Assembly (NCBI GenBank): GCA_051294905.1
Contig: CM119371.1
Location: forward strand, 14,882,001-14,946,000
From: Botryllus schlosseri
Lineage: Eukaryota
Direction of reading: 5' to 3'
Length of the DNA stretch: 64,000 nt
Made by a program: the position numbers and the translations under genes. Below, piece by piece: positions 1 through 64,000 of this stretch. Positions within the stretch are counted from its first letter, which is position 1. Every line of letters begins with the position of its first letter. The notes beneath the pieces are model-generated. The model was not told the DNA's origin, ran no database searches, and worked only from the letters and a program-made list of their open reading frames with translations.

Positions 1-419
1 GTATTGGAGGTCGGCGAGATGAAGTCGAAGTTTCTTTGTTCTGCAGATTCACTCCATCCTCATCAGAGTGGGTTGATCTCGAGCCAATGAGATATCCTGC
101 TGATAGCTGTGGTGTTGTTGCAGTTGATCAAAAGATATTTGTAACCGGTGGGTGGAGTGAAGAAGAGACCCTCGACAATGTAGAATGTTACGATGTCACT
201 TCAGCTCAATGGACTTCATTACCATCTATGAATGCATATCATGGTACCAATACTGGTTATCGCATCGGTAATTGGATTTTTGTAGTGGATGCATTCGGCG
301 ATTCTGATCTTGATGTGATTGAGAAGTACGATATATTGAACAAAAAATGGTACGGAATGAAAAAAGTCAATGAACTACTCTGTACCTGCGGATCTGTCAT
401 GGTGATGGAATATGGTTGA
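1..419 (+). CDS. Kelch-like gene copy A, 3' end only (last kelch blades); 5' part lies outside the window
   Basis: Open frame from position 3: IGGRRDEVEVSLFCRFTPSSSEWVDLEPM...TGGWSEEETLDNVECYD...EYG*. Collinear with the C-terminus of copy H. Intactness cannot be judged. Confidence 0.85.
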   Translation, partial: IGGRRDEVEVSLFCRFTPSSSEWVDLEPMRYPADSCGVVAVDQKIFVTGGWSEEETLDNVECYDVTSAQWTSLPSMNAYHGTNTGYRIGNWIFVVDAFGDSDLDVIEKYDILNKKWYGMKKVNELLCTCGSVMVMEYG

Positions 420-3400
420 AGGAGGACGCGGTATATTGTAAAGTGAAGTAAATACCTCTGTGAGTAGACTAATGTTCAAACATGCTTTGTTGAACTTGGA
501 ATAAGTCTCAGTTGTGCTGAAGCTTCAAAGTGATGTTTGACTGTGTTTGAGACGCCGTTTTATTGTAGTATGATCTAATTGTACATCTATTTGGAGACTG
601 CTGCTTTAAGTAAGAAAATAATTATTTGGCTATTAGATAATGACCATTCGTCGCTGCAGGTGATGGATCTGGCGTCTCTGATTATAGCCCAAGTTTTTTC
701 AACTATTTTACAGCTTCCGGCACTCTCCTAAATACTCAGAATTTATGTAGTATGATGTTTTAAGCTGTTTGAAGGAATTTTACATTGCAACTTTTTCTAT
801 TTTTCCATGCTACTTTTTACTCCAACTTTTATCAAGTATTGCGCAAAACGTAAAAGAGTGATTTCAAAAACATGCGATGAAACTATTTCCGGTATGGATC
901 TTTCTTCGAGCTATGTGATTGATTAGCTGCATCTCAATGTTGTCTATGACACAACGGCTTGTGAGCTAGCAGTTCAACAACCAGTGCTAAGCACGACAGT
1001 GCCTGAACTATATGTAAATAGATCGCTTGATTGATTCACCGTCATTTAAATTTGAGGTCTTTCCCCAATTGACAGACGCTCAGGCGAGACCGCCGAAAAT
1101 CACATAATCACCGGGTCACCTTTACAAGTTATTGCCAACACTGAGTTTCACTGCAATGCCTTGGACCATTTATCAGAGCCAGGGGGATCGGGATGTGGTA
1201 TTTGTGTTGTATGGGTTATCGCTTAGCTGTTTGGTTTTTTGCGGAAAACTATTCATGTTATTTTCGTGCTGCTTCTCCCGGCCTTGCGTGAAAAGGGAAA
1301 TTCGTCAGCTCCGCTGGAGCTGACAGCGAAAAGCTGTCATGTAGGTTACAAACCGAAAGAATATAAAAGTATGTGCATTTTCAGCTTATACTGCATGCTT
1401 AGCATGATTAGCTTATACTGGCATTATATACAGCAAATACGCGAGTTCATCAAAACAGTGAAGCTTCTCTGATCCATGTATGATAAGGATTCCGGCATGT
1501 ACTAATAAATGGATGCTACCATGGTAAATTTGAAGTGTTTTAAACATGTTTTTGATCCCTGTTCTTCCCGGCTAGGTAAACTCGTAATTTTGTCACCATA
1601 TACAAGCGACTAGGTTATTGGTGATATTAAACGCTTGCAAGACGGTGGAAAAGTAATTATTTAACATGTACACAGCTTGTTTATGAATTCTGCCACACTA
1701 TGACGTTACCTGTTTTTGACGTCATCGATCCCGCATTCCTATTGAAAATTAGCGTCTGACGCTTATGTCAAATGGTTACAAATTTTGAATTCGCAAGATG
1801 TATCCACACCACTAATGTAGAATGACCAATGACCAGGCATGTTTATTTTTGGCAAATGCCAAAAATACCAATACGGTACTGTAACAGCTTATTTTTCAGA
1901 TTTTGGAGTCTATGAAATCATGTTTGTAAACTTGAATTAACCATGTAAAACGCTTCAGTTTGGGTTTTCTTATCACACGACAGTCTGAAAACATGCAGTA
2001 TCCAATTTGCGCCATCACACAGCAAGATTAGGAACCGAATTAAAATGATATTGGAGAGCAAATTCATCCGATACAAAACGGACTGCTTCTGTGATACGTA
2101 ATATCAATGCATGCGAAATTACATCATTCACACAAGTCACTATACCACCTGTGGTAGTGATTCAAAAGGGTTTTTGAAACGTGTAGATCACAGCATTCAC
2201 TACGAAACGTATAGTTAGAAATCACGAGTGGCTTCAATACTAAATGTATTATGAGAAAATGTCCATCGGGCAAAGAAAAATTGATGAATGAGCTTGCCTT
2301 GATCACAGTTTTTGCTTATTGTACAAGTAATTCGACGCTGACAAAGTATTTTGAATTTTCCGTTTTCATGTCTTCATTCAGGTAGATGTTTTCTGTAACC
2401 TGTCAAAGAGGCTAATGTTGATGATTTTGTTCTAATCTTATAATTGACTAGCTTCTATTTATAAGTTTCATTGAATGTCTCTGCAATTTTCGAAAAATGT
2501 ATGAATGTGTTCCACTGTAGAATTATCAATCAATATATATATGGTTGGTTACCGGCAGTTATTTTGTCGATGTGAATGATTTGTATGTACTCTGACTTGA
2601 TTTTTGGTAATTTTGGCATCGCCTTGAAATCATGTTTGTAGACTTGAATTATCCATGTAAAACGCTTTAGTCTGGGTTTTATTATCTCACGTAAGTCTGA
2701 AAACGTGCGGTGTCCACTGCCATCACAAATCAAGATTACAAACCGAATTAACAATGATATTGGAGAGCAAATTCATCTGATACAAAACCGACTGCTTCTG
2801 CGATATCTAATCTCAATAGTTAATTCGGAAGCATGCAAAATTATTGCATTCACACAATTCACTATACCACTTGTGATAGTAATTCGAAAGGATTAGTTTG
2901 GATCACAGCATTCACTACCAAACGACTAGTTAGAAATCATGAACGTGGCTTCAATACCCGTGTATGATGGAAAAATTTCCATCGGGCAAAGAAAATCGAT
3001 GAATGAGCTTGCCTCGATCATATTTTTTGCTTATTGTACAGCTAATTCAAATGCATGGTAAACATTTAGTATTTTCATGTCCTAATTCAGGTAAATGTTT
3101 CGTATAATCAGTAAAAGAGGTTTTGTTTATGATTATTTTCCACCCTTGTAATTACCGTAACTGGCTTCTATTTGAAATTTTCATTGAATGTGTCTGCAAT
3201 TTTCGAAAAATGTGTGGTTAATGTATGCCACTGTGAAATTATCAATCCACATTAACGTGATGGTTACTGGCAGTTATCAATGCAAGTTATTTTGTGTGTT
3301 GATTTGTGTGTAGCCTACTTTGACTCTAATCATGTGTAGTTTTAAAACAGCACACTAGTCTTTAATATAGACATATCCTTGACAAGTGATTGTTGACCAA
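420..3400 (+). repeat. Repeated intergenic spacer of the array, with an internal ~700 bp tandem duplication (~1915-2590 vs ~2630-3320)
   Basis: Aligns by eye with 5637-5740 plus 9495-11830, with 40330-40885, and with 42198-42960. Confidence 0.85.
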
Positions 3401-3401
3401 T

Positions 3402-5006
3402 ATGCAGGTTGTTTGTCAGGATGTGGCGACGCATGCTGTGAGGATGCTCGAGGAATTACATCGAATGAAGCAAGATCATGATCATTGTGATTTCATAATC
3501 CAAGTCGGAGATGATGTCTATCGTACACACAAAAATGTATTGTCGGCTGGTTCCGCTTATTTTAGAGCCATGTTGAAGTATGATACGAAAGAGAGTCGCG
3601 ACAGAAAAGTCGTTTTGAAAGATGTGGATTCTTAGTGTGTGAAAAATTGCATCGATTTTATATATTCGGGTAAATTTGAGATTCCTGATGGAAGAATCAT
3701 TGAACTTCTTCACGTCGCAATTATGATGCAGCTGGATGATGTAAAGCAAGCCGTATCCAATATTTTGGAGGAATCAATCACCATTGTGAAATTACTTCTC
3801 TACCAGAAATGTTGGTGATTTTTACGGACTGGCGGATGTTTCTTCGAGATGCAGAATATTTTTACAAGAAAATATCATGGAAATCTCAGACCAAGCTGGA
3901 TTTGAAAGCATTGAAAAAGATGACCTTCTCAGTCTTTTGCAGTCAGGAAAACTGAAATTATGGGAAGAAGAAAAACTTGCATTATCGCTCAAATGGATCT
4001 AGAAATGTCAAAGTAAAAGCGAATATTTGCACGAATTTCTCAAAGTAATCAAGTTTGATCTAATATCCCCGGTATATTTGCAACAGATTTTAGAAACTCA
4101 CCCAGGTATAAGTAACGACTTCGACCTCTACAAGTTATTCAATGATCATATTATGGAATCTTCCGCTAAGAAAAAAGAAGATAATGACGCTGACAAATTG
4201 ATAATTCTTTTCGATGATGACGCAAAATGCCTCCGATCCTTGAATCCAATAACTGAGGAAATAGAAAAGTTCCATGATGTAACGTGTAGTTTATCGTTGA
4301 ATTCGACAGCAATTTCCCTTGACTCGTATATTTATGTATTTCGTGATTTTAGATCTGTTAATCGACTCAATTTTCAGACGAAAAATTCAAAATGGGAAAA
4401 AGTGGGTGATCTGATTTGCAACCATGGGAGGTCTCCATGCTCAGTGTGTTCAACTGGATCCATAATCGTTATTGGAGGAAGTAGTTTAACAGAAACAACT
4501 GATGTAGAAAGATTTGACCCATCGGTAAATCAATGGTTTCTACTAGGAAACAAACCGTCAGCCATTTCTAATGCAAGTCTCGTGTCTTTGGATGGTTCCA
4601 TCTATTGCATCGGAGGTTGGCGAAAGGGTGTCGAAGTTTCTTCGTTCTGCAGATTTACTCCATCCTTATCAGAGTGGGTTGATCTGGAACCCATGAGCAT
4701 CCTGCGGATTGCTGTTGTGTTGTTGCAGTTGATCAAATGATATTTGTGACCGGTGGGTGGAATGGAGAAAATACCACCGATGATGTGGAATGTTACGATG
4801 CTACTGCAGCTCAATGGACTACTTTGTCATCCATGATTTCATGTCATGGCGACAATACTGCTTATCGCATCGGCAATTGGATTTTTGTAGTGGATGTACT
4901 GGGAGAATCTGATGAGATTGAAAAGTACGATTTGTTGAACAAAAAATGGTGTAGGATGAAAGATAATGATACATTTTTCAGTGTCTCTGGATCTGCCATG
5001 GTGAAG
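3402..5006 (+). pseudogene. BTB-BACK-Kelch pseudogene copy B
   Basis: BTB motifs HCDFIIQVG and HKNVLSAGSAYFRAM. TAG at 3633-3635 (CAG in paralogs), frameshift ~3790, TAG at 4000-4002, frameshift ~4698. The normal stop is replaced by unrelated sequence after GSAMVK. Confidence 0.93.
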
Positions 5007-5489
5007 TGGGATGCTCTAACGTGGACTAAAACCCCCTGAACCCCCACCGTCAGAACTGCCAGATTGTTCTTTTGCACAACCTCTGTGTCAAAACTATGGC
5101 CATGTATTTTGGCGCTGGGAATGGTTCTATAAATTCAATGATTAATATCAATCTCGGGTTAATGGACATCAGAAAAGTGCAGATTCGGATATTGAAATGC
5201 TTTAAACAAAATGTGGTTTAGTATTCTTCAAAGTCCTATCTCGTACAAAATTATCCTTCCTACTGTAGTTCGCTGTGAAAACTTGGGTGATATAAGTAGC
5301 CTATTTTTAATACTGGAATTCGGATTATTATCAATTTCAACTCTATTCAAATGGAGCAAGTTTCGAGTCCAAGTCGAAGTTTGCTCTGGAATTGCTACCA
5401 TTTATCCATGCGGTCACAGGAATGACTTAAAGATCTTTTTTTTTTGGCGACCGCGCGATCGAGCTCGGCCATTTATTAATTTTGCTTCG

Positions 5490-5636
5490 GGCAATTTGAT
5501 TTTTGTAGTGGCTAGATTTAGAGGTTCCGATGTCATTGAGAAGTACGATTTATTGAACAAAAAATGGTATAGAATGAAAAAAGCTGATGAATTAATTAAT
5601 CTCTGTGGATCTGCGATGGTGAAGGAATATGGTTGA
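5490..5636 (+). pseudogene. Orphan 3' fragment of a kelch-like copy (last blade plus stop)
   Basis: GNLIFVVARFRGSDVIEKYDLLNKKWY...GSAMVKEYG*, followed by the same 3' flank (aggaggacgc...) as copies A and G. Confidence 0.85.
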
Positions 5637-6136
5637 AGGAGGACGCAGTATATTGTAAAGAGAACGAAATACCTCTGTGAGTAGACTAAATAAAGTCTCA
5701 GCTGTGCTGAAGCTTCAATGTTTGATCTGTTTTGTTGTGTGAGAGAGAGAGGATATTCTTTTACGGTCGGGAGGTCATCTAGTCTGCACCCCCGTTTTTT
5801 TCTCCTTCATGCTATCCATGACAGACATGGGGTAATCGCGATTAGTAATCGTAATCGATTACGACGATTACAGCATTTTCAAGTAATCGTAATCGCAATC
5901 GATTACATTAGAAAAAATTCTGAAGAAATCGTAATCGACTACTTCCCATATCTAATCGATTTCTTTGTGAAAGAACGATTACTTTTTATTTGTACAAGGA
6001 TTATGACATAAACTGAACATTCGTGTACATGGAAGAGATATTTTGCCATGTTAGTGATAGCTCAAACGTATGATTTTCAAACGCCACTGGTCATTATTAC
6101 GTCAGAAGTATTATCCTTGCTCGTCATTGCGTAAGA

Positions 6137-7671
6137 CAGTGGTTCCCAACCTTTTCCATCTCGTGCCTCCCTTGGCCGGAATTTTAGCCAAAATTCCCCC
6201 CTTAGGATAAATCTGCCCGATGAATAAAAATGCTCATTTTTACCGCGCAAACACCTGTTGACTGTGAGAATAAGACGGGCGGTATCGAGTGTTTGTTTCT
6301 AGCAGTGCTGTAATAACACTTTGTAGAACTCCAAAAACCATGGTCTTGGTCCCAATCACACAAATTCTGGAAGGCTTGACTCAACAGACCCCCACACTTC
6401 CATTTGTGTTTCCGGCTTACCGTGCACCAATCGCTTATATAACTGCTGTGAAAAATCAGTATCCATAAATTTACTGGTCTCGCTTTTTTTTTCTCAAGTT
6501 TGCGTATGCATTTGGCCAACAATAGTGGTACTTTCATATATAGAAGAGTTGACCAGACTCGAGTTTGACTCGAGTCACCATTTTCTGATACCTAGACTTG
6601 ACTCGAGTCATTTTCTCAAAATACGGAAACGACTCGACTCGAGACAATCTGGGTATTGACTCGACTTGGACTCGAGTCATTGTGCATGACCCGAACCAAG
6701 TCATATGACTCAAAACTATAACACGGCCAAGACCGACATTTCATTGTAATTTCGAAGAACAGTAAAGTGACAACCCTGTTGGAATTTCGTCTATTGATCC
6801 TGGTACTTGACAATGTGACAAGAAACTGCTCAAAGTGAGGAAAATTAGTATGCCATAAATCCAAATCATTCAATATCACCAAACAGTGTTGACTTGAGTG
6901 GGACTTGGACTCGTACTCGAGTCATAATACCATGACTCGGACTCGACCGTCTGCTCGGTGACTTGGACTCGGACTTGACTCAATGGTGAATTGAAAATGA
7001 CTCGACTTGACTCGAGTCAAAACTATGAAAGTGAGATTGACTTGTGACTCGGAGCCTCATGACTGGGTTACAGCCCTGATATATAACATACACGTGATCA
7101 GATTCCCTGCTGGAGCGCATTGAAATTTAGGACACCCATTACGTTTTTGCAACATTGCACCAAGTTTACCACGTCTTTTTTCGATCGGGTAGCTGTCCAC
7201 TAAAAATAAAGCAAGGCTAGCGATCTCTTTGACTTGAATTGATGACGTTGGAATATTTAGTCACTGTCTGAAAATGTTGACTTGAAAATATAAGATAAAT
7301 ACTTTCACTAGAGGCCTTGTTGTGATAGATTCGGCACGACATTTACTCGCTTAGGATATATTTGATTGAGAAGCCGTCGCTGGCCTACAAAATTGTCTTG
7401 CGAACTGCAGCACATCTGAACTAGTTAGAAAGAAAAAAGGGGTTGGGGGGGATTTGTATATGAAAAAGAGATTTTAGATAGCATTTGAACATACTTTCAG
7501 CAGACAAAAAACAGCCATAAGGAGCATACGTTCGGATATATCTGGTTGTCTACATGACAGTTCGAACATGAACAATTTGGGAAATCCGTTACAATTCTAA
7601 AGTGGAATTCCTCCCTAAAAATTGCAAAATTCCCCCCAAGGGGGGAATTCCTCCCCGGTTGGGAACCACTG
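6137..7671. mobile_element. hAT Charlie/Buster-like MITE
   Basis: TIR cagtggttcccaacc / ggttgggaaccactg; perfect TSD gcgtaaga. Confidence 0.92.
6545..7078. mobile_element. GACTCGAGTC/GACTT-rich MITE nested in 6137-7671
   Basis: Dense gactcga/gacttga motifs; right end ttacagccctg; left end decayed (approximate). Similar to 38986-40320. Confidence 0.7.
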
Positions 7672-8219
7672 GCGTAAGACGTATCTACATGTAGTAAATA
7701 GATATTCGATGCACATTGTAGCGCGATTGAAAGAATACTCGCTATGCCGCATATCAGGTTATCAATACACCCCAGACGCCACTACCTCGCTGCAGGATAA
7801 TAATCACCACTCTTCCTAGTTCCAAATAGTAACTTATATATTGATGCTAGGTTATGCTTCATTACGCTTTGGATTACTAACCGGTGGCTTCCGTAGGTTA
7901 GTAATCTATAGTTGAACGCAGTTTGACCGTTGCTGGTTGGCGAGCAGTAGGCATATGTGCGTACGTAAAAACACCCGACAAAGATTTGATATTTTGTACT
8001 CGTCAAATGAAACATTACGATTTCCACAACGAAGCATTAAATCAACAGCTGCTGATGCATATCATAACAGAGCTTGTAGTATATGTATTAGGTGGACGGC
8101 ATAATAGTATGTTAGCTTTATCTGATTCTCATATGACTGAAACGGGCGCCAATCAATATTTCGCAATCGCCATAGCCATCCGCTTCTACACTAGGTAAAG
8201 AGTGGGTTATAGCTAGAAT

Positions 8220-9001
8220 CAGGACCAAAACAGCAATTCGTCCCCCGCTCTAAAAGTTGGTCTTGGGCCCCATAGGAATGTTCTGGTCATTTTTCAAGTT
8301 GATGACTGCATTTCGTAAATAATATTGGTAATTCCATTATATCATTACTCTCCCAGCCCCCGATGGTCGGATTTACCTGAAGAGCTGAGGAGACGTAATT
8401 GACAATTATAACTTCTGGTTTGTTGTTCTAACTATATTATTGTATGTTGTTGATTAGTTACCTGTTACCTGTTATATAATCAAAAGATATTGTAGTCGCC
8501 CATCGCCCAAACGCAGCAGACTAAAAGAAAAACTTTCGTCAGACGCACACACAAATTGTCATGTCTTCATTCCTTTGGGGGTGCGCCGGGTGACATTTGA
8601 TTTGTGGGGCTGAGATTGGAATGACAGTACTATTCGTCACGCCCACCCAGCGCGACTTTTGCATAGGACACATACCTAAAGTTCCGGCTAAGGTCTTTGA
8701 CAGCACACTTCGTGGAGTCGGACGTTAGTCAAAACTGCATATGTCCTTTGGGGTGTTATGGCGTGGTAATAACCGGCACCGAAATGTCTACTCCTATAAA
8801 TCATGCTTTTGTCTAAGGAGGAGAGGTATGCATTTCAAAATCAAGCCATCTAGAGACACTAAATCGAAGAAAACTCCCAAGTTAATATAATCTCTCGAAA
8901 ATACTCCATAATTTATGTTGATTTATGAAATACTTTTGACTCCCCTTCGAGCTCGCTTCCAACCCTATTGGGGAGTTTGGGGTGCGACAGTTACGAACCA
9001 G
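8220..9001. mobile_element. hAT-type MITE of the same family as 51058-52411, inverted
   Basis: Both ends match the reverse complement of the ends of 51058-52411; degenerate TSD gctagaat/gtaagaat. Confidence 0.7.
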
Positions 9002-10996
9002 GTAAGAATGCAAATCATTGGGTGCGATAAATCGTCTGCGATGGGGGCAATGAGTACATTATGACGTAACAAGCAAATGACGTCTCATTTATAAAGAATA
9101 AAGTTGTTATTTCATTAGGCCTTTTCATCGCAATCCTTAATTCCTTATATTGTCTTCCAATATATCTTCTAAGATTAGTTCTGAGAAGCAAAATGAATGC
9201 AATCGTGAGTAATCGTGATGACGTTTCCAATGTAATCGTAATCGACTACTTCCGGATTTTGCTGTAATCGTAATCGTAATCGCAATCGCGTGATTCAGAA
9301 GTAATCGTAATCGCAATCGATTACATTCATGAAGTAATCACCCCATGTCTGATCCATGATTGTTGAGCGCCTAGCAGGATAGCTACGGATACCGGACTAA
9401 TTCTCAAGTCTTTGGTATGACCCGGCCGGGGATCGAACCCACGACCTACGGATCGAGAAGCTCGATGCACGACCATTACACTATCTCTCTCGGTGTGCAT
9501 GATCTGGTTGTACTACTACTTGGAGACTGCTTCTTTGAGTGGGAAAATTATTCTTTGTTGATTGGATAATGACCATATTCGTCGTTGCAGCTGATATGTC
9601 TGACGTCTCTGACTATAGAGCAAGTTTTTTCAACTTTTTTACAGCTTCCGGTAGATTCCAAATACTCAGAATTCATGTAGTATAATGTTTTGAGCCGTTT
9701 GAATGGATTTTAGATTGCAACTTTTTCTCTTTTTTCATGCTACTTTTTACTACAACTTTTATCAAGTATTGCGCAAAACGTAAAAGGGTGATTTTGAAAA
9801 TATGCGATAAACCTATTTCCAGTATTGGATCTCTCTTTGAGCTGTGTGATTGATTAGCTGCATCTCATGTTGTCCATGACACAATGGCTGGCGAGCTAAA
9901 AGTTCAAAAACCCGTGCTAAGCACGTCAGTGCCTGAACTATATGAAAATATATCGCTTGATTGCTTCACCGTCGTTTAAATTTGAGGTCGTTCCCCATTT
10001 GACAGACGCCCAGGCGAGACCGACCAAAATCACATCACTGAGCCACATTTTCAAGCTAATGATTTTTTTAAAGTCACCAACACTGAGTTTCACTGCAATG
10101 CCTTAGGTCAAGTTATCAGAGCTAGGGGATGGGGATGTGGTATTTGACTTGTATGGGTTATCGCTTTGCTGTTTGGCTTTTTGCGGTAAACTATTCACAT
10201 TATTTTCTTGCTGCTTCTCCCGGCCTTACGTGAAAAGGGAAAGCACCAAATTCGTCAGCTCTGCTGGAGCTGACAGTGAAAAGCTGTCATGTAGGTTACA
10301 AACCGAAAGAACATAAAAGTGTATGCATGATCAGCTTATACTTAGCTTATACTGAATGCTTAGCATGATTAGCATATACTGGCATTATATACAGCAAATA
10401 CGCGAGTTCATCAAAAGAGTAAAGCTTTTCTGATCCATGTATGATAGCGATTTCCGCATATACTAATAAATGGATGCTACCATGGTAAATTTGAAGTGTT
10501 TTAAGCCTGTTTTTTAATCCCCGTTCTTCTCGGCTGGGTAAACTCGTAATTTTGTCACCAAGCGACTAAGTTAATGGTGTTACTAAACGCTTGCAAGTCG
10601 GTGTAAAAGTAAATATGTAGCATTTACACAGCTTGTTTATGAATTCTGCCGCACTATGACGTTACCTGTTTTTGACGTCATCGATCCCGCATTCCTATTG
10701 AAAAGTAGCGTCTGATGCTTATGTAAAATGGTTACAAATTTTGAAATTGCAAGATGTGTTCTAACCACTAACGCTAAATGACCGAGGACTAGGCATGTTT
10801 ATATTTGGCATAGCTTATTTTTCAGATTTTGTTTTATGTGGTTTTGGCGTCTCCATGATATCATGTTTGTAATCGTGAATTGACCATGTAAAACGCTTTA
10901 GTTTGGGTTTTCTTATCGCACCGAAGTCTGAAAATGTGCAGTACCCAATCTGTACCATCACACAGCAAGATTAGAAACCGAATTACCAATGATATT

Positions 10997-11246
10997 AGAG
11001 AGAGAGAGAGATATGATATTCTTTCTCGCCTGCACCATCGAGATGCTTTGGCGACGGAGTTGCGATACGGCCCCATGAGGTCATCTAGTCTGCGCCCCCG
11101 TTTTTTTTCTCTCCTCCATGCTATCCGTGATTGCTGAGCGCCTAGCAGGATAGCTGCGATACCATTATATGACCCGGCCGGGGATCGAACCCACGACCTA
11201 CCGCTCGAGAAGCCGGACGCATAACCATTACACTATCTCGATCGGT
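10997..11246 (-). mobile_element. tRNA-derived SINE, uninterrupted copy
   Basis: A box TAGTGTAATGG, B box GGTTCGATCCC, (TC)n tail. Absent from the paralogous site gatattggagagcaaattc at ~2048 and ~2756. Confidence 0.88.
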
Positions 11247-12596
11247 GAGAGAGAGAGCAAATTCCTCCAATACAAAACGGACTGCTTCTGTGATACGTAA
11301 TATCAATAGTTGATTTGCTACGCACACAATTCACTATACCACTTGTGCTAGTAATTAAAAAGGGATTTGGATGCATTTAGATCACAGCATTCACTACGAA
11401 ACAAATAGTTAGAAATCACAAGTGGTTTCAATACTCAACGCATTATGGAAAAATGTCTATAGAGCAACGAAAAATCTATCAATGATCTTGCCTCGGTCGT
11501 AGATTCGTAGTTCATTGTTGCTTATTGTACAGCTAACCCCATGCAGGCTAAATATTTGGTCTTTTCCGTATTCCTGTCTTCATTCAGGTAGATGTTTTCT
11601 ATAACAAGTAAAAGAGGTTAATGTTGATGATTTTGTTCCACCTTTTTAATTAACTGGCTGCAATGGGAAATGTTAATTGAATGTCTCTGCAATTTTCGAA
11701 AAATGTGTGGTTGTATTCAATTGTGAAATCATCAATCAATATTAAAGTACGGTAGTTTGTTACCGGCAGTTATCAATGCAGGTTATTTTGTCGATATGAA
11801 TGATTTGTGTGTATTTTGAAAACAGCACTTTGCTGATAAATTGGTAATTCTTTTTGATCGGTACAACAAATGCCCCCGGTCCTTAAATCCAATGAATGAA
11901 AAAGTAGGAAGATTTCATGATGCAAAGTTTGACTTCTGGTATTTCACAGCGATTTCCCTCAACTCATATATTTATGCCTTTTGTGGAGACAAATCTGTTC
12001 ATCGACTCAATTTCCGACAAAAAAATTCCAAATGGCAAAAATAGATGATATGATTTGCAAGCACGGGGATCTTCCTCGCTCTGTGTCATTGTGCGGAGCA
12101 ATATTTGTTATTGGAGGAAGTAGCACACAATCGAATGATGTGGAGAAATTTGACTACTCTGAAAATAGATGGTTTCAACTCCAAAACAAGCCTCTAGAGC
12201 AATTTGTAGAGCAAGTCTTGTATCATTGCACGATTCTGTGTATTGTGTCGGAGGTTGGCGAAATGGTTTTGAAGTTTCTTCCTTCTGCAGATTCACTCCA
12301 TCCTCGTCAGAGTGGGTTGACCTCGAGGCAATGCGATATCCCGTGTGTGGGTGTGGTGTTGTGGCATTGGTCAAAATATATTTGTGATCGGTGGGTGGAG
12401 TGGACGAAAGAAAGTCAATACCGTGGAATGTTACGATGTTACTTCATCTCAGTGGACTTCATTGCCATCTATGAATTCATGTCTTAGTTTCATTAAGCTT
12501 AATACATCGGCAATTGGATTTTTGTGGTGTTTGTGGTTGTGTTTAAGGTGCATAGTATAACAACTAGTATAACAACTGGCTGCTCTGCAACTTGAT

Positions 12597-13442
12597 ATGG
12601 ATCCAGAGATATCAAAGAAGCTGAAAGAAATAACCAAACAACTTGCAACTAAAATCGACAACAGCGAAAACCGTTTACTCAAGAAACTTGTGCAGGAACT
12701 AAAACCTCTGGTGGAGAGAAGCGTGGAAAACCATCTTGATTCTGCTATCTCCAAAAATCAAGACGAAGACACCAATGCCATCAGTTTGCTCCATGATAAG
12801 ATGGATCATATAATTCATCAAAAAAAAGAAACAGAAAATAGTCTATACGAAATAAAAGGATTTCAGGACACTTTGAAATCCAAACTGGAAGCCCAGGACA
12901 CTAGGCTGAAAGAATTGGAATCAAAAGTTGAAGCAATCACTCTGGACAATCAGAAACTGAGAGGACTACTCCACAGCAATCGCCAAATGATCGACCAACT
13001 CGAACAGAATCAGCGGAACGATTCCTTGGTGATCAGTGGATTACCTGAAAAAGAAAACGAAAATTTGCAAAAAGAAATAATTGATATCGGAGGAAGGATT
13101 GGACTGGATATCCAACCCAGTGACTTTGAGTGCTCTTACCGACTCAAACAATCGTCGAAAACTGCAGACAAACAAGCTCCATTGGCTCTCATAAAGTTCA
13201 GAAACTCCAAAACCAGATCACAACTCCTGCAAAAAAGAAAAGAACTTCGGAGCATCCACGATAACTTGCCTGGCTTTAAGAATCTCTACATCAATGAAAA
13301 CTTGACCAAGTTCAGAAGAGTGCTCCACTCAAAGACTCGCAAGCTGGGTAAATCTCTAGGATACAAGCACTGCTGGGTGGTCAATGGTAAAATTTTTCTC
13401 GGAACACAAAATCTATTTTCATCGATTCTTACGAAACCCTAG
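12597..13442 (+). CDS. LINE ORF1 (coiled coil plus RRM-like region)
   Basis: Heptad-rich N-half; motifs LEQNQRNDSLVISGLPE, YINENLT and WVVNGKIF typical of LINE ORF1 proteins; probable frameshift near the end. Confidence 0.85.
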   Translation: MDPEISKKLKEITKQLATKIDNSENRLLKKLVQELKPLVERSVENHLDSAISKNQDEDTNAISLLHDKMDHIIHQKKETENSLYEIKGFQDTLKSKLEAQDTRLKELESKVEAITLDNQKLRGLLHSNRQMIDQLEQNQRNDSLVISGLPEKENENLQKEIIDIGGRIGLDIQPSDFECSYRLKQSSKTADKQAPLALIKFRNSKTRSQLLQKRKELRSIHDNLPGFKNLYINENLTKFRRVLHSKTRKLGKSLGYKHCWVVNGKIFLGTQNLFSSILTKP

Positions 13443-13496
13443 AAAAGCTGCGTAACGACGCTTAAATCATTATTTTCTTGTCGAGCATTTATCTTT

Positions 13497-16485
13497 ATGT
13501 CTTCTCCAAACGAAATCAATGCTGACGGTTCCCCAAATTTCCAGGATATGCAATACCCAAATATTAGTGACTGTATTGTGACTACGCGTGACCATTTATT
13601 GCCTATTTTAAGTCAAATCCAAGAATATGAACATTTTACAATGATTCACCTCAACATAAGGTCCTTGCCTTACCATTTGGATGAGCTGAGTGATTTGATT
13701 GCTAGCTTAAAGAGTATACCTTGCTTGATTGCCATATCGGAAACTAAGCTAAAAGGTGAACCGAATACCTCAATTGATATCAACGGCTACTACTACCTAA
13801 ATTCTCCAACACAGGGACTGGCTGGTGGTGTAGGACTTTACCTAAAGTCCTATATCAACTCCGAACAGGTTCATGAATATGACTTGTAATGCAGTGGTGT
13901 TGAACAAATATGGGTGGAAATTTCTAATCCTCGAATTAGAAATGAGCATACTGTTGTTGGTGTCATCTATCGTCACCCTAACTTCAATATTTCAGAATTC
14001 ACAAGTTAACTCAGTAGTACTCTCAACAAACTGCAGCAAAGAAACATCCAATTTTTCATAATGGGAGACATAAATATTGATCACCTATCAGATTTAGCGC
14101 CGCACCAGGACTATCTCCTTATGCTACGATCTAAAGGAGTTGCATCCGTTATTTCAAAACCCACTAGAGTCACAGCTACCTCTTCCACCATTATTGATCA
14201 CATATACACCAATCTTTCCATTATTAATATAAGACCTATGATGTTAGACTATGTTATGACTGATCACTACCCTGTTGTAGCTCAGGTTAAGTTGTCAAAA
14301 AAACGTCAAAAATATAATATGCAACCGATATACCGGCGCAGTATGCATTCTGAAGCATGTGAACTTCTGACGGATGATGTAGAGGAATTCTTCTGAACCA
14401 ATGAACTTCCCAGTCTTTGCCATGGCAATTTCAATCAGTCATTCGAACATTTCTTGTCAGTAGTGAAGATACTAATCGATCGACATATGCCTCTACAAAA
14501 ACTGAGTAGAAAAAAAAGAAAATTGCTGTTGAAACCTTGGATAACTGCCAGTATTCTTAGGGCCATTAAAAAACGAAATAGTCTTCATAGAAAATGGATA
14601 TCACTAGGCTCAGACGAATCCAAAATTGAATACCAAGAGTATGCCAAAGCACTTTCCAGGATCAAAGCTAAAGCAAAACGGACGTATTATTATCAGCTGT
14701 TTCACAGAAATAATACCAATCCTAAGCAAACCTGGAAAACTATCAATAGCATAATAAATCGTCCTTCGGCTAAAGGTTCACTGCCAACGACCATTACAAA
14801 TGAGCAGGGGGTACCGACTTCTAATTCTCACGACATAGCCTCCTTATTCAATAAACATTTCTGTTATATCGGTAATAACCTAGCATCCAAAGTGCCGCCA
14901 AGCAATGATTCCCCTACAGCAGCTATTCGCAGTGTTACCAACTCGATACTTCTCTCTCCGACCACAGAAGAGAGATTATCTTAGCGTACTCACTCAAGAA
15001 TGACAAAGAGGGATGTGATCGAATTCCTATTAAACTACTGAAATTGATTTTTCTTTTGGTCTCTAGACACCTGGTCAATTTTTTCAACAGTTCTATTTCA
15101 TTAGGGATATTTCCAGATGCATTGAAGGTTGCCAAGGTTGTCACTATTTTCAAGTCAGGTGATAAAAGCAATGTCAACAACTACCGCCCCATATCTATCC
15201 TACCATCCTTGTCAACAATTTTTGAAAAGCTACTATATCGACGACTTACCAGCTTCCTCGTTGCTCACTCTGTCATATTAGACAACCAGTTTGGCTTCCG
15301 ACAAAATCTTGACACAAATCAAGCAATTCTTGCCCTTACTTCCAAAATTTATCAGAGACACAACTCTGGTATGATTTCATGTGTTGTTTTTCTTGATATA
15401 AAAAAGCTTTCGACACTGTCAATCATTCAATACTTATAAGTAAACTCTCGTGTTATGGAATCAGAGGTGTAGCCTTGGATTTGATTACAAGCTATCTTAC
15501 CAATCGATGTCAATATGTTTACAGTAAGGATCACCTACCTTCTGAAAAGAGTGACATATTATGTGGTGTACCACAGGGCTCCGTTTTAGGACCCCTATTA
15601 TTCAGTCTTTATATCAATAATGTTGCTGCATGTATCTCGGAGACCTCGGTCCTATTTGCTGATGATACTTGCGTACTTATATCTGCTACAGACTTGACCT
15701 CTCTACAAACCAAAGCTAATTCCAAGATTTGCAAGATGACTGCTTGGATGAAAACCAACCGACTAACCATTAATCCAACTAAGACTCAGGTACTGGTCTT
15801 CAATTGTAAAGCTGCCTCAACTTTTTCACTAAGTGTATCTGATGTCATTATTGCACCCTCAACCCATACAAGATATCTGGGAATTATCATTGACTCCAAT
15901 CTTAAATGGAAGACCCACATTTTCAATCTATGTAAAAAGCTATCTGCTACGGCCGGAATTCTAGCGAGACTGAGACATTCTCTCCCTAGACAGACCTTGA
16001 GAACCATATATTTCTCATTATTTCACCCTCATCTGCTTTATGGATTATGTGTATGGGGGAAGGCCAATCAGACGGATTTTAACAGAATCTGTGTCATCCA
16101 AAATCGAGCCATAAGAAATATATGTGGCATAGATTCTAGGTCATCTGCTACTCCTGGTTATTTAGCTCTCAGGAAACTTAAGCTACCCGATTTGTATAAT
16201 TATGAAATAGCCAACCTGATGCATAAATTCACAAACGGTAATATCTCCCCTTACTTTATTAGCTTGTTTGAGCAATCTTCCACTGTGCATGGGTATTCTA
16301 CTAGATTATCGAAATCTGGTCATCTTTATGTTCACCGTATGAACTCCAGACTGACCCAACAGTCCATTGAATATATGGGCCTAAATATTTGGAATGACGT
16401 GCCCGACAGTATCAAAGAGCTACCTTAGCATGAATTTAAAACCCAATACCAGGATTACCTTTTTTCAAATTATAATCAGAAATGA
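13497..16485 (+). pseudogene. LINE ORF2 (AP endonuclease plus reverse transcriptase), disrupted
   Basis: HLNIRSL, ISETKL, GDINID, IDHIYTN, TDHYPV (APE); NYRPISILP, QFGFR, GVPQGSVLGPLLF, FADD, YLGI (RT). Stops at 13887, 14394 and 16426; frameshifts at ~14975 and ~15400. Confidence 0.93.
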
Positions 16486-16879
16486 GAGTATCTACTATCT
16501 AGTACCCGTTGTAATATAAATTATACATCTATTTATTGACTTCATATTGCTTTACCTAGTATGTTGCCATGGCTACTGTCTTTGTTATATATTTGTGTTT
16601 ATTTTCTTCTATTTGTGATTATTATTTTCTTTCATGTTGCAGACTGTCCACTGTTATATTTATTGGGATGAGTGCACTTGATTATTTCACTGCCATGGAG
16701 GTGACGAGTAACAAGGCCTTTATAGGCCATATCGTCACCTCCAGTCAACTTTTTATGTTTGACGAAGCAATAGAATGTCTGTCTGTCTGTCTGTCTGATT
16801 GGTTTGGCGATTCTTCTGACATTGAGAAGTACGATGTATTGAACAAAGAATGGCATGGCATTGAAAAAAATGAAGATCA

Positions 16880-18411
16880 CTCTTGTGATTTCATAATCCA
16901 AGTCGGAGACGATGTCTATCGTACACACCAGAATGTATTGTCGGCTGGTTCCGCTTATTTTAGAGCCATTTTGAAGTATGACACGAAAGAGAGTCGCGAC
17001 AGAAAAGTCGTTTTGAAAGATGTGGATTCTCAGTGTGTGAAAAATTGCATCGATGTCATATATTCGGGGAAATTTGAGATTCCTGATGGAAGCATCATTG
17101 AACTTCTTCACGCCGCAATGATGATGCAGCTGGATGATGTAAAGCAAGCCGTATCCAATATTTTGGAGGAATCAATTACCAATTACCAATGTGGGTGATA
17201 TTTATGGACTGGCTGATGTTTCTTTGAGATGCAGAATATTTTTACAAGATAACATTATGGAAATCTCAGACCAAGATGGATTTGAAAGCATTGACAAAGA
17301 TGACCTTGCCGGCCTTCTGAAGTCGGGAAAATTGAAATTATGGGAAGAAGAAAAACTGGCATTATCGCTCAAATGGATCAACAAATCTCAAAGTAAAAGC
17401 AAATCTTTGCATGAATTTCTTGAAGTAATCAAGTTTGATCTAATATCCCCGGCGTATTTGCATCAGATTTTGGAAACTCACCCCCACATAAGTAATGACT
17501 CCGAGCTGTACAAGTTATTCACTGGTCATATTCTGAAAGCTTCTATTAAGGCAAAAGAAGATAATGACGCTGACAAATTGATAATTCTTTTTGATGATGA
17601 GACAAAATATCTCCGATCCTTTAATCCAATAACCAAGGAAATAGATAAGTTTCATGATGCAAAGGTGGATTTCTCAATGGAATTCACAGCGATTTCTCTG
17701 GACTCATATATTTATGTCTTTTGTAAAGCTAAATCTGTTCATCGACTCAATTTTCAGAGAAAAAATTCAAAATGGGAAAAGATGGATGATATGATTTGCG
17801 ACCATGGTATAGCTCCAAGCTCAGTTTGTTCAACTGGGTCCATAATCGTTATTGGAGGAAGCGATGGTACAGAAAAAACTGATGTCGAAAGATTTGACCC
17901 ATCTGTAAATCAATGGTTTCTACTACCAAACAAACCGTCAGCAATTTCTAATGCTAGTCTCGTGTCATTGGATGGTTCCATCTATTGTATCGGAGGTTGG
18001 CGAGATGGTGCCGAAGTTTTTTCATTCTGCAGACTCACTCCTTCCTCAGCAGAGTGGGTTGATCTCGAGCCAATGAGATATCCTGCTGATAGCCGTGGTG
18101 TTGTTGCAGTTGAACAAAAGATATTTGTGACGGGTGGGTATAGTGGAGATGATATCCTCAACAATGTAGAATGTTACAATGGTACTTCAGCTCAATGGAC
18201 TTCGTTGTCATCTATGACTTTAACTCATGGCAACAATAGTGCTTATCGCATCGGTAATTGGATGTTTGTAGTCGATGAGTTTGGTGACTCTCGTCACATT
18301 GAGAAATACGATTTATGGAACAAGAAATGGTGTAACATGAAAAAAAAACCAAATCATTTGTCCGATGTTTGCGAATCTGTAATGGTGAAGCTATGGATTA
18401 CTGGTTTTTAA
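16880..18411 (+). pseudogene. BTB-BACK-Kelch copy D, lacking its own start and fused to the tail of copy C
   Basis: Begins at CDFIIQVG. A small frameshifting deletion lies at ~17180; the frame 17191-18411 is open through BACK and all kelch blades. Confidence 0.9.
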
Positions 18412-20094
18412 ACTGTATGATACACCAATCTTCTGGGGTAGTGACATATTCTAGCGTGGTCTGGAAACTTCTTTGTATAATGTTGAAACATGCATTCTTT
18501 AGATCGGAATGAGTTTAGGGTGTGTTGAAACTTCAACGTATTTGGCAATCTGATTTGAAGCCATGTTGCGGCGTCAGCGAAAATGGTTGTATGCATTATA
18601 CTGAGTGGCAGCTTAGTTTATTGAGAAAATTGTGAGTTTTGAGTACAAATTTGAAAGTACAGTTTTGAACGTTTGAGTGAACAAAGTAAAGTTCCTACGA
18701 TCTATTTCAGGGGCGACCAACCCGCGAGAAGGTTTTGAGTGGCCCGCGAGGTAGTTCTCGAAATTAGTTTTATTAAAAAAAATAATTACCGGGTAATTTG
18801 TTGTGAGCATACAAGGCCAACCAAAAATGTGTTTAGCCCGACTGCGAAATTTGGGATGTTGATGACTAAATTATCAGCTTCGAGTCTTCCGATGCATTGT
18901 CGTAGTCAGGATCCGGGCACAATTTTCGTAGATATTTTTTCATTGGAATAAAGTAGAATATTTCATGGCAGATATATTTGTCTTAGCACCTCGCGCGATT
19001 TATAGTCACTCAATTTCTTGCTTTTAGTATTTGTACCCCTTTGTGAAAATTCAAAACACGCCCAATTTATGGAATGGAGTTTGACTATATTAGCAATTTA
19101 TGGGAGAACGTGTCGTCCAACAACCAAATAGGCGAAACACATTTGAGTACTTAAAAAAAGGAGCAGTAGCCTACTTTGTTACTGACCATATCTGCTAACG
19201 TCATTCGAAGAATGTCTCCATCACTATGAGCAATCTTTCAAATATTGCCGTATTCCATTAGGCAGAGAGCGAATGAGATTATCTCCATTCACTGTTGACA
19301 CTCTCATAACCATAGAATCTGGCAGCAATTTGCTTTTTTTACACTTGGATGTTGTTGCGTTTTATGGTTTCATGCTTGGCTGTTCTATATGTTGACTGCT
19401 TCATGCTTTCTGTCACTTATTCATCTTCCTCGGCTGATTATTGCCTTCTATAGCGGAAATAATGTCGAACCTTCATTTATTTTGGTACATCTGCTTCAAA
19501 TTAGTGGTGTAGTCTGTTTACGTCACTCTTCTTATATTTGCAACTGCAATTTTATGTCTTGTATGTTTTTGTTTCCACAGGAATAAAATTAGTGATAGTC
19601 TATTGCTGGATTGCGTCCTGGTTCAGCTGCATGAGTGAGATCATTCAAGATGGTCATTTAAAACAAAGTTTTCTGATTGTTGGACAAGATTCTTCTGATC
19701 CTAATGGATTGTCCTTAGGATACTGAGCTGTCGGACAAATTCAGATTCTTGAAAATGAAATTTTACTCAACACACTAGCAAGAGCCAGTTTCATACAGTG
19801 CATGAGGTTGGTTGTTGCTAGAACTCAGGTCATTATGATTTGGCTACTGTGGTGGAGGGATCATCCAAATGTAAGATTTGACCGTTTTCTTGTCATTTGT
19901 GATGTCAATCTTTGGCTATAAGTTATGTGCAGTGTGCACTGTAGATTCGAATATTCAAGTGAAGTTTAATCAGTCAAATTTCGCCAGCTGTCTGTCTCCA
20001 TTTATGTGATGGCTGTGATTATTCATGTTTACTGTCAAAACATATTTTATGCCTCCTATTCTGTTTCAATTAGCAAATACTTAATCAATCAGTA

Positions 20095-20140
20095 ATGATC
20101 ATGGTGTGTTTGGTTGCGGAAAAGTACGCAGTGGCTGTAA
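20095..20140 (+). pseudogene. Relic start of an H-type kelch-like copy
   Basis: MIMVCLVAEKYA vs H MVRMVCLDAEKHG. The upstream gtgattattcatgtttactg...aaaaca matches the H upstream region at ~47665-47745. Confidence 0.65.
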
Positions 20141-20844
20141 CCTCTGTCTGAGTTGAACTAGTGTACAGGCCATTGTAAAATTAGAACAATCTGTAATGCA
20201 GGGGTGAGCAATTATTTTTCACTGTGGCCAAATGAAAAGCAGAAAATACATTGGCGGACCAAGTTAAAAAGTTAGACTCTACCCTGCAGCGTATAAATTT
20301 TATTTCTTAATTGATAGCAGTGAATTACATGTTAATGTATGCTGCTCGTTGCCTTCTGAGCATTGTGCATCTTGGTGAAAAAGCCTTGGTGTCCAGCAAA
20401 GCTAACATTTCTTCTAAAATTCGCCCACCCTTAATCGAGTGTCTGTATTTGTGTTTTTGTCATAAGACCAGTGTTGGGATTGACTCGTGACTCGGAGCAA
20501 AATGTACATTATGAGCTCCAGTGCATAATTTTGGCAAAATTAAGTATTTTAATGTAAAAGAATGTCTAAGTCGAGTTTCTTAGTGCCAAATCTTCCATTG
20601 TTAGGTCAAAAAATGATGTGATGATAACTCAGTCGCGAAAACTGGTTGACTTGTTTTACGAAATAGGGTTTTGGTAATGTATCACAGCACTTTGAAGCAG
20701 GGTAATGCCCAATGTAACAATGGACACAATGACGGTTTGAACTAAGACATATGGAAGAGTGTCTTCAACTGTTTCAGTATAGGCTACTCTACTCCATTTA
20801 CTTAATTTTGAATCTGGAGTACGGACACAATGTACGCGATCGTG

Positions 20845-22368
20845 CGACGAAAGAATATTCAAGGAACACAAAAGAGTCGCATTCACATTTAAGGGACGAC
20901 GGACTCCGCTCACCCTGACCTTGTCAAAATAGGCAGTTCCGTATCTGAAACCATTCATAGTCACCTTAGCCAAGATAGCCGCCCAGTAGCAGACAAGCAA
21001 CGGAGGTACTTGCAGACAGGTCTTCCTTCATCGCAGAAGAAACAAAACGTCTGCTTGCTAACAATCTTATCGAGCCAAGTAATTCGCCTTGGAGAGCTCA
21101 GGTACTCGTCAGAAACAAACATTCTACCAAACGACGAAAGGTCAGTGGCAACTGCAGGACAATTAACCGAATCACTAAGCTTGACACCTATCCTCTGACA
21201 CACATCTAGGATATTGTGAATGAGCTTACGTAGTACTAGGTATTCACAACAGTTGAGTTGAAGTCGACTTATCATCACCTCCAAATGAATCCATGTGACC
21301 GAGAACCTATCAGTCAAGAAGCAACTTGTTTCAGTGGCGACGACTTCCTTTTGGTCTGCAAATGCTGTACCCTGATTTCAACGAACAATCGATTACATTG
21401 TCCAGCAGAATAATCTGAAAGGCTGTTTTACATATCTGGACGATATCACCATCGCTGGAGTGGATCAGGCTTATCACGACCACAATTTGAATGCCTTCAT
21501 GAAAGCGGCGTTACGCGTCAACCTTGCTATCAACAAAGCTCAGACGCAAGTTGCAAAGTCCAAATTTTCTATTCTGGGGTACAAGGCCGGACACCGGCCT
21601 GTTCAGCCTGAACCAGAGAGAGTGACTACACTCCTAAATCTGCTACATCCATGATCTGAGCTGCAGATAATAAGGATGATAGGGCTGTTCGCCTATTACG
21701 CTCTATGGATCGCAAATTACTCGACAAAAATCGGACCGCAGACCAAAGCCACGATTACTTTACACAACGATTCATCTTAAGCAATTGATCTCATTACCTG
21801 GCCAACGCCTCATTGGAACCCATCAACGAATCTATGTCGTTCACAGTTGAAACCATGTCCTATTTACGTCAAGCGACATGGGGTATGAGTCCTTGGTGGA
21901 CGAGGCGGAGCTTCTCAAAACAAAGCCCGCTTACGCCCATGTTCGACTCAAACGACGGCAGAGAAACTATGGTATCGGTTCGGGATATGTCACCACGCAG
22001 TAGCACCGACGGAACTGGCAGAGCAGAATTTGGTGACTACGGCGAAGATTGCTCGGGTGGACAACTCCCTAGCAAAGACGCTGCGATTCAGAATGACGCC
22101 ATTGCCACCAGCACCGACGACGGAAACACCGAAATTCCGCAAGCGAACATTGAGCCTGAAAGACCACCGTTTCGTCTTTCAGCAGCAGATCGATACGACG
22201 CAGTATGTCTCTATTATTGTCCGAGTATAACACCCTTGTATCATAAACATTTTACGGCGCGGGGGGGGGGACTATTTCCTAGTTTCACCTTATTACGTAA
22301 CTGGTTACTGTTGAGTACGCACACTCAACGTATGTAGTCTTGTTAGTATGTGATCAGTTGCGTGATTT
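20845..22368 (+). mobile_element. Gypsy LTR-retrotransposon remnant 1 (RT, partial RNase H, integrase tail, PPT, partial 3' LTR)
   Basis: IEPSNSPWRAQVLV, RLPFGL, FQRTID, YLDDITIAG (~21433), DGRETMVSVRDMSP; G-run PPT at 22261-22271. Confidence 0.88.
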
Positions 22369-24634
22369 CTTTTTACCTGAAAACGATATATTCACGCCAT
22401 TAGTTGGCAGGAATAAGCTACCAAACAATATATCCACACCATTAGTTAGCAGGAATAAGTTACCAAACAAACTTGGGAGTTCCCCTACCCGGTCATGCTT
22501 CCTGCTTCAATGTCACATAATACAATTGAATATCACATTAACAACCATCTACGGCATCTACAACCCAAGTGCTGCCAGCCAATATTACTGTCAAGTTTCT
22601 GTTCGCTAATGTTTTGTGAATCAACTTGCAGCACTATCTGATATCGAGTTATACATACTTTGGTAAATATTATCACTTCAATGGTTATAAGCAATCTCAA
22701 GACTGCTATTATCATGTTCATACAGAATATCTCAGCCTTTTATACTTGTGGGCTTGGGATAACCAAATCTTAGCCGTTTTGTCATATCATTAATATGCTG
22801 GTCTGGTATATAATCCTTAGGTTTTTTAGTACTTTCATCTGTGCTTTGAGCGGGGTAAAGCTACATATGTGATTTGGACGAGATAACTCTTCAAACTTCT
22901 GGTTAAATTTTGGCTAATAAGCGGTAAGATTTTATTTGCATTTGAGAATGAACTAACTCTAGCAAGCAGTGGCTAAGTGGCATGCACAAATGCCGATTAT
23001 ATTTCCAATATTTCCTAGCTCATTTGCAATGAAGCAATTATTATGATCAGTGCTCCGAATTTTCTACAATCGTCACTACTCTGAGGGTTGCCGGACATCT
23101 TATGAGAAAAAGGGCCAACAAGCGCAGGAAAAGGGGCCAAATTGTTCAGTAACACTGCAAAACACCCATAGACTACTGTCACTGTCACACTACTGTCAGT
23201 CACCTGGAATTCCAGTTATATATTGTTGATACTGTTGTAGGACACCAAATCAACCGCCTATGACTACAGTTGATCCAACGACAATAACTGCTATTATTTC
23301 GAGCCTTTTCCAGCTGAATATAAAACCGTAAAATAAAAAGTTTTGTGCTACAATATGAAAGTAATTAAATTTTAAGAATTTTAATTAAAAATTAAGAGAA
23401 GTTTTTTTACATTTGAAACTTATCCAACTTATACATTTAATTTTAAGATTTTTCACCAAAAAACTGTCCGGTGGTGTTGAAGTTTTTTTCTTTAAAATTT
23501 CTATCAGCCATAAGTACTATAAGGGTACGATTCTTCAGACTTCTTTCCGCTACTTAGCTTCCTGCCATGTTTGATGCTTTTTCGTCCACCTGTTCACAAA
23601 TCTGTATTTACAATTCCATCACAGTCTACATTCTACAAAAACAAATTCAAATCTTTATTTTCAGTGTTTCAACTCGAATCATTGACATTGGTATAAACCA
23701 GGGGCGGGCAACATACGGCCCGCGGGGGGGTTTTGTCCGGCCCGCCCACAGTTTCCGGTCTTATGTGATGATAAGGCCCGCGTCGCCCTCTACAGGCATT
23801 TAGGCGCAAACATTTTCAAGCATGAACATTAGCACGACTAAGAGACCTTCCAATACAACTGATGTTCGCCGCTTTGACGTAGCCAGGGGCGAATAGGACC
23901 ATGTCATTCCCAAATTTTCCGAGAATATTCGAAATATTTATAAATAGTGGAATATTTTCGGGTAGATGGATTCAAACTAAAATCTTTTCGTGCGCGGCAC
24001 GTGGTTTAGTGTCTCTACTTGAGTGTCTTGATTATGAGAATACAGTATCATAAATACCCTAGAATAGCCCGAGATAATATCCCCCAACCCTGATCTCGGG
24101 ATGCACCGATTTCACCATGTGCAATGCGGTTTTTCCGTTCAGAGTCTGATCCTTGGGGTTCTGCACTCTTCATCAACATTACACTACAGCTCCATATGCC
24201 TAATATAACATTTCATACGTCCGACATACGATACCGCCCCCCAGTGGGAATAAAATCCATACGACATATCCACCACCACCAATTCACTATTGTCTCCGAT
24301 AATTTATACAATTCCCAACGCTTATGATAATTTTTATTTACAAAGTCACCATGGGCCGAGTTCACCGAAGGCCGAGTTCACCATGGGCCGAATTCGTTAA
24401 AGGCCGAGTTCACTGATAATTATCTTTCGACATCTTCTCATTGTATTGCAGACTTGTGATGAAATTCTTAATACTGGGAACCAGACATCAGAGAACTTTG
24501 TCCAATTACTTGTAACCAGTCGGTTACTCTATCGATATTCATAAATATTACTCAGCATCTATCAACACCATAAGTATATTTATTTTCGAAGCAGTACTTA
24601 TCTCTATTGTATAGTTTCCATGTCATTGTTGATC

Positions 24635-24753
24635 ATGGTGCAGATTGTTTTGCAACATGTGAAGGGACGTGCAGTTAGTATGATGAAGGAGTTACGTCAA
24701 ATGAGGCAAGATCAAGATCATTGTGATTTCATAGTTCCAGTCTGAAATGATGT
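24635..24753 (+). pseudogene. Orphan 5' fragment of a kelch-like copy (BTB start)
   Basis: MVQIVLQHVKGRAVSMMKELRQMRQDQDHCDFIVPV*ND, immediately upstream of copy E. Confidence 0.85.
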
Positions 24754-24878
24754 GATATTAATTATGTGTGTATTTTGACTCCTATTGATTCAATATCTGC
24801 TATCTTTGCTTTTGCAGCATATCTATTGTAGCCTAGATTGTACTATTATTTATCCTTGAAGACTGGTTGGTGGTGACG

Positions 24879-26504
24879 ATGGTGCCGATTGCTATTAAAG
24901 ATACAGAGAAACGTGCAGTGAAGATGATGGAAGAATTATATCGAATGAAGCAAGATCAAGATCATTGTGATTTCATAGTTCAAGTCGGAAATGATGTCTA
25001 TCACACCCACAAAAATATAATGTCGGCTGGTTCAGATTACTTCAAAGCTATGGTAAAGCATGACACGAAAGAAAGTCGAGAAAATAGAGTTGTACTTCAA
25101 GATGTAGACTCCGAATGTGTCAAAAACTGCATCGATTTTATATATTTCAGTAAATTTGAGATTCCTGATGAGAAAATCAATGAACTTCTTCACGTTGCAA
25201 TCATTATGCAGTTAGAAGATCTGAAGCATGCAATATGCGAAATCTTGGTAGATTCAATATCTGTTGATAATTATTTCTCTACAAGAAATGTTGCTGATGT
25301 TTATGGACTCGATGACATTTCTTCAGTTTGTAGAGAATTTCTACAAGAAAATATTAGAGAGATCGAAAACCAAGCTGGATTCGGTAGCGTTGACAAAAAT
25401 GACTTTATCAGTGTTTTGGAATCGGAGAAATCGATTTTGTGGGAGGACGAAAAACTGCAGGTATTGCTCAAGTGAATTGAGACAGGTCAAAAAAAGAAGG
25501 AAAATTTGCATGAGTGTCTCGAATTGATAGAGTTTGACGGAATCTCACCAACATTTTTGCAGCATCTTCTAGAAACTCATCCCATTATCAGGAATGATGC
25601 CAAGTCATATGAGTTGATCCACAGACATTACCTGGAAGTATCAGTTGAACGGGTCAACAAAAAAGAAATGATAATTCTTTTTGATTTGGACGCAAACTGT
25701 ATGCGATCTTTTAATCCGGTTTCCGAGAAAATAACGAGGTTCCACGATGCAAAGTTCGTGCATTTTAAATTTTTTACAACCATTGTTCTCGAGTCGTATA
25801 TTTACATTTTATGTGAGAATAGATCCGTTCATCGACTCAATTTTCGAAGAAAAAATTCGAAATGGCAAAGGATGGAAGATATGTTATGTCGCCATGGTAC
25901 ATATCCTTCCTCGGTGTCGTTGTGTGGATCAATATTTGTCCTCGGAGGAAGTTACGACCCGGAGCTAAATTTTGTGGAACGGTTTGATCCTTCTTTAAAT
26001 CGATGGTTTCTAATGGAGAACAACCATGCAGCAGATTCTGGTGCAAGTCACGTGTCATTGGATGATTCCGTGTATTGTATTGGAGGTGGTGATGAGGATT
26101 TCCAGGTTTCTGCAGTCTGCAGATTCACTCCATCCTCATCAGAGTGGGTTGACCTTGAACCAATGAGATATCCTGTGCGTCATAGTGGTGCCGTTGCAGT
26201 TGATCGAAAGATATTTGTGACCGGCGGTCATAGTGGGAAGGAGCTCATCAACAATGTAGAATGTTACGATGTCACATCAGCTCAGTGGACTTCATTACCA
26301 TCTATGAATGTTTGTGATGAGGGCCATGCTGTTTATCACATCGGCAATTGGATTTATGCAGTGAATTGGTATCACGATTCTGATGACATTGAGAAGTACG
26401 ATATATTGAACAAGAAATGGTATAGCTTGAAAAAAGAAGAAAATGATTATGGTTATTGGACTTTGACTTTCGGACTCCGAGGATCTGCAATGGTGAAAGT
26501 ATAG
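24879..26504 (+). pseudogene. BTB-BACK-Kelch copy E, full length with one in-frame TGA (25473-25475)
   Basis: ORFs 24867-25475 and 25506-26504 are in the same frame; the stop replaces the conserved Trp of LKW. Confidence 0.9.
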
Positions 26505-26682
26505 ATCAGTGGTTCTTAAACTGGGGGCTCTAGAGAATATGTGATATTCTAGCATTGACTGAAAACCTCTTTGAATAATGTTTAAACATGCATTCTCGAG
26601 ATTCGGGTAAGTTTCTGCTGTGCTGTAACTTCAAAGTGAGCTTACATATATATTTGTTGTTTAAAAATGGTTGGGTAGCAAG

Positions 26683-26868
26683 CAATATTCCCTCTAATTT
26701 TGACGTGTCTGCGCACACTCACCAACTCACTGTGCACACAGATCCTTGAAAAACAGTGCGTAACAACAAAAAAGTTCATCACTTCGGATTTTTTGTGCGC
26801 GACTTAGATTTTCTGTGCACAGAGACCGTGAAAGCACTGCGCACGTGCGCAGCTTAGAGGGAACATTG
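26683..26868. mobile_element. Small hAT-type MITE
   Basis: TIR caatattccctctaa / ttagagggaacattg; TSD gtagcaag/gtagcgag. Confidence 0.85.
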
Positions 26869-28041
26869 GTAGCGAGTTAAAGACAGATGACTGTGTGCCG
26901 GGGCTCAATTGAGTGATAAAATTATGAATTTGTAATGGCAAATTTGAAAGTACCGTTTTAATCGCATGTGGGTCTGAAGTAAACTTGTTTCGAGTTACAC
27001 ATTGTGATTGTCATTACCTTTCCTTTTTTATTACCTGCATCTACTTTTCATTCAGTGTGCACACCTCCTTTTTACATCGCCTAGCACAGGTGGGTGTCTG
27101 ATTTCAAAGATTACTCCAAGTCGTTTCGACAAAATCCTATTTTTTATTGTATAGCAGTATCGTGGTGTATTAAAATCATGAAATTGTTTATAATAATTGA
27201 ATTGGAATATTATTGTCATTTAACACACATTCGGTTCCATTCAAACCATTAGCTGATATTTTTGTAGGTAAGAAATTGACAAATGAAAGGCAAGTTGGGT
27301 ATGAATTTTGTTATTTGGTGTGCTAACCTGCCTAGCCAGTCTTTTCTTTCATCATTGATTTTACTTACCACTTCCTAACACATGCATTTTGCTTTCATTA
27401 GCACGTCAACCATTTATTATTTTGCATCGGCTAGTACAGGTGGGTGTCTGATTTCAAAGAATTCTCAATGTCATTTCGACACCTTTCTATCTACTTGTAT
27501 CGCAGTCTTCTGGTGTATTGACATGTTGAGATTGTTAATAATAAATTGTGTTGAATTGATGTAAGTTGATATTTTTCTACCCTGATAATTTATCACTAAC
27601 AGCTCTTATATGTCAGTACACTGGGATTAGATGTGTAGCAGTTCTAACCAAGCTGCCATGTTCGTCAAATTATCAATCAATGTTAATGCGATTGGTTATC
27701 TACATTTTGTCAATGCTGGTATTCTAGTGATAACAATTATGTCTGTATTTTGACTACTAGTGATTCAATATCGGCTATCTTTACTTTTGCAATATGGTAT
27801 ATCTAATGTAGCCTAGATAGTGCTATTATTCATCCTTGAAGAGTGGTTGGTGATGATGATAGTGCAGGTTGCTATTAAACGTGCAGAGAAACGTGCAGTG
27901 AAGATGATGGAGGAATTATATCGAATGAAGCAAGATCAAGATCATTGTGATTTCATAGTTCAAGTCGGAAATGATGTCTATCACTCTCACAGAAATATAT
28001 TGTCAGCAGGTTTGGATTATTTCAGAGCTATGCTGAAGCAT

Positions 28042-30515
28042 TTCAAAACGTGCCCCCACCATCTCAGGTTATCGTAAAAATTGGCGTGCTTAAAAAACTT
28101 TTACTTCTGCTTTCAGAAAAATAAATTTTATTAAAATTGGATGAGCAGAACTGAAGATATGGCCGTTCAAAAATTGCTGTTTTTGTGATCGCTTAAGCGG
28201 AAAAAATGTCAGAAATTTATACATGTTATTTAAATTTGCTATAATTCGTTCAAATTAGGGTTGTTGAAGGTGACACTTTCACACTTGGTCCTTTATATCC
28301 TACTTGATACTTTTTCGCCTTCTTTGACACTTGGGGTTGCATAGTCTGACCTTTAACCTTGCTATTTTGTTCGTGTCTTTTAAAATCACTCACGCGTGAC
28401 TTCATTTTAAATTGCAAATATCTCTTGGTGACCAGGTGATGTCATCAAGTTTAATGTATCATGGGAAAGCTCTTGACGAGAACTTTCAAAATCAACGATA
28501 ACATTAGTGACTTTTGAATCATAACATAACATAAGAGTGCCATGAAACTAAACTGCAAATAACACGTTTTATTCAAAATCCTCACCCTTTTTAACATGAG
28601 CAAACTCTGTAAAGCCCTACTAATACCTCGGTACGTTTTGCGTGATATATCAGGTGAGCAGCGATGACTCTCCAAGTCAAAGTAATGTAATAAAAAATAA
28701 TAATAAAATAAAACGTGTGAGCACTGGACACCGATTCCATACAGGCTGTAAAGCAACTCATTTCACCTTAATTCTATATACAGTACAGTACTAAGTGTTT
28801 TATAAACAAAGTTGTCAGTATAACTCAAACATATAATTGCTGACATAAATTACGCTGACAATAATTTATGAGATATTTTTGAAAATTTTGCTACACAGGT
28901 TGAGGTGACCTCAGAATACTTCCAAAACACATCAGAATTCACAACTGATACGATAAGATGCAATGTTTTAGTACCCTACACAATACATTCGGGCAACGAT
29001 CAGCACTAAACAATGAAAGGAACAATGACAATCAAAATCATTATCAATGTCCTGCGGGTTTTGTAGTTTTCATATTATGATTAGATAATAACTGATGTGT
29101 ATCGTGATTGGACATTATTATTACTTGATTACAATTACTGAATTGTGTTGTACTGCGTCGAGTAAACGACGATGGTCATTCGTTTTCTGTTGCGCTGCAC
29201 GTCAGGACCTTTTGTTATGTTCGCATGAATAAAGTCTCAAGTTAGTACATTACAATAACTATATGCTCATATCAGATCTATTTATCTTTGGTGATATTTT
29301 TTCCAACCTTGTTTGAGTTCCAGTGCTGATTCCTTTGTCAGTTGGTGCCGTCCCCGATTATTAAATAAACAAGGAATGTCAACTGTGCACAAAATGTGCT
29401 GGAGCGGTGTCCAGCAAGAATCTTAATTCTGAGGCCAGTGAAAAACCTCTGCTGGGCCTTTTGGGTACATGAATTCAACTAAGACTTTGTTGTTTGGCTT
29501 ATCAATTTCTGTGACCTTGCCAATATACCAGTTTTTTTTTATCATAAACGTAGTATACAAATTTGTTTTTGATAATTTCAGTTTGAAGTACGTGTTCTTG
29601 GTTTGAGTCATCATCTAATTCAACTTCCAATACATAGTACATACTGCTGGTCTTGGCTGACATGTTTTGCTCCCAGTTTGGTTGATGACAATGGCCTAAA
29701 ATGATGGAATGCCTGAGTACCTTTGACTGTGGTAGCGGGCTGAAATCTATATTTCAAAAAAGATTTCGTGGCATCCAATTCGTCTTTTAGCAAATTATTA
29801 AATTTTATTTTTCGGAGATTTTTCACGCAATAGGACATCATTCCTTCCACATTCAAAATCTGATGATTCCAAACAGAACCTATTCTACAATTATCCATAC
29901 TTTACATAAGTCTCAATACAATACCGTACAACCTGTTATGAAAGTAAAATTGTAATAATATTTTGAAATCAACAATTTTTCCAACACTAATTTACAACAA
30001 ATTTTTCCAATGTGACAATAAAAAGTCAGTAATTTTTTGTTGATTTTAATAGTACTTTTCAAGAGCTTTCCAATGGTACCTTACACTTGACGATATCACC
30101 TGGTCACCAAGAAATATCTGCAATTGAAAATGAAGTCACGCGTGAGTGATTTTCAAAAACATGAACAAAATCGCGAGGTTAAAGGTCAGACTATGCAACC
30201 CCAGGTGTCAAAGAAGGCGAAAAAGTATGAAGTAGGATATAAATGAACAAGTGCGAGAGTGTTACTCTCAACAATCCCCAAGTTGACCGAAATATAGCAA
30301 ATTTAAATTACATATGTAAATTTCTGACATTTTTTCCGCCTGAGCGATCACAAAAGTAGCAATTTTTTGACTGTCATATCTTCGGTTCAAGATGACCTTT
30401 TTTGATGTAATTTGGTTTTCTGAAATCAGAAAACACAGCTCTGTAAGCATGCCTATTTTCATGACAATCCAAGATGGTGGAAATATGGCCTGGCTCAAGT
30501 GACTTGATATGACCC
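28042..30515 (-). mobile_element. Long-TIR DNA transposon deletion derivative, Sola2-like (tentative)
   Basis: ~460 bp imperfect inverted repeats (~28055-28520 vs ~30020-30482). The intact end reads 5'-GGGTCATATC. Minus-strand coding relics ATTVKGTQAFHHFRP and WYIGKV...VEFMYPKGP...FHWP. Superfamily is from recalled motif and terminus similarity only. Confidence 0.7.
29093..29254 (+). mobile_element. Solo LTR nested in the long-TIR element
   Basis: TG...CA ends, AATAAA at 29228-29233, perfect 5-bp TSD ataac (29088-29092, 29255-29259). Confidence 0.75.
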
Positions 30516-32651
30516 GTATTAGAAGATGTAGATTCCGAGTGTGTGAAAAGTTGCATCAATTTCATATATTGAAGCAAATTTGAGATTCCTGATGGCAAAA
30601 TGCTCGAACTTCTTCACGTCGCAATCATGATGCAGTTAGAAGATGTAAAGGATGCGATATCCGATATTTTGATTGAATCAATTACCACAGAGAATTACTT
30701 CTCTACAAGAAATGTGGGTGATATTTATGGAGTGGTAGGTGTGTCTTCGAATTGCAGAGAATTTCTACAAGAAAGTATCATGGAAATCGCAAACCAAGCT
30801 GGATTCGGGAGCGTGGAAAAAGATGAACTTCTCGGTCTTTCGAAGTCGGGAAAATCCAAATTATGGAAAGAAGAAAAACTTATCTTATTACTCAAGTGGG
30901 TCGACAAATGCCAGAGTAAAGAGGAATATTTGCACGAAGGTCTCAAATTGATCCACTTTGATAAAATCTCTTCGGCGTATTTACAACATGTTTTACAAAC
31001 TCAACCCCTCATAAGCAAAGACTATGAAATGTACAAGTTGATTGCTGGATATATTTCGAATGCTTCTAACAAGGCAAAAAAAGAAAATGCTGCTGCTGAA
31101 TCGATTATTCTTTTTGATCGGGAAGGAGAACGCCTCCGATGCTTCAATCCAGTAACCAGGCAAATAGAAATGTTCCATGAAGCGAAGTTTCAGTTTTCGT
31201 TGAATTTCACTGCAATTACCTTCGACTCGTATATTTACGTTCTGTGCGAGACTAAATCTGTTTTTCGACTCAACTTTCATTGCAAAAATTCGAAATGGGG
31301 AAAGACCGACAGTATGATTTGTTATCATGGTATGTTTCCTCACTCTGTTTGTTCTTCTGGATACATATTCGTCATCGGTGGCAGTTATCTTACGACAACC
31401 AGGGACGTGGAAAGATTCGACGCATCTGTAAATCAATGGTTTCAACTGGAGAACAAACCTACAGTGATTTCTGATGCAGGTCTCGTATCATTGAACGATT
31501 ACATCTATTGTATCGGAGGTAAAGGGGAGGATGGCGATTTTGTTTCTTCATTCTGCAGATTCAGTCCATCGTCATCAGTGTGGGTTGACCTCGAGCCAAT
31601 GAGATGATATCCGCTTGATGACTGTGGTGTTGATTCGTTGTCGTGGTTGGACTACTACATATCTAATTGGCAACTGGATTTATGCAGTAGATGAGTGTGG
31701 CCTTTCAGGTAATATTGAGAAGTATGATTTATCGAAGAAGGAATGGTATGCCACTCGTTTGAACGCAGGTCCGTCATTTTGTGTATGCGGAACTGTAATG
31801 GTTAAGGTATAGTCACCGAGCTGGTAAAAGCTGTCCGCGTTACTGGTCCATTAGAGATCACGCCACAAATTTACACTCTGTCAATTTTCGACATATCAGC
31901 ACTACGATCATTCAAATTAACTTTAAAAGGTAGATCAAGTCGAGATGGGTTGTCATTTTAAATGTATCTTCGACTGCTTAAAATGACTGATGACACTAAA
32001 AATTGATGAAGATTTAGCTACGATAACACGGGCTACTTCTAGGCCTAAGATAATCACACTCACAGAAGCGCTGCAAACTCACACAAAACTAGCTGAAATA
32101 TTTCATGATGTACAAGCGAAGTAGTTTTACCCCAGAAATAGTAAAGTAAAAGTAGTCTTATTGCTTAAATGAGTAGTGCCATTTGAGAGAACATACTTGA
32201 GTACTTCAAAAACATTAAGTACTTCGTTTTGACGACTTTCAGCATCTACCATATCACTTTTGTATGGGGTTTAGTAGATTGTTAAGAATGATCTAGAAAT
32301 TGCTTTCAGAGTGTGATGGAAACATTGCTGTTTGAAATATTTTTTATGACGTTTCTTAGCACAGTCTTTACCTAGCACCTCCTTTCCAGTAATATTAATG
32401 AATTCTCGATAAATTGGAACTCTGTGATCATGTTTTCTGTTGAACTCCTGACGATGTGTCCATGAACAGGGCTTTTACAATGAAATTGTTACATGTACAC
32501 ATGCCAGGTTAGAGTTGGCAAGGCTTGAAGCTGACAGAAGAGTTTGCCTTGCTAGTAATAGTGGTGCTCAACATTTTAGCTTGTAGACTGATAAAATTAC
32601 AAAACAACTTTTAACCATCAAAATCGAATGAGAAAGACAGAAGCACGCAGG

Positions 32652-32756
32652 CATACTTGGACAACTAGATTATTGTAGTCTAATTGCACTAAATTAGAGC
32701 GAAATCCCAGTAATCTAATTAGAAAAAGCTGAAAATTTTCTAATTGTCCAAGTCTG
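32652..32756. mobile_element. 105-bp MITE; related copy at ~50042-50153
   Basis: TIR catacttggacaa / ttgtccaagtctg; degenerate TSD cacgcagg/aacgaagg. Confidence 0.7.
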
Positions 32757-32886
32757 AACGAAGGAGTGTATTTTGTCGAATGGATCCGGATTGTGATTTC
32801 GCATGGAAAGTAGGAGACTAGCAGGATTTTCCACTGAAGTATGAGACATTAGTATGATATCAGCCGGCATTTTTTAGACTCTAAAC

Positions 32887-34045
32887 CAGGGATGGGCAAA
32901 CTTTTGAGGTGGCGGGCCGCATTCAGCATTTGAATTCATTCGCGGGCCTCACTATATAAAATTGGGATTATAAACCAAAACGCTATATTGGTATCTGATG
33001 ATATAGTGAGGACATGGAGATAATATATATGCTTATTTAAACATTGCTTTGGTGATATCGTACACGCGTCAGAAACAGTGGCGAGATTTTAATAGGCTGG
33101 TCGACCTGAATAACCAATTTGTCAAAACTATAGAGATGAAAGTCGGTTGTCCCGATTCTTAGAACAGGATTGAAATCTAAATCTGTGACCAGCGATCCGT
33201 TCGTAGATTTAGGAATTCAACTTTTGGTTCAGTTCCAGAACACACAATGCTGGCAGCATCATAACCATGTTAGCTTCAAACACGCTTCTACTACGTTTAG
33301 ATAACGTATGAATAGCGTAATTCTACGCATACAGAGAATGAATCTACCAAGTCACGCGCGAATCGTTTTTTATAATCACACTCGTGATCCGAATTATGTC
33401 AATCTCGTTTATGATGTCTGTGATGTTTAGCAGTTGAAACTTGTCAGATTGCGCGGGCCTTGAGATCGGGCTGTCGCGTCAGAAATATAATTTAAAAAAT
33501 GACATAGGAGGTATTTACGTTGGAACAATGGTTCTCAAACTTTTTAAGACAAAATTAACCCCCTTATGATGGTAAAGAATGTCGCGCCCTCGCCCCCCCC
33601 CCCCCTTTCCCCCGCTTATCGTCATATGGAAAAACGAAATCAGGATGCTAGCAAATATAACGGATATTTTCATGACATGGAAGGTTTTGACTGTGGATGA
33701 GAAATTTTTAAATGTAAAATTCAGACTAAATACAGAGCAATAATCATGAATGGGACGTAAATCGCATGAAGCGCGTAAAATTTTATCAGTCGAGCACAGC
33801 GTCCCGCCTCCCTTCAGATGCTTTCAGGCCTCCAAGGGGGTGCACCCCCAGTTTGAGAACCACTGTCGTAGAATTATCACTGAGAAATGTGCTAAGAAAA
33901 AGTTTAAATCAAGTCCCTGCAATAATTCGATTTCTAGTACGCATTTTATCAATATTTTTATCAGGTTTCTTCAGACTCTTGCGGGCCGCACAGAAAGGTG
34001 TGAAGGGCCGCATGCGGCCCGCGGGCCGTAGTTTGCCCACCCCTG
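32887..34045. mobile_element. hAT Charlie/Buster-like MITE with nested MITE 33526-33865
   Basis: TIR cagggatgggcaaac / gtttgcccacccctg; perfect TSD ctctaaac. Inner TIR caatggttctcaaact / agtttgagaaccactg. Confidence 0.9.
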
Positions 34046-34195
34046 CTCTAAACCCTTCAGCCAAAATGTTTCGAATACTGAATTTAAAATGGCAAGCCGG
34101 AGCCGGGTGGATTCAGAAATTTTCGAGTGAGACCATCTCTGCTCTACACGATGTCTCAACCGTTATTAACGGTTTTATCAGTTAAGCGTCTATAC

Positions 34196-35796
34196 CAGTG
34201 GTTTCCAAACTTTTTCGGTGTCAGGGCCAAATTTAGAATTTCATACCAAGTTCGGGGCCGCACGAATACCAGGGCAATTAAACGGACCCAAAATGTCATC
34301 AAAATATGTAAATTGGCATTGTTCCGATCAATCACTTGACGCCGTTGGCCATTGTTATGGTCATTGTGTTGCTGCGCTCCCATTGTTCAGACCAGTCGAC
34401 CTTTGAAGGCTATTTCGGAGTAGTTTTATTGCCCTGGCGAGATTTCAATAAGCATTTTTGGAATCAGTGCGAAACTAGCTTTCGATAAAGACCGGACCTA
34501 TCAAATTATGCGGACGCTTCGGTCGTGAGCTATAGGACTACCAATTATGCTGCTTTAGGGGCGATTTAGTGAGTCTGGATTCATCGCCTAGACGCGCGAA
34601 GCGCGAAAATTTTCTGTAATTCATGATTGAATCGGTCAATATGATCGGGAATTGCATATATACTGCCATCAATTTTTATCCTCTCTCTGCTCACGTAATC
34701 AGTTTTACAGGTAGAGCCGAGGGAAGTGTGTTTGAAAAGGTAGGGCCCCTCAATAATAATTAAACATCTTCGGGCGTATATACCCGTTGGAAGGAACGAA
34801 AAAGCACTTCGTCAGCCACCCGCACTTCTTCATCCCCCCCCCCAAAAAAAAATAGTAAACTTGTGTCTTGGGCTCCCATAGGGGGGTAAACCTATCCCTA
34901 TCACCTTGTTCGCTATTGCCACGAAACTATAGTTGTACTGTTAAGTGATCCAGCGCGAAGCGCGAACATTTCGATAATTCATGATAAAATCGGTCAATAT
35001 GATCGGGAATTGCATATATATTGCCATCAATTTCTCGTCCTCGCTGCTCACGTAATCAGATTTACCGGTAGAGCTGAGTGAGGTGTCTTGGAAACTGTAG
35101 GGCCCATTAGTATGATTCCGTAACATGTTATTTCGTGACCTCCCGTCTGCTATATCAAAATAATATAGAATCGTCCAAACGTAGGCTTCTAAACTAAGAG
35201 ACGCACACAATTTCAAATTGATATTTCTTCACCGGAATATATTTTTCCTGTGGCATGGGATTTGTCTCGTGAGGTTAAGATTGCCAAGACAGTATTTTGT
35301 ATATATAACGACGTTTTCGGTCAGTATAAGGGCAGTCCTGTTCGGCCAAGGTTTTCTCGCTTGGTGCGTCGTGGCGCGGTGAAGGCTAACGCCGATATGC
35401 CCAATGCCCATTTATATAAATCTTGCGCATTTTTCTTGGGGATGAGTAGCCTACCCAAAAATACAGATATTTGGCAGTATGAAATCACGCTGTCGAGCCC
35501 CGTTCGAGCTCGCCCCCCCCCCTTCATTGGGGGTTTGGCGTGTGGCAGCTGCAGTCCTGTCTTTACCTATATATATCTATAGCTACTGCTTGTTCAACTG
35601 GACATAACGATAGCAGTCTACTCACGACTTTCCTGCAATCTTAATTAAAAACTCCAGACTCCAAGCCAAGTTACTGTATTTTATAAATATAAATTTAATT
35701 TTTTGTCATAACTTGATTTCTTAATATTTTTGGGGGCCGCAAGAAGGCTAGCTAAGGGCCGCATGCGGCCCTCAGGGCCGCACTTGGGAATCACTG
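34196..35796. mobile_element. hAT Charlie/Buster-like MITE carrying an inverted member (~34590-35559) of the 51058-52411 family
   Basis: TIR cagtggtttccaa / ttgggaatcactg; perfect TSD gtctatac. Inner sequence is the reverse complement of ~51060-52230. Confidence 0.88.
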
Positions 35797-35867
35797 GTCT
35801 ATACTATATTTGTTATTACATTTGCTTTCACTGTGTTGCTGTAATCATAGCCATGCCGCAATCATTA

Positions 35868-38160
35868 GGCCCATTTACATGACGGTTTAAGTCAGCTTCG
35901 AAGCTGACTCGTCGATCCGACTATCTCGTATTTGATGAAGAGAGAAAGGCAAACTGCTTCAAGTCGACTCGAGCCTCAAGCCGTCGTGTAATGTGGTTTA
36001 CGATCGGCTTGAGTATTCGGCCATCGGCGTCCGACGATTTTCGTTCGACGGCGCTGGTTTTTGCCGCGCGGGCTCTTGGCATCGTAATTCATGTTTTTCA
36101 TGTGTTGTTGAGAAATTGGGCAAACATGGCAAGGAAAGGTGGGGTTACTTTGTAAGTGCTCGCTTGTTTACGATGGAATGCATGTAATAGGGGAGATGTG
36201 GTACCGATGGATCACTGGGACCGAAAATACTTTGAAAATTCTATATGATAATTCCATGATTACACTCCGTGAACTTGTCCACAATTGCTTGCTGGCAAAA
36301 TCTTTCCTCACATACAAAAAAATTCGACGTGCGCGAGCTATGGGGTCTCTCACAGATGTTTTTTGTTTTAGGGGTGTTAAGTAAATTTATATCGACATAT
36401 GCATTTTTCTTTGTAACCTTCAACACGAACAAACCAGCAATCATTTTTATTGTGAAGTGCAGGGCTTGTATCAGGCTATATAATGGCACCTATTATTTTT
36501 TTCAGTACTTTCCTTGAGTGGAATTTTTTTCGATTCATGTGTAAAATTCGTAGGGTGGGGACCGGTGATACAATAGCCAAATCAAGCAAAATAATCAAGC
36601 ATACTAATCATAAAACAAATGAAACATGCCTACGTACAGAAAATCTTTATGTAATAATTGCATATGATGTTTTATCGCTATAACGAGGTGTTTGGAAGTC
36701 ACATTGTCGATTTTCGGGCAATATGTATGTACCCTCAAATTTATAAGTCCGAGCCTAAATCGAAACGTGATTTTATGACAACATTTGAGTTAATATTTAT
36801 TCTATTTCTTGACGGTTGCGATCAAACATTCTTCTTTGGCTTACTGCAGCTTAGATTATAATGCTGAACAAGAAAAGTTGTCATATCTGAGGTATTTAGG
36901 GTATATGTGTCTTAGGTCCCCGGGTCGTGTGCCATTGGACCCACCGGGTGGGGACCGATGACACGTTCGAGCAACAAATTTTGAACGTCCAAAAATATTT
37001 TTTGAAAAAGACGGATTTCATGTATATGTGCGCGATAGCTAGAGCTTGTATCAAAGTGCTGAGCCAGGAAAAGACCTGCTGTTTTCGGCTGAACATCTTG
37101 GGGCCAGCGATCATTTTCCAATTTATGATCCATCGGTACCACATCTCCCCTACACCAGTACCGGTATAGCAACTGTGCTCTGTATTTCTACTTCTCAGAC
37201 TACAGATCGAAAGATATGTGGATTGTACCGGTATATACAATTCGACTACGACATGCATATGCATAGTAAACCGATTGAAGAAACGGCTGTGCAGTGTGCT
37301 ACATCGACACGGGAATACATGAATGATTGCTGCATTTCGTACATACTGTTCCACTGGCTAAACTGATGTGAGCGCGCGTGTGATGGGGGAGCTGGTGTCT
37401 CTCCCGTGAGGATGATATGGAGATTTGTGACTCTCCTGGTGATGATGAAGCGCAGCGGTGTTGGGATTATTGCTTTGTTTTTAGTTCTGGGTTATAGTGA
37501 TCTGCTGACAGTTTTTATAGACATTCTTGGTATTGTTTACTTCCTATTTGGTATCTCATGCCGACAAGATGCTTCAATTAAGTCTTTGCAGTAGTTGCTG
37601 TATCGTGATTCTTGATCGAGTCATCCGCATACATGGGGTAGTCTGTTACAGAGGAGCGGCCGAACATCTAGCTAGAGGCCGCATATGGGTTTTGCAAGTG
37701 GGTCACTTGAGTGGCGATGACCTTATATTAATCGCATCGACAAGTGATGCCTGAAATATCAATACAGTCGTTTCTCCCGCCTACTCCACGGCCCATCTTC
37801 GTTGACGCCGAAAAAGCTAGCTGATTACTTATAGGCTACTTATTGTTTTCCTTTACAATCATGACATGAACAAGAGTATTTTCCTCTACAAATATCGATA
37901 TTAAGAGTATCTCATCATCCTCGTTAATTTCGAGAATAAGAAACGTTTCAGAGTACGACCAAACACACATTGTCGTTGTACCTTAGCCCACCAGACACTA
38001 CGAAAATATTTGTAAGGGTTAAAGCGACACCCGGTCGTCCACGATACCGCTTCCTGAAGGATCATGTAAACGGGCCCTTTTACGAGTCAGCTCGGAGATG
38101 AGGCGTGACGTCACCGGAGACGACTTGAACGCCAAGTCGAGTCGAACATGTAACCAGGCC
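35868..38160. mobile_element. Possible PIF/Harbinger-like non-autonomous element
   Basis: Left end tta|ggcccatttacatg; right-end candidates catgtaaacgggcc (~38063-38076) and catgtaaccaggcc (to 38160). TSD imperfect. Confidence 0.5.
36190..37150. mobile_element. Tc1/mariner-pogo-type MITE
   Basis: Perfect 25-bp TIR ggggagatgtggtaccgatggatca flanked by TA on both sides. Confidence 0.9.
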
Positions 38161-38985
38161 TATTGATTTACTCGCTGGTTGACTAATAAATGAATTCTCT
38201 CTTTATCTCTATCTCCCTCTCTCACGCGCCCGACAATAAACAATAACATTGAGTAGGAGAACACGCTGCTAGCTGATGGTATCGAGTTGTAATGTTTATT
38301 CGACAGCCAATCGATGTTTATGGTGGCTTGTAGTAGTTTTTTTCTTGTATATATATTGGTCTTGCAGTAAAAGAAGCGATGAACGTACGGGCCGCGTGTC
38401 ACAATGTAGAACACTCTTTAGTGTGATATAGAGTCAACAGAGCTCACGGTCTACTTTCGTTTTATCCTATTTTAAGATGTTGCAAGTGTTATATACTAAA
38501 CTGTCTGAAAGCAAGCCTACAACTTGTTAACGACGTTTAGGACCAATAATATATGAAAACTAGACATATTTTTAGGCAAAATTTGACGAAATGTTTCGCT
38601 TTCATCACTATTTGAGAGTGAAGTAGATTATTTCAAAGTCAAATTTATTTAAGAAGAAATCCAGTTGTCCAAATCAAGTTGGTGGTGAATTAAATAGAAC
38701 TTGGCCTTGCAGAAACTTTAATAGAACAATGTGTAACAGGAAACTTCAGGGTTGACTTTGCAGGAGAACCACTAGTAGGCTTACCGCCTACGCATTGTTA
38801 GAAATTATTAGACTGCTTGTATTTTTACTTAGTTTTACATTGTATCAGTGATAGGCTATTTGAATATTTAAATGTTGTTGAATCAGTCTAATATTGAATA
38901 TGAACCCAGTCCGATGTGGTGTAGGCTGACATGTGAAAATTATTCATGGTTAATGTTCAATCTTTAGGCCTTCTACTCTAATAAT

Positions 38986-40320
38986 CAGGACTGTGGAGTC
39001 ATGACTCCATTCGAGTGGCAAATTTTTAGTGACTCGACTTAACTCGAGTCATTTTCTCAAGAGATGGAAAATGACGCGACTCAACCTGAGTCAATCTGTG
39101 CATTGACTCGACGTGTACTCGAGTCATTGCACATGCCTCGGACCAAGTCATATGACTCGAGTCTCGAACGGCCAATACTGACATTACCGCACCATTGCTA
39201 TTTTGTCTACTAGTACTGGTAAATGAGATTGCGACCAGAAACAGTTAAGAGTGTTGAAAACTTGTATATATACCAAGCCATATTACCGTAATTTTCCATG
39301 TATAATCCGCAAAATTTTCACGATTTTTTGCCCTAAAATCGGGGAGTGCGTATTATACATGGGAACAACACGCTTGAAAAAAATCTCCCTCGATAAAAAA
39401 CTTGAAATCACACCTTTCTTCATGTTTGTTTCCAATCGCCCATCACTTTCAGCCATCGTGCCCAGTAATTCGTATTATCAGTGTAACCACTACCAATTAG
39501 CAAAAAGCGTGTTGCCAATTAATGAGAGTCGTCTGCACAGCACGCAATCTCCTGCCGAGTTGGTTTGCCGTTTGCGCTCGAGCGAAATTAGGTCATTCAT
39601 TGATTGCTGAACGTGCGCGCGGCAATCCTCGCTGATTCATCGACAGGCAATGTGCGCAAAATATAATCGCTTGCGTAATCAGTCGCACCTCCAACAGGCG
39701 TGGTGTGCACGACATAACCGTTGGCCTGAGCAATCGCATCTGACTTCGTGCGCAAGATGTCGCGTCGCAGGCTTTGGCTGCTATCTACTATCGTACAGAG
39801 ACAATACCGTTACTTGTATAATGATTAGCAATCGCATCTGTAATAGGCCTCGTGCGCAAGACCTCGCGTCGCTGGCGCGAACTATCGCGTTGCCAGCCTT
39901 GCAGGCTTTGGCTGCTCTGTACTATCGTTTAGAGACAATGCCGTTAATTGCATAATGATTAGCAATGGTTATGTCATGATTGTTCGCCAGTGACATCGCA
40001 AAACAGAACAACATCGCGTACTAAAACACAGCTATTCATGTACTGTGAATGCAGGGTGAGTACTATACATGGGTACAGGCTTTTTTCCAGAATTTGCATG
40101 CCATTTTAAGGGTGCGTATTATACATGGGGGCGTACTATACTTGGAAATTTACGGTACTCGAGACTCAAGACGGCCAAAACCGGCATTTCCTTGTGATTT
40201 CGAGGAGAAGTCAAGTAACCACACTCTTGGGATTTCGTCTATTGGTACTGGTACTTGAAAATGCGACCAGAAACTGCTAAACGTAAGGAAAATTAGTATA
40301 TTATAAATTCGAACGATTCG
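38986..40320. mobile_element. GACTCGAGTC-family MITE remnant hosting a nested element
   Basis: Left end caggactgtg; segments match 6580-6880; right boundary approximate. Confidence 0.65.
39286..40155. mobile_element. Tc1/mariner-pogo-type MITE
   Basis: TIR ccgtaattttccatgtata / tatacttggaaatttacgg with TA TSD. Removing it restores a host motif similar to ccaagtcatatgactcgag at ~39143. Confidence 0.85.
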
Positions 40321-40885
40321 ATATCACCAAACAATTATAAAACTTACGGCATTTACACAATTCACTATACCACTTGTGATAATATTTCGAAAGGGTTAAT
40401 GAAACGTTTGGATCACAGCATCCACTACCAAACGAATAGTTAGAAATCACAAACGTAGCTTCAATACTCAATGTATTATGGGAAAATGTCCATCGGTCAA
40501 AGAAAAATGGAAGAATGATCTTGCCTCGATCATAGTTTATGCTTCTTCTACAGCTAGGTAACTCAACCCTTGCTATAAGTATTTTTTGTTTTCTGTTTTC
40601 ATTTCGTCATTCAGGTAGATGTTTTCTGTAACCAGTCGAAGAGGCTAATGTTGATGCTTTTGTTCTACTCTTAGAATTGACTGACTTCTATTTGAAAGTT
40701 TCGAAAATGTGTGATTGTATTCCACTGAAATTATCAATATTAACGTAGGTGGTTACCGGCAGTTATTAGTGCAGGTTATTTTGTCGATATGAATGATTTG
40801 TGTGTACTTTGACTCTAACCATGTGTATTTTAAAAACAGCACTATAATCTATAGAAATATCCTTGACAAGTTATTGGTTACCATT

Positions 40886-42197
40886 ATGCAGGTTGTTTGT
40901 CAAGATGTGGCAAGGCATGCTGTGAGGATGCTCGAGGAATTACATCGAATGAAGCAAGATGATGATCATTGTGATTTCATCATACAAGTCGGAGATGATG
41001 TCTATCGTACACACAAAAATGCATTGTCGGCTGGTTCCGCTTATTTTAGAGCCATGTTGAAATATGACACAAAAGAGAGTCGCGACAGAAAAGTTGTTTT
41101 GAAAGATGTGGATTCTCAGTGTGTGAAAAATTGCATCGATTTCATATATTCGGGTAAATTTGAGATTCCTGATGGAAGAATCATTGAACTTCTTCACGTT
41201 GCAATGATGATGCAGCTGGATGACGTAAAGCAAGCCGTATCCAATGCTTTGGAGGAATCAATCACCATTGAAACTGACCCACGTCTAAGTAACGACTTCG
41301 AGCTGTACAAATTGTTCAATGATCATATTATGAAAGCCTCCGTTAAGGCAAAAGAAGATAATGACGCTGAGAAAATGATAATTCTTTTTGATGATGCCGC
41401 AGAATGCCTCCAATCCTTTAATCCAATAACCGAGGAAATAGAAAAGTTCCATGATGCGGAGTTGCATTTCTCGTTGCATTTCACAGCTATTTCCCTTGAC
41501 TCATATATTTATGTCTTTTCTGAATCTAAATCTTTTCATCGACTCAATTTCCAGAGAAAAAATTCAAAATGGGAAAAGATGGATGATATGATTTATGACC
41601 ATGGTATGTCTCCAAGCTCGGTTTATTTAACTGGATCCATAATCGTTATTGGAGGAAGTGGTTATGCAGAAAAAGCTGACGTCGAAAGATTTGACCCATC
41701 TGTAAATCAATGGTTTCTACTTCGAAACAAACCATCAGCAATTTCTGATGCAACTCTCGTGTCATTGGATGGTTCCATCTATTGTATTGGAGGTTGGCGA
41801 GATGGTGTCGAAGTTTCTTCATTCTGCAGATTCACTCCATCCTCATCAGAGTGGGTTGATCTCGAGCCAATGATATATCATGCTGATAGCTGTGGTGTTG
41901 TTGCAGTTGATCAAAAGATATTTGTAACCGGTGGGTATAGTAAAGAAGATACTGTCAACAATGGTAGAATGTTACGATGTTACTTCGGCTCAATGGACTT
42001 CATTGCCATCTATGAATTCATGTCATGGCAACAATACTGCTTATCGCATCGGTAATTTGATTTATGTATTGGATGCTTTTGGCGGTCCTGATGTGATTTA
42101 GAAGTACGATTTATTGAACAAAAAATGGTAAAGAATGAAAGAAGCCGATAATCCAATCTATATCTGCGGATCTGTCATGGTGAAGGAGTATGGTTGA
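40886..42197 (+). pseudogene. BTB-Kelch copy G with an in-frame deletion of BACK
   Basis: EESITI joins ETDPRLSND at ~41270 (~100 codons missing). +1 frameshift at ~41963; TAG at 42099-42101. Confidence 0.9.
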
Positions 42198-42364
42198 AGG
42201 AGGACGCGGTATATTGTAAAGTGAACTAAATACCTATGTGAGTAGACTAATGTTTAAACATGCTCTGTTGAACTTGGAATAAGTCTCAGATCTGCTGAAG
42301 CTTCAAAGAGATGTTTCATTGTGTTTGAAACGCCGTTTTGTTGTAGTATGATCTGGTTGTACCT

Positions 42365-42722
42365 TAGAGGTGTAAAAAAAAACCTTTTTTTCATATTTCA
42401 TCGGCTTAATTGTCAAATCGCCAGGTTACCTAAAAAACATCGCACATCAAATTTGACTCAATTCCAACCAGTAGAAGCAGAGGTCAGTAAAATTGAAATT
42501 TCGGTCATTTTTGAAATAATAGTATTCACGATGACCAATTTCATCACACCGACATGACCAAAAATCGTGTTCTAGGTATACCTGAAGAGGCAGGGATGTC
42601 TTTTCCACTTGCTTTGATCTTGTCAAGGTCCTATGGTGGAGTTTGGGTGAAGACATCGCCAATAAACGAAAAAAAGATATGACACGGATTAGCTGGAACG
42701 GAAGTTTTTTTGAACACCCCTG
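42365..42722. mobile_element. hAT-type MITE in the 3' flank of copy G
   Basis: TIR tagaggtgtaaaaaaaaac / gtttttttgaacacccctg; TSD ttgtacct/ttgtacac. Empty site seen at ~579-590 after copy A. Confidence 0.75.
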
Positions 42723-43012
42723 TTGTACACATCTATTTGGAGACTGCTTCTTTGAGTGATAAACTTATTATTTGTTGATTAGATAATGACCATTCGTCTT
42801 TGCATCTGATGGATCTGGCGTCTCTGATTATAGAGCAAATTTTTGCAACTTTTTTTTTACAGCTTCCGCTAGCTTTCTAAATACTCAGAATTTATGTAGT
42901 ATGATGTTTTAAGCTGTTTGAAGGAATTTTACATTGCAACTTTCTCTTTTTTTTCATGCTACTTCAGTTCTTGTTCTAGTTTCGGATTTCAGAAAGTTGG
43001 TAGTTTTAGTAT

Positions 43013-43198
43013 TCATCTATGAATTTTTGTTGTTGTTTTAATACTGCTTATCACATTGGCAGCCGTATTTTTGTATTGGATAAGTCTCACTCGTTTGACA
43101 TTAAAAAGTACAATTTATTGAACAAAAAATGGTATGGCAGGAAAAATGAATCAGGTGCAGTTTTCTACATCAGCGGATCTGCAATTGTGAAGCTATAA
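43013..43198 (+). pseudogene. Orphan 3' fragment of a kelch-like copy
   Basis: SSMNFCCCFNTAYHIGSRIFVLDK...DIKKYNLLNKKWY...GSAIVKL*. Confidence 0.85.
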
Positions 43199-43807
43199 AC
43201 TGTCCCTTCAATTGAATGCCTCACGAATCTTAGCAGGAGAAGAGGTATTTTAATAGGCCTACAGCTCAAAACCTCCGAGAATACTGTGTAAACATGTATT
43301 CTTGAACTTTGAATAAGTGGTTATTATTCATATTAGAAACACGGTAGTAACGTTATTCATTGCGATTGTGTATCAATTATATGACAGATCAACGAGATCA
43401 CCGTACAGCTCCCTTGAGTGAGAAAATTGTTGATTGTTTTAATGACACATTTTAGAGTATCATTTAAATTATTTGAATGACCGAAATGAAGTTTTTTTCA
43501 GGTGACACTTTGTCGCATTTTATTTGAATCAATCGAATCCAACCTTAAACCCCAACTGTATTTTACATCTAGCCTGAGGTGGCCAAAATGGAAAAGGTGA
43601 GTAGTTTTGCCGACAATCTGTTCAAGTATAAGCAGTCCATAACATGATCACTCGAGTAAGTAATGCATAAAGACGAAACCTACTCTAGTACTAGAAAAAA
43701 ATTGCAGTACTTCGTTACTGACCATCTCTGGCTATATGTTCTTTAAGCTGAATAGCCAACATTATTATGAGCATATCAGCCACAATTCGAATGTGCTTTA
43801 CCATATC

Positions 43808-45853
43808 TTATCGGTAGTTTCCAATTATTGCCTACCGGTACTTGATTCCCCGTTGGGTACGCACTGTCAGCGTATGTAGTTCTGTTAGTATGTGATCAGT
43901 TGTCTGTTGCTTAAGGTGTTGTGTCTTTCGTTGTCGAATTTGAACTGTACGTATTGTGTATTTCATTTCTGTCCTGTTACAGAATTAGGTGAATAAAGCC
44001 TATTCCTAGGTCCGAACAATTTATTAAACTTATCCGATATTCATGATTATGACCTTGCCATTGGTGATTTGAAAGAGATAAATGTGAAGCAGAAGAACAC
44101 CATTGCGGACTGGCATGAATTACTGACTTGAAAACAACTGCCTGGCGAGGCTATGGACAGTTCTGTCATTCGACTGCAAAGACTGCGGGCGGGTGCTGGG
44201 CAGTTTCAGCTGAACACTCTTGGAGGTGATTTACGATGCCTTGATTGCAAGATTGCAATCGGCACCAATTCGCCAGAGACTTGTGGAAGAAAGCGCGTTG
44301 ACTTTCGGTGATGCCTACTAGAAGGCGCACACAATGGAAATCACTTCTAGGGATTCCGAAACTTAGCAAATTACTTCATCATGTGTCACAAGTATGCATG
44401 CGCGGAGACGACAAGGTGGGGATGAAACCCAGAATTAAGGTGGGAGCTCTCATCGAAAACCGACGTTTTCGAAGCGGATTTGTTTGTTTTGTGCAGATTC
44501 TATGCATCCTCGTGAATTGCCTGGCAAGAGATGCCGTACACTGATATTGTCAGATCACTGGCCACATTACTGGAAGTTATGTCAATATCGCCTACGAAAT
44601 CTTCCGCGTATCAATACGGTAAGCGCCTCAATACATGGCCCTGTATATCCTAGCACATGAGAAATAGAATTTGACCCGCGAACAACTGTATCAGCTACGG
44701 ATCGGTCAGAATGCAATGTTGAGGTTGTCAATTTGAACCTTCTTCATTGATGGATACTGGTCCTGGGGAATGTTTCATGTATCAACAATTTGGTGACAAA
44801 TATGGAGAAAAATTGAACATCCAGCCAATCGTTGGCGAGACTTCTATATGTGTGCCGATTGAAGGTTAATGCCTTGCTCGACACACCATGGGGAGTAACG
44901 ACCATCGAAATGTTTCATTCCACATACTGAAGAACTTTGGGACTGACGTCATCATCGACGAAAGAATATTCAAGGAACACAAAAGAGTCACATTCACGTT
45001 TTCGGGACCACGGACTCCGCTCACTCTTACCTTATCAAAATAGGCAGTTCCGTATCCGAAACCGTTCATAGTCACTTTGGCCAAGATACTCGCCCAGAAG
45101 CGGACAAGCTACGGAGGTACTTGCAGTCAGATCTCCCTTCATCGCAGAAGAAACGCAACGTCTGCTTGCTGACAATCTTATCGAGCCAAGTAATTCGCCT
45201 TGGAGAGCTCAGGTAGCTACTTGTTGTCAGAAACAAACATTCTACCAATCGACGAATGGTCACTGGTCAGTGAATACTGCTGGAGAATTGACCAAATCAC
45301 TCAACTTGACACCTATCCTCTGTGCCACGCATCTAGTATATTGTGAATAAGCTTGCTCGACAAATGGCGCCTCCATTCCGTCATAGTTGAAGCTTGAGAC
45401 CATGTCCTATTTACGTCAAGCGACATGAAGGATGAGCCCTTGGTGGACGATGCGGAGCTTCTCAAACCATACCCTGCTTACGCCCATGTCCGACTTAACG
45501 TCGGCAGATAAACTATGGTATCGGTTCGGGATATGTCAACACGCAGTAACACCGACGAAACTGGCGGAGCAGAATTTGGTAACTACAGCGAAGATTGTTC
45601 GGGTGGACAACTCCCTAGCAAATACGCCGCCATTCGTAATGACGCCATTGCCACCAGCACCGAGGACGGAAATAACGAAAATACGAACATTGAGCCTGAA
45701 AGACCACCGTTTCGTCTTTCAACGCGTGCTCGGAAGGCAGCAGATCAATACGACGCAGTATGTATCTATTATTGACAACGTATCACACCCCCGTAATTGG
45801 TTCCTGTTGAGTACGCACACCCAACGTATGTAGTCCTTTTAGTATGTGATCAG
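43808..45853 (+). mobile_element. Gypsy LTR-retrotransposon remnant 2 (5' LTR ~43808-44018, gag, protease, RT start, integrase tail, partial 3' LTR)
   Basis: LTR core gtacgca...cgtatgtagt...ttagtatgtgatcag at both ends; AATAAA then ...CA. Gag QSAPIRQRLVE and zinc-knuckle relic; protease LMDTG (~44750); IEPSNSPWRAQV. Confidence 0.85.
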
Positions 45854-46629
45854 AAGGGCGATTTTTCGTTACCTGAAAACGATATATTTTGAGCTGGTAG
45901 GAACATGTGCTTTCAATTTCAACTATTTTGGAATAACCTGAGCAAAAAGCGGATGAGATATCTCAATCCACTGTCGATTCTGTTGTGTTCGTGAATTCTT
46001 GTGAATTTACTTTCTATAACTCTTTTATAACTTGATGCTTATTTCATGTTAAAGTTTATTGCTTGACTGTCTTGTATTATCTGTCATGTGTCAATTGTGT
46101 CATTCATCTTTATGAGCAGTTTTTTGGCGATGAACCATTTTTCACACTCGTACACCTTCTTCAATTCAATGGTGTTGTCTCACTGCGTTCCTCTTCCTAA
46201 ATTGCAGGTCCAAATTTTGTTTCATTTCTATTCGTTTTCTCACAGGAATTGAAACTAGCGATATTCTAGTGTAAAACCGTGTCCCAGCTCCGCTGTATGA
46301 TTTGAAACAGAATTTTTAGATTGTTGGACAAGATTCTCCTGATTCGAATGGATTGATTGTTCGACAGTTTCATATGCTCAAAAATCAGATCCCGCTTAAC
46401 ACGGAAACATGAGCATACGGAGATGTCATAGGTCAACTTTCATAACCGATTGGCTTTATTAGTCTTCGTTTTTCCAACATATGGATGATTGCCCAATGCC
46501 CATCTTATAGCAGTAGCTGGTCTGTCGTTAAGCCATGTTAATAACTGTAATTAGCCGAAGATATCGACAGTACCCTACTCTGAAATTTTTTGATTTTGAC
46601 ATGGCACCCTGGTAAATGAGTGTCTACAG

Positions 46630-47447
46630 CAGGGGTCACCAACACGCGGCCCGCGAGGTCATTTTTTGCGGCCCGCGACTTGATTTGAGATTTCGGAAGA
46701 AAGCTAAGAAAACATTTTGAAATGCTGAAATTGACGTTCAATGGCCCAAACACTCCCACGACCAAGACGCTTAGAAAATGGCTTAGGGCAGTGGCTCTGA
46801 AACCTCCCTTGTGGGGGCGCGAAAGTATCTGAACGGGTCGTGAAGCTGCGGTCAACTGAAAAATTTTTCGCGCTCCACGCGATTTACGTCGGATCTGTGG
46901 TTACAGTTATTGGTCTGCTGTATATAATCCGGAATTCATATTATAAAATTCTCTCATTAACATTCATAACCTTCCATGCCACCTAACTATCTGTTGGGAT
47001 TGTAAGTATTATGGATGCATTTTGTGATATGACGATAAGGGGCGTGAAATTTTTCAGTATCATAAAGGGGGCATGTCTAAACAGGTTTAAGAACCACTGG
47101 CTTCGGGCATCCGCACACGATCAAGCTTTACGTGGAGATGGTCTATCAGCTAGTAATGTATCTCGCTAGCCCCCAGAAGCGTTTCCAGGTATCTTGCACA
47201 GCTCAGAGTTTAAGATAAAATGAAATTGATGACAGTGATCCTTTGTTGTATTTTTATTCCTTTGATAAAATATCACTTCTTTTGTCGTCATTACACCCTT
47301 CGCCTATGTTCGGTAGCACAGCGTTGTACTGACGTAGAGTTTTAAAACGTGGTTGCCTACTTGATATCGATAGTAAATTCATGCGGCCCGCGGCCGCTTG
47401 GAAATTTGAAAAGTGGCCCGCGACCCGTTTTGAGTTGGCGACCCCTG
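46630..47447. mobile_element. hAT Charlie/Buster-like MITE with nested MITE 46789-47099, upstream of copy H
   Basis: TIR caggggtcaccaac / gttggcgacccctg; perfect TSD gtctacag. Inner TSD gcttaggg/gcttcggg. Confidence 0.9.
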
Positions 47448-47748
47448 GTCTACAGTGTCTATCTGCTTTCACCAAGCTCCCTGAAGTTGGTTTTTACTGC
47501 AAATCTTGACATTTTGATTAGCACTCAGAAGTCAGTTTTGACCATTTTCTTGTCCATTCATTGGCTCTATGCTACATGCATCACTATATCGTAATGTTCC
47601 AGTTGATATGTACTGTACAGTTCATATTGATTTGGCCTATTCTGACTCATTTCATGGGATACGTGTGATTATTCATGTTTACTGCCAAAACAGATTATGT
47701 CTTCAATTCTCTTTTATACAGCATATGCTTAATTAGTGACCAGCGATT

Positions 47749-49350
47749 ATGGTGCGAATGGTATGTTTGGATGCAGAAAAGCATGGAGCATCTATGATGG
47801 CTGAATTACATCAAATGAAGCAAGATAACGATCATTGTGATTTCATAATTCAAGTCGGAGATGATGTCTATCCTACCCACAAAAATGTATTGTCGGCTGG
47901 TTCCGCATATTTTAGAGCGATGCTGAAACACGACACAAAAGAGAGTTGCGAAGGAAGAGTCGTTTTAAAAGATGTGGATTCAGAATGTGTCAAAAGTTGC
48001 ATTGATGTTATATATTCGAGTAAATTTGAGATTCCAGATGGAAAAACCATTGAACTTCTTCACGTCGCAATTATGATGCAGTTGGAAGATGTGAGAGATG
48101 CAATATCCGATATTTTGGCAGAATCAATTACTGTTGAGAATTACTTCTCTACAAGAAATGCTGGTGATATTTATGGACTGGTTGATGTCACATCAGGATG
48201 TAGAATATTTTTACAAGAAAATAGCATGGAAATCGCAAATGAGGCTGGATTTGGAAGCGTTGAAAAAAGTGACTTCTTAACTCTCTTGAAGTCGGCAAAA
48301 TCAAAGTTATGGGAAGAAGATAAATTAGTTTTAACGCTCAAGTGGATCGAAAGATGTGGAAAGAAAGAAAATTTGTATGAATGTCTAGAATTGATTGAAT
48401 TAGTCGAAATCTCTCCTGTGTTTTTGCAAGAACTTCTGGAAACTCACTCCATTTTCAAGCGCGATTCCAAGTTGCATGATTTGATCAGGAGCCATATTCG
48501 GAAAGCATCAGTTGAACTGGTAAAAAAGAAGGAAATGATAATCCTTTTTGACAAGGATACCGATTGTATTCGATCCTTTAATCCCATTTCTGAGAAAATA
48601 ACCAAGTTTCACGATGCAAAGTTTCGGCATTTCGATTGTTTTGAAACAATTGTTCTCCACCAGTATATTTACGTTTTATGTCAGAATAAATCTGTTCACC
48701 GGCTCAATTTTAAGAGAAAAAATTCAAATTGGCAAAAGATGGAAGACATGATACTTGACCACGGGCGGTTCCCTTGCTCAGTGACATTGTCAGGATCCAT
48801 ATTTGTCATCGGAGGCAGTATTGACAAAGAATCAAACGGTGTTGAAAGATTTGACCCCTCTGTAAATAAATGGATTCAACTGCAAAAAAGGCCTACAGCA
48901 ATTTGTGATGCAAGCCTTGTATCACTGGATGATTCCATTTATTGTATAGGAGGCTGGCGAGATGATGTCGAAGTTTCTTCATTCTGTAGATTCACTCCAT
49001 CCTTGTCACAGTGGGTTGATCTTGAACCAATGGGATATACTGTGTGTAACTGTGGTGTTGTTGCAATTGATCAAAATATATTTGTGATTGGTGGGTCGAC
49101 TTACGATTCTAGCATAGATATTGTTAAATGTTACGATGTCACCTCGGCTCAGTGGACTTCATTGCCATCTATGACTTATGGAAGTTGCAACACAGCTTAT
49201 CACATCGGCAACTGGATTTATATAATGGAAGATTACAGCGAATCTTATTACATTGGGAAGTACGATTTGATAAACAGAAAATGGCATAGAGTGGATGGCG
49301 GTGCAGATCAATATTTTCTACTTCACGGATCTGCAATGGTGAAGGTATAG
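47749..49350 (+). CDS. Intact kelch-like protein (BTB-BACK-Kelch, 533 aa), copy H; putative Cullin-3 substrate adaptor
   Basis: Single uninterrupted ORF: BTB (HCDFIIQVG, HKNVLSAGSAYFRAM), BACK (ITVENYF...LKW), kelch repeats (IFVIGG...VERFDP...W). No one-to-one KLHL orthologue is recognisable by eye. Confidence 0.95.
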   Translation: MVRMVCLDAEKHGASMMAELHQMKQDNDHCDFIIQVGDDVYPTHKNVLSAGSAYFRAMLKHDTKESCEGRVVLKDVDSECVKSCIDVIYSSKFEIPDGKTIELLHVAIMMQLEDVRDAISDILAESITVENYFSTRNAGDIYGLVDVTSGCRIFLQENSMEIANEAGFGSVEKSDFLTLLKSAKSKLWEEDKLVLTLKWIERCGKKENLYECLELIELVEISPVFLQELLETHSIFKRDSKLHDLIRSHIRKASVELVKKKEMIILFDKDTDCIRSFNPISEKITKFHDAKFRHFDCFETIVLHQYIYVLCQNKSVHRLNFKRKNSNWQKMEDMILDHGRFPCSVTLSGSIFVIGGSIDKESNGVERFDPSVNKWIQLQKRPTAICDASLVSLDDSIYCIGGWRDDVEVSSFCRFTPSLSQWVDLEPMGYTVCNCGVVAIDQNIFVIGGSTYDSSIDIVKCYDVTSAQWTSLPSMTYGSCNTAYHIGNWIYIMEDYSESYYIGKYDLINRKWHRVDGGADQYFLLHGSAMVKV

Positions 49351-51057
49351 ATCACTGATTCTTCAACTGAATGCCGTGCCTCTCCAAGGAGGACGATGCA
49401 TATTCGAACATGAACTAAATCCTCTGTGTAAATAATATTTCAATGAGCATTATTGAGCATGGGATAAGTTTTAGTTGTGCCAAAACTTCAAACTGATTTC
49501 TTTGTGGATTTGAAATGACATTGTGTTTCGTTCAATCTGATTGCATGATGCATATCTACTAGATGACATCTCATTTGTATGACAAAATTGGTGTTATTCA
49601 GGTCATACATTTAAAAGTACAGTTTCAATCGTTAGAATACAGAAATGAAGCAGTTTCGAGTAAGACTTGGCTACGTTATATTGTGTGCCTGATAAATCGA
49701 GTCTTACACCTAGCCCTTATCCAACCTCTCTAAACCTAAACTCATCAAAACGGCGAATCCGAATTCATAACCCTGACCATATTTGTCATTGACTCTGGAA
49801 TTGATTTGACCTTGCGACCTGTACTTGACGTATTTGTACCTCAAATTTCATTATCACTCATTAATTTTCATTCAAACGTGATGTTAGAATCGTTTCAAGT
49901 GTGTACCGTTTAATCCATGTATTGTATACCCACGTTTCGTTTTGACCGACTTCAGAGCTTGGAGCCACAATAAAAAATTCTGAAGCAAACTCGTTCTGCA
50001 TGTATGTATGTCTATCTAAAAGATAACCTATTTGTTCAACACAGACTTGGACAAATAGATAATTCTAGTTGTCTAATTTCATTAAATTGGAGCGAAATGC
50101 CGGTAATCTAATTCTAATATAATTTGGAAAAGCTGAAAATTTTCTAGTTGTCTGGTTCAACAGAGTTTAACAAAGTTGGCTATGAATTCTATTTGAAATG
50201 GCTATACTGCAGCCATGCTGTTCAGTCGAGTGTGGCGAAGCTTATGAAACACTCCATTTTCGCGGCGGTCTATAAGTGTAGAATTTGATTTTGGAGATAT
50301 TTTGTGGAGTCGCACTTGCATACTGCATAGCATTTGAGCCTCGAAATCAGAGATTGTCAGTAACACATGACTTCTAATTTTTGGGAGAACTCAATTTGAT
50401 TCTGCTCAATTGCACCACTTACCGTGCTCAAGTTCGTGTGATGTTAGGCTCCTCGTCGACTAAATTTCTAGTCAAAACTATTCTATGAATTTCAGGTTTT
50501 GTGACGTAGATTGTAATTTTGTGGTATGTTCCCATCGCCTGTATGAGCAAAATACCAACTGGGCTATGGCGACTGCGTGACGGAATATAGCGATTTTTAA
50601 AAATTGCAGCGATCCGTAGTTATTTTCCTGTGATCGTGAATATATTCCCTGTAATTTTGAAAGAACCCTCCTATAATTACTCGCTAAGACAGGGGTTCTC
50701 AACCTGGGGGGCGCGGGAGGCTCTCAGGGGGGGCGCGAGAAATTGACGAAGTCAGTATAAATTGTACGTGTCTAAACATGTGTTTCACATCCATTATGAC
50801 AAGACGATTAATGAAGATGAAATTTTTTCCATATTCAAGAAAGCTTGCAACTCTAGCAACCGCGCTCAACGGAGTATAGTATGATTTCAACTTCATTTGA
50901 GCAAATTTTTGAAATTCTTTTGAGATATAGAGAGCAATTCCCACGTGCAAGTCATTCATTGCTTCATAGCTTTGACAGTAGCCTAAAGCTTGTCGCGCTG
51001 GGCAGCTGTTGTTGGTAGCTTGCGAACTGCACTGCCTAAGACAGACTTCGATGCAAC

Positions 51058-52411
51058 CAGGGCCGTAACTGCCGCACCCCAAACCCCCCAATTGGGGGGG
51101 GGCGAGCTCGAAAGGGGCCCAAAATTATTTCGTGAATTAGCATAAATTATAGAGTATTTTTTTTAAATTTTAGCAACTTCATCAAACTTTTTTCGCGCTG
51201 CGCGCGATTTCAAGTTGCCAAGTATCTTGAATATTGGGTACTCTTCCCACAAGAAAAAATACGCAAGATTTATAGAAATGGGTATATCAGCGTTATGGCC
51301 ATTACCTCGCCACGACGCACCAAGACATATAAAGTTTTAGGCCATGTAACATGCGACTGCAAGAAGTGTGCCAGAACGATCGGCAGCGAGAAAACCTTGG
51401 CCGAAAAGGACTGCCCTTATGCTGACCGAAAACTTCGTTACATACAAAATACATGTGGGTTTAAGTCTATAGGCGCCAAATGACTGGCATCTAAATGTTC
51501 CTGTCTTGGCAATCTGAACCTCACAAGACAAATACCACCCCGCAGGAAAAAATTATATGCCAGTGAAGAAATACCAATTTGAAATCGTGTGATCTTTTAG
51601 GTTAGTAGGTTTGGGAGATTGTATATTTTTAATATGACAAACAGGAGGTCACGAAATAACATCATGTAACGAAGTCATACCAACGGGTCCACCTTCCCCA
51701 TAAGATGTTTAATTCTTATTTACGGGCTCTACATTTTCCAAGACAACACCTGACTCAGCTCTACCGGTAAATCTGATTACGTGAGCAACTGAGCATAGAG
51801 GACAAGAAATTGATAGCAATATATATGCAATTCCCGATCTTATGGACGGATTTTATCATGAATTATCGAAAATTTTCGCGCTTCGCGCTGGCTTACGGAG
51901 CAGTACGTCTAATTTCGTGGCAAAAGTGAACAACGTGGTGGCGGCCTGGCGGGTCGGTTTGTCACCCTATCGCAGCCCAAGACTCCAGTTTTTTTGGGGC
52001 CTGACGAAGTGCTGTTTCGTTCCTGCCAACGGGTATACAATACACCCGGAGATGTTTATTTATTATTGAGGGGTCACCCTTTCAAACACACCTCACTCTG
52101 CTCTACCGGTAAATCTGATTACGTAAGCAGAGAAAGGATAAAAATTGATTGCAATATATATGCAATTCCCGATCATATTGCCCGATTCGGTCATGAATCA
52201 TAGAAATTTTTCGCGCTTCGCGCGTTTAGGCTAGAAAAACTGTGTGAGCCAACGGACAGCCAATATAGATGATAAGCAGCGCTAAACAACGTAGCCTACA
52301 GGCTGAGGAGGGTTTAGGGGGCGAAGCCCCCCAGAAGTTAGATTTATCACCCTATGGGGGGCCCAGGACCAACGTTTTGGGGGGGCCTGACGAAGTGCTG
52401 TTACGGCCTTG
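51058..52411. mobile_element. hAT-type MITE with an internal ~130 bp duplication
   Basis: TIR cagggccgtaac / gttacggccttg; perfect TSD gatgcaac. Confidence 0.9.
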
Positions 52412-52717
52412 GATGCAACATAGGTTGCCCGGTTACGCCCTCAATTAGGCTATAAATCAACACAATTTAATTAATTTCCAAAACTGATCAAATTTAGCCT
52501 GGCGGGACAGAACGACGCCTTGCTCTCTGTACTCGCTACCAGCATCAGGATTAGTCTCAGGGTGACCGACCTTAAAATTAACTAATGGATGTCTTGTTCA
52601 ATGTTTTTTTGTTAATTTGAAACAAGTTTGGAGAAGTTTGTCAGCAATGTAAAAGACTCAACAAGTGGAATGCAAATTCAAAATTGGCGTAGATATACCT
52701 TATGTATACTATTAGAT

Positions 52718-53221
52718 CAGGGGTGGGCAGCCTGCGGCCGTAGAAGGGAATTTGAGCGGCCGTCGTCGCCTAATTCAATTAGTATGTGTTGGCGGCCGTA
52801 GACATGCCAATTGCAATTACGAATTCACTCCCGCATTTTCGATAGATTTTAATTAATCTTGAAATTTTCTTCGCCCTCCGCGCAATTCAACAAGAATTCA
52901 TTTTTCGATTTTAATGCAGCGGAATGAGAATTGGCAAGAAATAACAATTCGTTCACGGCCTTGAAAAATTTTCGCGCTCCGCGCGACAATATGCACCTCC
53001 CGGCAACTATTCATAACATTGCCACTCGCTATTTCGGTTCGCACAATAGGCCATTGTGAAAAGTAGAATATTCCACAGTTCACCGGGAATGGATATGGAC
53101 AGTTTACCAAGGAATTTTGCGTCCAGATCGTTCATTGCGGCTATGCCCTGGAACGCGGCCTTTCGCTACATAAGCAATCGAAATGCGTCCATATGATTAT
53201 CAAAAACGTTGCCCACCTCTG
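52718..53221. mobile_element. hAT Charlie/Buster-like MITE
   Basis: TIR caggggtgggca / tgcccacctctg; perfect TSD tattagat. Confidence 0.9.
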
Positions 53222-53871
53222 TATTAGATGATGTGCTCTTTTTGACATGACGATAAATGCAAGGGGGGTTAGGGGGCGCGATTTTTTTACCATCTCCAAG
53301 GGGGGCGCGTGTCAAAAAAGGTTGAGAACCACTGCGCTAAGATAATAAGAGCACTCAATCAAATATACCTTTTTTTCAGTACTCAAGGTCGTGTTTGGTT
53401 ATTTTTCTAACAAACATTTGTTTACTTCCACTTGCAGCTGTTTGACAACCTTTGAATTAAACGTCGTTACTTCTATTTTTTACTATACGGGAAAACTCTT
53501 GACGTCCCTTCTAATTGAGTACCAAGGATGAGTAATGCACGGTAGCACAAACGAAGTGTGCTGCCAGATACATCGACAGCGATGTAACCTTGGTCCATAA
53601 TGACCAAGGCTTGTTGACAACCTGCGCTGTTGATATGAGCAGGTGAAGGAATAACGCCCCGAACAGACTTTTACAAACTACCACTTGGTTGACGGCCACC
53701 TAACTACTTTATTTTTTAGCATGGAAGTCCTCAACTAGTTTTTCTCGACTTCTTGCACTACCAAGTAAATCAAATTTTTCGCTACATCTACTGGTTCTAA
53801 TGTGTTGTGATTTACACTCTTTGCGCTATTTACAGTTTGTAAAGTGGAAGTATTACATTCTTCCATTGCGA

Positions 53872-53875
<4 letters not shown>

Positions 53876-53904
<29 letters not shown>
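53876..53904. repeat. (AG)n microsatellite
   Basis: About 14 AG units followed by a G run. Confidence 0.9.
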
Positions 53905-53912
<8 letters not shown>

Positions 53913-54345
53913 AGGGAGGCAGGCAGGGAGACAGCGAGACAATGGAATTTAGAGACTGATATTGTGGGGTACCAACACTTATTTACTTCTCCCAAAAGTT
54001 AAGTAAAGTCCCAAAATTTCGTCGTGTTCCGCGTGAAATAGATATGGATTATGGAATGAAAAATACGTTTTCACGAAAATATCTGTCAATATAATTTTGG
54101 CAGCAGGTTACGTGGTTCCTTTCATACGGCACCGTTCTTTCAACCATATCGCGCGTTGTATTGCTGTCAATACGACCCATTAAAACGGTCGTAACTATTG
54201 TATCTGGGAAATAAGTGAATTTTCTGAAGCAAGACGCTGGTACGATAAATTCACGCCATCAGCTGGCGGGAGTAAGCCACAGACAAACTCGGGAGTTCCC
54301 CTACCCGGTCGAGCTTTTTTCTTGCTTCAACGTCAGATTAGCATC

Positions 54346-55882
54346 CAGTGGTGCCAGGCAGAGATGAGCATGGATTAGGATTAGGTTTTGAAAAAACAGG
54401 ATTTGTGAAATTTTGTCGGATTTGGATTGGATTAGGGTTAGCGATTTTTTCTCAACGGATTAGGATTTGGATTGGATTTACCGATTTTCTGGGAGATTAT
54501 AATATGTCGTGTGGCGAATGGCGACAAACTTTATTCAGATCAGTTATTGATGTACTTATAGTACACTATACTATGGTTCACTCGGTGAAAATGAACACGA
54601 GAGGTGCAGCACTATGCTAAGTTATCTTAAGTCAAGAGAATCGTTGGTTGTGAAAGCAAATTTTCCAATCCCTCCCTTGCATAAATTAGCATTTTTTCTG
54701 AATTTCAAGTTGAAATCGGATTAGGATTGGACATGGACTTTAATATGAAAAAGTTATGGATTAGGTTTTGGATTTGGATTTGAAGTTTCGGATTTGGATT
54801 GGATTAGGACATAGAAATTCCAAATCCGCTCATCTCTGGTGCCAGGTCGTCCTAGTGTTCTAGTATTTTTTTGCACAATTTTGCTAATCTAGTGTTTGTC
54901 TGCGATTGTGCAAATAATGAATATTCCAACATTTGACTACTAAATAATATGCTAATTTATCGCAAATAATGCGATGTGGTGTCTCTAGCTGTCTCTCTTT
55001 TCAACAATTCTATGTGGTGGTGCAGTAACAAGTAATTATTACAAAATAGGGTGCGCTGTGAATCCGCACTTATGAACAATAGCCTCGGAAAAAAATGAAG
55101 AGCGATTTTGCTCTGATGCTCTGTCGTTTCTTGTTGAACTCACTCTGCTGATTCGGGCAAGATTTTCATTTGCCAAGGACGGCATACTTTCGTAGTTGAG
55201 TTTAATTGAGTCTGTTAACAGCCTTATCAACACAAAGAACTTGATGATTTGTCGGAAGAATGGGCTGCTTTGGCAAATTCGCAAACTGAGTTGCAGGTTA
55301 TCAGTCCATGCCCTCTAACAGAATTTTAGCAAAAATTGAAATCTGTGCGCAATGGATTCAGTGAATCAAAATTCCCTTTACTGGGGAAGTTCATGACGAA
55401 TCTCTTGGCATTGCCACATTTCACTGCATGCGTGGAAATAAAGTATGCTGCACATGGACACCTCCCCATTGTTTGGTTGAAGATGTACGGTAGTGAGCAA
55501 GTTTCCACACAAAAGATATTGATGTCTGATTGATGGTGTGCAATCGAAAGATAATTTTTATGATGCCGTACAATTCGAAAGCGACAATATTTGATTTTTT
55601 CTTACTCTGTTGAATTCATTTCATTAATTTTCGTTGAATAATCATGCAGTATATCAAATTATTCATTAATTTTCATTGAATAATGATTCAGTATATCATA
55701 CATATGTATCGAATTCGTGTGTGGAACGCTTCTTATCTATGGATTTGTACATTAGTCATCATGATTACTTGGCAACGGCAAATTTTTCCAACGATTTACT
55801 AATCTAGTGTTTTTTTCACCAATCTAGTGTTTTTTCATGACATAATCTTGTGTTTTTCCAGGAACCTAGAGCGGCAACACTG
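54346..55882. mobile_element. hAT-type element with atctagtg subterminal repeats
   Basis: TIR cagtggtgcc / ggcaacactg; perfect TSD ttagcatc. Confidence 0.85.
54359..54838. mobile_element. hAT-type MITE with GGATT(A/T) repeats, inserted in the left terminus of 54346-55882
   Basis: TIR cagagatgagc / gctcatctctg; perfect TSD gtgccagg. Confidence 0.92.
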
Positions 55883-56243
55883 TTAGCATCCATCTGCAGA
55901 GGATGCTGGAGGTGCTAGCCAACATCCGAGCATATTACTGTCAAGTTTCTGTTCAGTTATTTGTTTTGTACCAGCTTACAGCCGGGTTGTAACGGGCATC
56001 CCTAAAAGACGAAGAAGCGGAGAACGGACCCTAAAACGCGGAAACAACGGAGGCAGCGGAGAGAGCCAAAAATGCCGATTCCTAAAAGACGGAGATAGCG
56101 GAGAGCGGAGCTTTCGGCCATTGACCTTTATAGACGCGCGCATAAGCAACTCTAAAACTTGTAGACGGCGGAACATACAAACTTTCGAGCTAAATAACAA
56201 TTAAAAGGCAACATATGAAGCTGAGATCAGAATCTACGTAAGG

Positions 56244-56684
56244 CAGGGGCAGGCAACTTCTTTGGTCGGCGGCCGGATATGGGAAAATGAAGTACTTGGC
56301 GGGCCAGATTACAGAATATATACATTACACAATCGTGTATTTATCCACCTATACAAGGAATAAATCTTATTTAATCTAAACTTTAAGTTTAAAGCATAGA
56401 GGCCAAAGCAGTATTTAATGAATTTATTAACAATGGCTGTTGAAGTCAATCAGATATGTGTGATTGGTAAAAGTTGCCAACAATAGTTCTTTGAACTCTG
56501 GTTGCATGTCGTATGTAGAAACTGCACGTGAATATCAGTTGTATTTGAACGCAACCTTGTCTCGTTATTGTTAATGGTCGAAAATACATGTATACCCGAA
56601 CAGAGCCAGCAGTTTCATGGCCATCTTTCTGAGGTTGGCAAACTTGTATTTATTCTGTGACGCATAAAATTTGTCAATACTTTC
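56244..56684 (-). mobile_element. hAT Charlie/Buster transposon 3' end with transposase C-terminal relic
   Basis: TIR caggggcaggcaac. Minus-strand frameshifted translation KFYASQNKYKFANLRKMAMKLLALFGYT / FSTINNNETRLRSNTTD / MQPEFKEL / QSHISD* resembles the hAT dimerisation region. Confidence 0.75.
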
Positions 56685-57633
56685 CAGTGTTGGGATGACT
56701 CAAGTCATGACTTGACTCGAGTCAGACTCGAGTCACTTTTTCGTATGACTTGACTTGACTCGAGTCACTTTGGTAAAATGACTTGACTTGACGTATCAGA
56801 AATGTGGATTGACTCGTGACTCGGAGCAAAATTCACGAGTCAATTTCAAGTCATCAAGTAATCGGTGTCGATAAAAATCATTGTATCTTACATATGTTCG
56901 GATTGTTCGCGCAACGCTGGTGTAACCCGCGACCAATCATACGTGCGTTTTACTGAACCTTCATTGTTCTCTTACAAATATATTGATCGCAAACGAACTG
57001 ATCGAAGCTGACAGCATACGTTGTCGTAAACTATAGTATAGTAAAGTAATTTAATAGCAAAATGTCTATTTCTGTTCTGTGTTCTTAACTTAACCAAACC
57101 TCTTGTTTTATTGAAATTGAATTCGCAAATCGTTCATAGTCCTCAACCATTGGCGCAAGCTCGAATTGTATCATATCAATTTGCAAAAGGGTAATGTATT
57201 GCATCTTATCAATTCGTTTCTCTATTCTCTATTTTGGCTGGTAACTATAAACTGAGGCTGTGCATTGTGCAATTACTTACGTAGTATATTAGTTCTACTT
57301 ATATGTGAGCGATACAGCGCCTTACTTGCGTGTATATTTAACTCTATATTCGTTGATCGGTTCAAAATCAATGACCACTCAATCTGTATTTTAGACAGCT
57401 AGCAAAATACAATGACGTAATCAAGCCTCATACCTCGGAAAGGCAATTAGACTTGAATTGTGACTTGACTCGTGACTTGACTTGACTTGACTCGAGTCAC
57501 CTCCGAAAATCGACTGACTTGACTTGACTCGAGTCACCTTCGAAAATCGATTGACTTGACTTGACTCGAGTCAAAATGTGTAATGACTCGAATTGAATCG
57601 TGACTCGAAGGTAGTGACTTGATCCCAACACTG
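56685..57633. mobile_element. hAT-type MITE with GACTT/GACTCGAGTC arrays
   Basis: TIR cagtgttgggat / atcccaacactg; flanks do not form a TSD. Confidence 0.85.
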
Positions 57634-57806
57634 GCCTATATCGCTTCGAAGTATCAAAAGTCATTCACAAATATTTTTCCAATAGTTTGCCTCCTGTGTT
57701 TGATGACTTTTTCATGCCTGCTAAAAATGTCCACTCCCACTACACGAGATCCTCGTCTAAAGGAAATATCTACTTACCCCCACCCAATAGCAACCTAGCT
57801 CCGTGA
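57634..57806 (+). mobile_element. CR1/L2-group LINE ORF2 C-terminal fragment
   Basis: LYRFEVSKVIHKYFSNSLPPVFDDFFMPAKNVHSHYTRSSSKGNIYLP aligns to LYNYEIANLMHKFTNGNISPYF...VHGYSTRLSKSGHLYV of the LINE at ~16190-16335. Confidence 0.8.
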
Positions 57807-57966
57807 AGAAATTAGAGTTCACAATCACCTGCGCCTCACGGAAGATATTTTTTTAGTATGGCCTCGTACACGTGAGCGATGCTGATATCATTTCAATAGC
57901 GCATTATTTTCTGGGAATGGCGAAATAACATGGTTTTACAAAGTTATAAATAACAATGGGCTAGCT

Positions 57967-58632
57967 CAGTGGTTCCCAACCTTTTTCGTCTCGTGCCCCC
58001 CTTGGCCGATATTTGAGCTAAAATTCCCCCCTATGAAGAAGTTGCCTGTGACTATAAAAATCTGCTTTTTAACGCACAACCATTTGTTAACTGAGCAACT
58101 GATGGCCAAACATATTCAGATATATCCGAACGACGGCGAATGCGGACCGCACTAAACTTTGGTAAAGTAAATTAAAATTTGAACTGTTTTTGACCGGTTG
58201 GGTAGCCGCTGACGAAAAATAAATCACTAAGTCCGCTTGATATGGACTTGAGTTGAATCGATGAATTTGGTACGGTATATTTTTCACGTTAGCTCATATG
58301 TTGGCTGAAAAAGTTGAACAATTTCACTAGCGGCCTTGTGCTAAATTTGGCTTGACGTTTTCCTGCTTAGTAGCAATCTGGTCGAGAGGCTGTTGCGGAC
58401 CCAATGAAATCGTCTCGTGAGCCCCACTTTAGCAGAGGATGTAATATCTACGGTAGGCATTTATACATACACTTAGATTGAAATCCGCCAAAGAATCATA
58501 CAATTGTAAAGAACTAATTTCTACTTAACAGTTCTATACCATAAAAATCCAAAGACCTTGTGAGCAGTGTATCTTCCGATACAATGACAAAGCCAGATTT
58601 CCCCTAAAAATATTAAGCCAGATTCCCCCCTG
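57967..58632. mobile_element. Truncated Charlie-like MITE of the same family as 6137-7671
   Basis: First ~120 bp closely match 6137-6260; right TIR not found. Confidence 0.75.
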
Positions 58633-61130
58633 AAATAAGACTGATTTGAGTTGACTAGAGGGCGTCCTTCTTTGCAGAGAATTTAAACGCCTACTGCGAC
58701 CAAGAATTATTTTTCAAGTAATATTTTTACATTGCATCGTGTCATATGTATGAGGCATACGGTTTATTTCAGATTAAGTTTCACTGTCACTATATTACTT
58801 GCTATTAAATGAAAGCTACATATATCAAGCCTTTCTAAGTTTACCGCAACCTATGAAGCCATATTGCGTCGCATTATTTTTTGCTGATCCCACCCAAGCT
58901 CACGACCATTTCCAATGGGTCGGATTTGTTCAAAAGTCTTGTGTAAAATATAAAATTATCAAAGTCGAAATCCAAATCCGAATCCAGTATACGGAAAAAT
59001 CACATAAAAGTTCCATCAATAAACCAAATATTCAACGTTTAATGTTCAAACACAAACTCCAAAATTCACTGATCTCCAATATGATAACAGTGCGGCGTTT
59101 GGTAGGTTATAGCTCAGCACTAAGTAACTTGCCGGTGTATAATAATTTGCCGAAGCGTAGGAGGCTTTTACACCCCAGCAAACACAGTACAGACCAAAGA
59201 TGTAGAAAAGCCGAGCCGATATAGTAGATATTAGATCTCGGCAGGTCGTAGAAAGGGGGATTTTGTGTCGACTCAATTCAACGTCTTTTCCATGTCCTTC
59301 AATAATGTAAATATTATGCAGATGCTACAGCCTTTAAACATGGTGAGTAGAATGTAGATCCTACGTTAGAAGAAGAAGATCCTGATATAATAACCTGTTT
59401 TCTACCACTATGGGCTTAACCTGATCACGGCTGCGTACACACACCACATTATTTACTACATATTAATCACATTTGTGATAATTTAATTTCAAACGAATTG
59501 GCAATAATGCCGTTGTAAAAAATAAAACGAACAAACGAACGAATGTCTTTAGAAAGAAAGTGAAAACAGTCCTTATCATCAGGTTTCATCTTCTGATGAG
59601 CCAGTCAAATAACCAGCATGCGGCCTTTTTTCTCAACACCCTGCAGAAATAAAATGAAAATGATGATTAATAGCTAAGACATTCGTACTGCGAAAATGGC
59701 AGAGGTAGCGACTAACGAATGACTCCTACATTTTTTTCGCCCATACTTACTAAAATGGATTCGATTCTGAACTATTTCCACTAAGTTTTCAAGTTTTATT
59801 AATTATATGACTAGAGAACTGACTTCAATCGTCACTTCTACTTGATTATCAAGATCAACGATGACTACTTCAGCACTCTTTGAAAACAGCCACTAACACA
59901 AAAAGAATTCTTGACTAAAATTTCTTCACATTCTGTCCAAAATGATCAATTCAACAATCCAAATGAATCAGTTATTTGGCAGCTAGTTGGAGAGATATAT
60001 ACTCAAGTCTAGAAAGTGGAATGATACTCTGCCTGGAAAGCTGAAGACCTAACAATATTGTGTACAGAGAACAAAACATTTGAGTGGCGGCACTGGTATA
60101 GACATTAATAAATTATTAGAATTGACAGCAAGATAACCAGCAAGACATTAAAATGAGAATTAGTGCAGTTTCTTAGGCTGTAGTGATACTCAGCCAGTAA
60201 TTGACCTAGCAGAGAGCAAAACGTTGTAAATAAAGCGAGCGAAACCTCCGACAAATGATACGATAAAACATTAGAATCGACAGTCTTACTAGAAGCAGAA
60301 TAACAATCATGAGGGGTTAGAGAACAGAAGCCCGGGAAGTGACCATCAGAAATTACTGCATACTGGCCGAACAAATCCATGACCACTAACAAATGGTCTT
60401 TCAATAGTCAGTATTGATACCAAATGACACCACCCCTATTTCATAGCAACATTAAGCAAATACAGCGCTGGAGTCAACCTTATATAAGCCCTAACCAAAC
60501 GCCCATTAGTTTTCCCACCTACTACTTCGCGGATGGAAATACGCATTAAAGCGAACGGACGCGACTTGTCACACTCTTGCTATTTCTGCTCCTTTTTTCT
60601 CTTCGTTCCTCTTCTCTGTCGCTTCCGCTTGAGGAGAGAAACAGTCGGCCGCGTTTACGGATCGTGAATTCCCGGTGGGTGATTCTTCCTCGAATGGTCA
60701 GCACCTTGAAAATTGAGAACAATGTGGTTGCAAAATGCATGACAATTTGAAAGTTACATCATTCTAATTATTCCAGTTATGGCCGTGAATCGTTACAAGT
60801 GCGGTAACCATAAGAATTATTACTATACTTCAACTACAAATACAATACATTGTATAAAATGATTACCAATTCTTTTACGTTGATCGAGTCCCAAATAGAT
60901 GAAATATGTCAAAGAATTTGCTAAATTTTTGTATAATTTGACAGATCGGAAATCTTCTCAAAGTGCACCTTTCAAAAATTTGATATCAAGACTCCCAACA
61001 TTTTACAATTCGAAGTTGGATGGCTTCACCAATACAAGCAAACAGTTTGTATCGCAATTGACAATTATGTAGAGAACGCTGCGAGACATATGAGTAGGCC
61101 TACCCTAAAACGTTTCTCTCACATGGACAT

Positions 61131-61787
61131 TAGGGCTCTTAAAATATGACTTTTTTTCTCAAATCGTTCTGGCTACTTGATAATATTGTTAGGTTACCTA
61201 ATTTAAGCCTAAACACAAAATTTGGTTCAATTCCAGCCAGTAACCGCTTTGCTACAGGAGAAGAAAGTTTCTATTTATTATATAAAAATAAATAGGTAAT
61301 AAAAATTTGAAAATTTTCTGTTCACCCCATGAAAGTGTTAGGCTGTCTATAGAAACGATGCTCACCAAATTTGGTTCAATTCCAACCAGTGGAAGCGGAG
61401 ATATTGCCGTCGAAAATTTGGATTTGAATAAAATAGTATTTACGGTGACCGATTCTTTGTTTACTTATTAAAGTTGCGCTCACCGTAAGTACTATCTTAT
61501 TAAAATCCAAATTTTTCGACAGCAATAACTCCGCTTCCACTGGTTGGAATTGAACCAAATTTGGTGAGCATCGTTTCTATAGACAGCCTAACACTTTCAT
61601 GGGGTTAACAGAAAATCTTCAAATTTTCATTTTTATATAATAAATAGGAACTTTCTTCTCTTGTAGCAAAGCAGATACTGGCTGGATTTGAACCATATTT
61701 TGTTTGTAGGCTTAAATTAGGTAACCTAACAATTTTATCAAGTAGCCAGTACGATTTGAGAAAAAAAGTCATTTTTGAAGAGCCCTA
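61131..61787. mobile_element. Foldback MITE: ~295 bp inverted arms around a ~75 bp spacer
   Basis: tagggctctt...aagagcccta termini; arms match almost throughout (e.g. ggctgtctatagaaacgatgctcaccaaatttggttcaattccaaccagtggaagcggag and its reverse complement). Confidence 0.9.
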
Positions 61788-62418
61788 CTGTTCATGACCG
61801 TCCACGTTTAGAGTTGCATCTCAAAGATGCTAAAATAAGCCTAAATATAATCCAAGCAATACGATCGTCCACTTTGACTGACTGAATTTCTAAAAACACC
61901 TTGATAGCTTCCACATCTTACGTTTATATATACTGTCTGCTATCGGCACAACAAAGTAGGCCTATTTAAAAATACCAAAACAGATTCAACATACCACATC
62001 TCTTGCAAAGGCTTTTGCTTTCATTCAATTTTCCATCAAACTTCTTTAAATCCTCCTTTGTGGTGAGTTGCTTTGGAATTCTTCTAGGATCAATTCCGAT
62101 ATTGTTTTATCATATACAATCTATGGCGGAATAAAAGTTTCGGATAAGTTCTAAAACGAACACAATTTTCCACACAAAAGTCAATTGCCACACGAAATGC
62201 CAAATGCTACGGTCTCATTTTACAAGGTATGGCGAGGAAACGTAGTGGTACGTCCCATTATAGCTAAACACCAATGAATTGCGGGTTCGAGCGTGACACG
62301 TCGACTCCATAATTCCTACCGAAGTGTTGACCGTTTATCTAGGCTCCTCCTCGCCATCTGATTCGCATAGCCATGTCTTAAAAAGCCTAGGAGTGGGCCG
62401 TGCTGTAAGTGGGCAGAT

Positions 62419-63308
62419 GGTTGCCGATGCACCCGGCACTTGGTGAATTCGGCCGCACAAACTCGGCACTTGGTGAATTCGGCCCTCGGGAAATTTTGAA
62501 ATGAAGTGTATTTACAGCTATTAATATGAATTATCAAACTAATAATAGTATTATCAAGTGATTCGTCAATCTTGTAAGGAGGTCAGGGCATCCGTAGATC
62601 GCGCAGTCACGGCGTGATTAGATCACGGATTGCGTAGCCACGGGAAATAACACAGCGCTCATATACCGACCACGCGCGGTCTGCTTGGAATCGATGGCGT
62701 GAGTCACGGGCCTGTGTCGTGTAAGTTTTGAGAAGATGGATCTTGGCGTTGTATGTGAGATCAAAACTGTGGAACATCAAGCGGCGCTTCTTCGTTTATC
62801 GATCACGACAAGCCAGTGTTCCTCATCAACAAATGTTTCGCATGATCACGTCAAAATAAATTATTTTTTGCCTTTGGAGAGACGATCCCACTCTGGGATT
62901 AGGGTGTCTCGATAACACGGTTGAAGGATCCCAAGATTACGAGATCTACCACGAGCCACGACACGTTTAAATTTCCTTTTTGATACTGTTCATTCATACT
63001 AAATGCATTTCTAATGCGAAGGTCTTCTAGTGCCAATTCCTCCAAGGGCCGAGTTCACCAAGTGAAGAGCGTCGCGTTATTTCCCGCAATTACGCAATCT
63101 GTGATCTAATCACGCCGTGACTGTGTGATCTACGTATGCCCTGACCGCCGTACAACATTGACAACCACTCAAAGTGCCAAGTTCACCGGCAAACATTCCA
63201 GTAACCAATCATGGTGACCGGTACCGCTACGAGATCTACCACGGCCGAATTCACCAAGTGCCGAGTTTGTGCGGCCAAATTCACCAAGTGCCGAGTTCAC
63301 TGGTAATC
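62419..63308. mobile_element. Non-autonomous TIR element (Merlin- or MULE-like, tentative) with an inner inverted pair ~62556-62660 / ~63068-63170
   Basis: Perfect 8-bp TSD gggcagat (62411-62418, 63309-63316); arms built from ggccgaattcaccaagtgccga repeats. Confidence 0.8.
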
Positions 63309-64000
63309 GGGCAGATACGGAATAATAATAATAAGAACCGGCCTGGTGTAAAATGACCAGTGTAGTCGAACCACCACCATGAACACCACAAACAAACAAA
63401 TAAACATCTAACAAGGAAAAGAAATTACCTTTGCAGCCTTTGACAAACACAGTTACCATTGAAACCAGCAATTAACCCTTTGTGATCGGCCGGCCTACCG
63501 ACCAAAATTTTACTGCATCCATAAAAATACCGATAAAATGTGATCCATAGGGCTTAAATCGACGCCCAATATATTGCCGTAAACCTGAAGTAGCCGCCTA
63601 GCGGACTGAGACACTCGCACGGCTCAGACGCGAGAGGGAATGGCGTTATGCGAGGAAAGGTTGTCAATTTTTTGAAAATGGAAGATAATTTTGTTCTTCA
63701 ATTTATCCTGATGTCATTCATATGGCTTCTATTGGTATATGACCACCTGATTGTTCTCCGCATGAATCTCTACGTTCCAACGAGCCATTACACGCTACTA
63801 TAACGCTTCATAGCCCAGCGCTACGATATTGGAAAGACAGAGAGGATAAGCATGACTCACGCGGCCGCCGCTGATAAGTAATCATTACGTAATCGCGTAT
63901 TCTCGCTGAAGGCAACGCGCGTGTCCAGTTCTACGTAACATAATACATAATAGTACCTAAGTTATATATCTCCCTGCTATTCAAGTGTTATCAGCTTCAG

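Follow-up and report, generated by a model that had tools for sequence, protein, structure and literature searches.

We have found, in the first 49 kb of a 64-kb stretch of Botryllus schlosseri DNA (the window, analysed at its full length), a cluster of single-exon BTB-BACK-Kelch genes, arranged in tandem and subject to birth-and-death turnover, in which one copy is intact. The encoded proteins are likely Cul3 adaptors whose predicted target-binding loops contain positively selected sites, likely in pursuit of fast-changing foreign proteins of pathogens or parasites within the cell, and we consider the chances of this reading, taken as a whole, to be evenly balanced.

Organization of the Cluster

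An earlier note on this DNA had described eight co-oriented, gene-sized, and intronless copies with at least four fragments in 49 kb, and only one provably intact gene. The search of the window by tblastn with copy H and by an nhmmer profile gave 15 profile matches (E <= 3.7e-15), all on the + strand and within positions 1–49349, which bear out that count with eight copies (A to H) and five fragments (B2, E0, F0, G2, and, at 20101, the remnant of a 5′ end); past 49350, the same searches of the 64-kb window returned no family match besides two noise ones (E 0.38 and 0.45). The real pieces scored 42–670 bits, against a top tblastn score of 26.9 bits in 20 shuffled windows. Kelch coding DNA occupies 10,847 of the 49,350 bases, and the coding sequences are indeed collinear and without introns. 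The description “gene-sized” fits most of the copies, but neither A, which shows only its last 138 codons, nor C, which is a kelch-only remnant. Only H is a complete open frame; A is cut at the window edge, and B to G each carry lesions, with stops, deletions, and mobile elements as the damage in these six, so that one of the seven copies lying fully inside the window is intact. Two large interruptions are present, a LINE within C and an element with inverted ends in the F0/F interval, and neither Rfam families nor tRNAs were found in the window.

Reading along the + strand, on which all the copies, fragments, and the LINE lie, copy A (1..419) has lost its 5′ side to the window edge and retains its 3′ part (blades 4–6) as 138 codons without lesion, copy B (3402..5009) is a full-length pseudogene with stops at 3633 and 4000 and frameshifts near 3789 and 4696, and fragment B2 (5490..5630) keeps the last ~46 codons with an A/G-type 3′ flank. 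Copy C (11825..12545) has four frameshifts, and its BTB-BACK is absent behind a B-type upstream flank. A decayed non-LTR retrotransposon, the LINE (12546..16796), sits in blade 6 of C and contains ORF1 (12597–13439), a broken reverse-transcriptase ORF2 (13443–16428; RVT_1 E 4.7e-20), and a (CTGT)n 3′ tail. The 3′ tail of C (16797..16882) forms an in-frame junction to the BTB of D via a deletion at a short shared sequence, and copy D (16883..18396) is a pseudogene with its ~29 first codons gone and a frameshift near 17187. Thereafter come the remnant of an H-type copy (19866..20140), with 5′ flank and then ~12 codons from 20101, fragment E0 (24635..24753), with the first ~40 codons, and the full-length copy E (24879..26504), whose sole lesion is a TGA at 25473 replacing the conserved Trp199.

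Fragment F0 (27859..28041), with the first 61 codons, is nearest to E (dS 0.22 vs. 0.46–0.64 to the others), and between F0 and F there is a 2.5-kb insertion with no assigned strand (28042..30515), with ~460-bp inverted ends (28056–28515 and 30021–30480) that are 83% identical; it contains no Pfam family at threshold and is likely a DNA transposon relic. Copy F (30516..31812) is a pseudogene starting at codon 72, with stops at 30570 and 31605 and a ~110-nt deletion at 31632, while copy G (40883..42190) is a pseudogene in which a ~300-nt deletion near 41270 takes most of BACK, with a frameshift near 41960 and stops at 42099 and 42129, and fragment G2 (43013..43198) holds the last ~60 codons and the 3′ flank. 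The cluster ends with copy H (47749..49350), an intact single-exon ORF of 533 aa. A pyrimidine tract with a terminal AG on the + strand (47700..47721), 27 nt 5′ of the ATG of H, is a possible acceptor of a 5′-UTR intron.

Domains and Predicted Fold of Copy H

The assignment to the BTB-BACK-Kelch (KLHL/KBTBD) proteins stands, given that H has the BTB, the BACK with two predicted 3-box helices, and the predicted six-blade propeller of this family. Pfam recognizes BTB (PF00651, E 1.3e-19, residues 21–125), BACK (PF07707, 29.2 bits vs. a cut-off of 20.9; domain 135–230), and Kelch_1, the propeller spanning residues 262–533. H is predicted to fold as BTB plus 3-box/BACK plus six-blade propeller in a model with pLDDT 94.5, in which the 3-box helices are placed at 132–142 and 145–157, there are six four-stranded blades, and the C-terminal strand closes the propeller. 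The top Foldseek matches are KBTBD2-CUL3 (8h36, E 2.5e-31) and KLHL22-CUL3, with a TM of 0.81–0.83 across the KLHL12 kelch domain, and identity to the nearest solved KLHL/KBTBD proteins is ~20%. Only three of the blades of H are canonical by sequence, and in the window copies the GG motifs are found in blades 3–5 and are missing from blades 1, 2, and 6; therefore, the pocket departs from that of canonical KLHLs. Glu65, in the loop aligned with the KEAP1 alpha3-beta4 region, is retained in at least 90% of 72 aligned proteins.

Selection on the Copies

In this family, the substrate pocket is shaped by the DA and BC loops, and Cul3 is bound by BTB plus the 3-box (PMC3597819, in part). We found that BTB is the most constrained part of the copies (class dN/dS 0.19–0.20), followed by the strands (0.25), bottom loops (0.33), BACK (0.40), and top loops (0.81), with top and bottom loops differing at p 7e-10 and, after masking 75 gap-adjacent columns, at p 7e-6 (0.69 vs. 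0.34). The top loops as a whole class are not above 1 (BC 0.88–0.92, not different from 1; DA 0.50–0.75, below 1), and therefore the signal rests on a minority of sites, a dN/dS of 2.2–2.6 being estimated for about 8–10% of all sites. The comparison of M8 with M8a, made on only eight sequences of which six are pseudogenes, and with multi-nucleotide mutation outside the models, gave a 2ΔlnL of 32.2, of 17.3 after masking, and of 20.0 and 12.9 with block-specific trees; p was below 0.01 in nine of nine drop-out tests, and the largest 2ΔlnL in null simulations (n = 17) was 6.5. By naive empirical Bayes posteriors, 20 of the 24 sites above 0.8 fall among the 112 top-face positions (p 3e-11). The diversification that had been proposed is upheld, in that the presumed cullin-binding part is conserved and positive selection is concentrated on the DA/BC loops of the predicted substrate-binding top face, at a minority of sites in eight sequences.

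Most of the dead copies stayed under purifying selection until recently: on the terminal branches of copies B to F and of H, dN/dS ranges from 0.30 to 0.54 and in every case lies below 1 (p <= 0.017), while the terminal branches of G and A are not different from 1. A free-ratio branch model did not improve on one ratio (p 0.35), and recombination was signalled in three of four PHI-type tests (p 0.002–0.048).

Origin and Mode of Duplication

In a tree of 79 proteins whose references are search hits, without a vertebrate or Ciona reference set, the seven window copies tested form one clade (support 0.994), and the enclosing group (support 1.0) contains nine of nine Styela clava proteins, with six named canonical KLHLs outside; within this tree, none of the seven falls beside a conserved orthologue of its own (IPP, diablo, KLHL1, or others), and no one-to-one orthologue among the named KLHLs is present. 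The family is, as first supposed, a lineage-specific clade rather than a set of conserved orthologues, and constitutes a lineage-specific tandem expansion with pseudogenes, like the F-box and MATH-BTB families. The copies have flanks in common on both their 5′ and 3′ sides and have therefore arisen by tandem DNA duplication; together with the six broken copies and the fragments, these duplicated flanks agree with birth-and-death turnover. There is no poly(A) tail, the longest A-run being 5–9 within 700 nt, and on this and the shared 5′ and 3′ flanks, a Tdpoz-type retroposition of each individual copy was rejected.

Sequencing Runs

Run X5 contains one contig, ~95% identical to copy F, from which the 111-nt deletion of F is absent, a sign that the lesions of this copy may differ between samples. 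Run X2, which may be the source sample, contains exact pieces of the array (e.g., 30918–31189, with 0 differences), and no read spanning the array is listed. Summed contig depth was discarded as a measure of copy number, because the overlap of short contigs inflates the sums: X2 gave ~1100–1340 over G and the BTB of H vs. 5.7 in a unique bin, and X5 gave only 25–34, with single pieces at 2–4. In two bulk RNA runs, tissue not given, X24 has low depth, with 3050 of its 3098 placed reads fitting only partly, and X21 has no reads over F, G, or H; neither a splice joint nor a transcript end of H, nor spliced reads across the candidate acceptor at 47700..47721, were seen in them. Beyond these, no RNA run is listed as containing H, and five runs that may be RNA share 13–16% of its words, an overlap that we do not count as evidence.

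Comparison with Known Systems

In 2006, Thomas reportedly described unstable families of F-box and MATH-BTB adaptors in nematodes and plants (as cited in PMC8665587 and PMC12919956). Such families likewise undergo lineage-specific birth and death, their cullin-side domain being conserved and the part that binds the substrate being under positive selection (PMC8665587), whereas here the recognition module is a kelch propeller and the host a chordate. The present cluster is small and mostly dead, in contrast to the 300–500 F-box genes of C. elegans, and even for the nematode F-box genes, the evidence of a foreign-target role is called “still scarce” (PMC12919956, in the part available).

The vertebrate KLHL/KBTBD Cul3 adaptors (KBTBD2 8h36, KLHL22 8khp, KLHL12 2vpj, KEAP1, and KLHL11) have the same BTB-3-box/BACK-six-blade kelch architecture and fold, whereas the window copies, ~20% identical to them and with GG in blades 3–5 only, have a single coding exon, a tandem and unstable arrangement, and a positively selected pocket. 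Poxvirus BTB-Kelch proteins are intronless immune modulators. Those of the Atlas clusters “OPG047” and “KBTB1” have a similar length and domain set (feature score 0.96–0.97), a lead only; a viral origin was rejected, since the window copies have ascidian sequence neighbours and their locus contains animal LINEs as well as duplications with common flanks. In Styela clava, divergent and automatically named “kelch-like” proteins (e.g., XP_039264566.1, XP_039256126.1, and XP_077975123.1) belong to the same wider clade and also have degenerate blades 1–2, but they are 27–33% identical to the window copies and keep the blade-6 GG that the latter have lost. In Ciona, a survey counted 32 Klhl genes, with local duplications (Klhl9/13) and a tunicate-specific Klhl5L, and the available part of that survey makes no mention of a selection analysis or a pseudogene array (PMC7517041). 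In the open-access literature, we found no tunicate BTB-Kelch family reported to be under both positive selection and birth-and-death turnover, and neither “kelch” nor “BTB” occurs in the main text of the Botryllus genome paper (PMC12448946).

In rodents, the Tdpoz genes of rat and mouse are intronless SPOP-type retrocopies, with ~300 matches in rat, mostly in one 2.5-Mb cluster, which have gained non-coding 5′ exons and have transcripts in testis, egg, and embryo (PMC2724483, in part). Tdpoz/Rtdpoz resemble the window genes in their Cul3-type adaptor nature, in a coding exon free of introns, and in a tandem arrangement that includes truncated as well as full copies, and differ in being MATH-BTB genes expressed in testis and embryo, whereas the window copies are BTB-Kelch genes duplicated as DNA with their flanks. 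Therefore, intronless Cul3-type adaptor clusters can be testis or embryo genes instead.

Proposed Function and Alternatives

The copies were duplicated as DNA with their flanks, and most of them remained under purifying selection over the greater part of their history, before nonsense changes, deletions, and mobile elements disabled six of them. As in the rest of the family, BTB would dimerise and, with the 3-box, dock Cul3-Rbx1, while the top-face DA and BC loops would bind a target that would then be ubiquitinated; each paralogue would have its own pocket, and a copy may be lost after its target vanished or escaped. That the family consists of Cul3-type adaptors whose pocket has been under diversifying selection we hold with good confidence, and that the targets are foreign proteins we regard as an even call. 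In our judgement, the family is the Kelch counterpart of those ligase-adaptor families that are unstable and positively selected, and a candidate immune role is plausible. Of the reading in the earlier note, the BTB-BACK-Kelch identity, the clade, the turnover, and the top-face selection are supported, and the defence or recognition repertoire would be a proposal beyond these; with one of seven copies intact, the cluster alone is not a working repertoire. A tentative and rather doubtful extension is that styelid-type sea squirts, which are close to the vertebrates, may inherit a repertoire for recognition inside the cell that is built from kelch propellers on Cullin-3. Its clusters would gain and lose pocket variants so fast that individuals or sibling lineages differ in their working copies, and its adaptors would mark proteins of pathogens, parasites, or non-self cells for destruction; the window would then show such a cluster collapsing, and copy F would be a presence/absence allele.

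That families of unstable ubiquitin-ligase adaptors are directed at foreign proteins has long been suggested, and support for this idea is still thin (PMC12919956). The cluster alone is modest, with one intact gene, but an example from a chordate, built on kelch as a scaffold of well-understood structure, makes this idea testable, because the residues of the pocket have been mapped, the intact gene consists of one exon, and null alleles may occur naturally.

The same adaptor biochemistry could serve against a reproductive or genomic opponent, with germline or early-embryo adaptors facing sperm-egg proteins, selfish elements, or allogeneic cell parasites. This we think unlikely, but the Tdpoz-like anatomy (single coding exon, possible 5′-UTR acceptor) speaks for it, narrow expression would explain the low signal of both bulk RNA runs, and a Botryllus contig annotated Kelch-like 10, which may or may not belong to this family, is ~224-fold up in fertile colonies (PMC4523013); the selection pattern does not separate this reading from the immune one. 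Slightly less expected is relaxed constraint with no arms race, that is, a duplication-prone region with redundant copies and drifting exposed loops, the class above 1 coming from recombination, misalignment, or clustered mutation. It would account for six of the seven copies fully inside the window being dead, for top loops at or below 1 as a class, and for the detected recombination. However, neutral decay cannot produce a class above 1, the site test withstands masking, block trees, and the removal of single sequences and gives a higher value than any of the 17 null simulations, the bottom loops stay at 0.33, and the dead copies had been under long-term purifying selection.

An assembly artefact, be it false duplication or stops and frameshifts from sequencing errors, is scarcely credible: the region is repeat-rich and lacks a listed array-spanning read, but the copies are 10–30% different, the lesions, most of which lie outside homopolymers, comprise nonsense substitutions, large deletions, and insertions of mobile elements, and the pieces of X2 match exactly, even if X2 may be the source sample. 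We also find it improbable that the proteins act without recruiting Cul3, be it as kelch scaffolds or as dominant-negative decoys. The ~20% identity to the nearest solved KLHL/KBTBD proteins and the absence of GG from blades 1, 2, and 6 would suit such a role, but the strong constraint on BTB (0.19–0.20), the retention of Glu65 in at least 90% of the 72 aligned proteins, and the predicted 3-box helices speak against it.

Organization and Decay of the Kelch Array

The earlier note had described an array of eight co-oriented BTB-BACK-Kelch copies plus fragments, with a single provably intact copy, and this array is real: tblastn, blastn, and an nhmmer profile run over the whole window gave 15 significant kelch-family pieces, all on the + strand and inside 1–49349, with the real pieces scoring 42–670 bits vs. 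at most 26.9 bits in 20 shuffled windows (tblastn control). These pieces correspond to copies A–H, plus the fragments B2, E0, F0, G2, and a 5′ remnant at 20101, five in all. The description in the earlier note holds, with A (1–419) truncated by the window edge and C (11825–12545, tail at 16797–16882) comprising the kelch part only. H (47749–49350) is the sole complete reading frame, and its 533-aa product matches Pfam BTB, BACK, and Kelch_1, each above cut-off. Kelch sequence is absent from 49351–64000, and none of the long frames scanned there has a Pfam family; the array stops at H on the right side and stays open on the left.

According to a frameshift-aware alignment of the copies, B (3402–5009) carries two stops and two frameshifts; C, besides its missing BTB-BACK, has four frameshifts and a 4.25-kb LINE within blade 6; D (16883–18396) has its first ~29 codons deleted, is fused in frame to the C tail, and has one frameshift; E (24879–26504) has a single TGA, at Trp199; F (30516–31812) lacks its first 71 codons and has two stops and a ~110-nt deletion; and G (40883–42190) has a ~300-nt deletion, one frameshift, and two stops. 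The lesions are not sequencing errors of the homopolymer type.

Non-coding flanks are common to the copies both up- and downstream (B/C 84% over 1.5 kb; A/G 92% downstream) and no A-tails were found at the copies, which shows that DNA duplication gave rise to them. F0 resembles E while F is nearer to B, D, and G, and thus F0 and F are, judging from these resemblances, probably two different copies united around the insertion. A 212-codon accidental open frame (16560–17195) also runs from the LINE 3′ end through the C tail into the BTB of D, and it is a kelch-tail/BTB fusion produced by deletion between tandem copies.

Predicted Structure and Selection

The AlphaFold2 model of H (72-row alignment; pLDDT 94.5, pTM 0.67) predicts a BTB-BACK-kelch propeller fold, in which the BTB, 3-box helices, and BACK are followed by six blades of four strands each, and Foldseek ranked KBTBD2-CUL3 top, followed by KLHL22, KBTBD4, KLHL12, and KEAP1. 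The family in the window shows all three testable BTB-BACK-Kelch features. According to PMC3597819, the DA and BC loops shape the substrate pocket, and the BTB and 3-box bind Cul3.

The overall dN/dS of eight sequences was 0.39 in a one-ratio codon model, where our own code matched the IQ-TREE likelihood (-7206.17). With model strands sorted by the PMC3597819 loop rule, boundaries taken from DSSP output, and classes set down after the top-ranked selected sites were already known, dN/dS was 0.20 in the BTB, 0.25 in propeller strands, 0.33 in bottom loops, and 0.40 in BACK plus linker, and on the top face 0.75 in DA and 0.88 in BC loops; taken as a class, the top loops do not exceed 1. Top and bottom loops differ with p 7e-10, or 7e-6 with 75 gap-adjacent columns masked. 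M8 vs. M8a gave 2dlnL 32.2 (dN/dS 2.6 at 9.7% of sites), 17.3 after masking, and 20.0 or 12.9 with own trees for five blocks; all nine drop-out tests kept p < 0.01, and the largest 2dlnL in 17 null simulations was 6.5. Twenty of the 24 sites with naive posteriors > 0.8 lie within the 112 top-face positions. This evidence is tempered by the eight sequences, the naive posteriors, a recombination signal in three of four tests, and statistics that ignore clustered mutations. In the masked analysis, H residues 177, 194, 247, and 251 (BACK/linker) had posteriors of 0.79–0.89 for dN/dS > 1, and are perhaps a second variable surface.

Relatives of the Family

The nearest named proteins to H are Styela clava "kelch-like" proteins (27–33% identity), and three Logan proteins reach 52, 45, and 42%; we infer a stolidobranch ascidian as the host. 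We built a tree of 79 proteins (seven window copies without A, nine Styela proteins, six named canonical KLHLs, and 57 other matches picked for similar length), made without a vertebrate or Ciona reference set. The seven copies form a single clade (support 0.994), sister to the protein P0002 (1.0), and a wider clade (1.0) takes in all nine Styela proteins and leaves the named canonical KLHLs outside. In this tree, whose references were search matches, the copies are not distinct conserved KLHL orthologues, the case that the earlier note had set against its own reading. In the wider clade, blades 1–2 have no GG motif, and in the window copies blade 6 is without it too. Among the divergent members of the wider clade, Styela P0041, P0042/P0170, and P0062 have an identical longest contig value (20,344,166), hinting that Styela may also have a cluster; P0005, P0006, P0007, and P0039 are recent paralogues.

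Reads and Transcription

Reads were compared over 30301–50300, with A–E outside, in four of 24 sequencing runs. Run X2 gave exact window pieces and may be the source sample. X5, labelled as another organism, gave a 1648-nt contig ~95% like F with 111 nt present at F's deletion and its last 58 letters without match to the end of the insertion next to F; this makes the lesions of F recent or variable, a comparison bearing on the deletion and insertion end and not on the stops. Bulk RNA run X24 (6% of the run) had depths of 0.9–4.4 over coding bins of F, G, and H, 0.42 in 31635–32301, and 0–0.12 in six bins (38305–38971, 42974–46308). Only partial fits were obtained for 3050 of 3098 reads, with the two read directions about equal, and therefore, this indicates low family transcription at most, not H-specific. 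X21 had zero reads over F, G, and H.

Possible Role of the Array

The window family behaves like the unstable F-box and MATH-BTB families described in PMC8665587 and PMC12919956, which cite Thomas 2006. The established duplication mode, lesions, single clade, and selection pattern would best be explained if the copies, putative Cul3 binders and likely Cul3 adaptors, had their BTB and 3-box held constant by the ligase, while the pocket would be remodelled by fast-changing targets, and copies would be gained through tandem duplication and dropped once the target disappears. Foreign proteins are candidate targets, a reading to which we give roughly an even chance. Germline or genomic conflict might instead drive adaptor change, with a gene anatomy like that of rodent Tdpoz clusters (PMC2724483) in its favour; we regard this as rather unlikely.

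Relaxed constraint seems to us an improbable account of the pattern. Terminal-branch dN/dS was 0.30–0.54 for B, C, D, E, F, and H, each below 1, and near 1 for G and A; a free-ratio branch model gave no overall gain vs. one ratio. Since these values are mostly below 1, most dead copies were functional through the larger part of their history, with their loss coming late.

A search of the main texts of open-access papers found no report of a tunicate BTB-Kelch array under positive selection. A chordate Klhl survey (PMC7517041) reports tunicate duplications and only 32 genes in Ciona.

Mobile Elements and Repeats

The LINE at 12546–16796 is near full-length, with an ORF1 coiled coil and a faint FP-like match, a broken ORF2 endonuclease-RT, and a tail of (CTGT)n; a clear target-site duplication was not found, and the best of the relatives listed for it have ~43% identity. 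The element at 28042–30515 has inverted ends of ~460 bp, and the short decayed frames within it (29426–29901, minus strand) have no Pfam match. Two shared non-coding or decayed repeats, 77–86% identical, lie upstream of E and H (20834–22392 and 44946–45888), and their 134–182-codon frames match no Pfam family. A high-copy repeat containing ~360-bp duplications, with very high summed contig depth, is present in inverted copies at 34586–35560 and 51058–52231, and 56696–57640, 6550–7085, and 38985–39185 belong to one family of short tandem repeats with a palindromic GACTCGAGTC core.

Follow-up and report, generated by a model that had tools for sequence, protein, structure and literature searches.

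A decaying slice of a tandem BTB-BACK-Kelch array in Botryllus schlosseri, with likely diversifying selection at the propeller loops of its intact members

Vertebrates have about 40-60 KLHL genes, which are mostly single-copy and conserved. Nematodes and plants carry expansions of Cullin adaptors with MATH or F-box-associated domains, which are read as serving the intracellular recognition of changing targets; Thomas is said to have described, in 2006, the MATH-BTB and F-box genes of these organisms as expanded, adaptively evolving Cullin-adaptor families. Canning et al. (2013; PMC3597819) state that in the Kelch domains of KLHL proteins the upper-face D-A and B-C loops give the substrate pocket its shape, and it is in the same loops that the positions of the family described here vary. 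We analysed a window of 64,000 nucleotides of Botryllus schlosseri DNA, which holds eight tandem copies (A to H) of a single-exon BTB-Kelch gene, two of them intact (A and H) and six broken. As in the vertebrate KLHL and KBTBD Cullin-3 adaptors (KEAP1, KLHL12, KLHL22, KBTBD2), three domains follow each other in a common order over about 540 residues, but the Botryllus genes are single-exon, stand in tandem arrays, have hundreds of matches and carry a pocket that is probably under positive selection. With the MATH-BTB and F-box families they share a lineage-specific tandem expansion, many pseudogenes, a conserved (here predicted) Cullin-docking module and apparent positive selection centred on the recognition domain, which is, however, a Kelch propeller and not a MATH or FTH/FBA domain. 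We read the window as a decaying slice of a tandem BTB-BACK-Kelch array in whose intact members a small set of B-C and D-A positions evolves at dN/dS above 1, likely because selection diversifies the pocket with which these predicted Cullin-3 adaptors would bind their targets, and give this reading a probability of about 0.7.

The domain assignment is clearest in copy H (47749..49350; all coordinates are on the plus strand), an intact single-exon gene of 533 residues. It comprises a BTB domain (aa 21-125, 47809-48123; Pfam PF00651, E 1.3e-19, 70.9 bits against a cutoff of 20.5), a BACK domain that is helical in the AF2 model (aa 135-230, 48151-48438; Pfam PF07707, E 1e-06, 29.2 bits against a cutoff of 20.9) and a six-blade Kelch propeller (aa 262-533, 48532-49347; Pfam Kelch_1, 2.4e-27), modelled with 24 strands as six four-stranded blades, blade I being closed by the C-terminal strand; the GG doublet is retained in blades III-V only. 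The top match in a PDB profile search is KEAP1 (E 7.6e-61), and Foldseek ranks a KBTBD2-CUL3 structure first (E 5e-28), and over its full length H matches KBTBD2 and KLHL22 as they occur in CUL3 complexes. The H model aligns with the KLHL12 Kelch domain at a TM of 0.83 and an rmsd of 3.2, and its propeller superposes on the Kelch domains of KLHL12, KEAP1 and KLHL3 with TM values of about 0.8 (0.79-0.84 over ~290 columns), although H is only 14-24% identical to the vertebrate proteins over the structural alignments. Outside the genome the closest named sequence, with 30% identity, comes from the sea squirt Styela clava ('kelch-like protein 28').

The eight copies reported by an earlier, sequence-only reading of this DNA are present, but most are pseudogenes: frameshifts, truncation or interruption have damaged B, C, D, F and G, and E has one TGA. 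Copy A (3..419) falls outside the range of 4400-49330 which that reading had given for the array; it is the 3' end (aa 404-541; tblastn 100%) of locus L023, an intact 541-residue BTB-Kelch gene that extends back beyond the first position of the window and whose full frame is open and has no stops. Copy B (3402..5006) is a full-length pseudogene with frame changes near 3785-3790 and 4695 (three HSPs, frames 3/1/3), 87% identical in nucleotides to its nearest intact paralog. Copy C (11820..12482) is a pseudogene fragment covering aa ~259-481, with three frame changes (four HSPs, frames 3/2/1/3) and its N-terminal half missing. Between it and its tail lies a degenerate retrotransposon (12573..16428), recognised by pieces of a reverse-transcriptase ORF split over frames, of which those at 14909-15439 and 15397-16428 match RVT_1 with E-values of 2.7e-07 and 4.7e-20. 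That Kelch tail (aa 498-525, 16797-16880) is fused in frame to copy D, which begins at BTB residue 17 and changes frame near 17170-17180, so that the whole (16797..18393) is a chimeric pseudogene. Copy E (24873..26504; L011) is full length with a single in-frame TGA at 25473-25475, in a column where its two nearest intact paralogs (L007 and L009, the latter 96% identical to E in nucleotides) have Trp. In copy F, ~2.5 kb of inserted DNA splits a 5' piece (27853..28041; aa 1-63, with 92% amino-acid identity to aa 1-63 of L028) from a pseudogenic main piece (30516..31809; aa 74-457 and 482-541, frameshifted and lacking an internal stretch) that is 95% identical in nucleotides to L047/L028. Copy G (40886..42194), a pseudogene or truncated gene, has lost its BACK domain (aa ~144-227) and has a frame change in blade V near 41964-41983. 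Beside the eight copies, tblastn finds four loose fragments, among them C-terminal ones at 5490..5633 (aa ~491-544 only) and 43013..43195 and an N-terminal one at 24629..24754 (aa 1-42), each from a further copy. With its pseudogenes and retrotransposon insertion the window shows birth-and-death turnover, and its particular value lies on this side of the family, in frameshifted, deleted, chimeric and transposon-split copies standing beside one intact gene.

Within the genome, matches to the family number at least several hundred (517 first-look candidates), and 73 of the 81 loci scored lack an internal stop; scored loci cluster at 6.5-7.6, 13.8-15.7 and 35.9-36.2 Mb on contig C1, and near-identical recent pairs (L034/L035, L046/L053, L067/L069) occur outside the window. 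Since the window copies are mostly broken, selection was tested on intact paralogs from the same genome: a main, deep set of 23 around the window; clade Z, 22 genes from the 6.5-7.6 Mb array; and clade W, an independent shallow clade. The 6.5-7.6 Mb array belongs to the same family, being 57-60% identical to H; compared with it, the window's 13.8-15.7 Mb cluster is a second, older and more heterogeneous one, with several subfamilies side by side, a weaker signal and, within the window, mostly broken copies. Alignment columns with >20% gaps were removed, and site models were fitted with purpose-written code, checked only by matching the M0 likelihood of IQ-TREE, using a single starting point, unvarying branch lengths and NEB in place of BEB.

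The sequence-only reading had singled out three hypervariable loops on a 'nearly invariant scaffold'. Its strings for the loop after the first GG are all found (B SSLTETTD, C SSTQSND, D SDGTEKTD, E SYDPELNF, F SYLTTTRD, G SGYAEKAD, H SIDKESNG), as are the residues after HG (RSPC, DLPR, IAPS, TYPS, MFPH, MSPS, RFPC) and, in A, B, D, E, G and H, those for the loop after the third GG; WSGRKKVNT of copy C is readable solely in a third reading frame, because that copy is frameshifted. The flanks VERFDPSVNQW, CRFTPSSSEWVDLEPM and TSAQWTSLPSM are near-constant, and in the 23 intact paralogs mean pairwise amino-acid identity is 0.30 over the three loops and 0.80 over the three flanks. Invariance was nevertheless overstated, as only 78 of 592 columns are invariant among these paralogs, which are 58-93% identical to H. 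What the scaffold does show is constraint: omega is 0.27 in the BTB domain, where 44 of 124 codons are under significant purifying selection, 0.29 in the strands and 0.31 in the A-B/C-D loops, and purifying selection on BTB, BACK, strands and A-B/C-D loops is strong.

In the intact paralogs, site models rule out neutrality: 5-16% of codons fall in a class with omega about 2-5, and M8 exceeds M8a, which sets its additional class to omega 1, by a 2dlnL of 77-314. For the 23 paralogs on the whole-gene tree, 2dlnL is 138 for M2a against M1a and 104 for M8 against M8a (omega 2.5 at 6.2% of sites), and 19 sites have P>0.95, of which 18 fall in the Kelch domain, every one of these in a B-C or D-A loop; the remaining one is residue 7, BTB and BACK otherwise having none. 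On a Kelch-only tree the M8-M8a difference is 77 for this set and 204 for clade Z (omega 4.6; 4.6-4.8 across the fits to its 22 genes), and the selected Kelch sites cluster on the top face rather than scattering over the structure, with 22/22 (p 3.6e-10) and 15/16 (p 5e-06) in B-C/D-A loops. All six blades contribute, and selected sites occur in each of the six B-C loops and each of the six D-A loops, well beyond the three loops first named. In H they include residue 340, selected in all data sets, within the D-A loop joining blades II and III (340-343 RFPC, 48766..48777); residue 359 in the blade III B-C loop (357-364 SIDKESNG, 48817..48840); residues 403-404, directly after the second GG in the blade IV B-C loop (48955..48960) and absent from the loops first listed; and residues 450, 453 and 455 in the blade V B-C loop (450-458 STYDSSIDI, 49096..49122). 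The sets selected in the 23 genes and in clade Z share 9 positions (p 2e-07), and omega exceeds 1 at about twenty recurrent loop positions of intact members.

Could the loops simply drift near the neutral rate under relaxed constraint, the differences in the window being in part pseudogene decay? Broken genes make up six of the window's eight copies, and several tests agree with such drift: taken whole, the three loops of the sequence-only reading have omega 0.90-1.90, none significantly >1; all B-C plus D-A codons pooled give 0.64-0.93; and a FEL-type per-site test finds 16 of 532 sites positive at p<0.05 (smallest p 0.0038), none passing Bonferroni correction and 5 of the 16 lying outside B-C/D-A loops. 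When sites picked in one clade were tested in another with a free local synonymous rate, those chosen in clade Z had omega 1.03-1.25 and alpha 1.5-1.9 in the deep 23-gene set, the comparison among the window's subfamilies being not significant. Sites chosen in half X had omega about 1.0 in half Y. The intact genes of shallow clades speak against drift alone: sites picked in the 23-gene set reach omega 2.68 in clade Z (p 2e-06) and 8.8 in clade W (p 4e-04), and sites picked in clade Z reach 2.53, with alpha 0.67, in six shallow clades of the window's own cluster (p 0.0044). Independent cherries give a pN/pS of 2.28 at hot sites (Nd 114.8, Sd 11.2, p 0.0024) against 0.38 in the remaining Kelch domain; for cherries of the window cluster it is 2.04, at p 0.11. 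Hot-site pN is also higher than pS taken over the entire Kelch domain (ratio 1.55, p 2.5e-05), and the rejection of M8a and the recurrence of nine positions in two clades are likewise at odds with relaxation, which we regard as an unlikely sole explanation.

Recombination bears on all tests that assume one tree. Gene segments are exchanged between paralogs: trees of the N-terminal part and of the Kelch domain hold 21 conflicting pairs of well-supported splits (UFboot >=90), L010 is a mosaic of an L025-like BTB-BACK part and an L029-like Kelch domain, and L005 switches partner within the propeller. Paralog recombination can inflate single-tree likelihood-ratio tests, and in a grid mixture that allows synonymous-rate variation the support for classes with beta>alpha drops sharply, from a 2dlnL of 128.8 to 15.9. 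Mosaic histories, gene conversion or misaligned loops might therefore have produced spurious multiple hits that pass for omega >1. A wrong tree, however, would raise silent and replacement changes alike, whereas shallow-clade hot sites have alpha 0.67-0.90 and beta 1.7-2.8, so that synonymous divergence is not raised there; the tree-free cherry counts yield pN/pS of 2.0-2.3 at hot sites against 0.38-0.39 elsewhere, with pS at 0.07-0.09 against 0.11-0.14; and the signal remains on the Kelch-only tree. Misalignment fits poorly with hot sites 340, 403 and 450, which immediately follow invariant HG or GG anchors, and with the exclusion of gapped columns. We therefore hold an artefact of this kind to be very improbable.

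The same exchange of segments, the many pseudogenes around the intact genes and the raised synonymous rate at hot sites of the deep set would also suit a targeted mutational process, such as local hypermutation or conversion with pseudogenes as donor templates, that raises change in loop codons with no selection on new point mutations. Yet pseudogenes B, C, D, E and G share no tract of >=97% identity over >=120 nt with the 61 intact genes sampled, the sole such tract of pseudogene F is its own family's 178-nt tail, and in shallow clades the synonymous rate at hot sites is not raised, which leaves such a process scarcely credible.

Diversifying selection, as the sequence-only reading had proposed, is thus supported by dN/dS values above 1 that concentrate on the top face in intact paralogs; that substrate specificity is the selected trait is suggested by homology to KLHL proteins. 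On this reading, the proteins would bind CUL3 through the BTB domain and 3-box, the variable B-C/D-A face would bind substrates, and changing targets, such as pathogen, mobile-element or self/non-self proteins, would drive selection. Recognition modules seem to be reshuffled as well, to judge from the swapping of segments between paralogs. A full-text literature search found no published account of the pattern. More speculatively, and in our view rather doubtfully, the family may be a germline-encoded set of intracellular Kelch 'receptors', hundreds in number, that share an unchanging CUL3-docking scaffold and owe their diversity to positive selection at some twenty pocket residues and to swaps of whole or half propellers; these receptors would mark foreign or variable proteins for ubiquitination in innate immune, anti-mobile-element or self/non-self recognition. 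An evolutionary pattern of the MATH/F-box type is here found on a Kelch propeller and, if these are real adaptors, the family would offer a single, well-understood pocket in hundreds of naturally occurring versions, the pocket being defined by roughly twenty selected positions.

Eight main BTB-Kelch copies (A to H), all on the forward strand, and four loose fragments were found in the window by tblastn with copy H, the only complete copy (47749-49350, 533 aa), as the query. Copy H is a single open frame with a BTB domain (aa 21-125), a BACK domain (aa 135-230) and Kelch repeats, and copy A (3-419) supplies the 138 C-terminal residues of L023 (in our numbering of family loci in the genome), an intact gene of 541 aa whose start lies before the window. 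The others are broken: copy B carries two frame changes, copy C covers only aa 259-481 and carries three, copy D carries one, copy F is split by ~2.5 kb of inserted DNA with a second break near its 3' end, and copy G is without the BACK domain and has a frame shift in blade V. Copy E runs the whole length and is interrupted only by one TGA at 25473-25475, in a column that is Trp in its two nearest intact paralogs, L007 and L009, and is otherwise 96% identical to L009 in nucleotide sequence; the stop may mark a very young pseudogene or a null allele that still segregates, or may be an error of the assembly. Nucleotide identity between the broken copies and their nearest intact paralog sampled ranges from 76% (C) to 96% (E), and the array mixes long-decayed with recently broken copies around a single working gene.

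Several traces of past rearrangement are found between these copies. After copy C lies a degenerate retrotransposon with an RVT_1 match (12573-16428). Beyond it, a Kelch C-terminal tail (aa 498-525; 16797-16880) continues in frame into copy D, entering its BTB domain at residue 17; a deletion, or an unequal exchange with an adjacent copy, would be expected to leave such a chimeric junction. Two stretches, at 21376-22337 (with a reverse-transcriptase fragment at 21376-21654; RVT_1, E 1.2e-07) and 45072-45833, have similar frame translations, both with '...SPWWT.RSFS...LTPM...', and were probably left between the Kelch copies by a single retroelement family. Copy E is followed 1352 nt on by the 5' piece of F (24873-28041), and their nearest relatives are paired in the same order some 240-270 kb off, on the other strand: L007-L047 with a gap of 1349 nt (15146695-15151273 on C1, the contig that carries the window's cluster) and L009-L042 with a gap of 1365 nt (C1:15177038-15181638); the two-gene block thus appears to have been duplicated as one unit. 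The reading frame that leads up to the start codon of copy G (40793-40885) is conserved in L017 (MICV..DSNHVYFKNSTIIYRNILDKLLVTIM), and the duplication unit therefore takes in 5' flanking sequence. Reads from four raw RNA runs aligned to 30001-50000 are nearly all partial fits (a share of 0.95-0.99 running on into unlike sequence), and amid these the depth over H does not exceed about 1.5, and that in a single run. A search of sequencing runs with H listed no RNA run that contains it. At 33300-38000, reads from three runs accumulate on both strands of repeat-like DNA (depth up to about 14), more in keeping with a dispersed repeat that is transcribed than with a local gene.

A first look at the same genome (495.5 Mb) gave 517 family candidates. 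The 81 that were scored are all near full length, 73 of them without an internal stop, and cluster on C1 at 6.5-7.6, 13.8-15.7 (which holds the window) and 35.9-36.2 Mb. Outside this genome, the best named matches are to Styela clava 'kelch-like protein 28' (29-30% identity), and identity reaches 39-51% in three further assemblies. Our full-text literature search turned up no report of expanded BTB-Kelch genes in tunicates; its sole Botryllus match mentions a single 'Kelch-like protein 10' transcript.

The sequence-only reading had proposed that hypervariable loops, those after the first and third GG and the residues after HG, sit on a nearly invariant propeller scaffold and are under diversifying selection. 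The loop and flank strings it quoted all occur in the window, the third-GG loop of copy C only in a shifted frame, and the contrast holds across 23 intact paralogs, with a mean pairwise identity of 0.30 in the three loops and 0.80 in the three flanks. 'Nearly invariant' is too strong a term for the conserved scaffold: 78 of 592 alignment columns are invariant, and identity to H is 58-93%.

Modelled with AF2 from the alignment of the 23 paralogs (mean pLDDT 79; most 10-residue Kelch blocks ~85-94, range 71-94), H has six four-stranded blades, the first of them closed by the C-terminal strand. The model's top Foldseek matches are KBTBD2 and KLHL22 chains from CUL3 complexes (E 5e-28), and the propeller superposes on the Kelch domains of KLHL12, KEAP1 and KLHL3 with a TM of about 0.8 and an rmsd of about 3 Å. 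Residue-level mapping to KEAP1 contact residues was dropped because the HMM alignment shifts register between repeats; sites were therefore placed by strand/loop topology, each Kelch residue being classed as strand or as A-B, B-C, C-D or D-A loop from the strand list of the model. By the up-down topology of the modelled blades, the B-C and D-A loops are predicted to lie on one common face. In KLHL Kelch domains, according to Canning et al. (2013; PMC3597819), the substrate pocket lies on the upper face and takes its shape from the D-A and B-C loops.

The 23 paralogs were codon-aligned (532 of 592 columns kept) and analysed on a GY94 tree with our own site-model code, which reproduces the IQ-TREE M0 likelihood of -19840.64. 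Overall omega, the ratio of replacement (beta) to silent (alpha) rate, is 0.40 (M0). M8 fits better than M7 (2dlnL 171) and M8a (2dlnL 104; omega 2.5 at 6.2% of sites), as does M2a than M1a (2dlnL 138; omega 3.0 at 5.0% of sites), and 18 of the 19 sites with P>0.95 fall in the Kelch domain, every one of these 18 in a B-C or D-A loop. Other results count against the proposed selection. A per-site FEL-type test with a free synonymous rate gives 16 positive sites (11 in B-C/D-A loops) and 164 negative ones among 532, but no positive site survives correction, 23 sequences giving too little power, and support for beta>alpha falls from a 2dlnL of 128.8 to 15.9 in a grid mixture with varying synonymous rates. 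When the 23 genes were halved, sites picked in half Y had an omega of 2.5-3.0 in half X (p 0.03-0.002), and those picked in half X an omega of about 1.0 in half Y, where the local alpha was 1.7.

Recombination further complicates these tests. For this and later analyses, 40 of the remaining 51 scored genes were added (11 of the 81 scored matches were left out) and nine rows were removed, seven with a longest frame <520 aa (L004, L011, L012, L015, L019, L021, L027), L056, whose frame was not recovered, and L060, whose start-setting motif was unmatched, leaving 61 intact genes. Trees of their BTB-BACK and Kelch halves show 21 conflicting split pairs at UFboot >=90. By sliding identity, L010 matches L025 at 90-97% identity through codon ~250 and L029 at 86-93% from codon ~290 onwards, with a break near codons 255-285 that leaves an L025-like BTB-BACK half and an L029-like propeller; L005 tracks H as far as codon ~346, beyond which identity is 60-80%, and switches partner inside the propeller, near blade III/IV. 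The loci involved (L010, L025, L029, L005) lie at C1 13.9-15.1 Mb, and the mosaic genes themselves are intact. The window pseudogenes were also considered as conversion donors, and no high-identity tracts were found between them and the 61 intact genes sampled, of >500 candidates. Because conflicting trees and mosaics make single-tree likelihood-ratio tests suspect, we repeated the analysis on a Kelch-only tree and relied on tests in which the silent rate is estimated from the very codons examined. The enlarged gene set also supplied two independent clades of shallower depth: Z, with 22 genes of the array at 6.5-7.6 Mb, and W, with 6 genes of the one at 36 Mb.

On the Kelch-only tree, M8 is again preferred over M8a, both in the 23-gene set (2dlnL 77; omega 2.0 at 15.5% of sites) and in clade Z (2dlnL 204; omega 4.6 at 7.8%). 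With 108 of the 272 Kelch codons, the B-C/D-A loops hold 22/22 (p 3.6e-10) and 15/16 (p 5e-06) of the selected sites, nine of which are common to both sets (p 2e-07). In cross-validation by pooled estimates with alpha and beta free, sites chosen in the 23-gene set give an omega of 2.68 in Z (alpha 0.86, beta 2.30, p 2e-06) and 8.8 in W (p 4e-04), and sites chosen in Z give 5.5 in W (p 5e-04), 2.53 in six shallow clades from the cluster that holds the window (alpha 0.67, beta 1.69, p 0.0044) and 1.25 in the deep 23-gene set (p 0.26), with the remaining Kelch codons at 0.36-0.39. In tree-free counts over independent cherries, pN/pS is 2.28 for Z and W at sites from the 23-gene set (Nd 114.8, Sd 11.2, p 0.0024) and 2.04 for the window cluster at sites from Z (Nd 43.3, Sd 4.7, p 0.11), against 0.38-0.39 in the rest of the Kelch domain. 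Silent divergence is not raised alongside, pS in cherries being 0.07-0.09 at hot sites and 0.11-0.14 elsewhere; relative to the whole-Kelch silent rate, hot-site pN is 1.55 (Z and W, p 2.5e-05) and 1.32 (window cluster, p 0.066). Taken whole, the loops of the sequence-only reading have an omega of 0.90 (23-gene set), 1.25 (shallow clades), 1.42 (Z) and 1.90 (W), above 1 in three cases and significantly so in none.

The hot positions recur twice per blade in all six blades, immediately past strand B (at the GG position) and just ahead of strand A; in H, these are 269/270, 312, 359, 403/404, 450-455 and 495-501 in the B-C loops and 293/297, 340/341, 379, 433/434, 479/480 and 521-524 in the D-A loops. 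At these positions the silent rate in the young clades is normal and the replacement rate two to three times higher, while omega is 0.2-0.4 in the BTB and BACK domains, the strands and the loops of the opposite face. The proposed diversifying selection is thus supported at hot sites that are predicted to share one propeller face and have an omega >1 in shallow clades. The family gives strong evidence for it and the cluster around the window moderate evidence; the copies in the window itself, most of them dead, give none.

In architecture and fold the Botryllus proteins group with KLHL/KBTBD adaptors; in evolutionary behaviour the family resembles the expanded MATH-BTB and F-box genes of nematodes and plants, reportedly described by Thomas in 2006. 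By homology to KLHL/KBTBD, the proteins would dock on CUL3 and present substrates, and the pattern observed is the one expected from diversifying selection on one binding surface.
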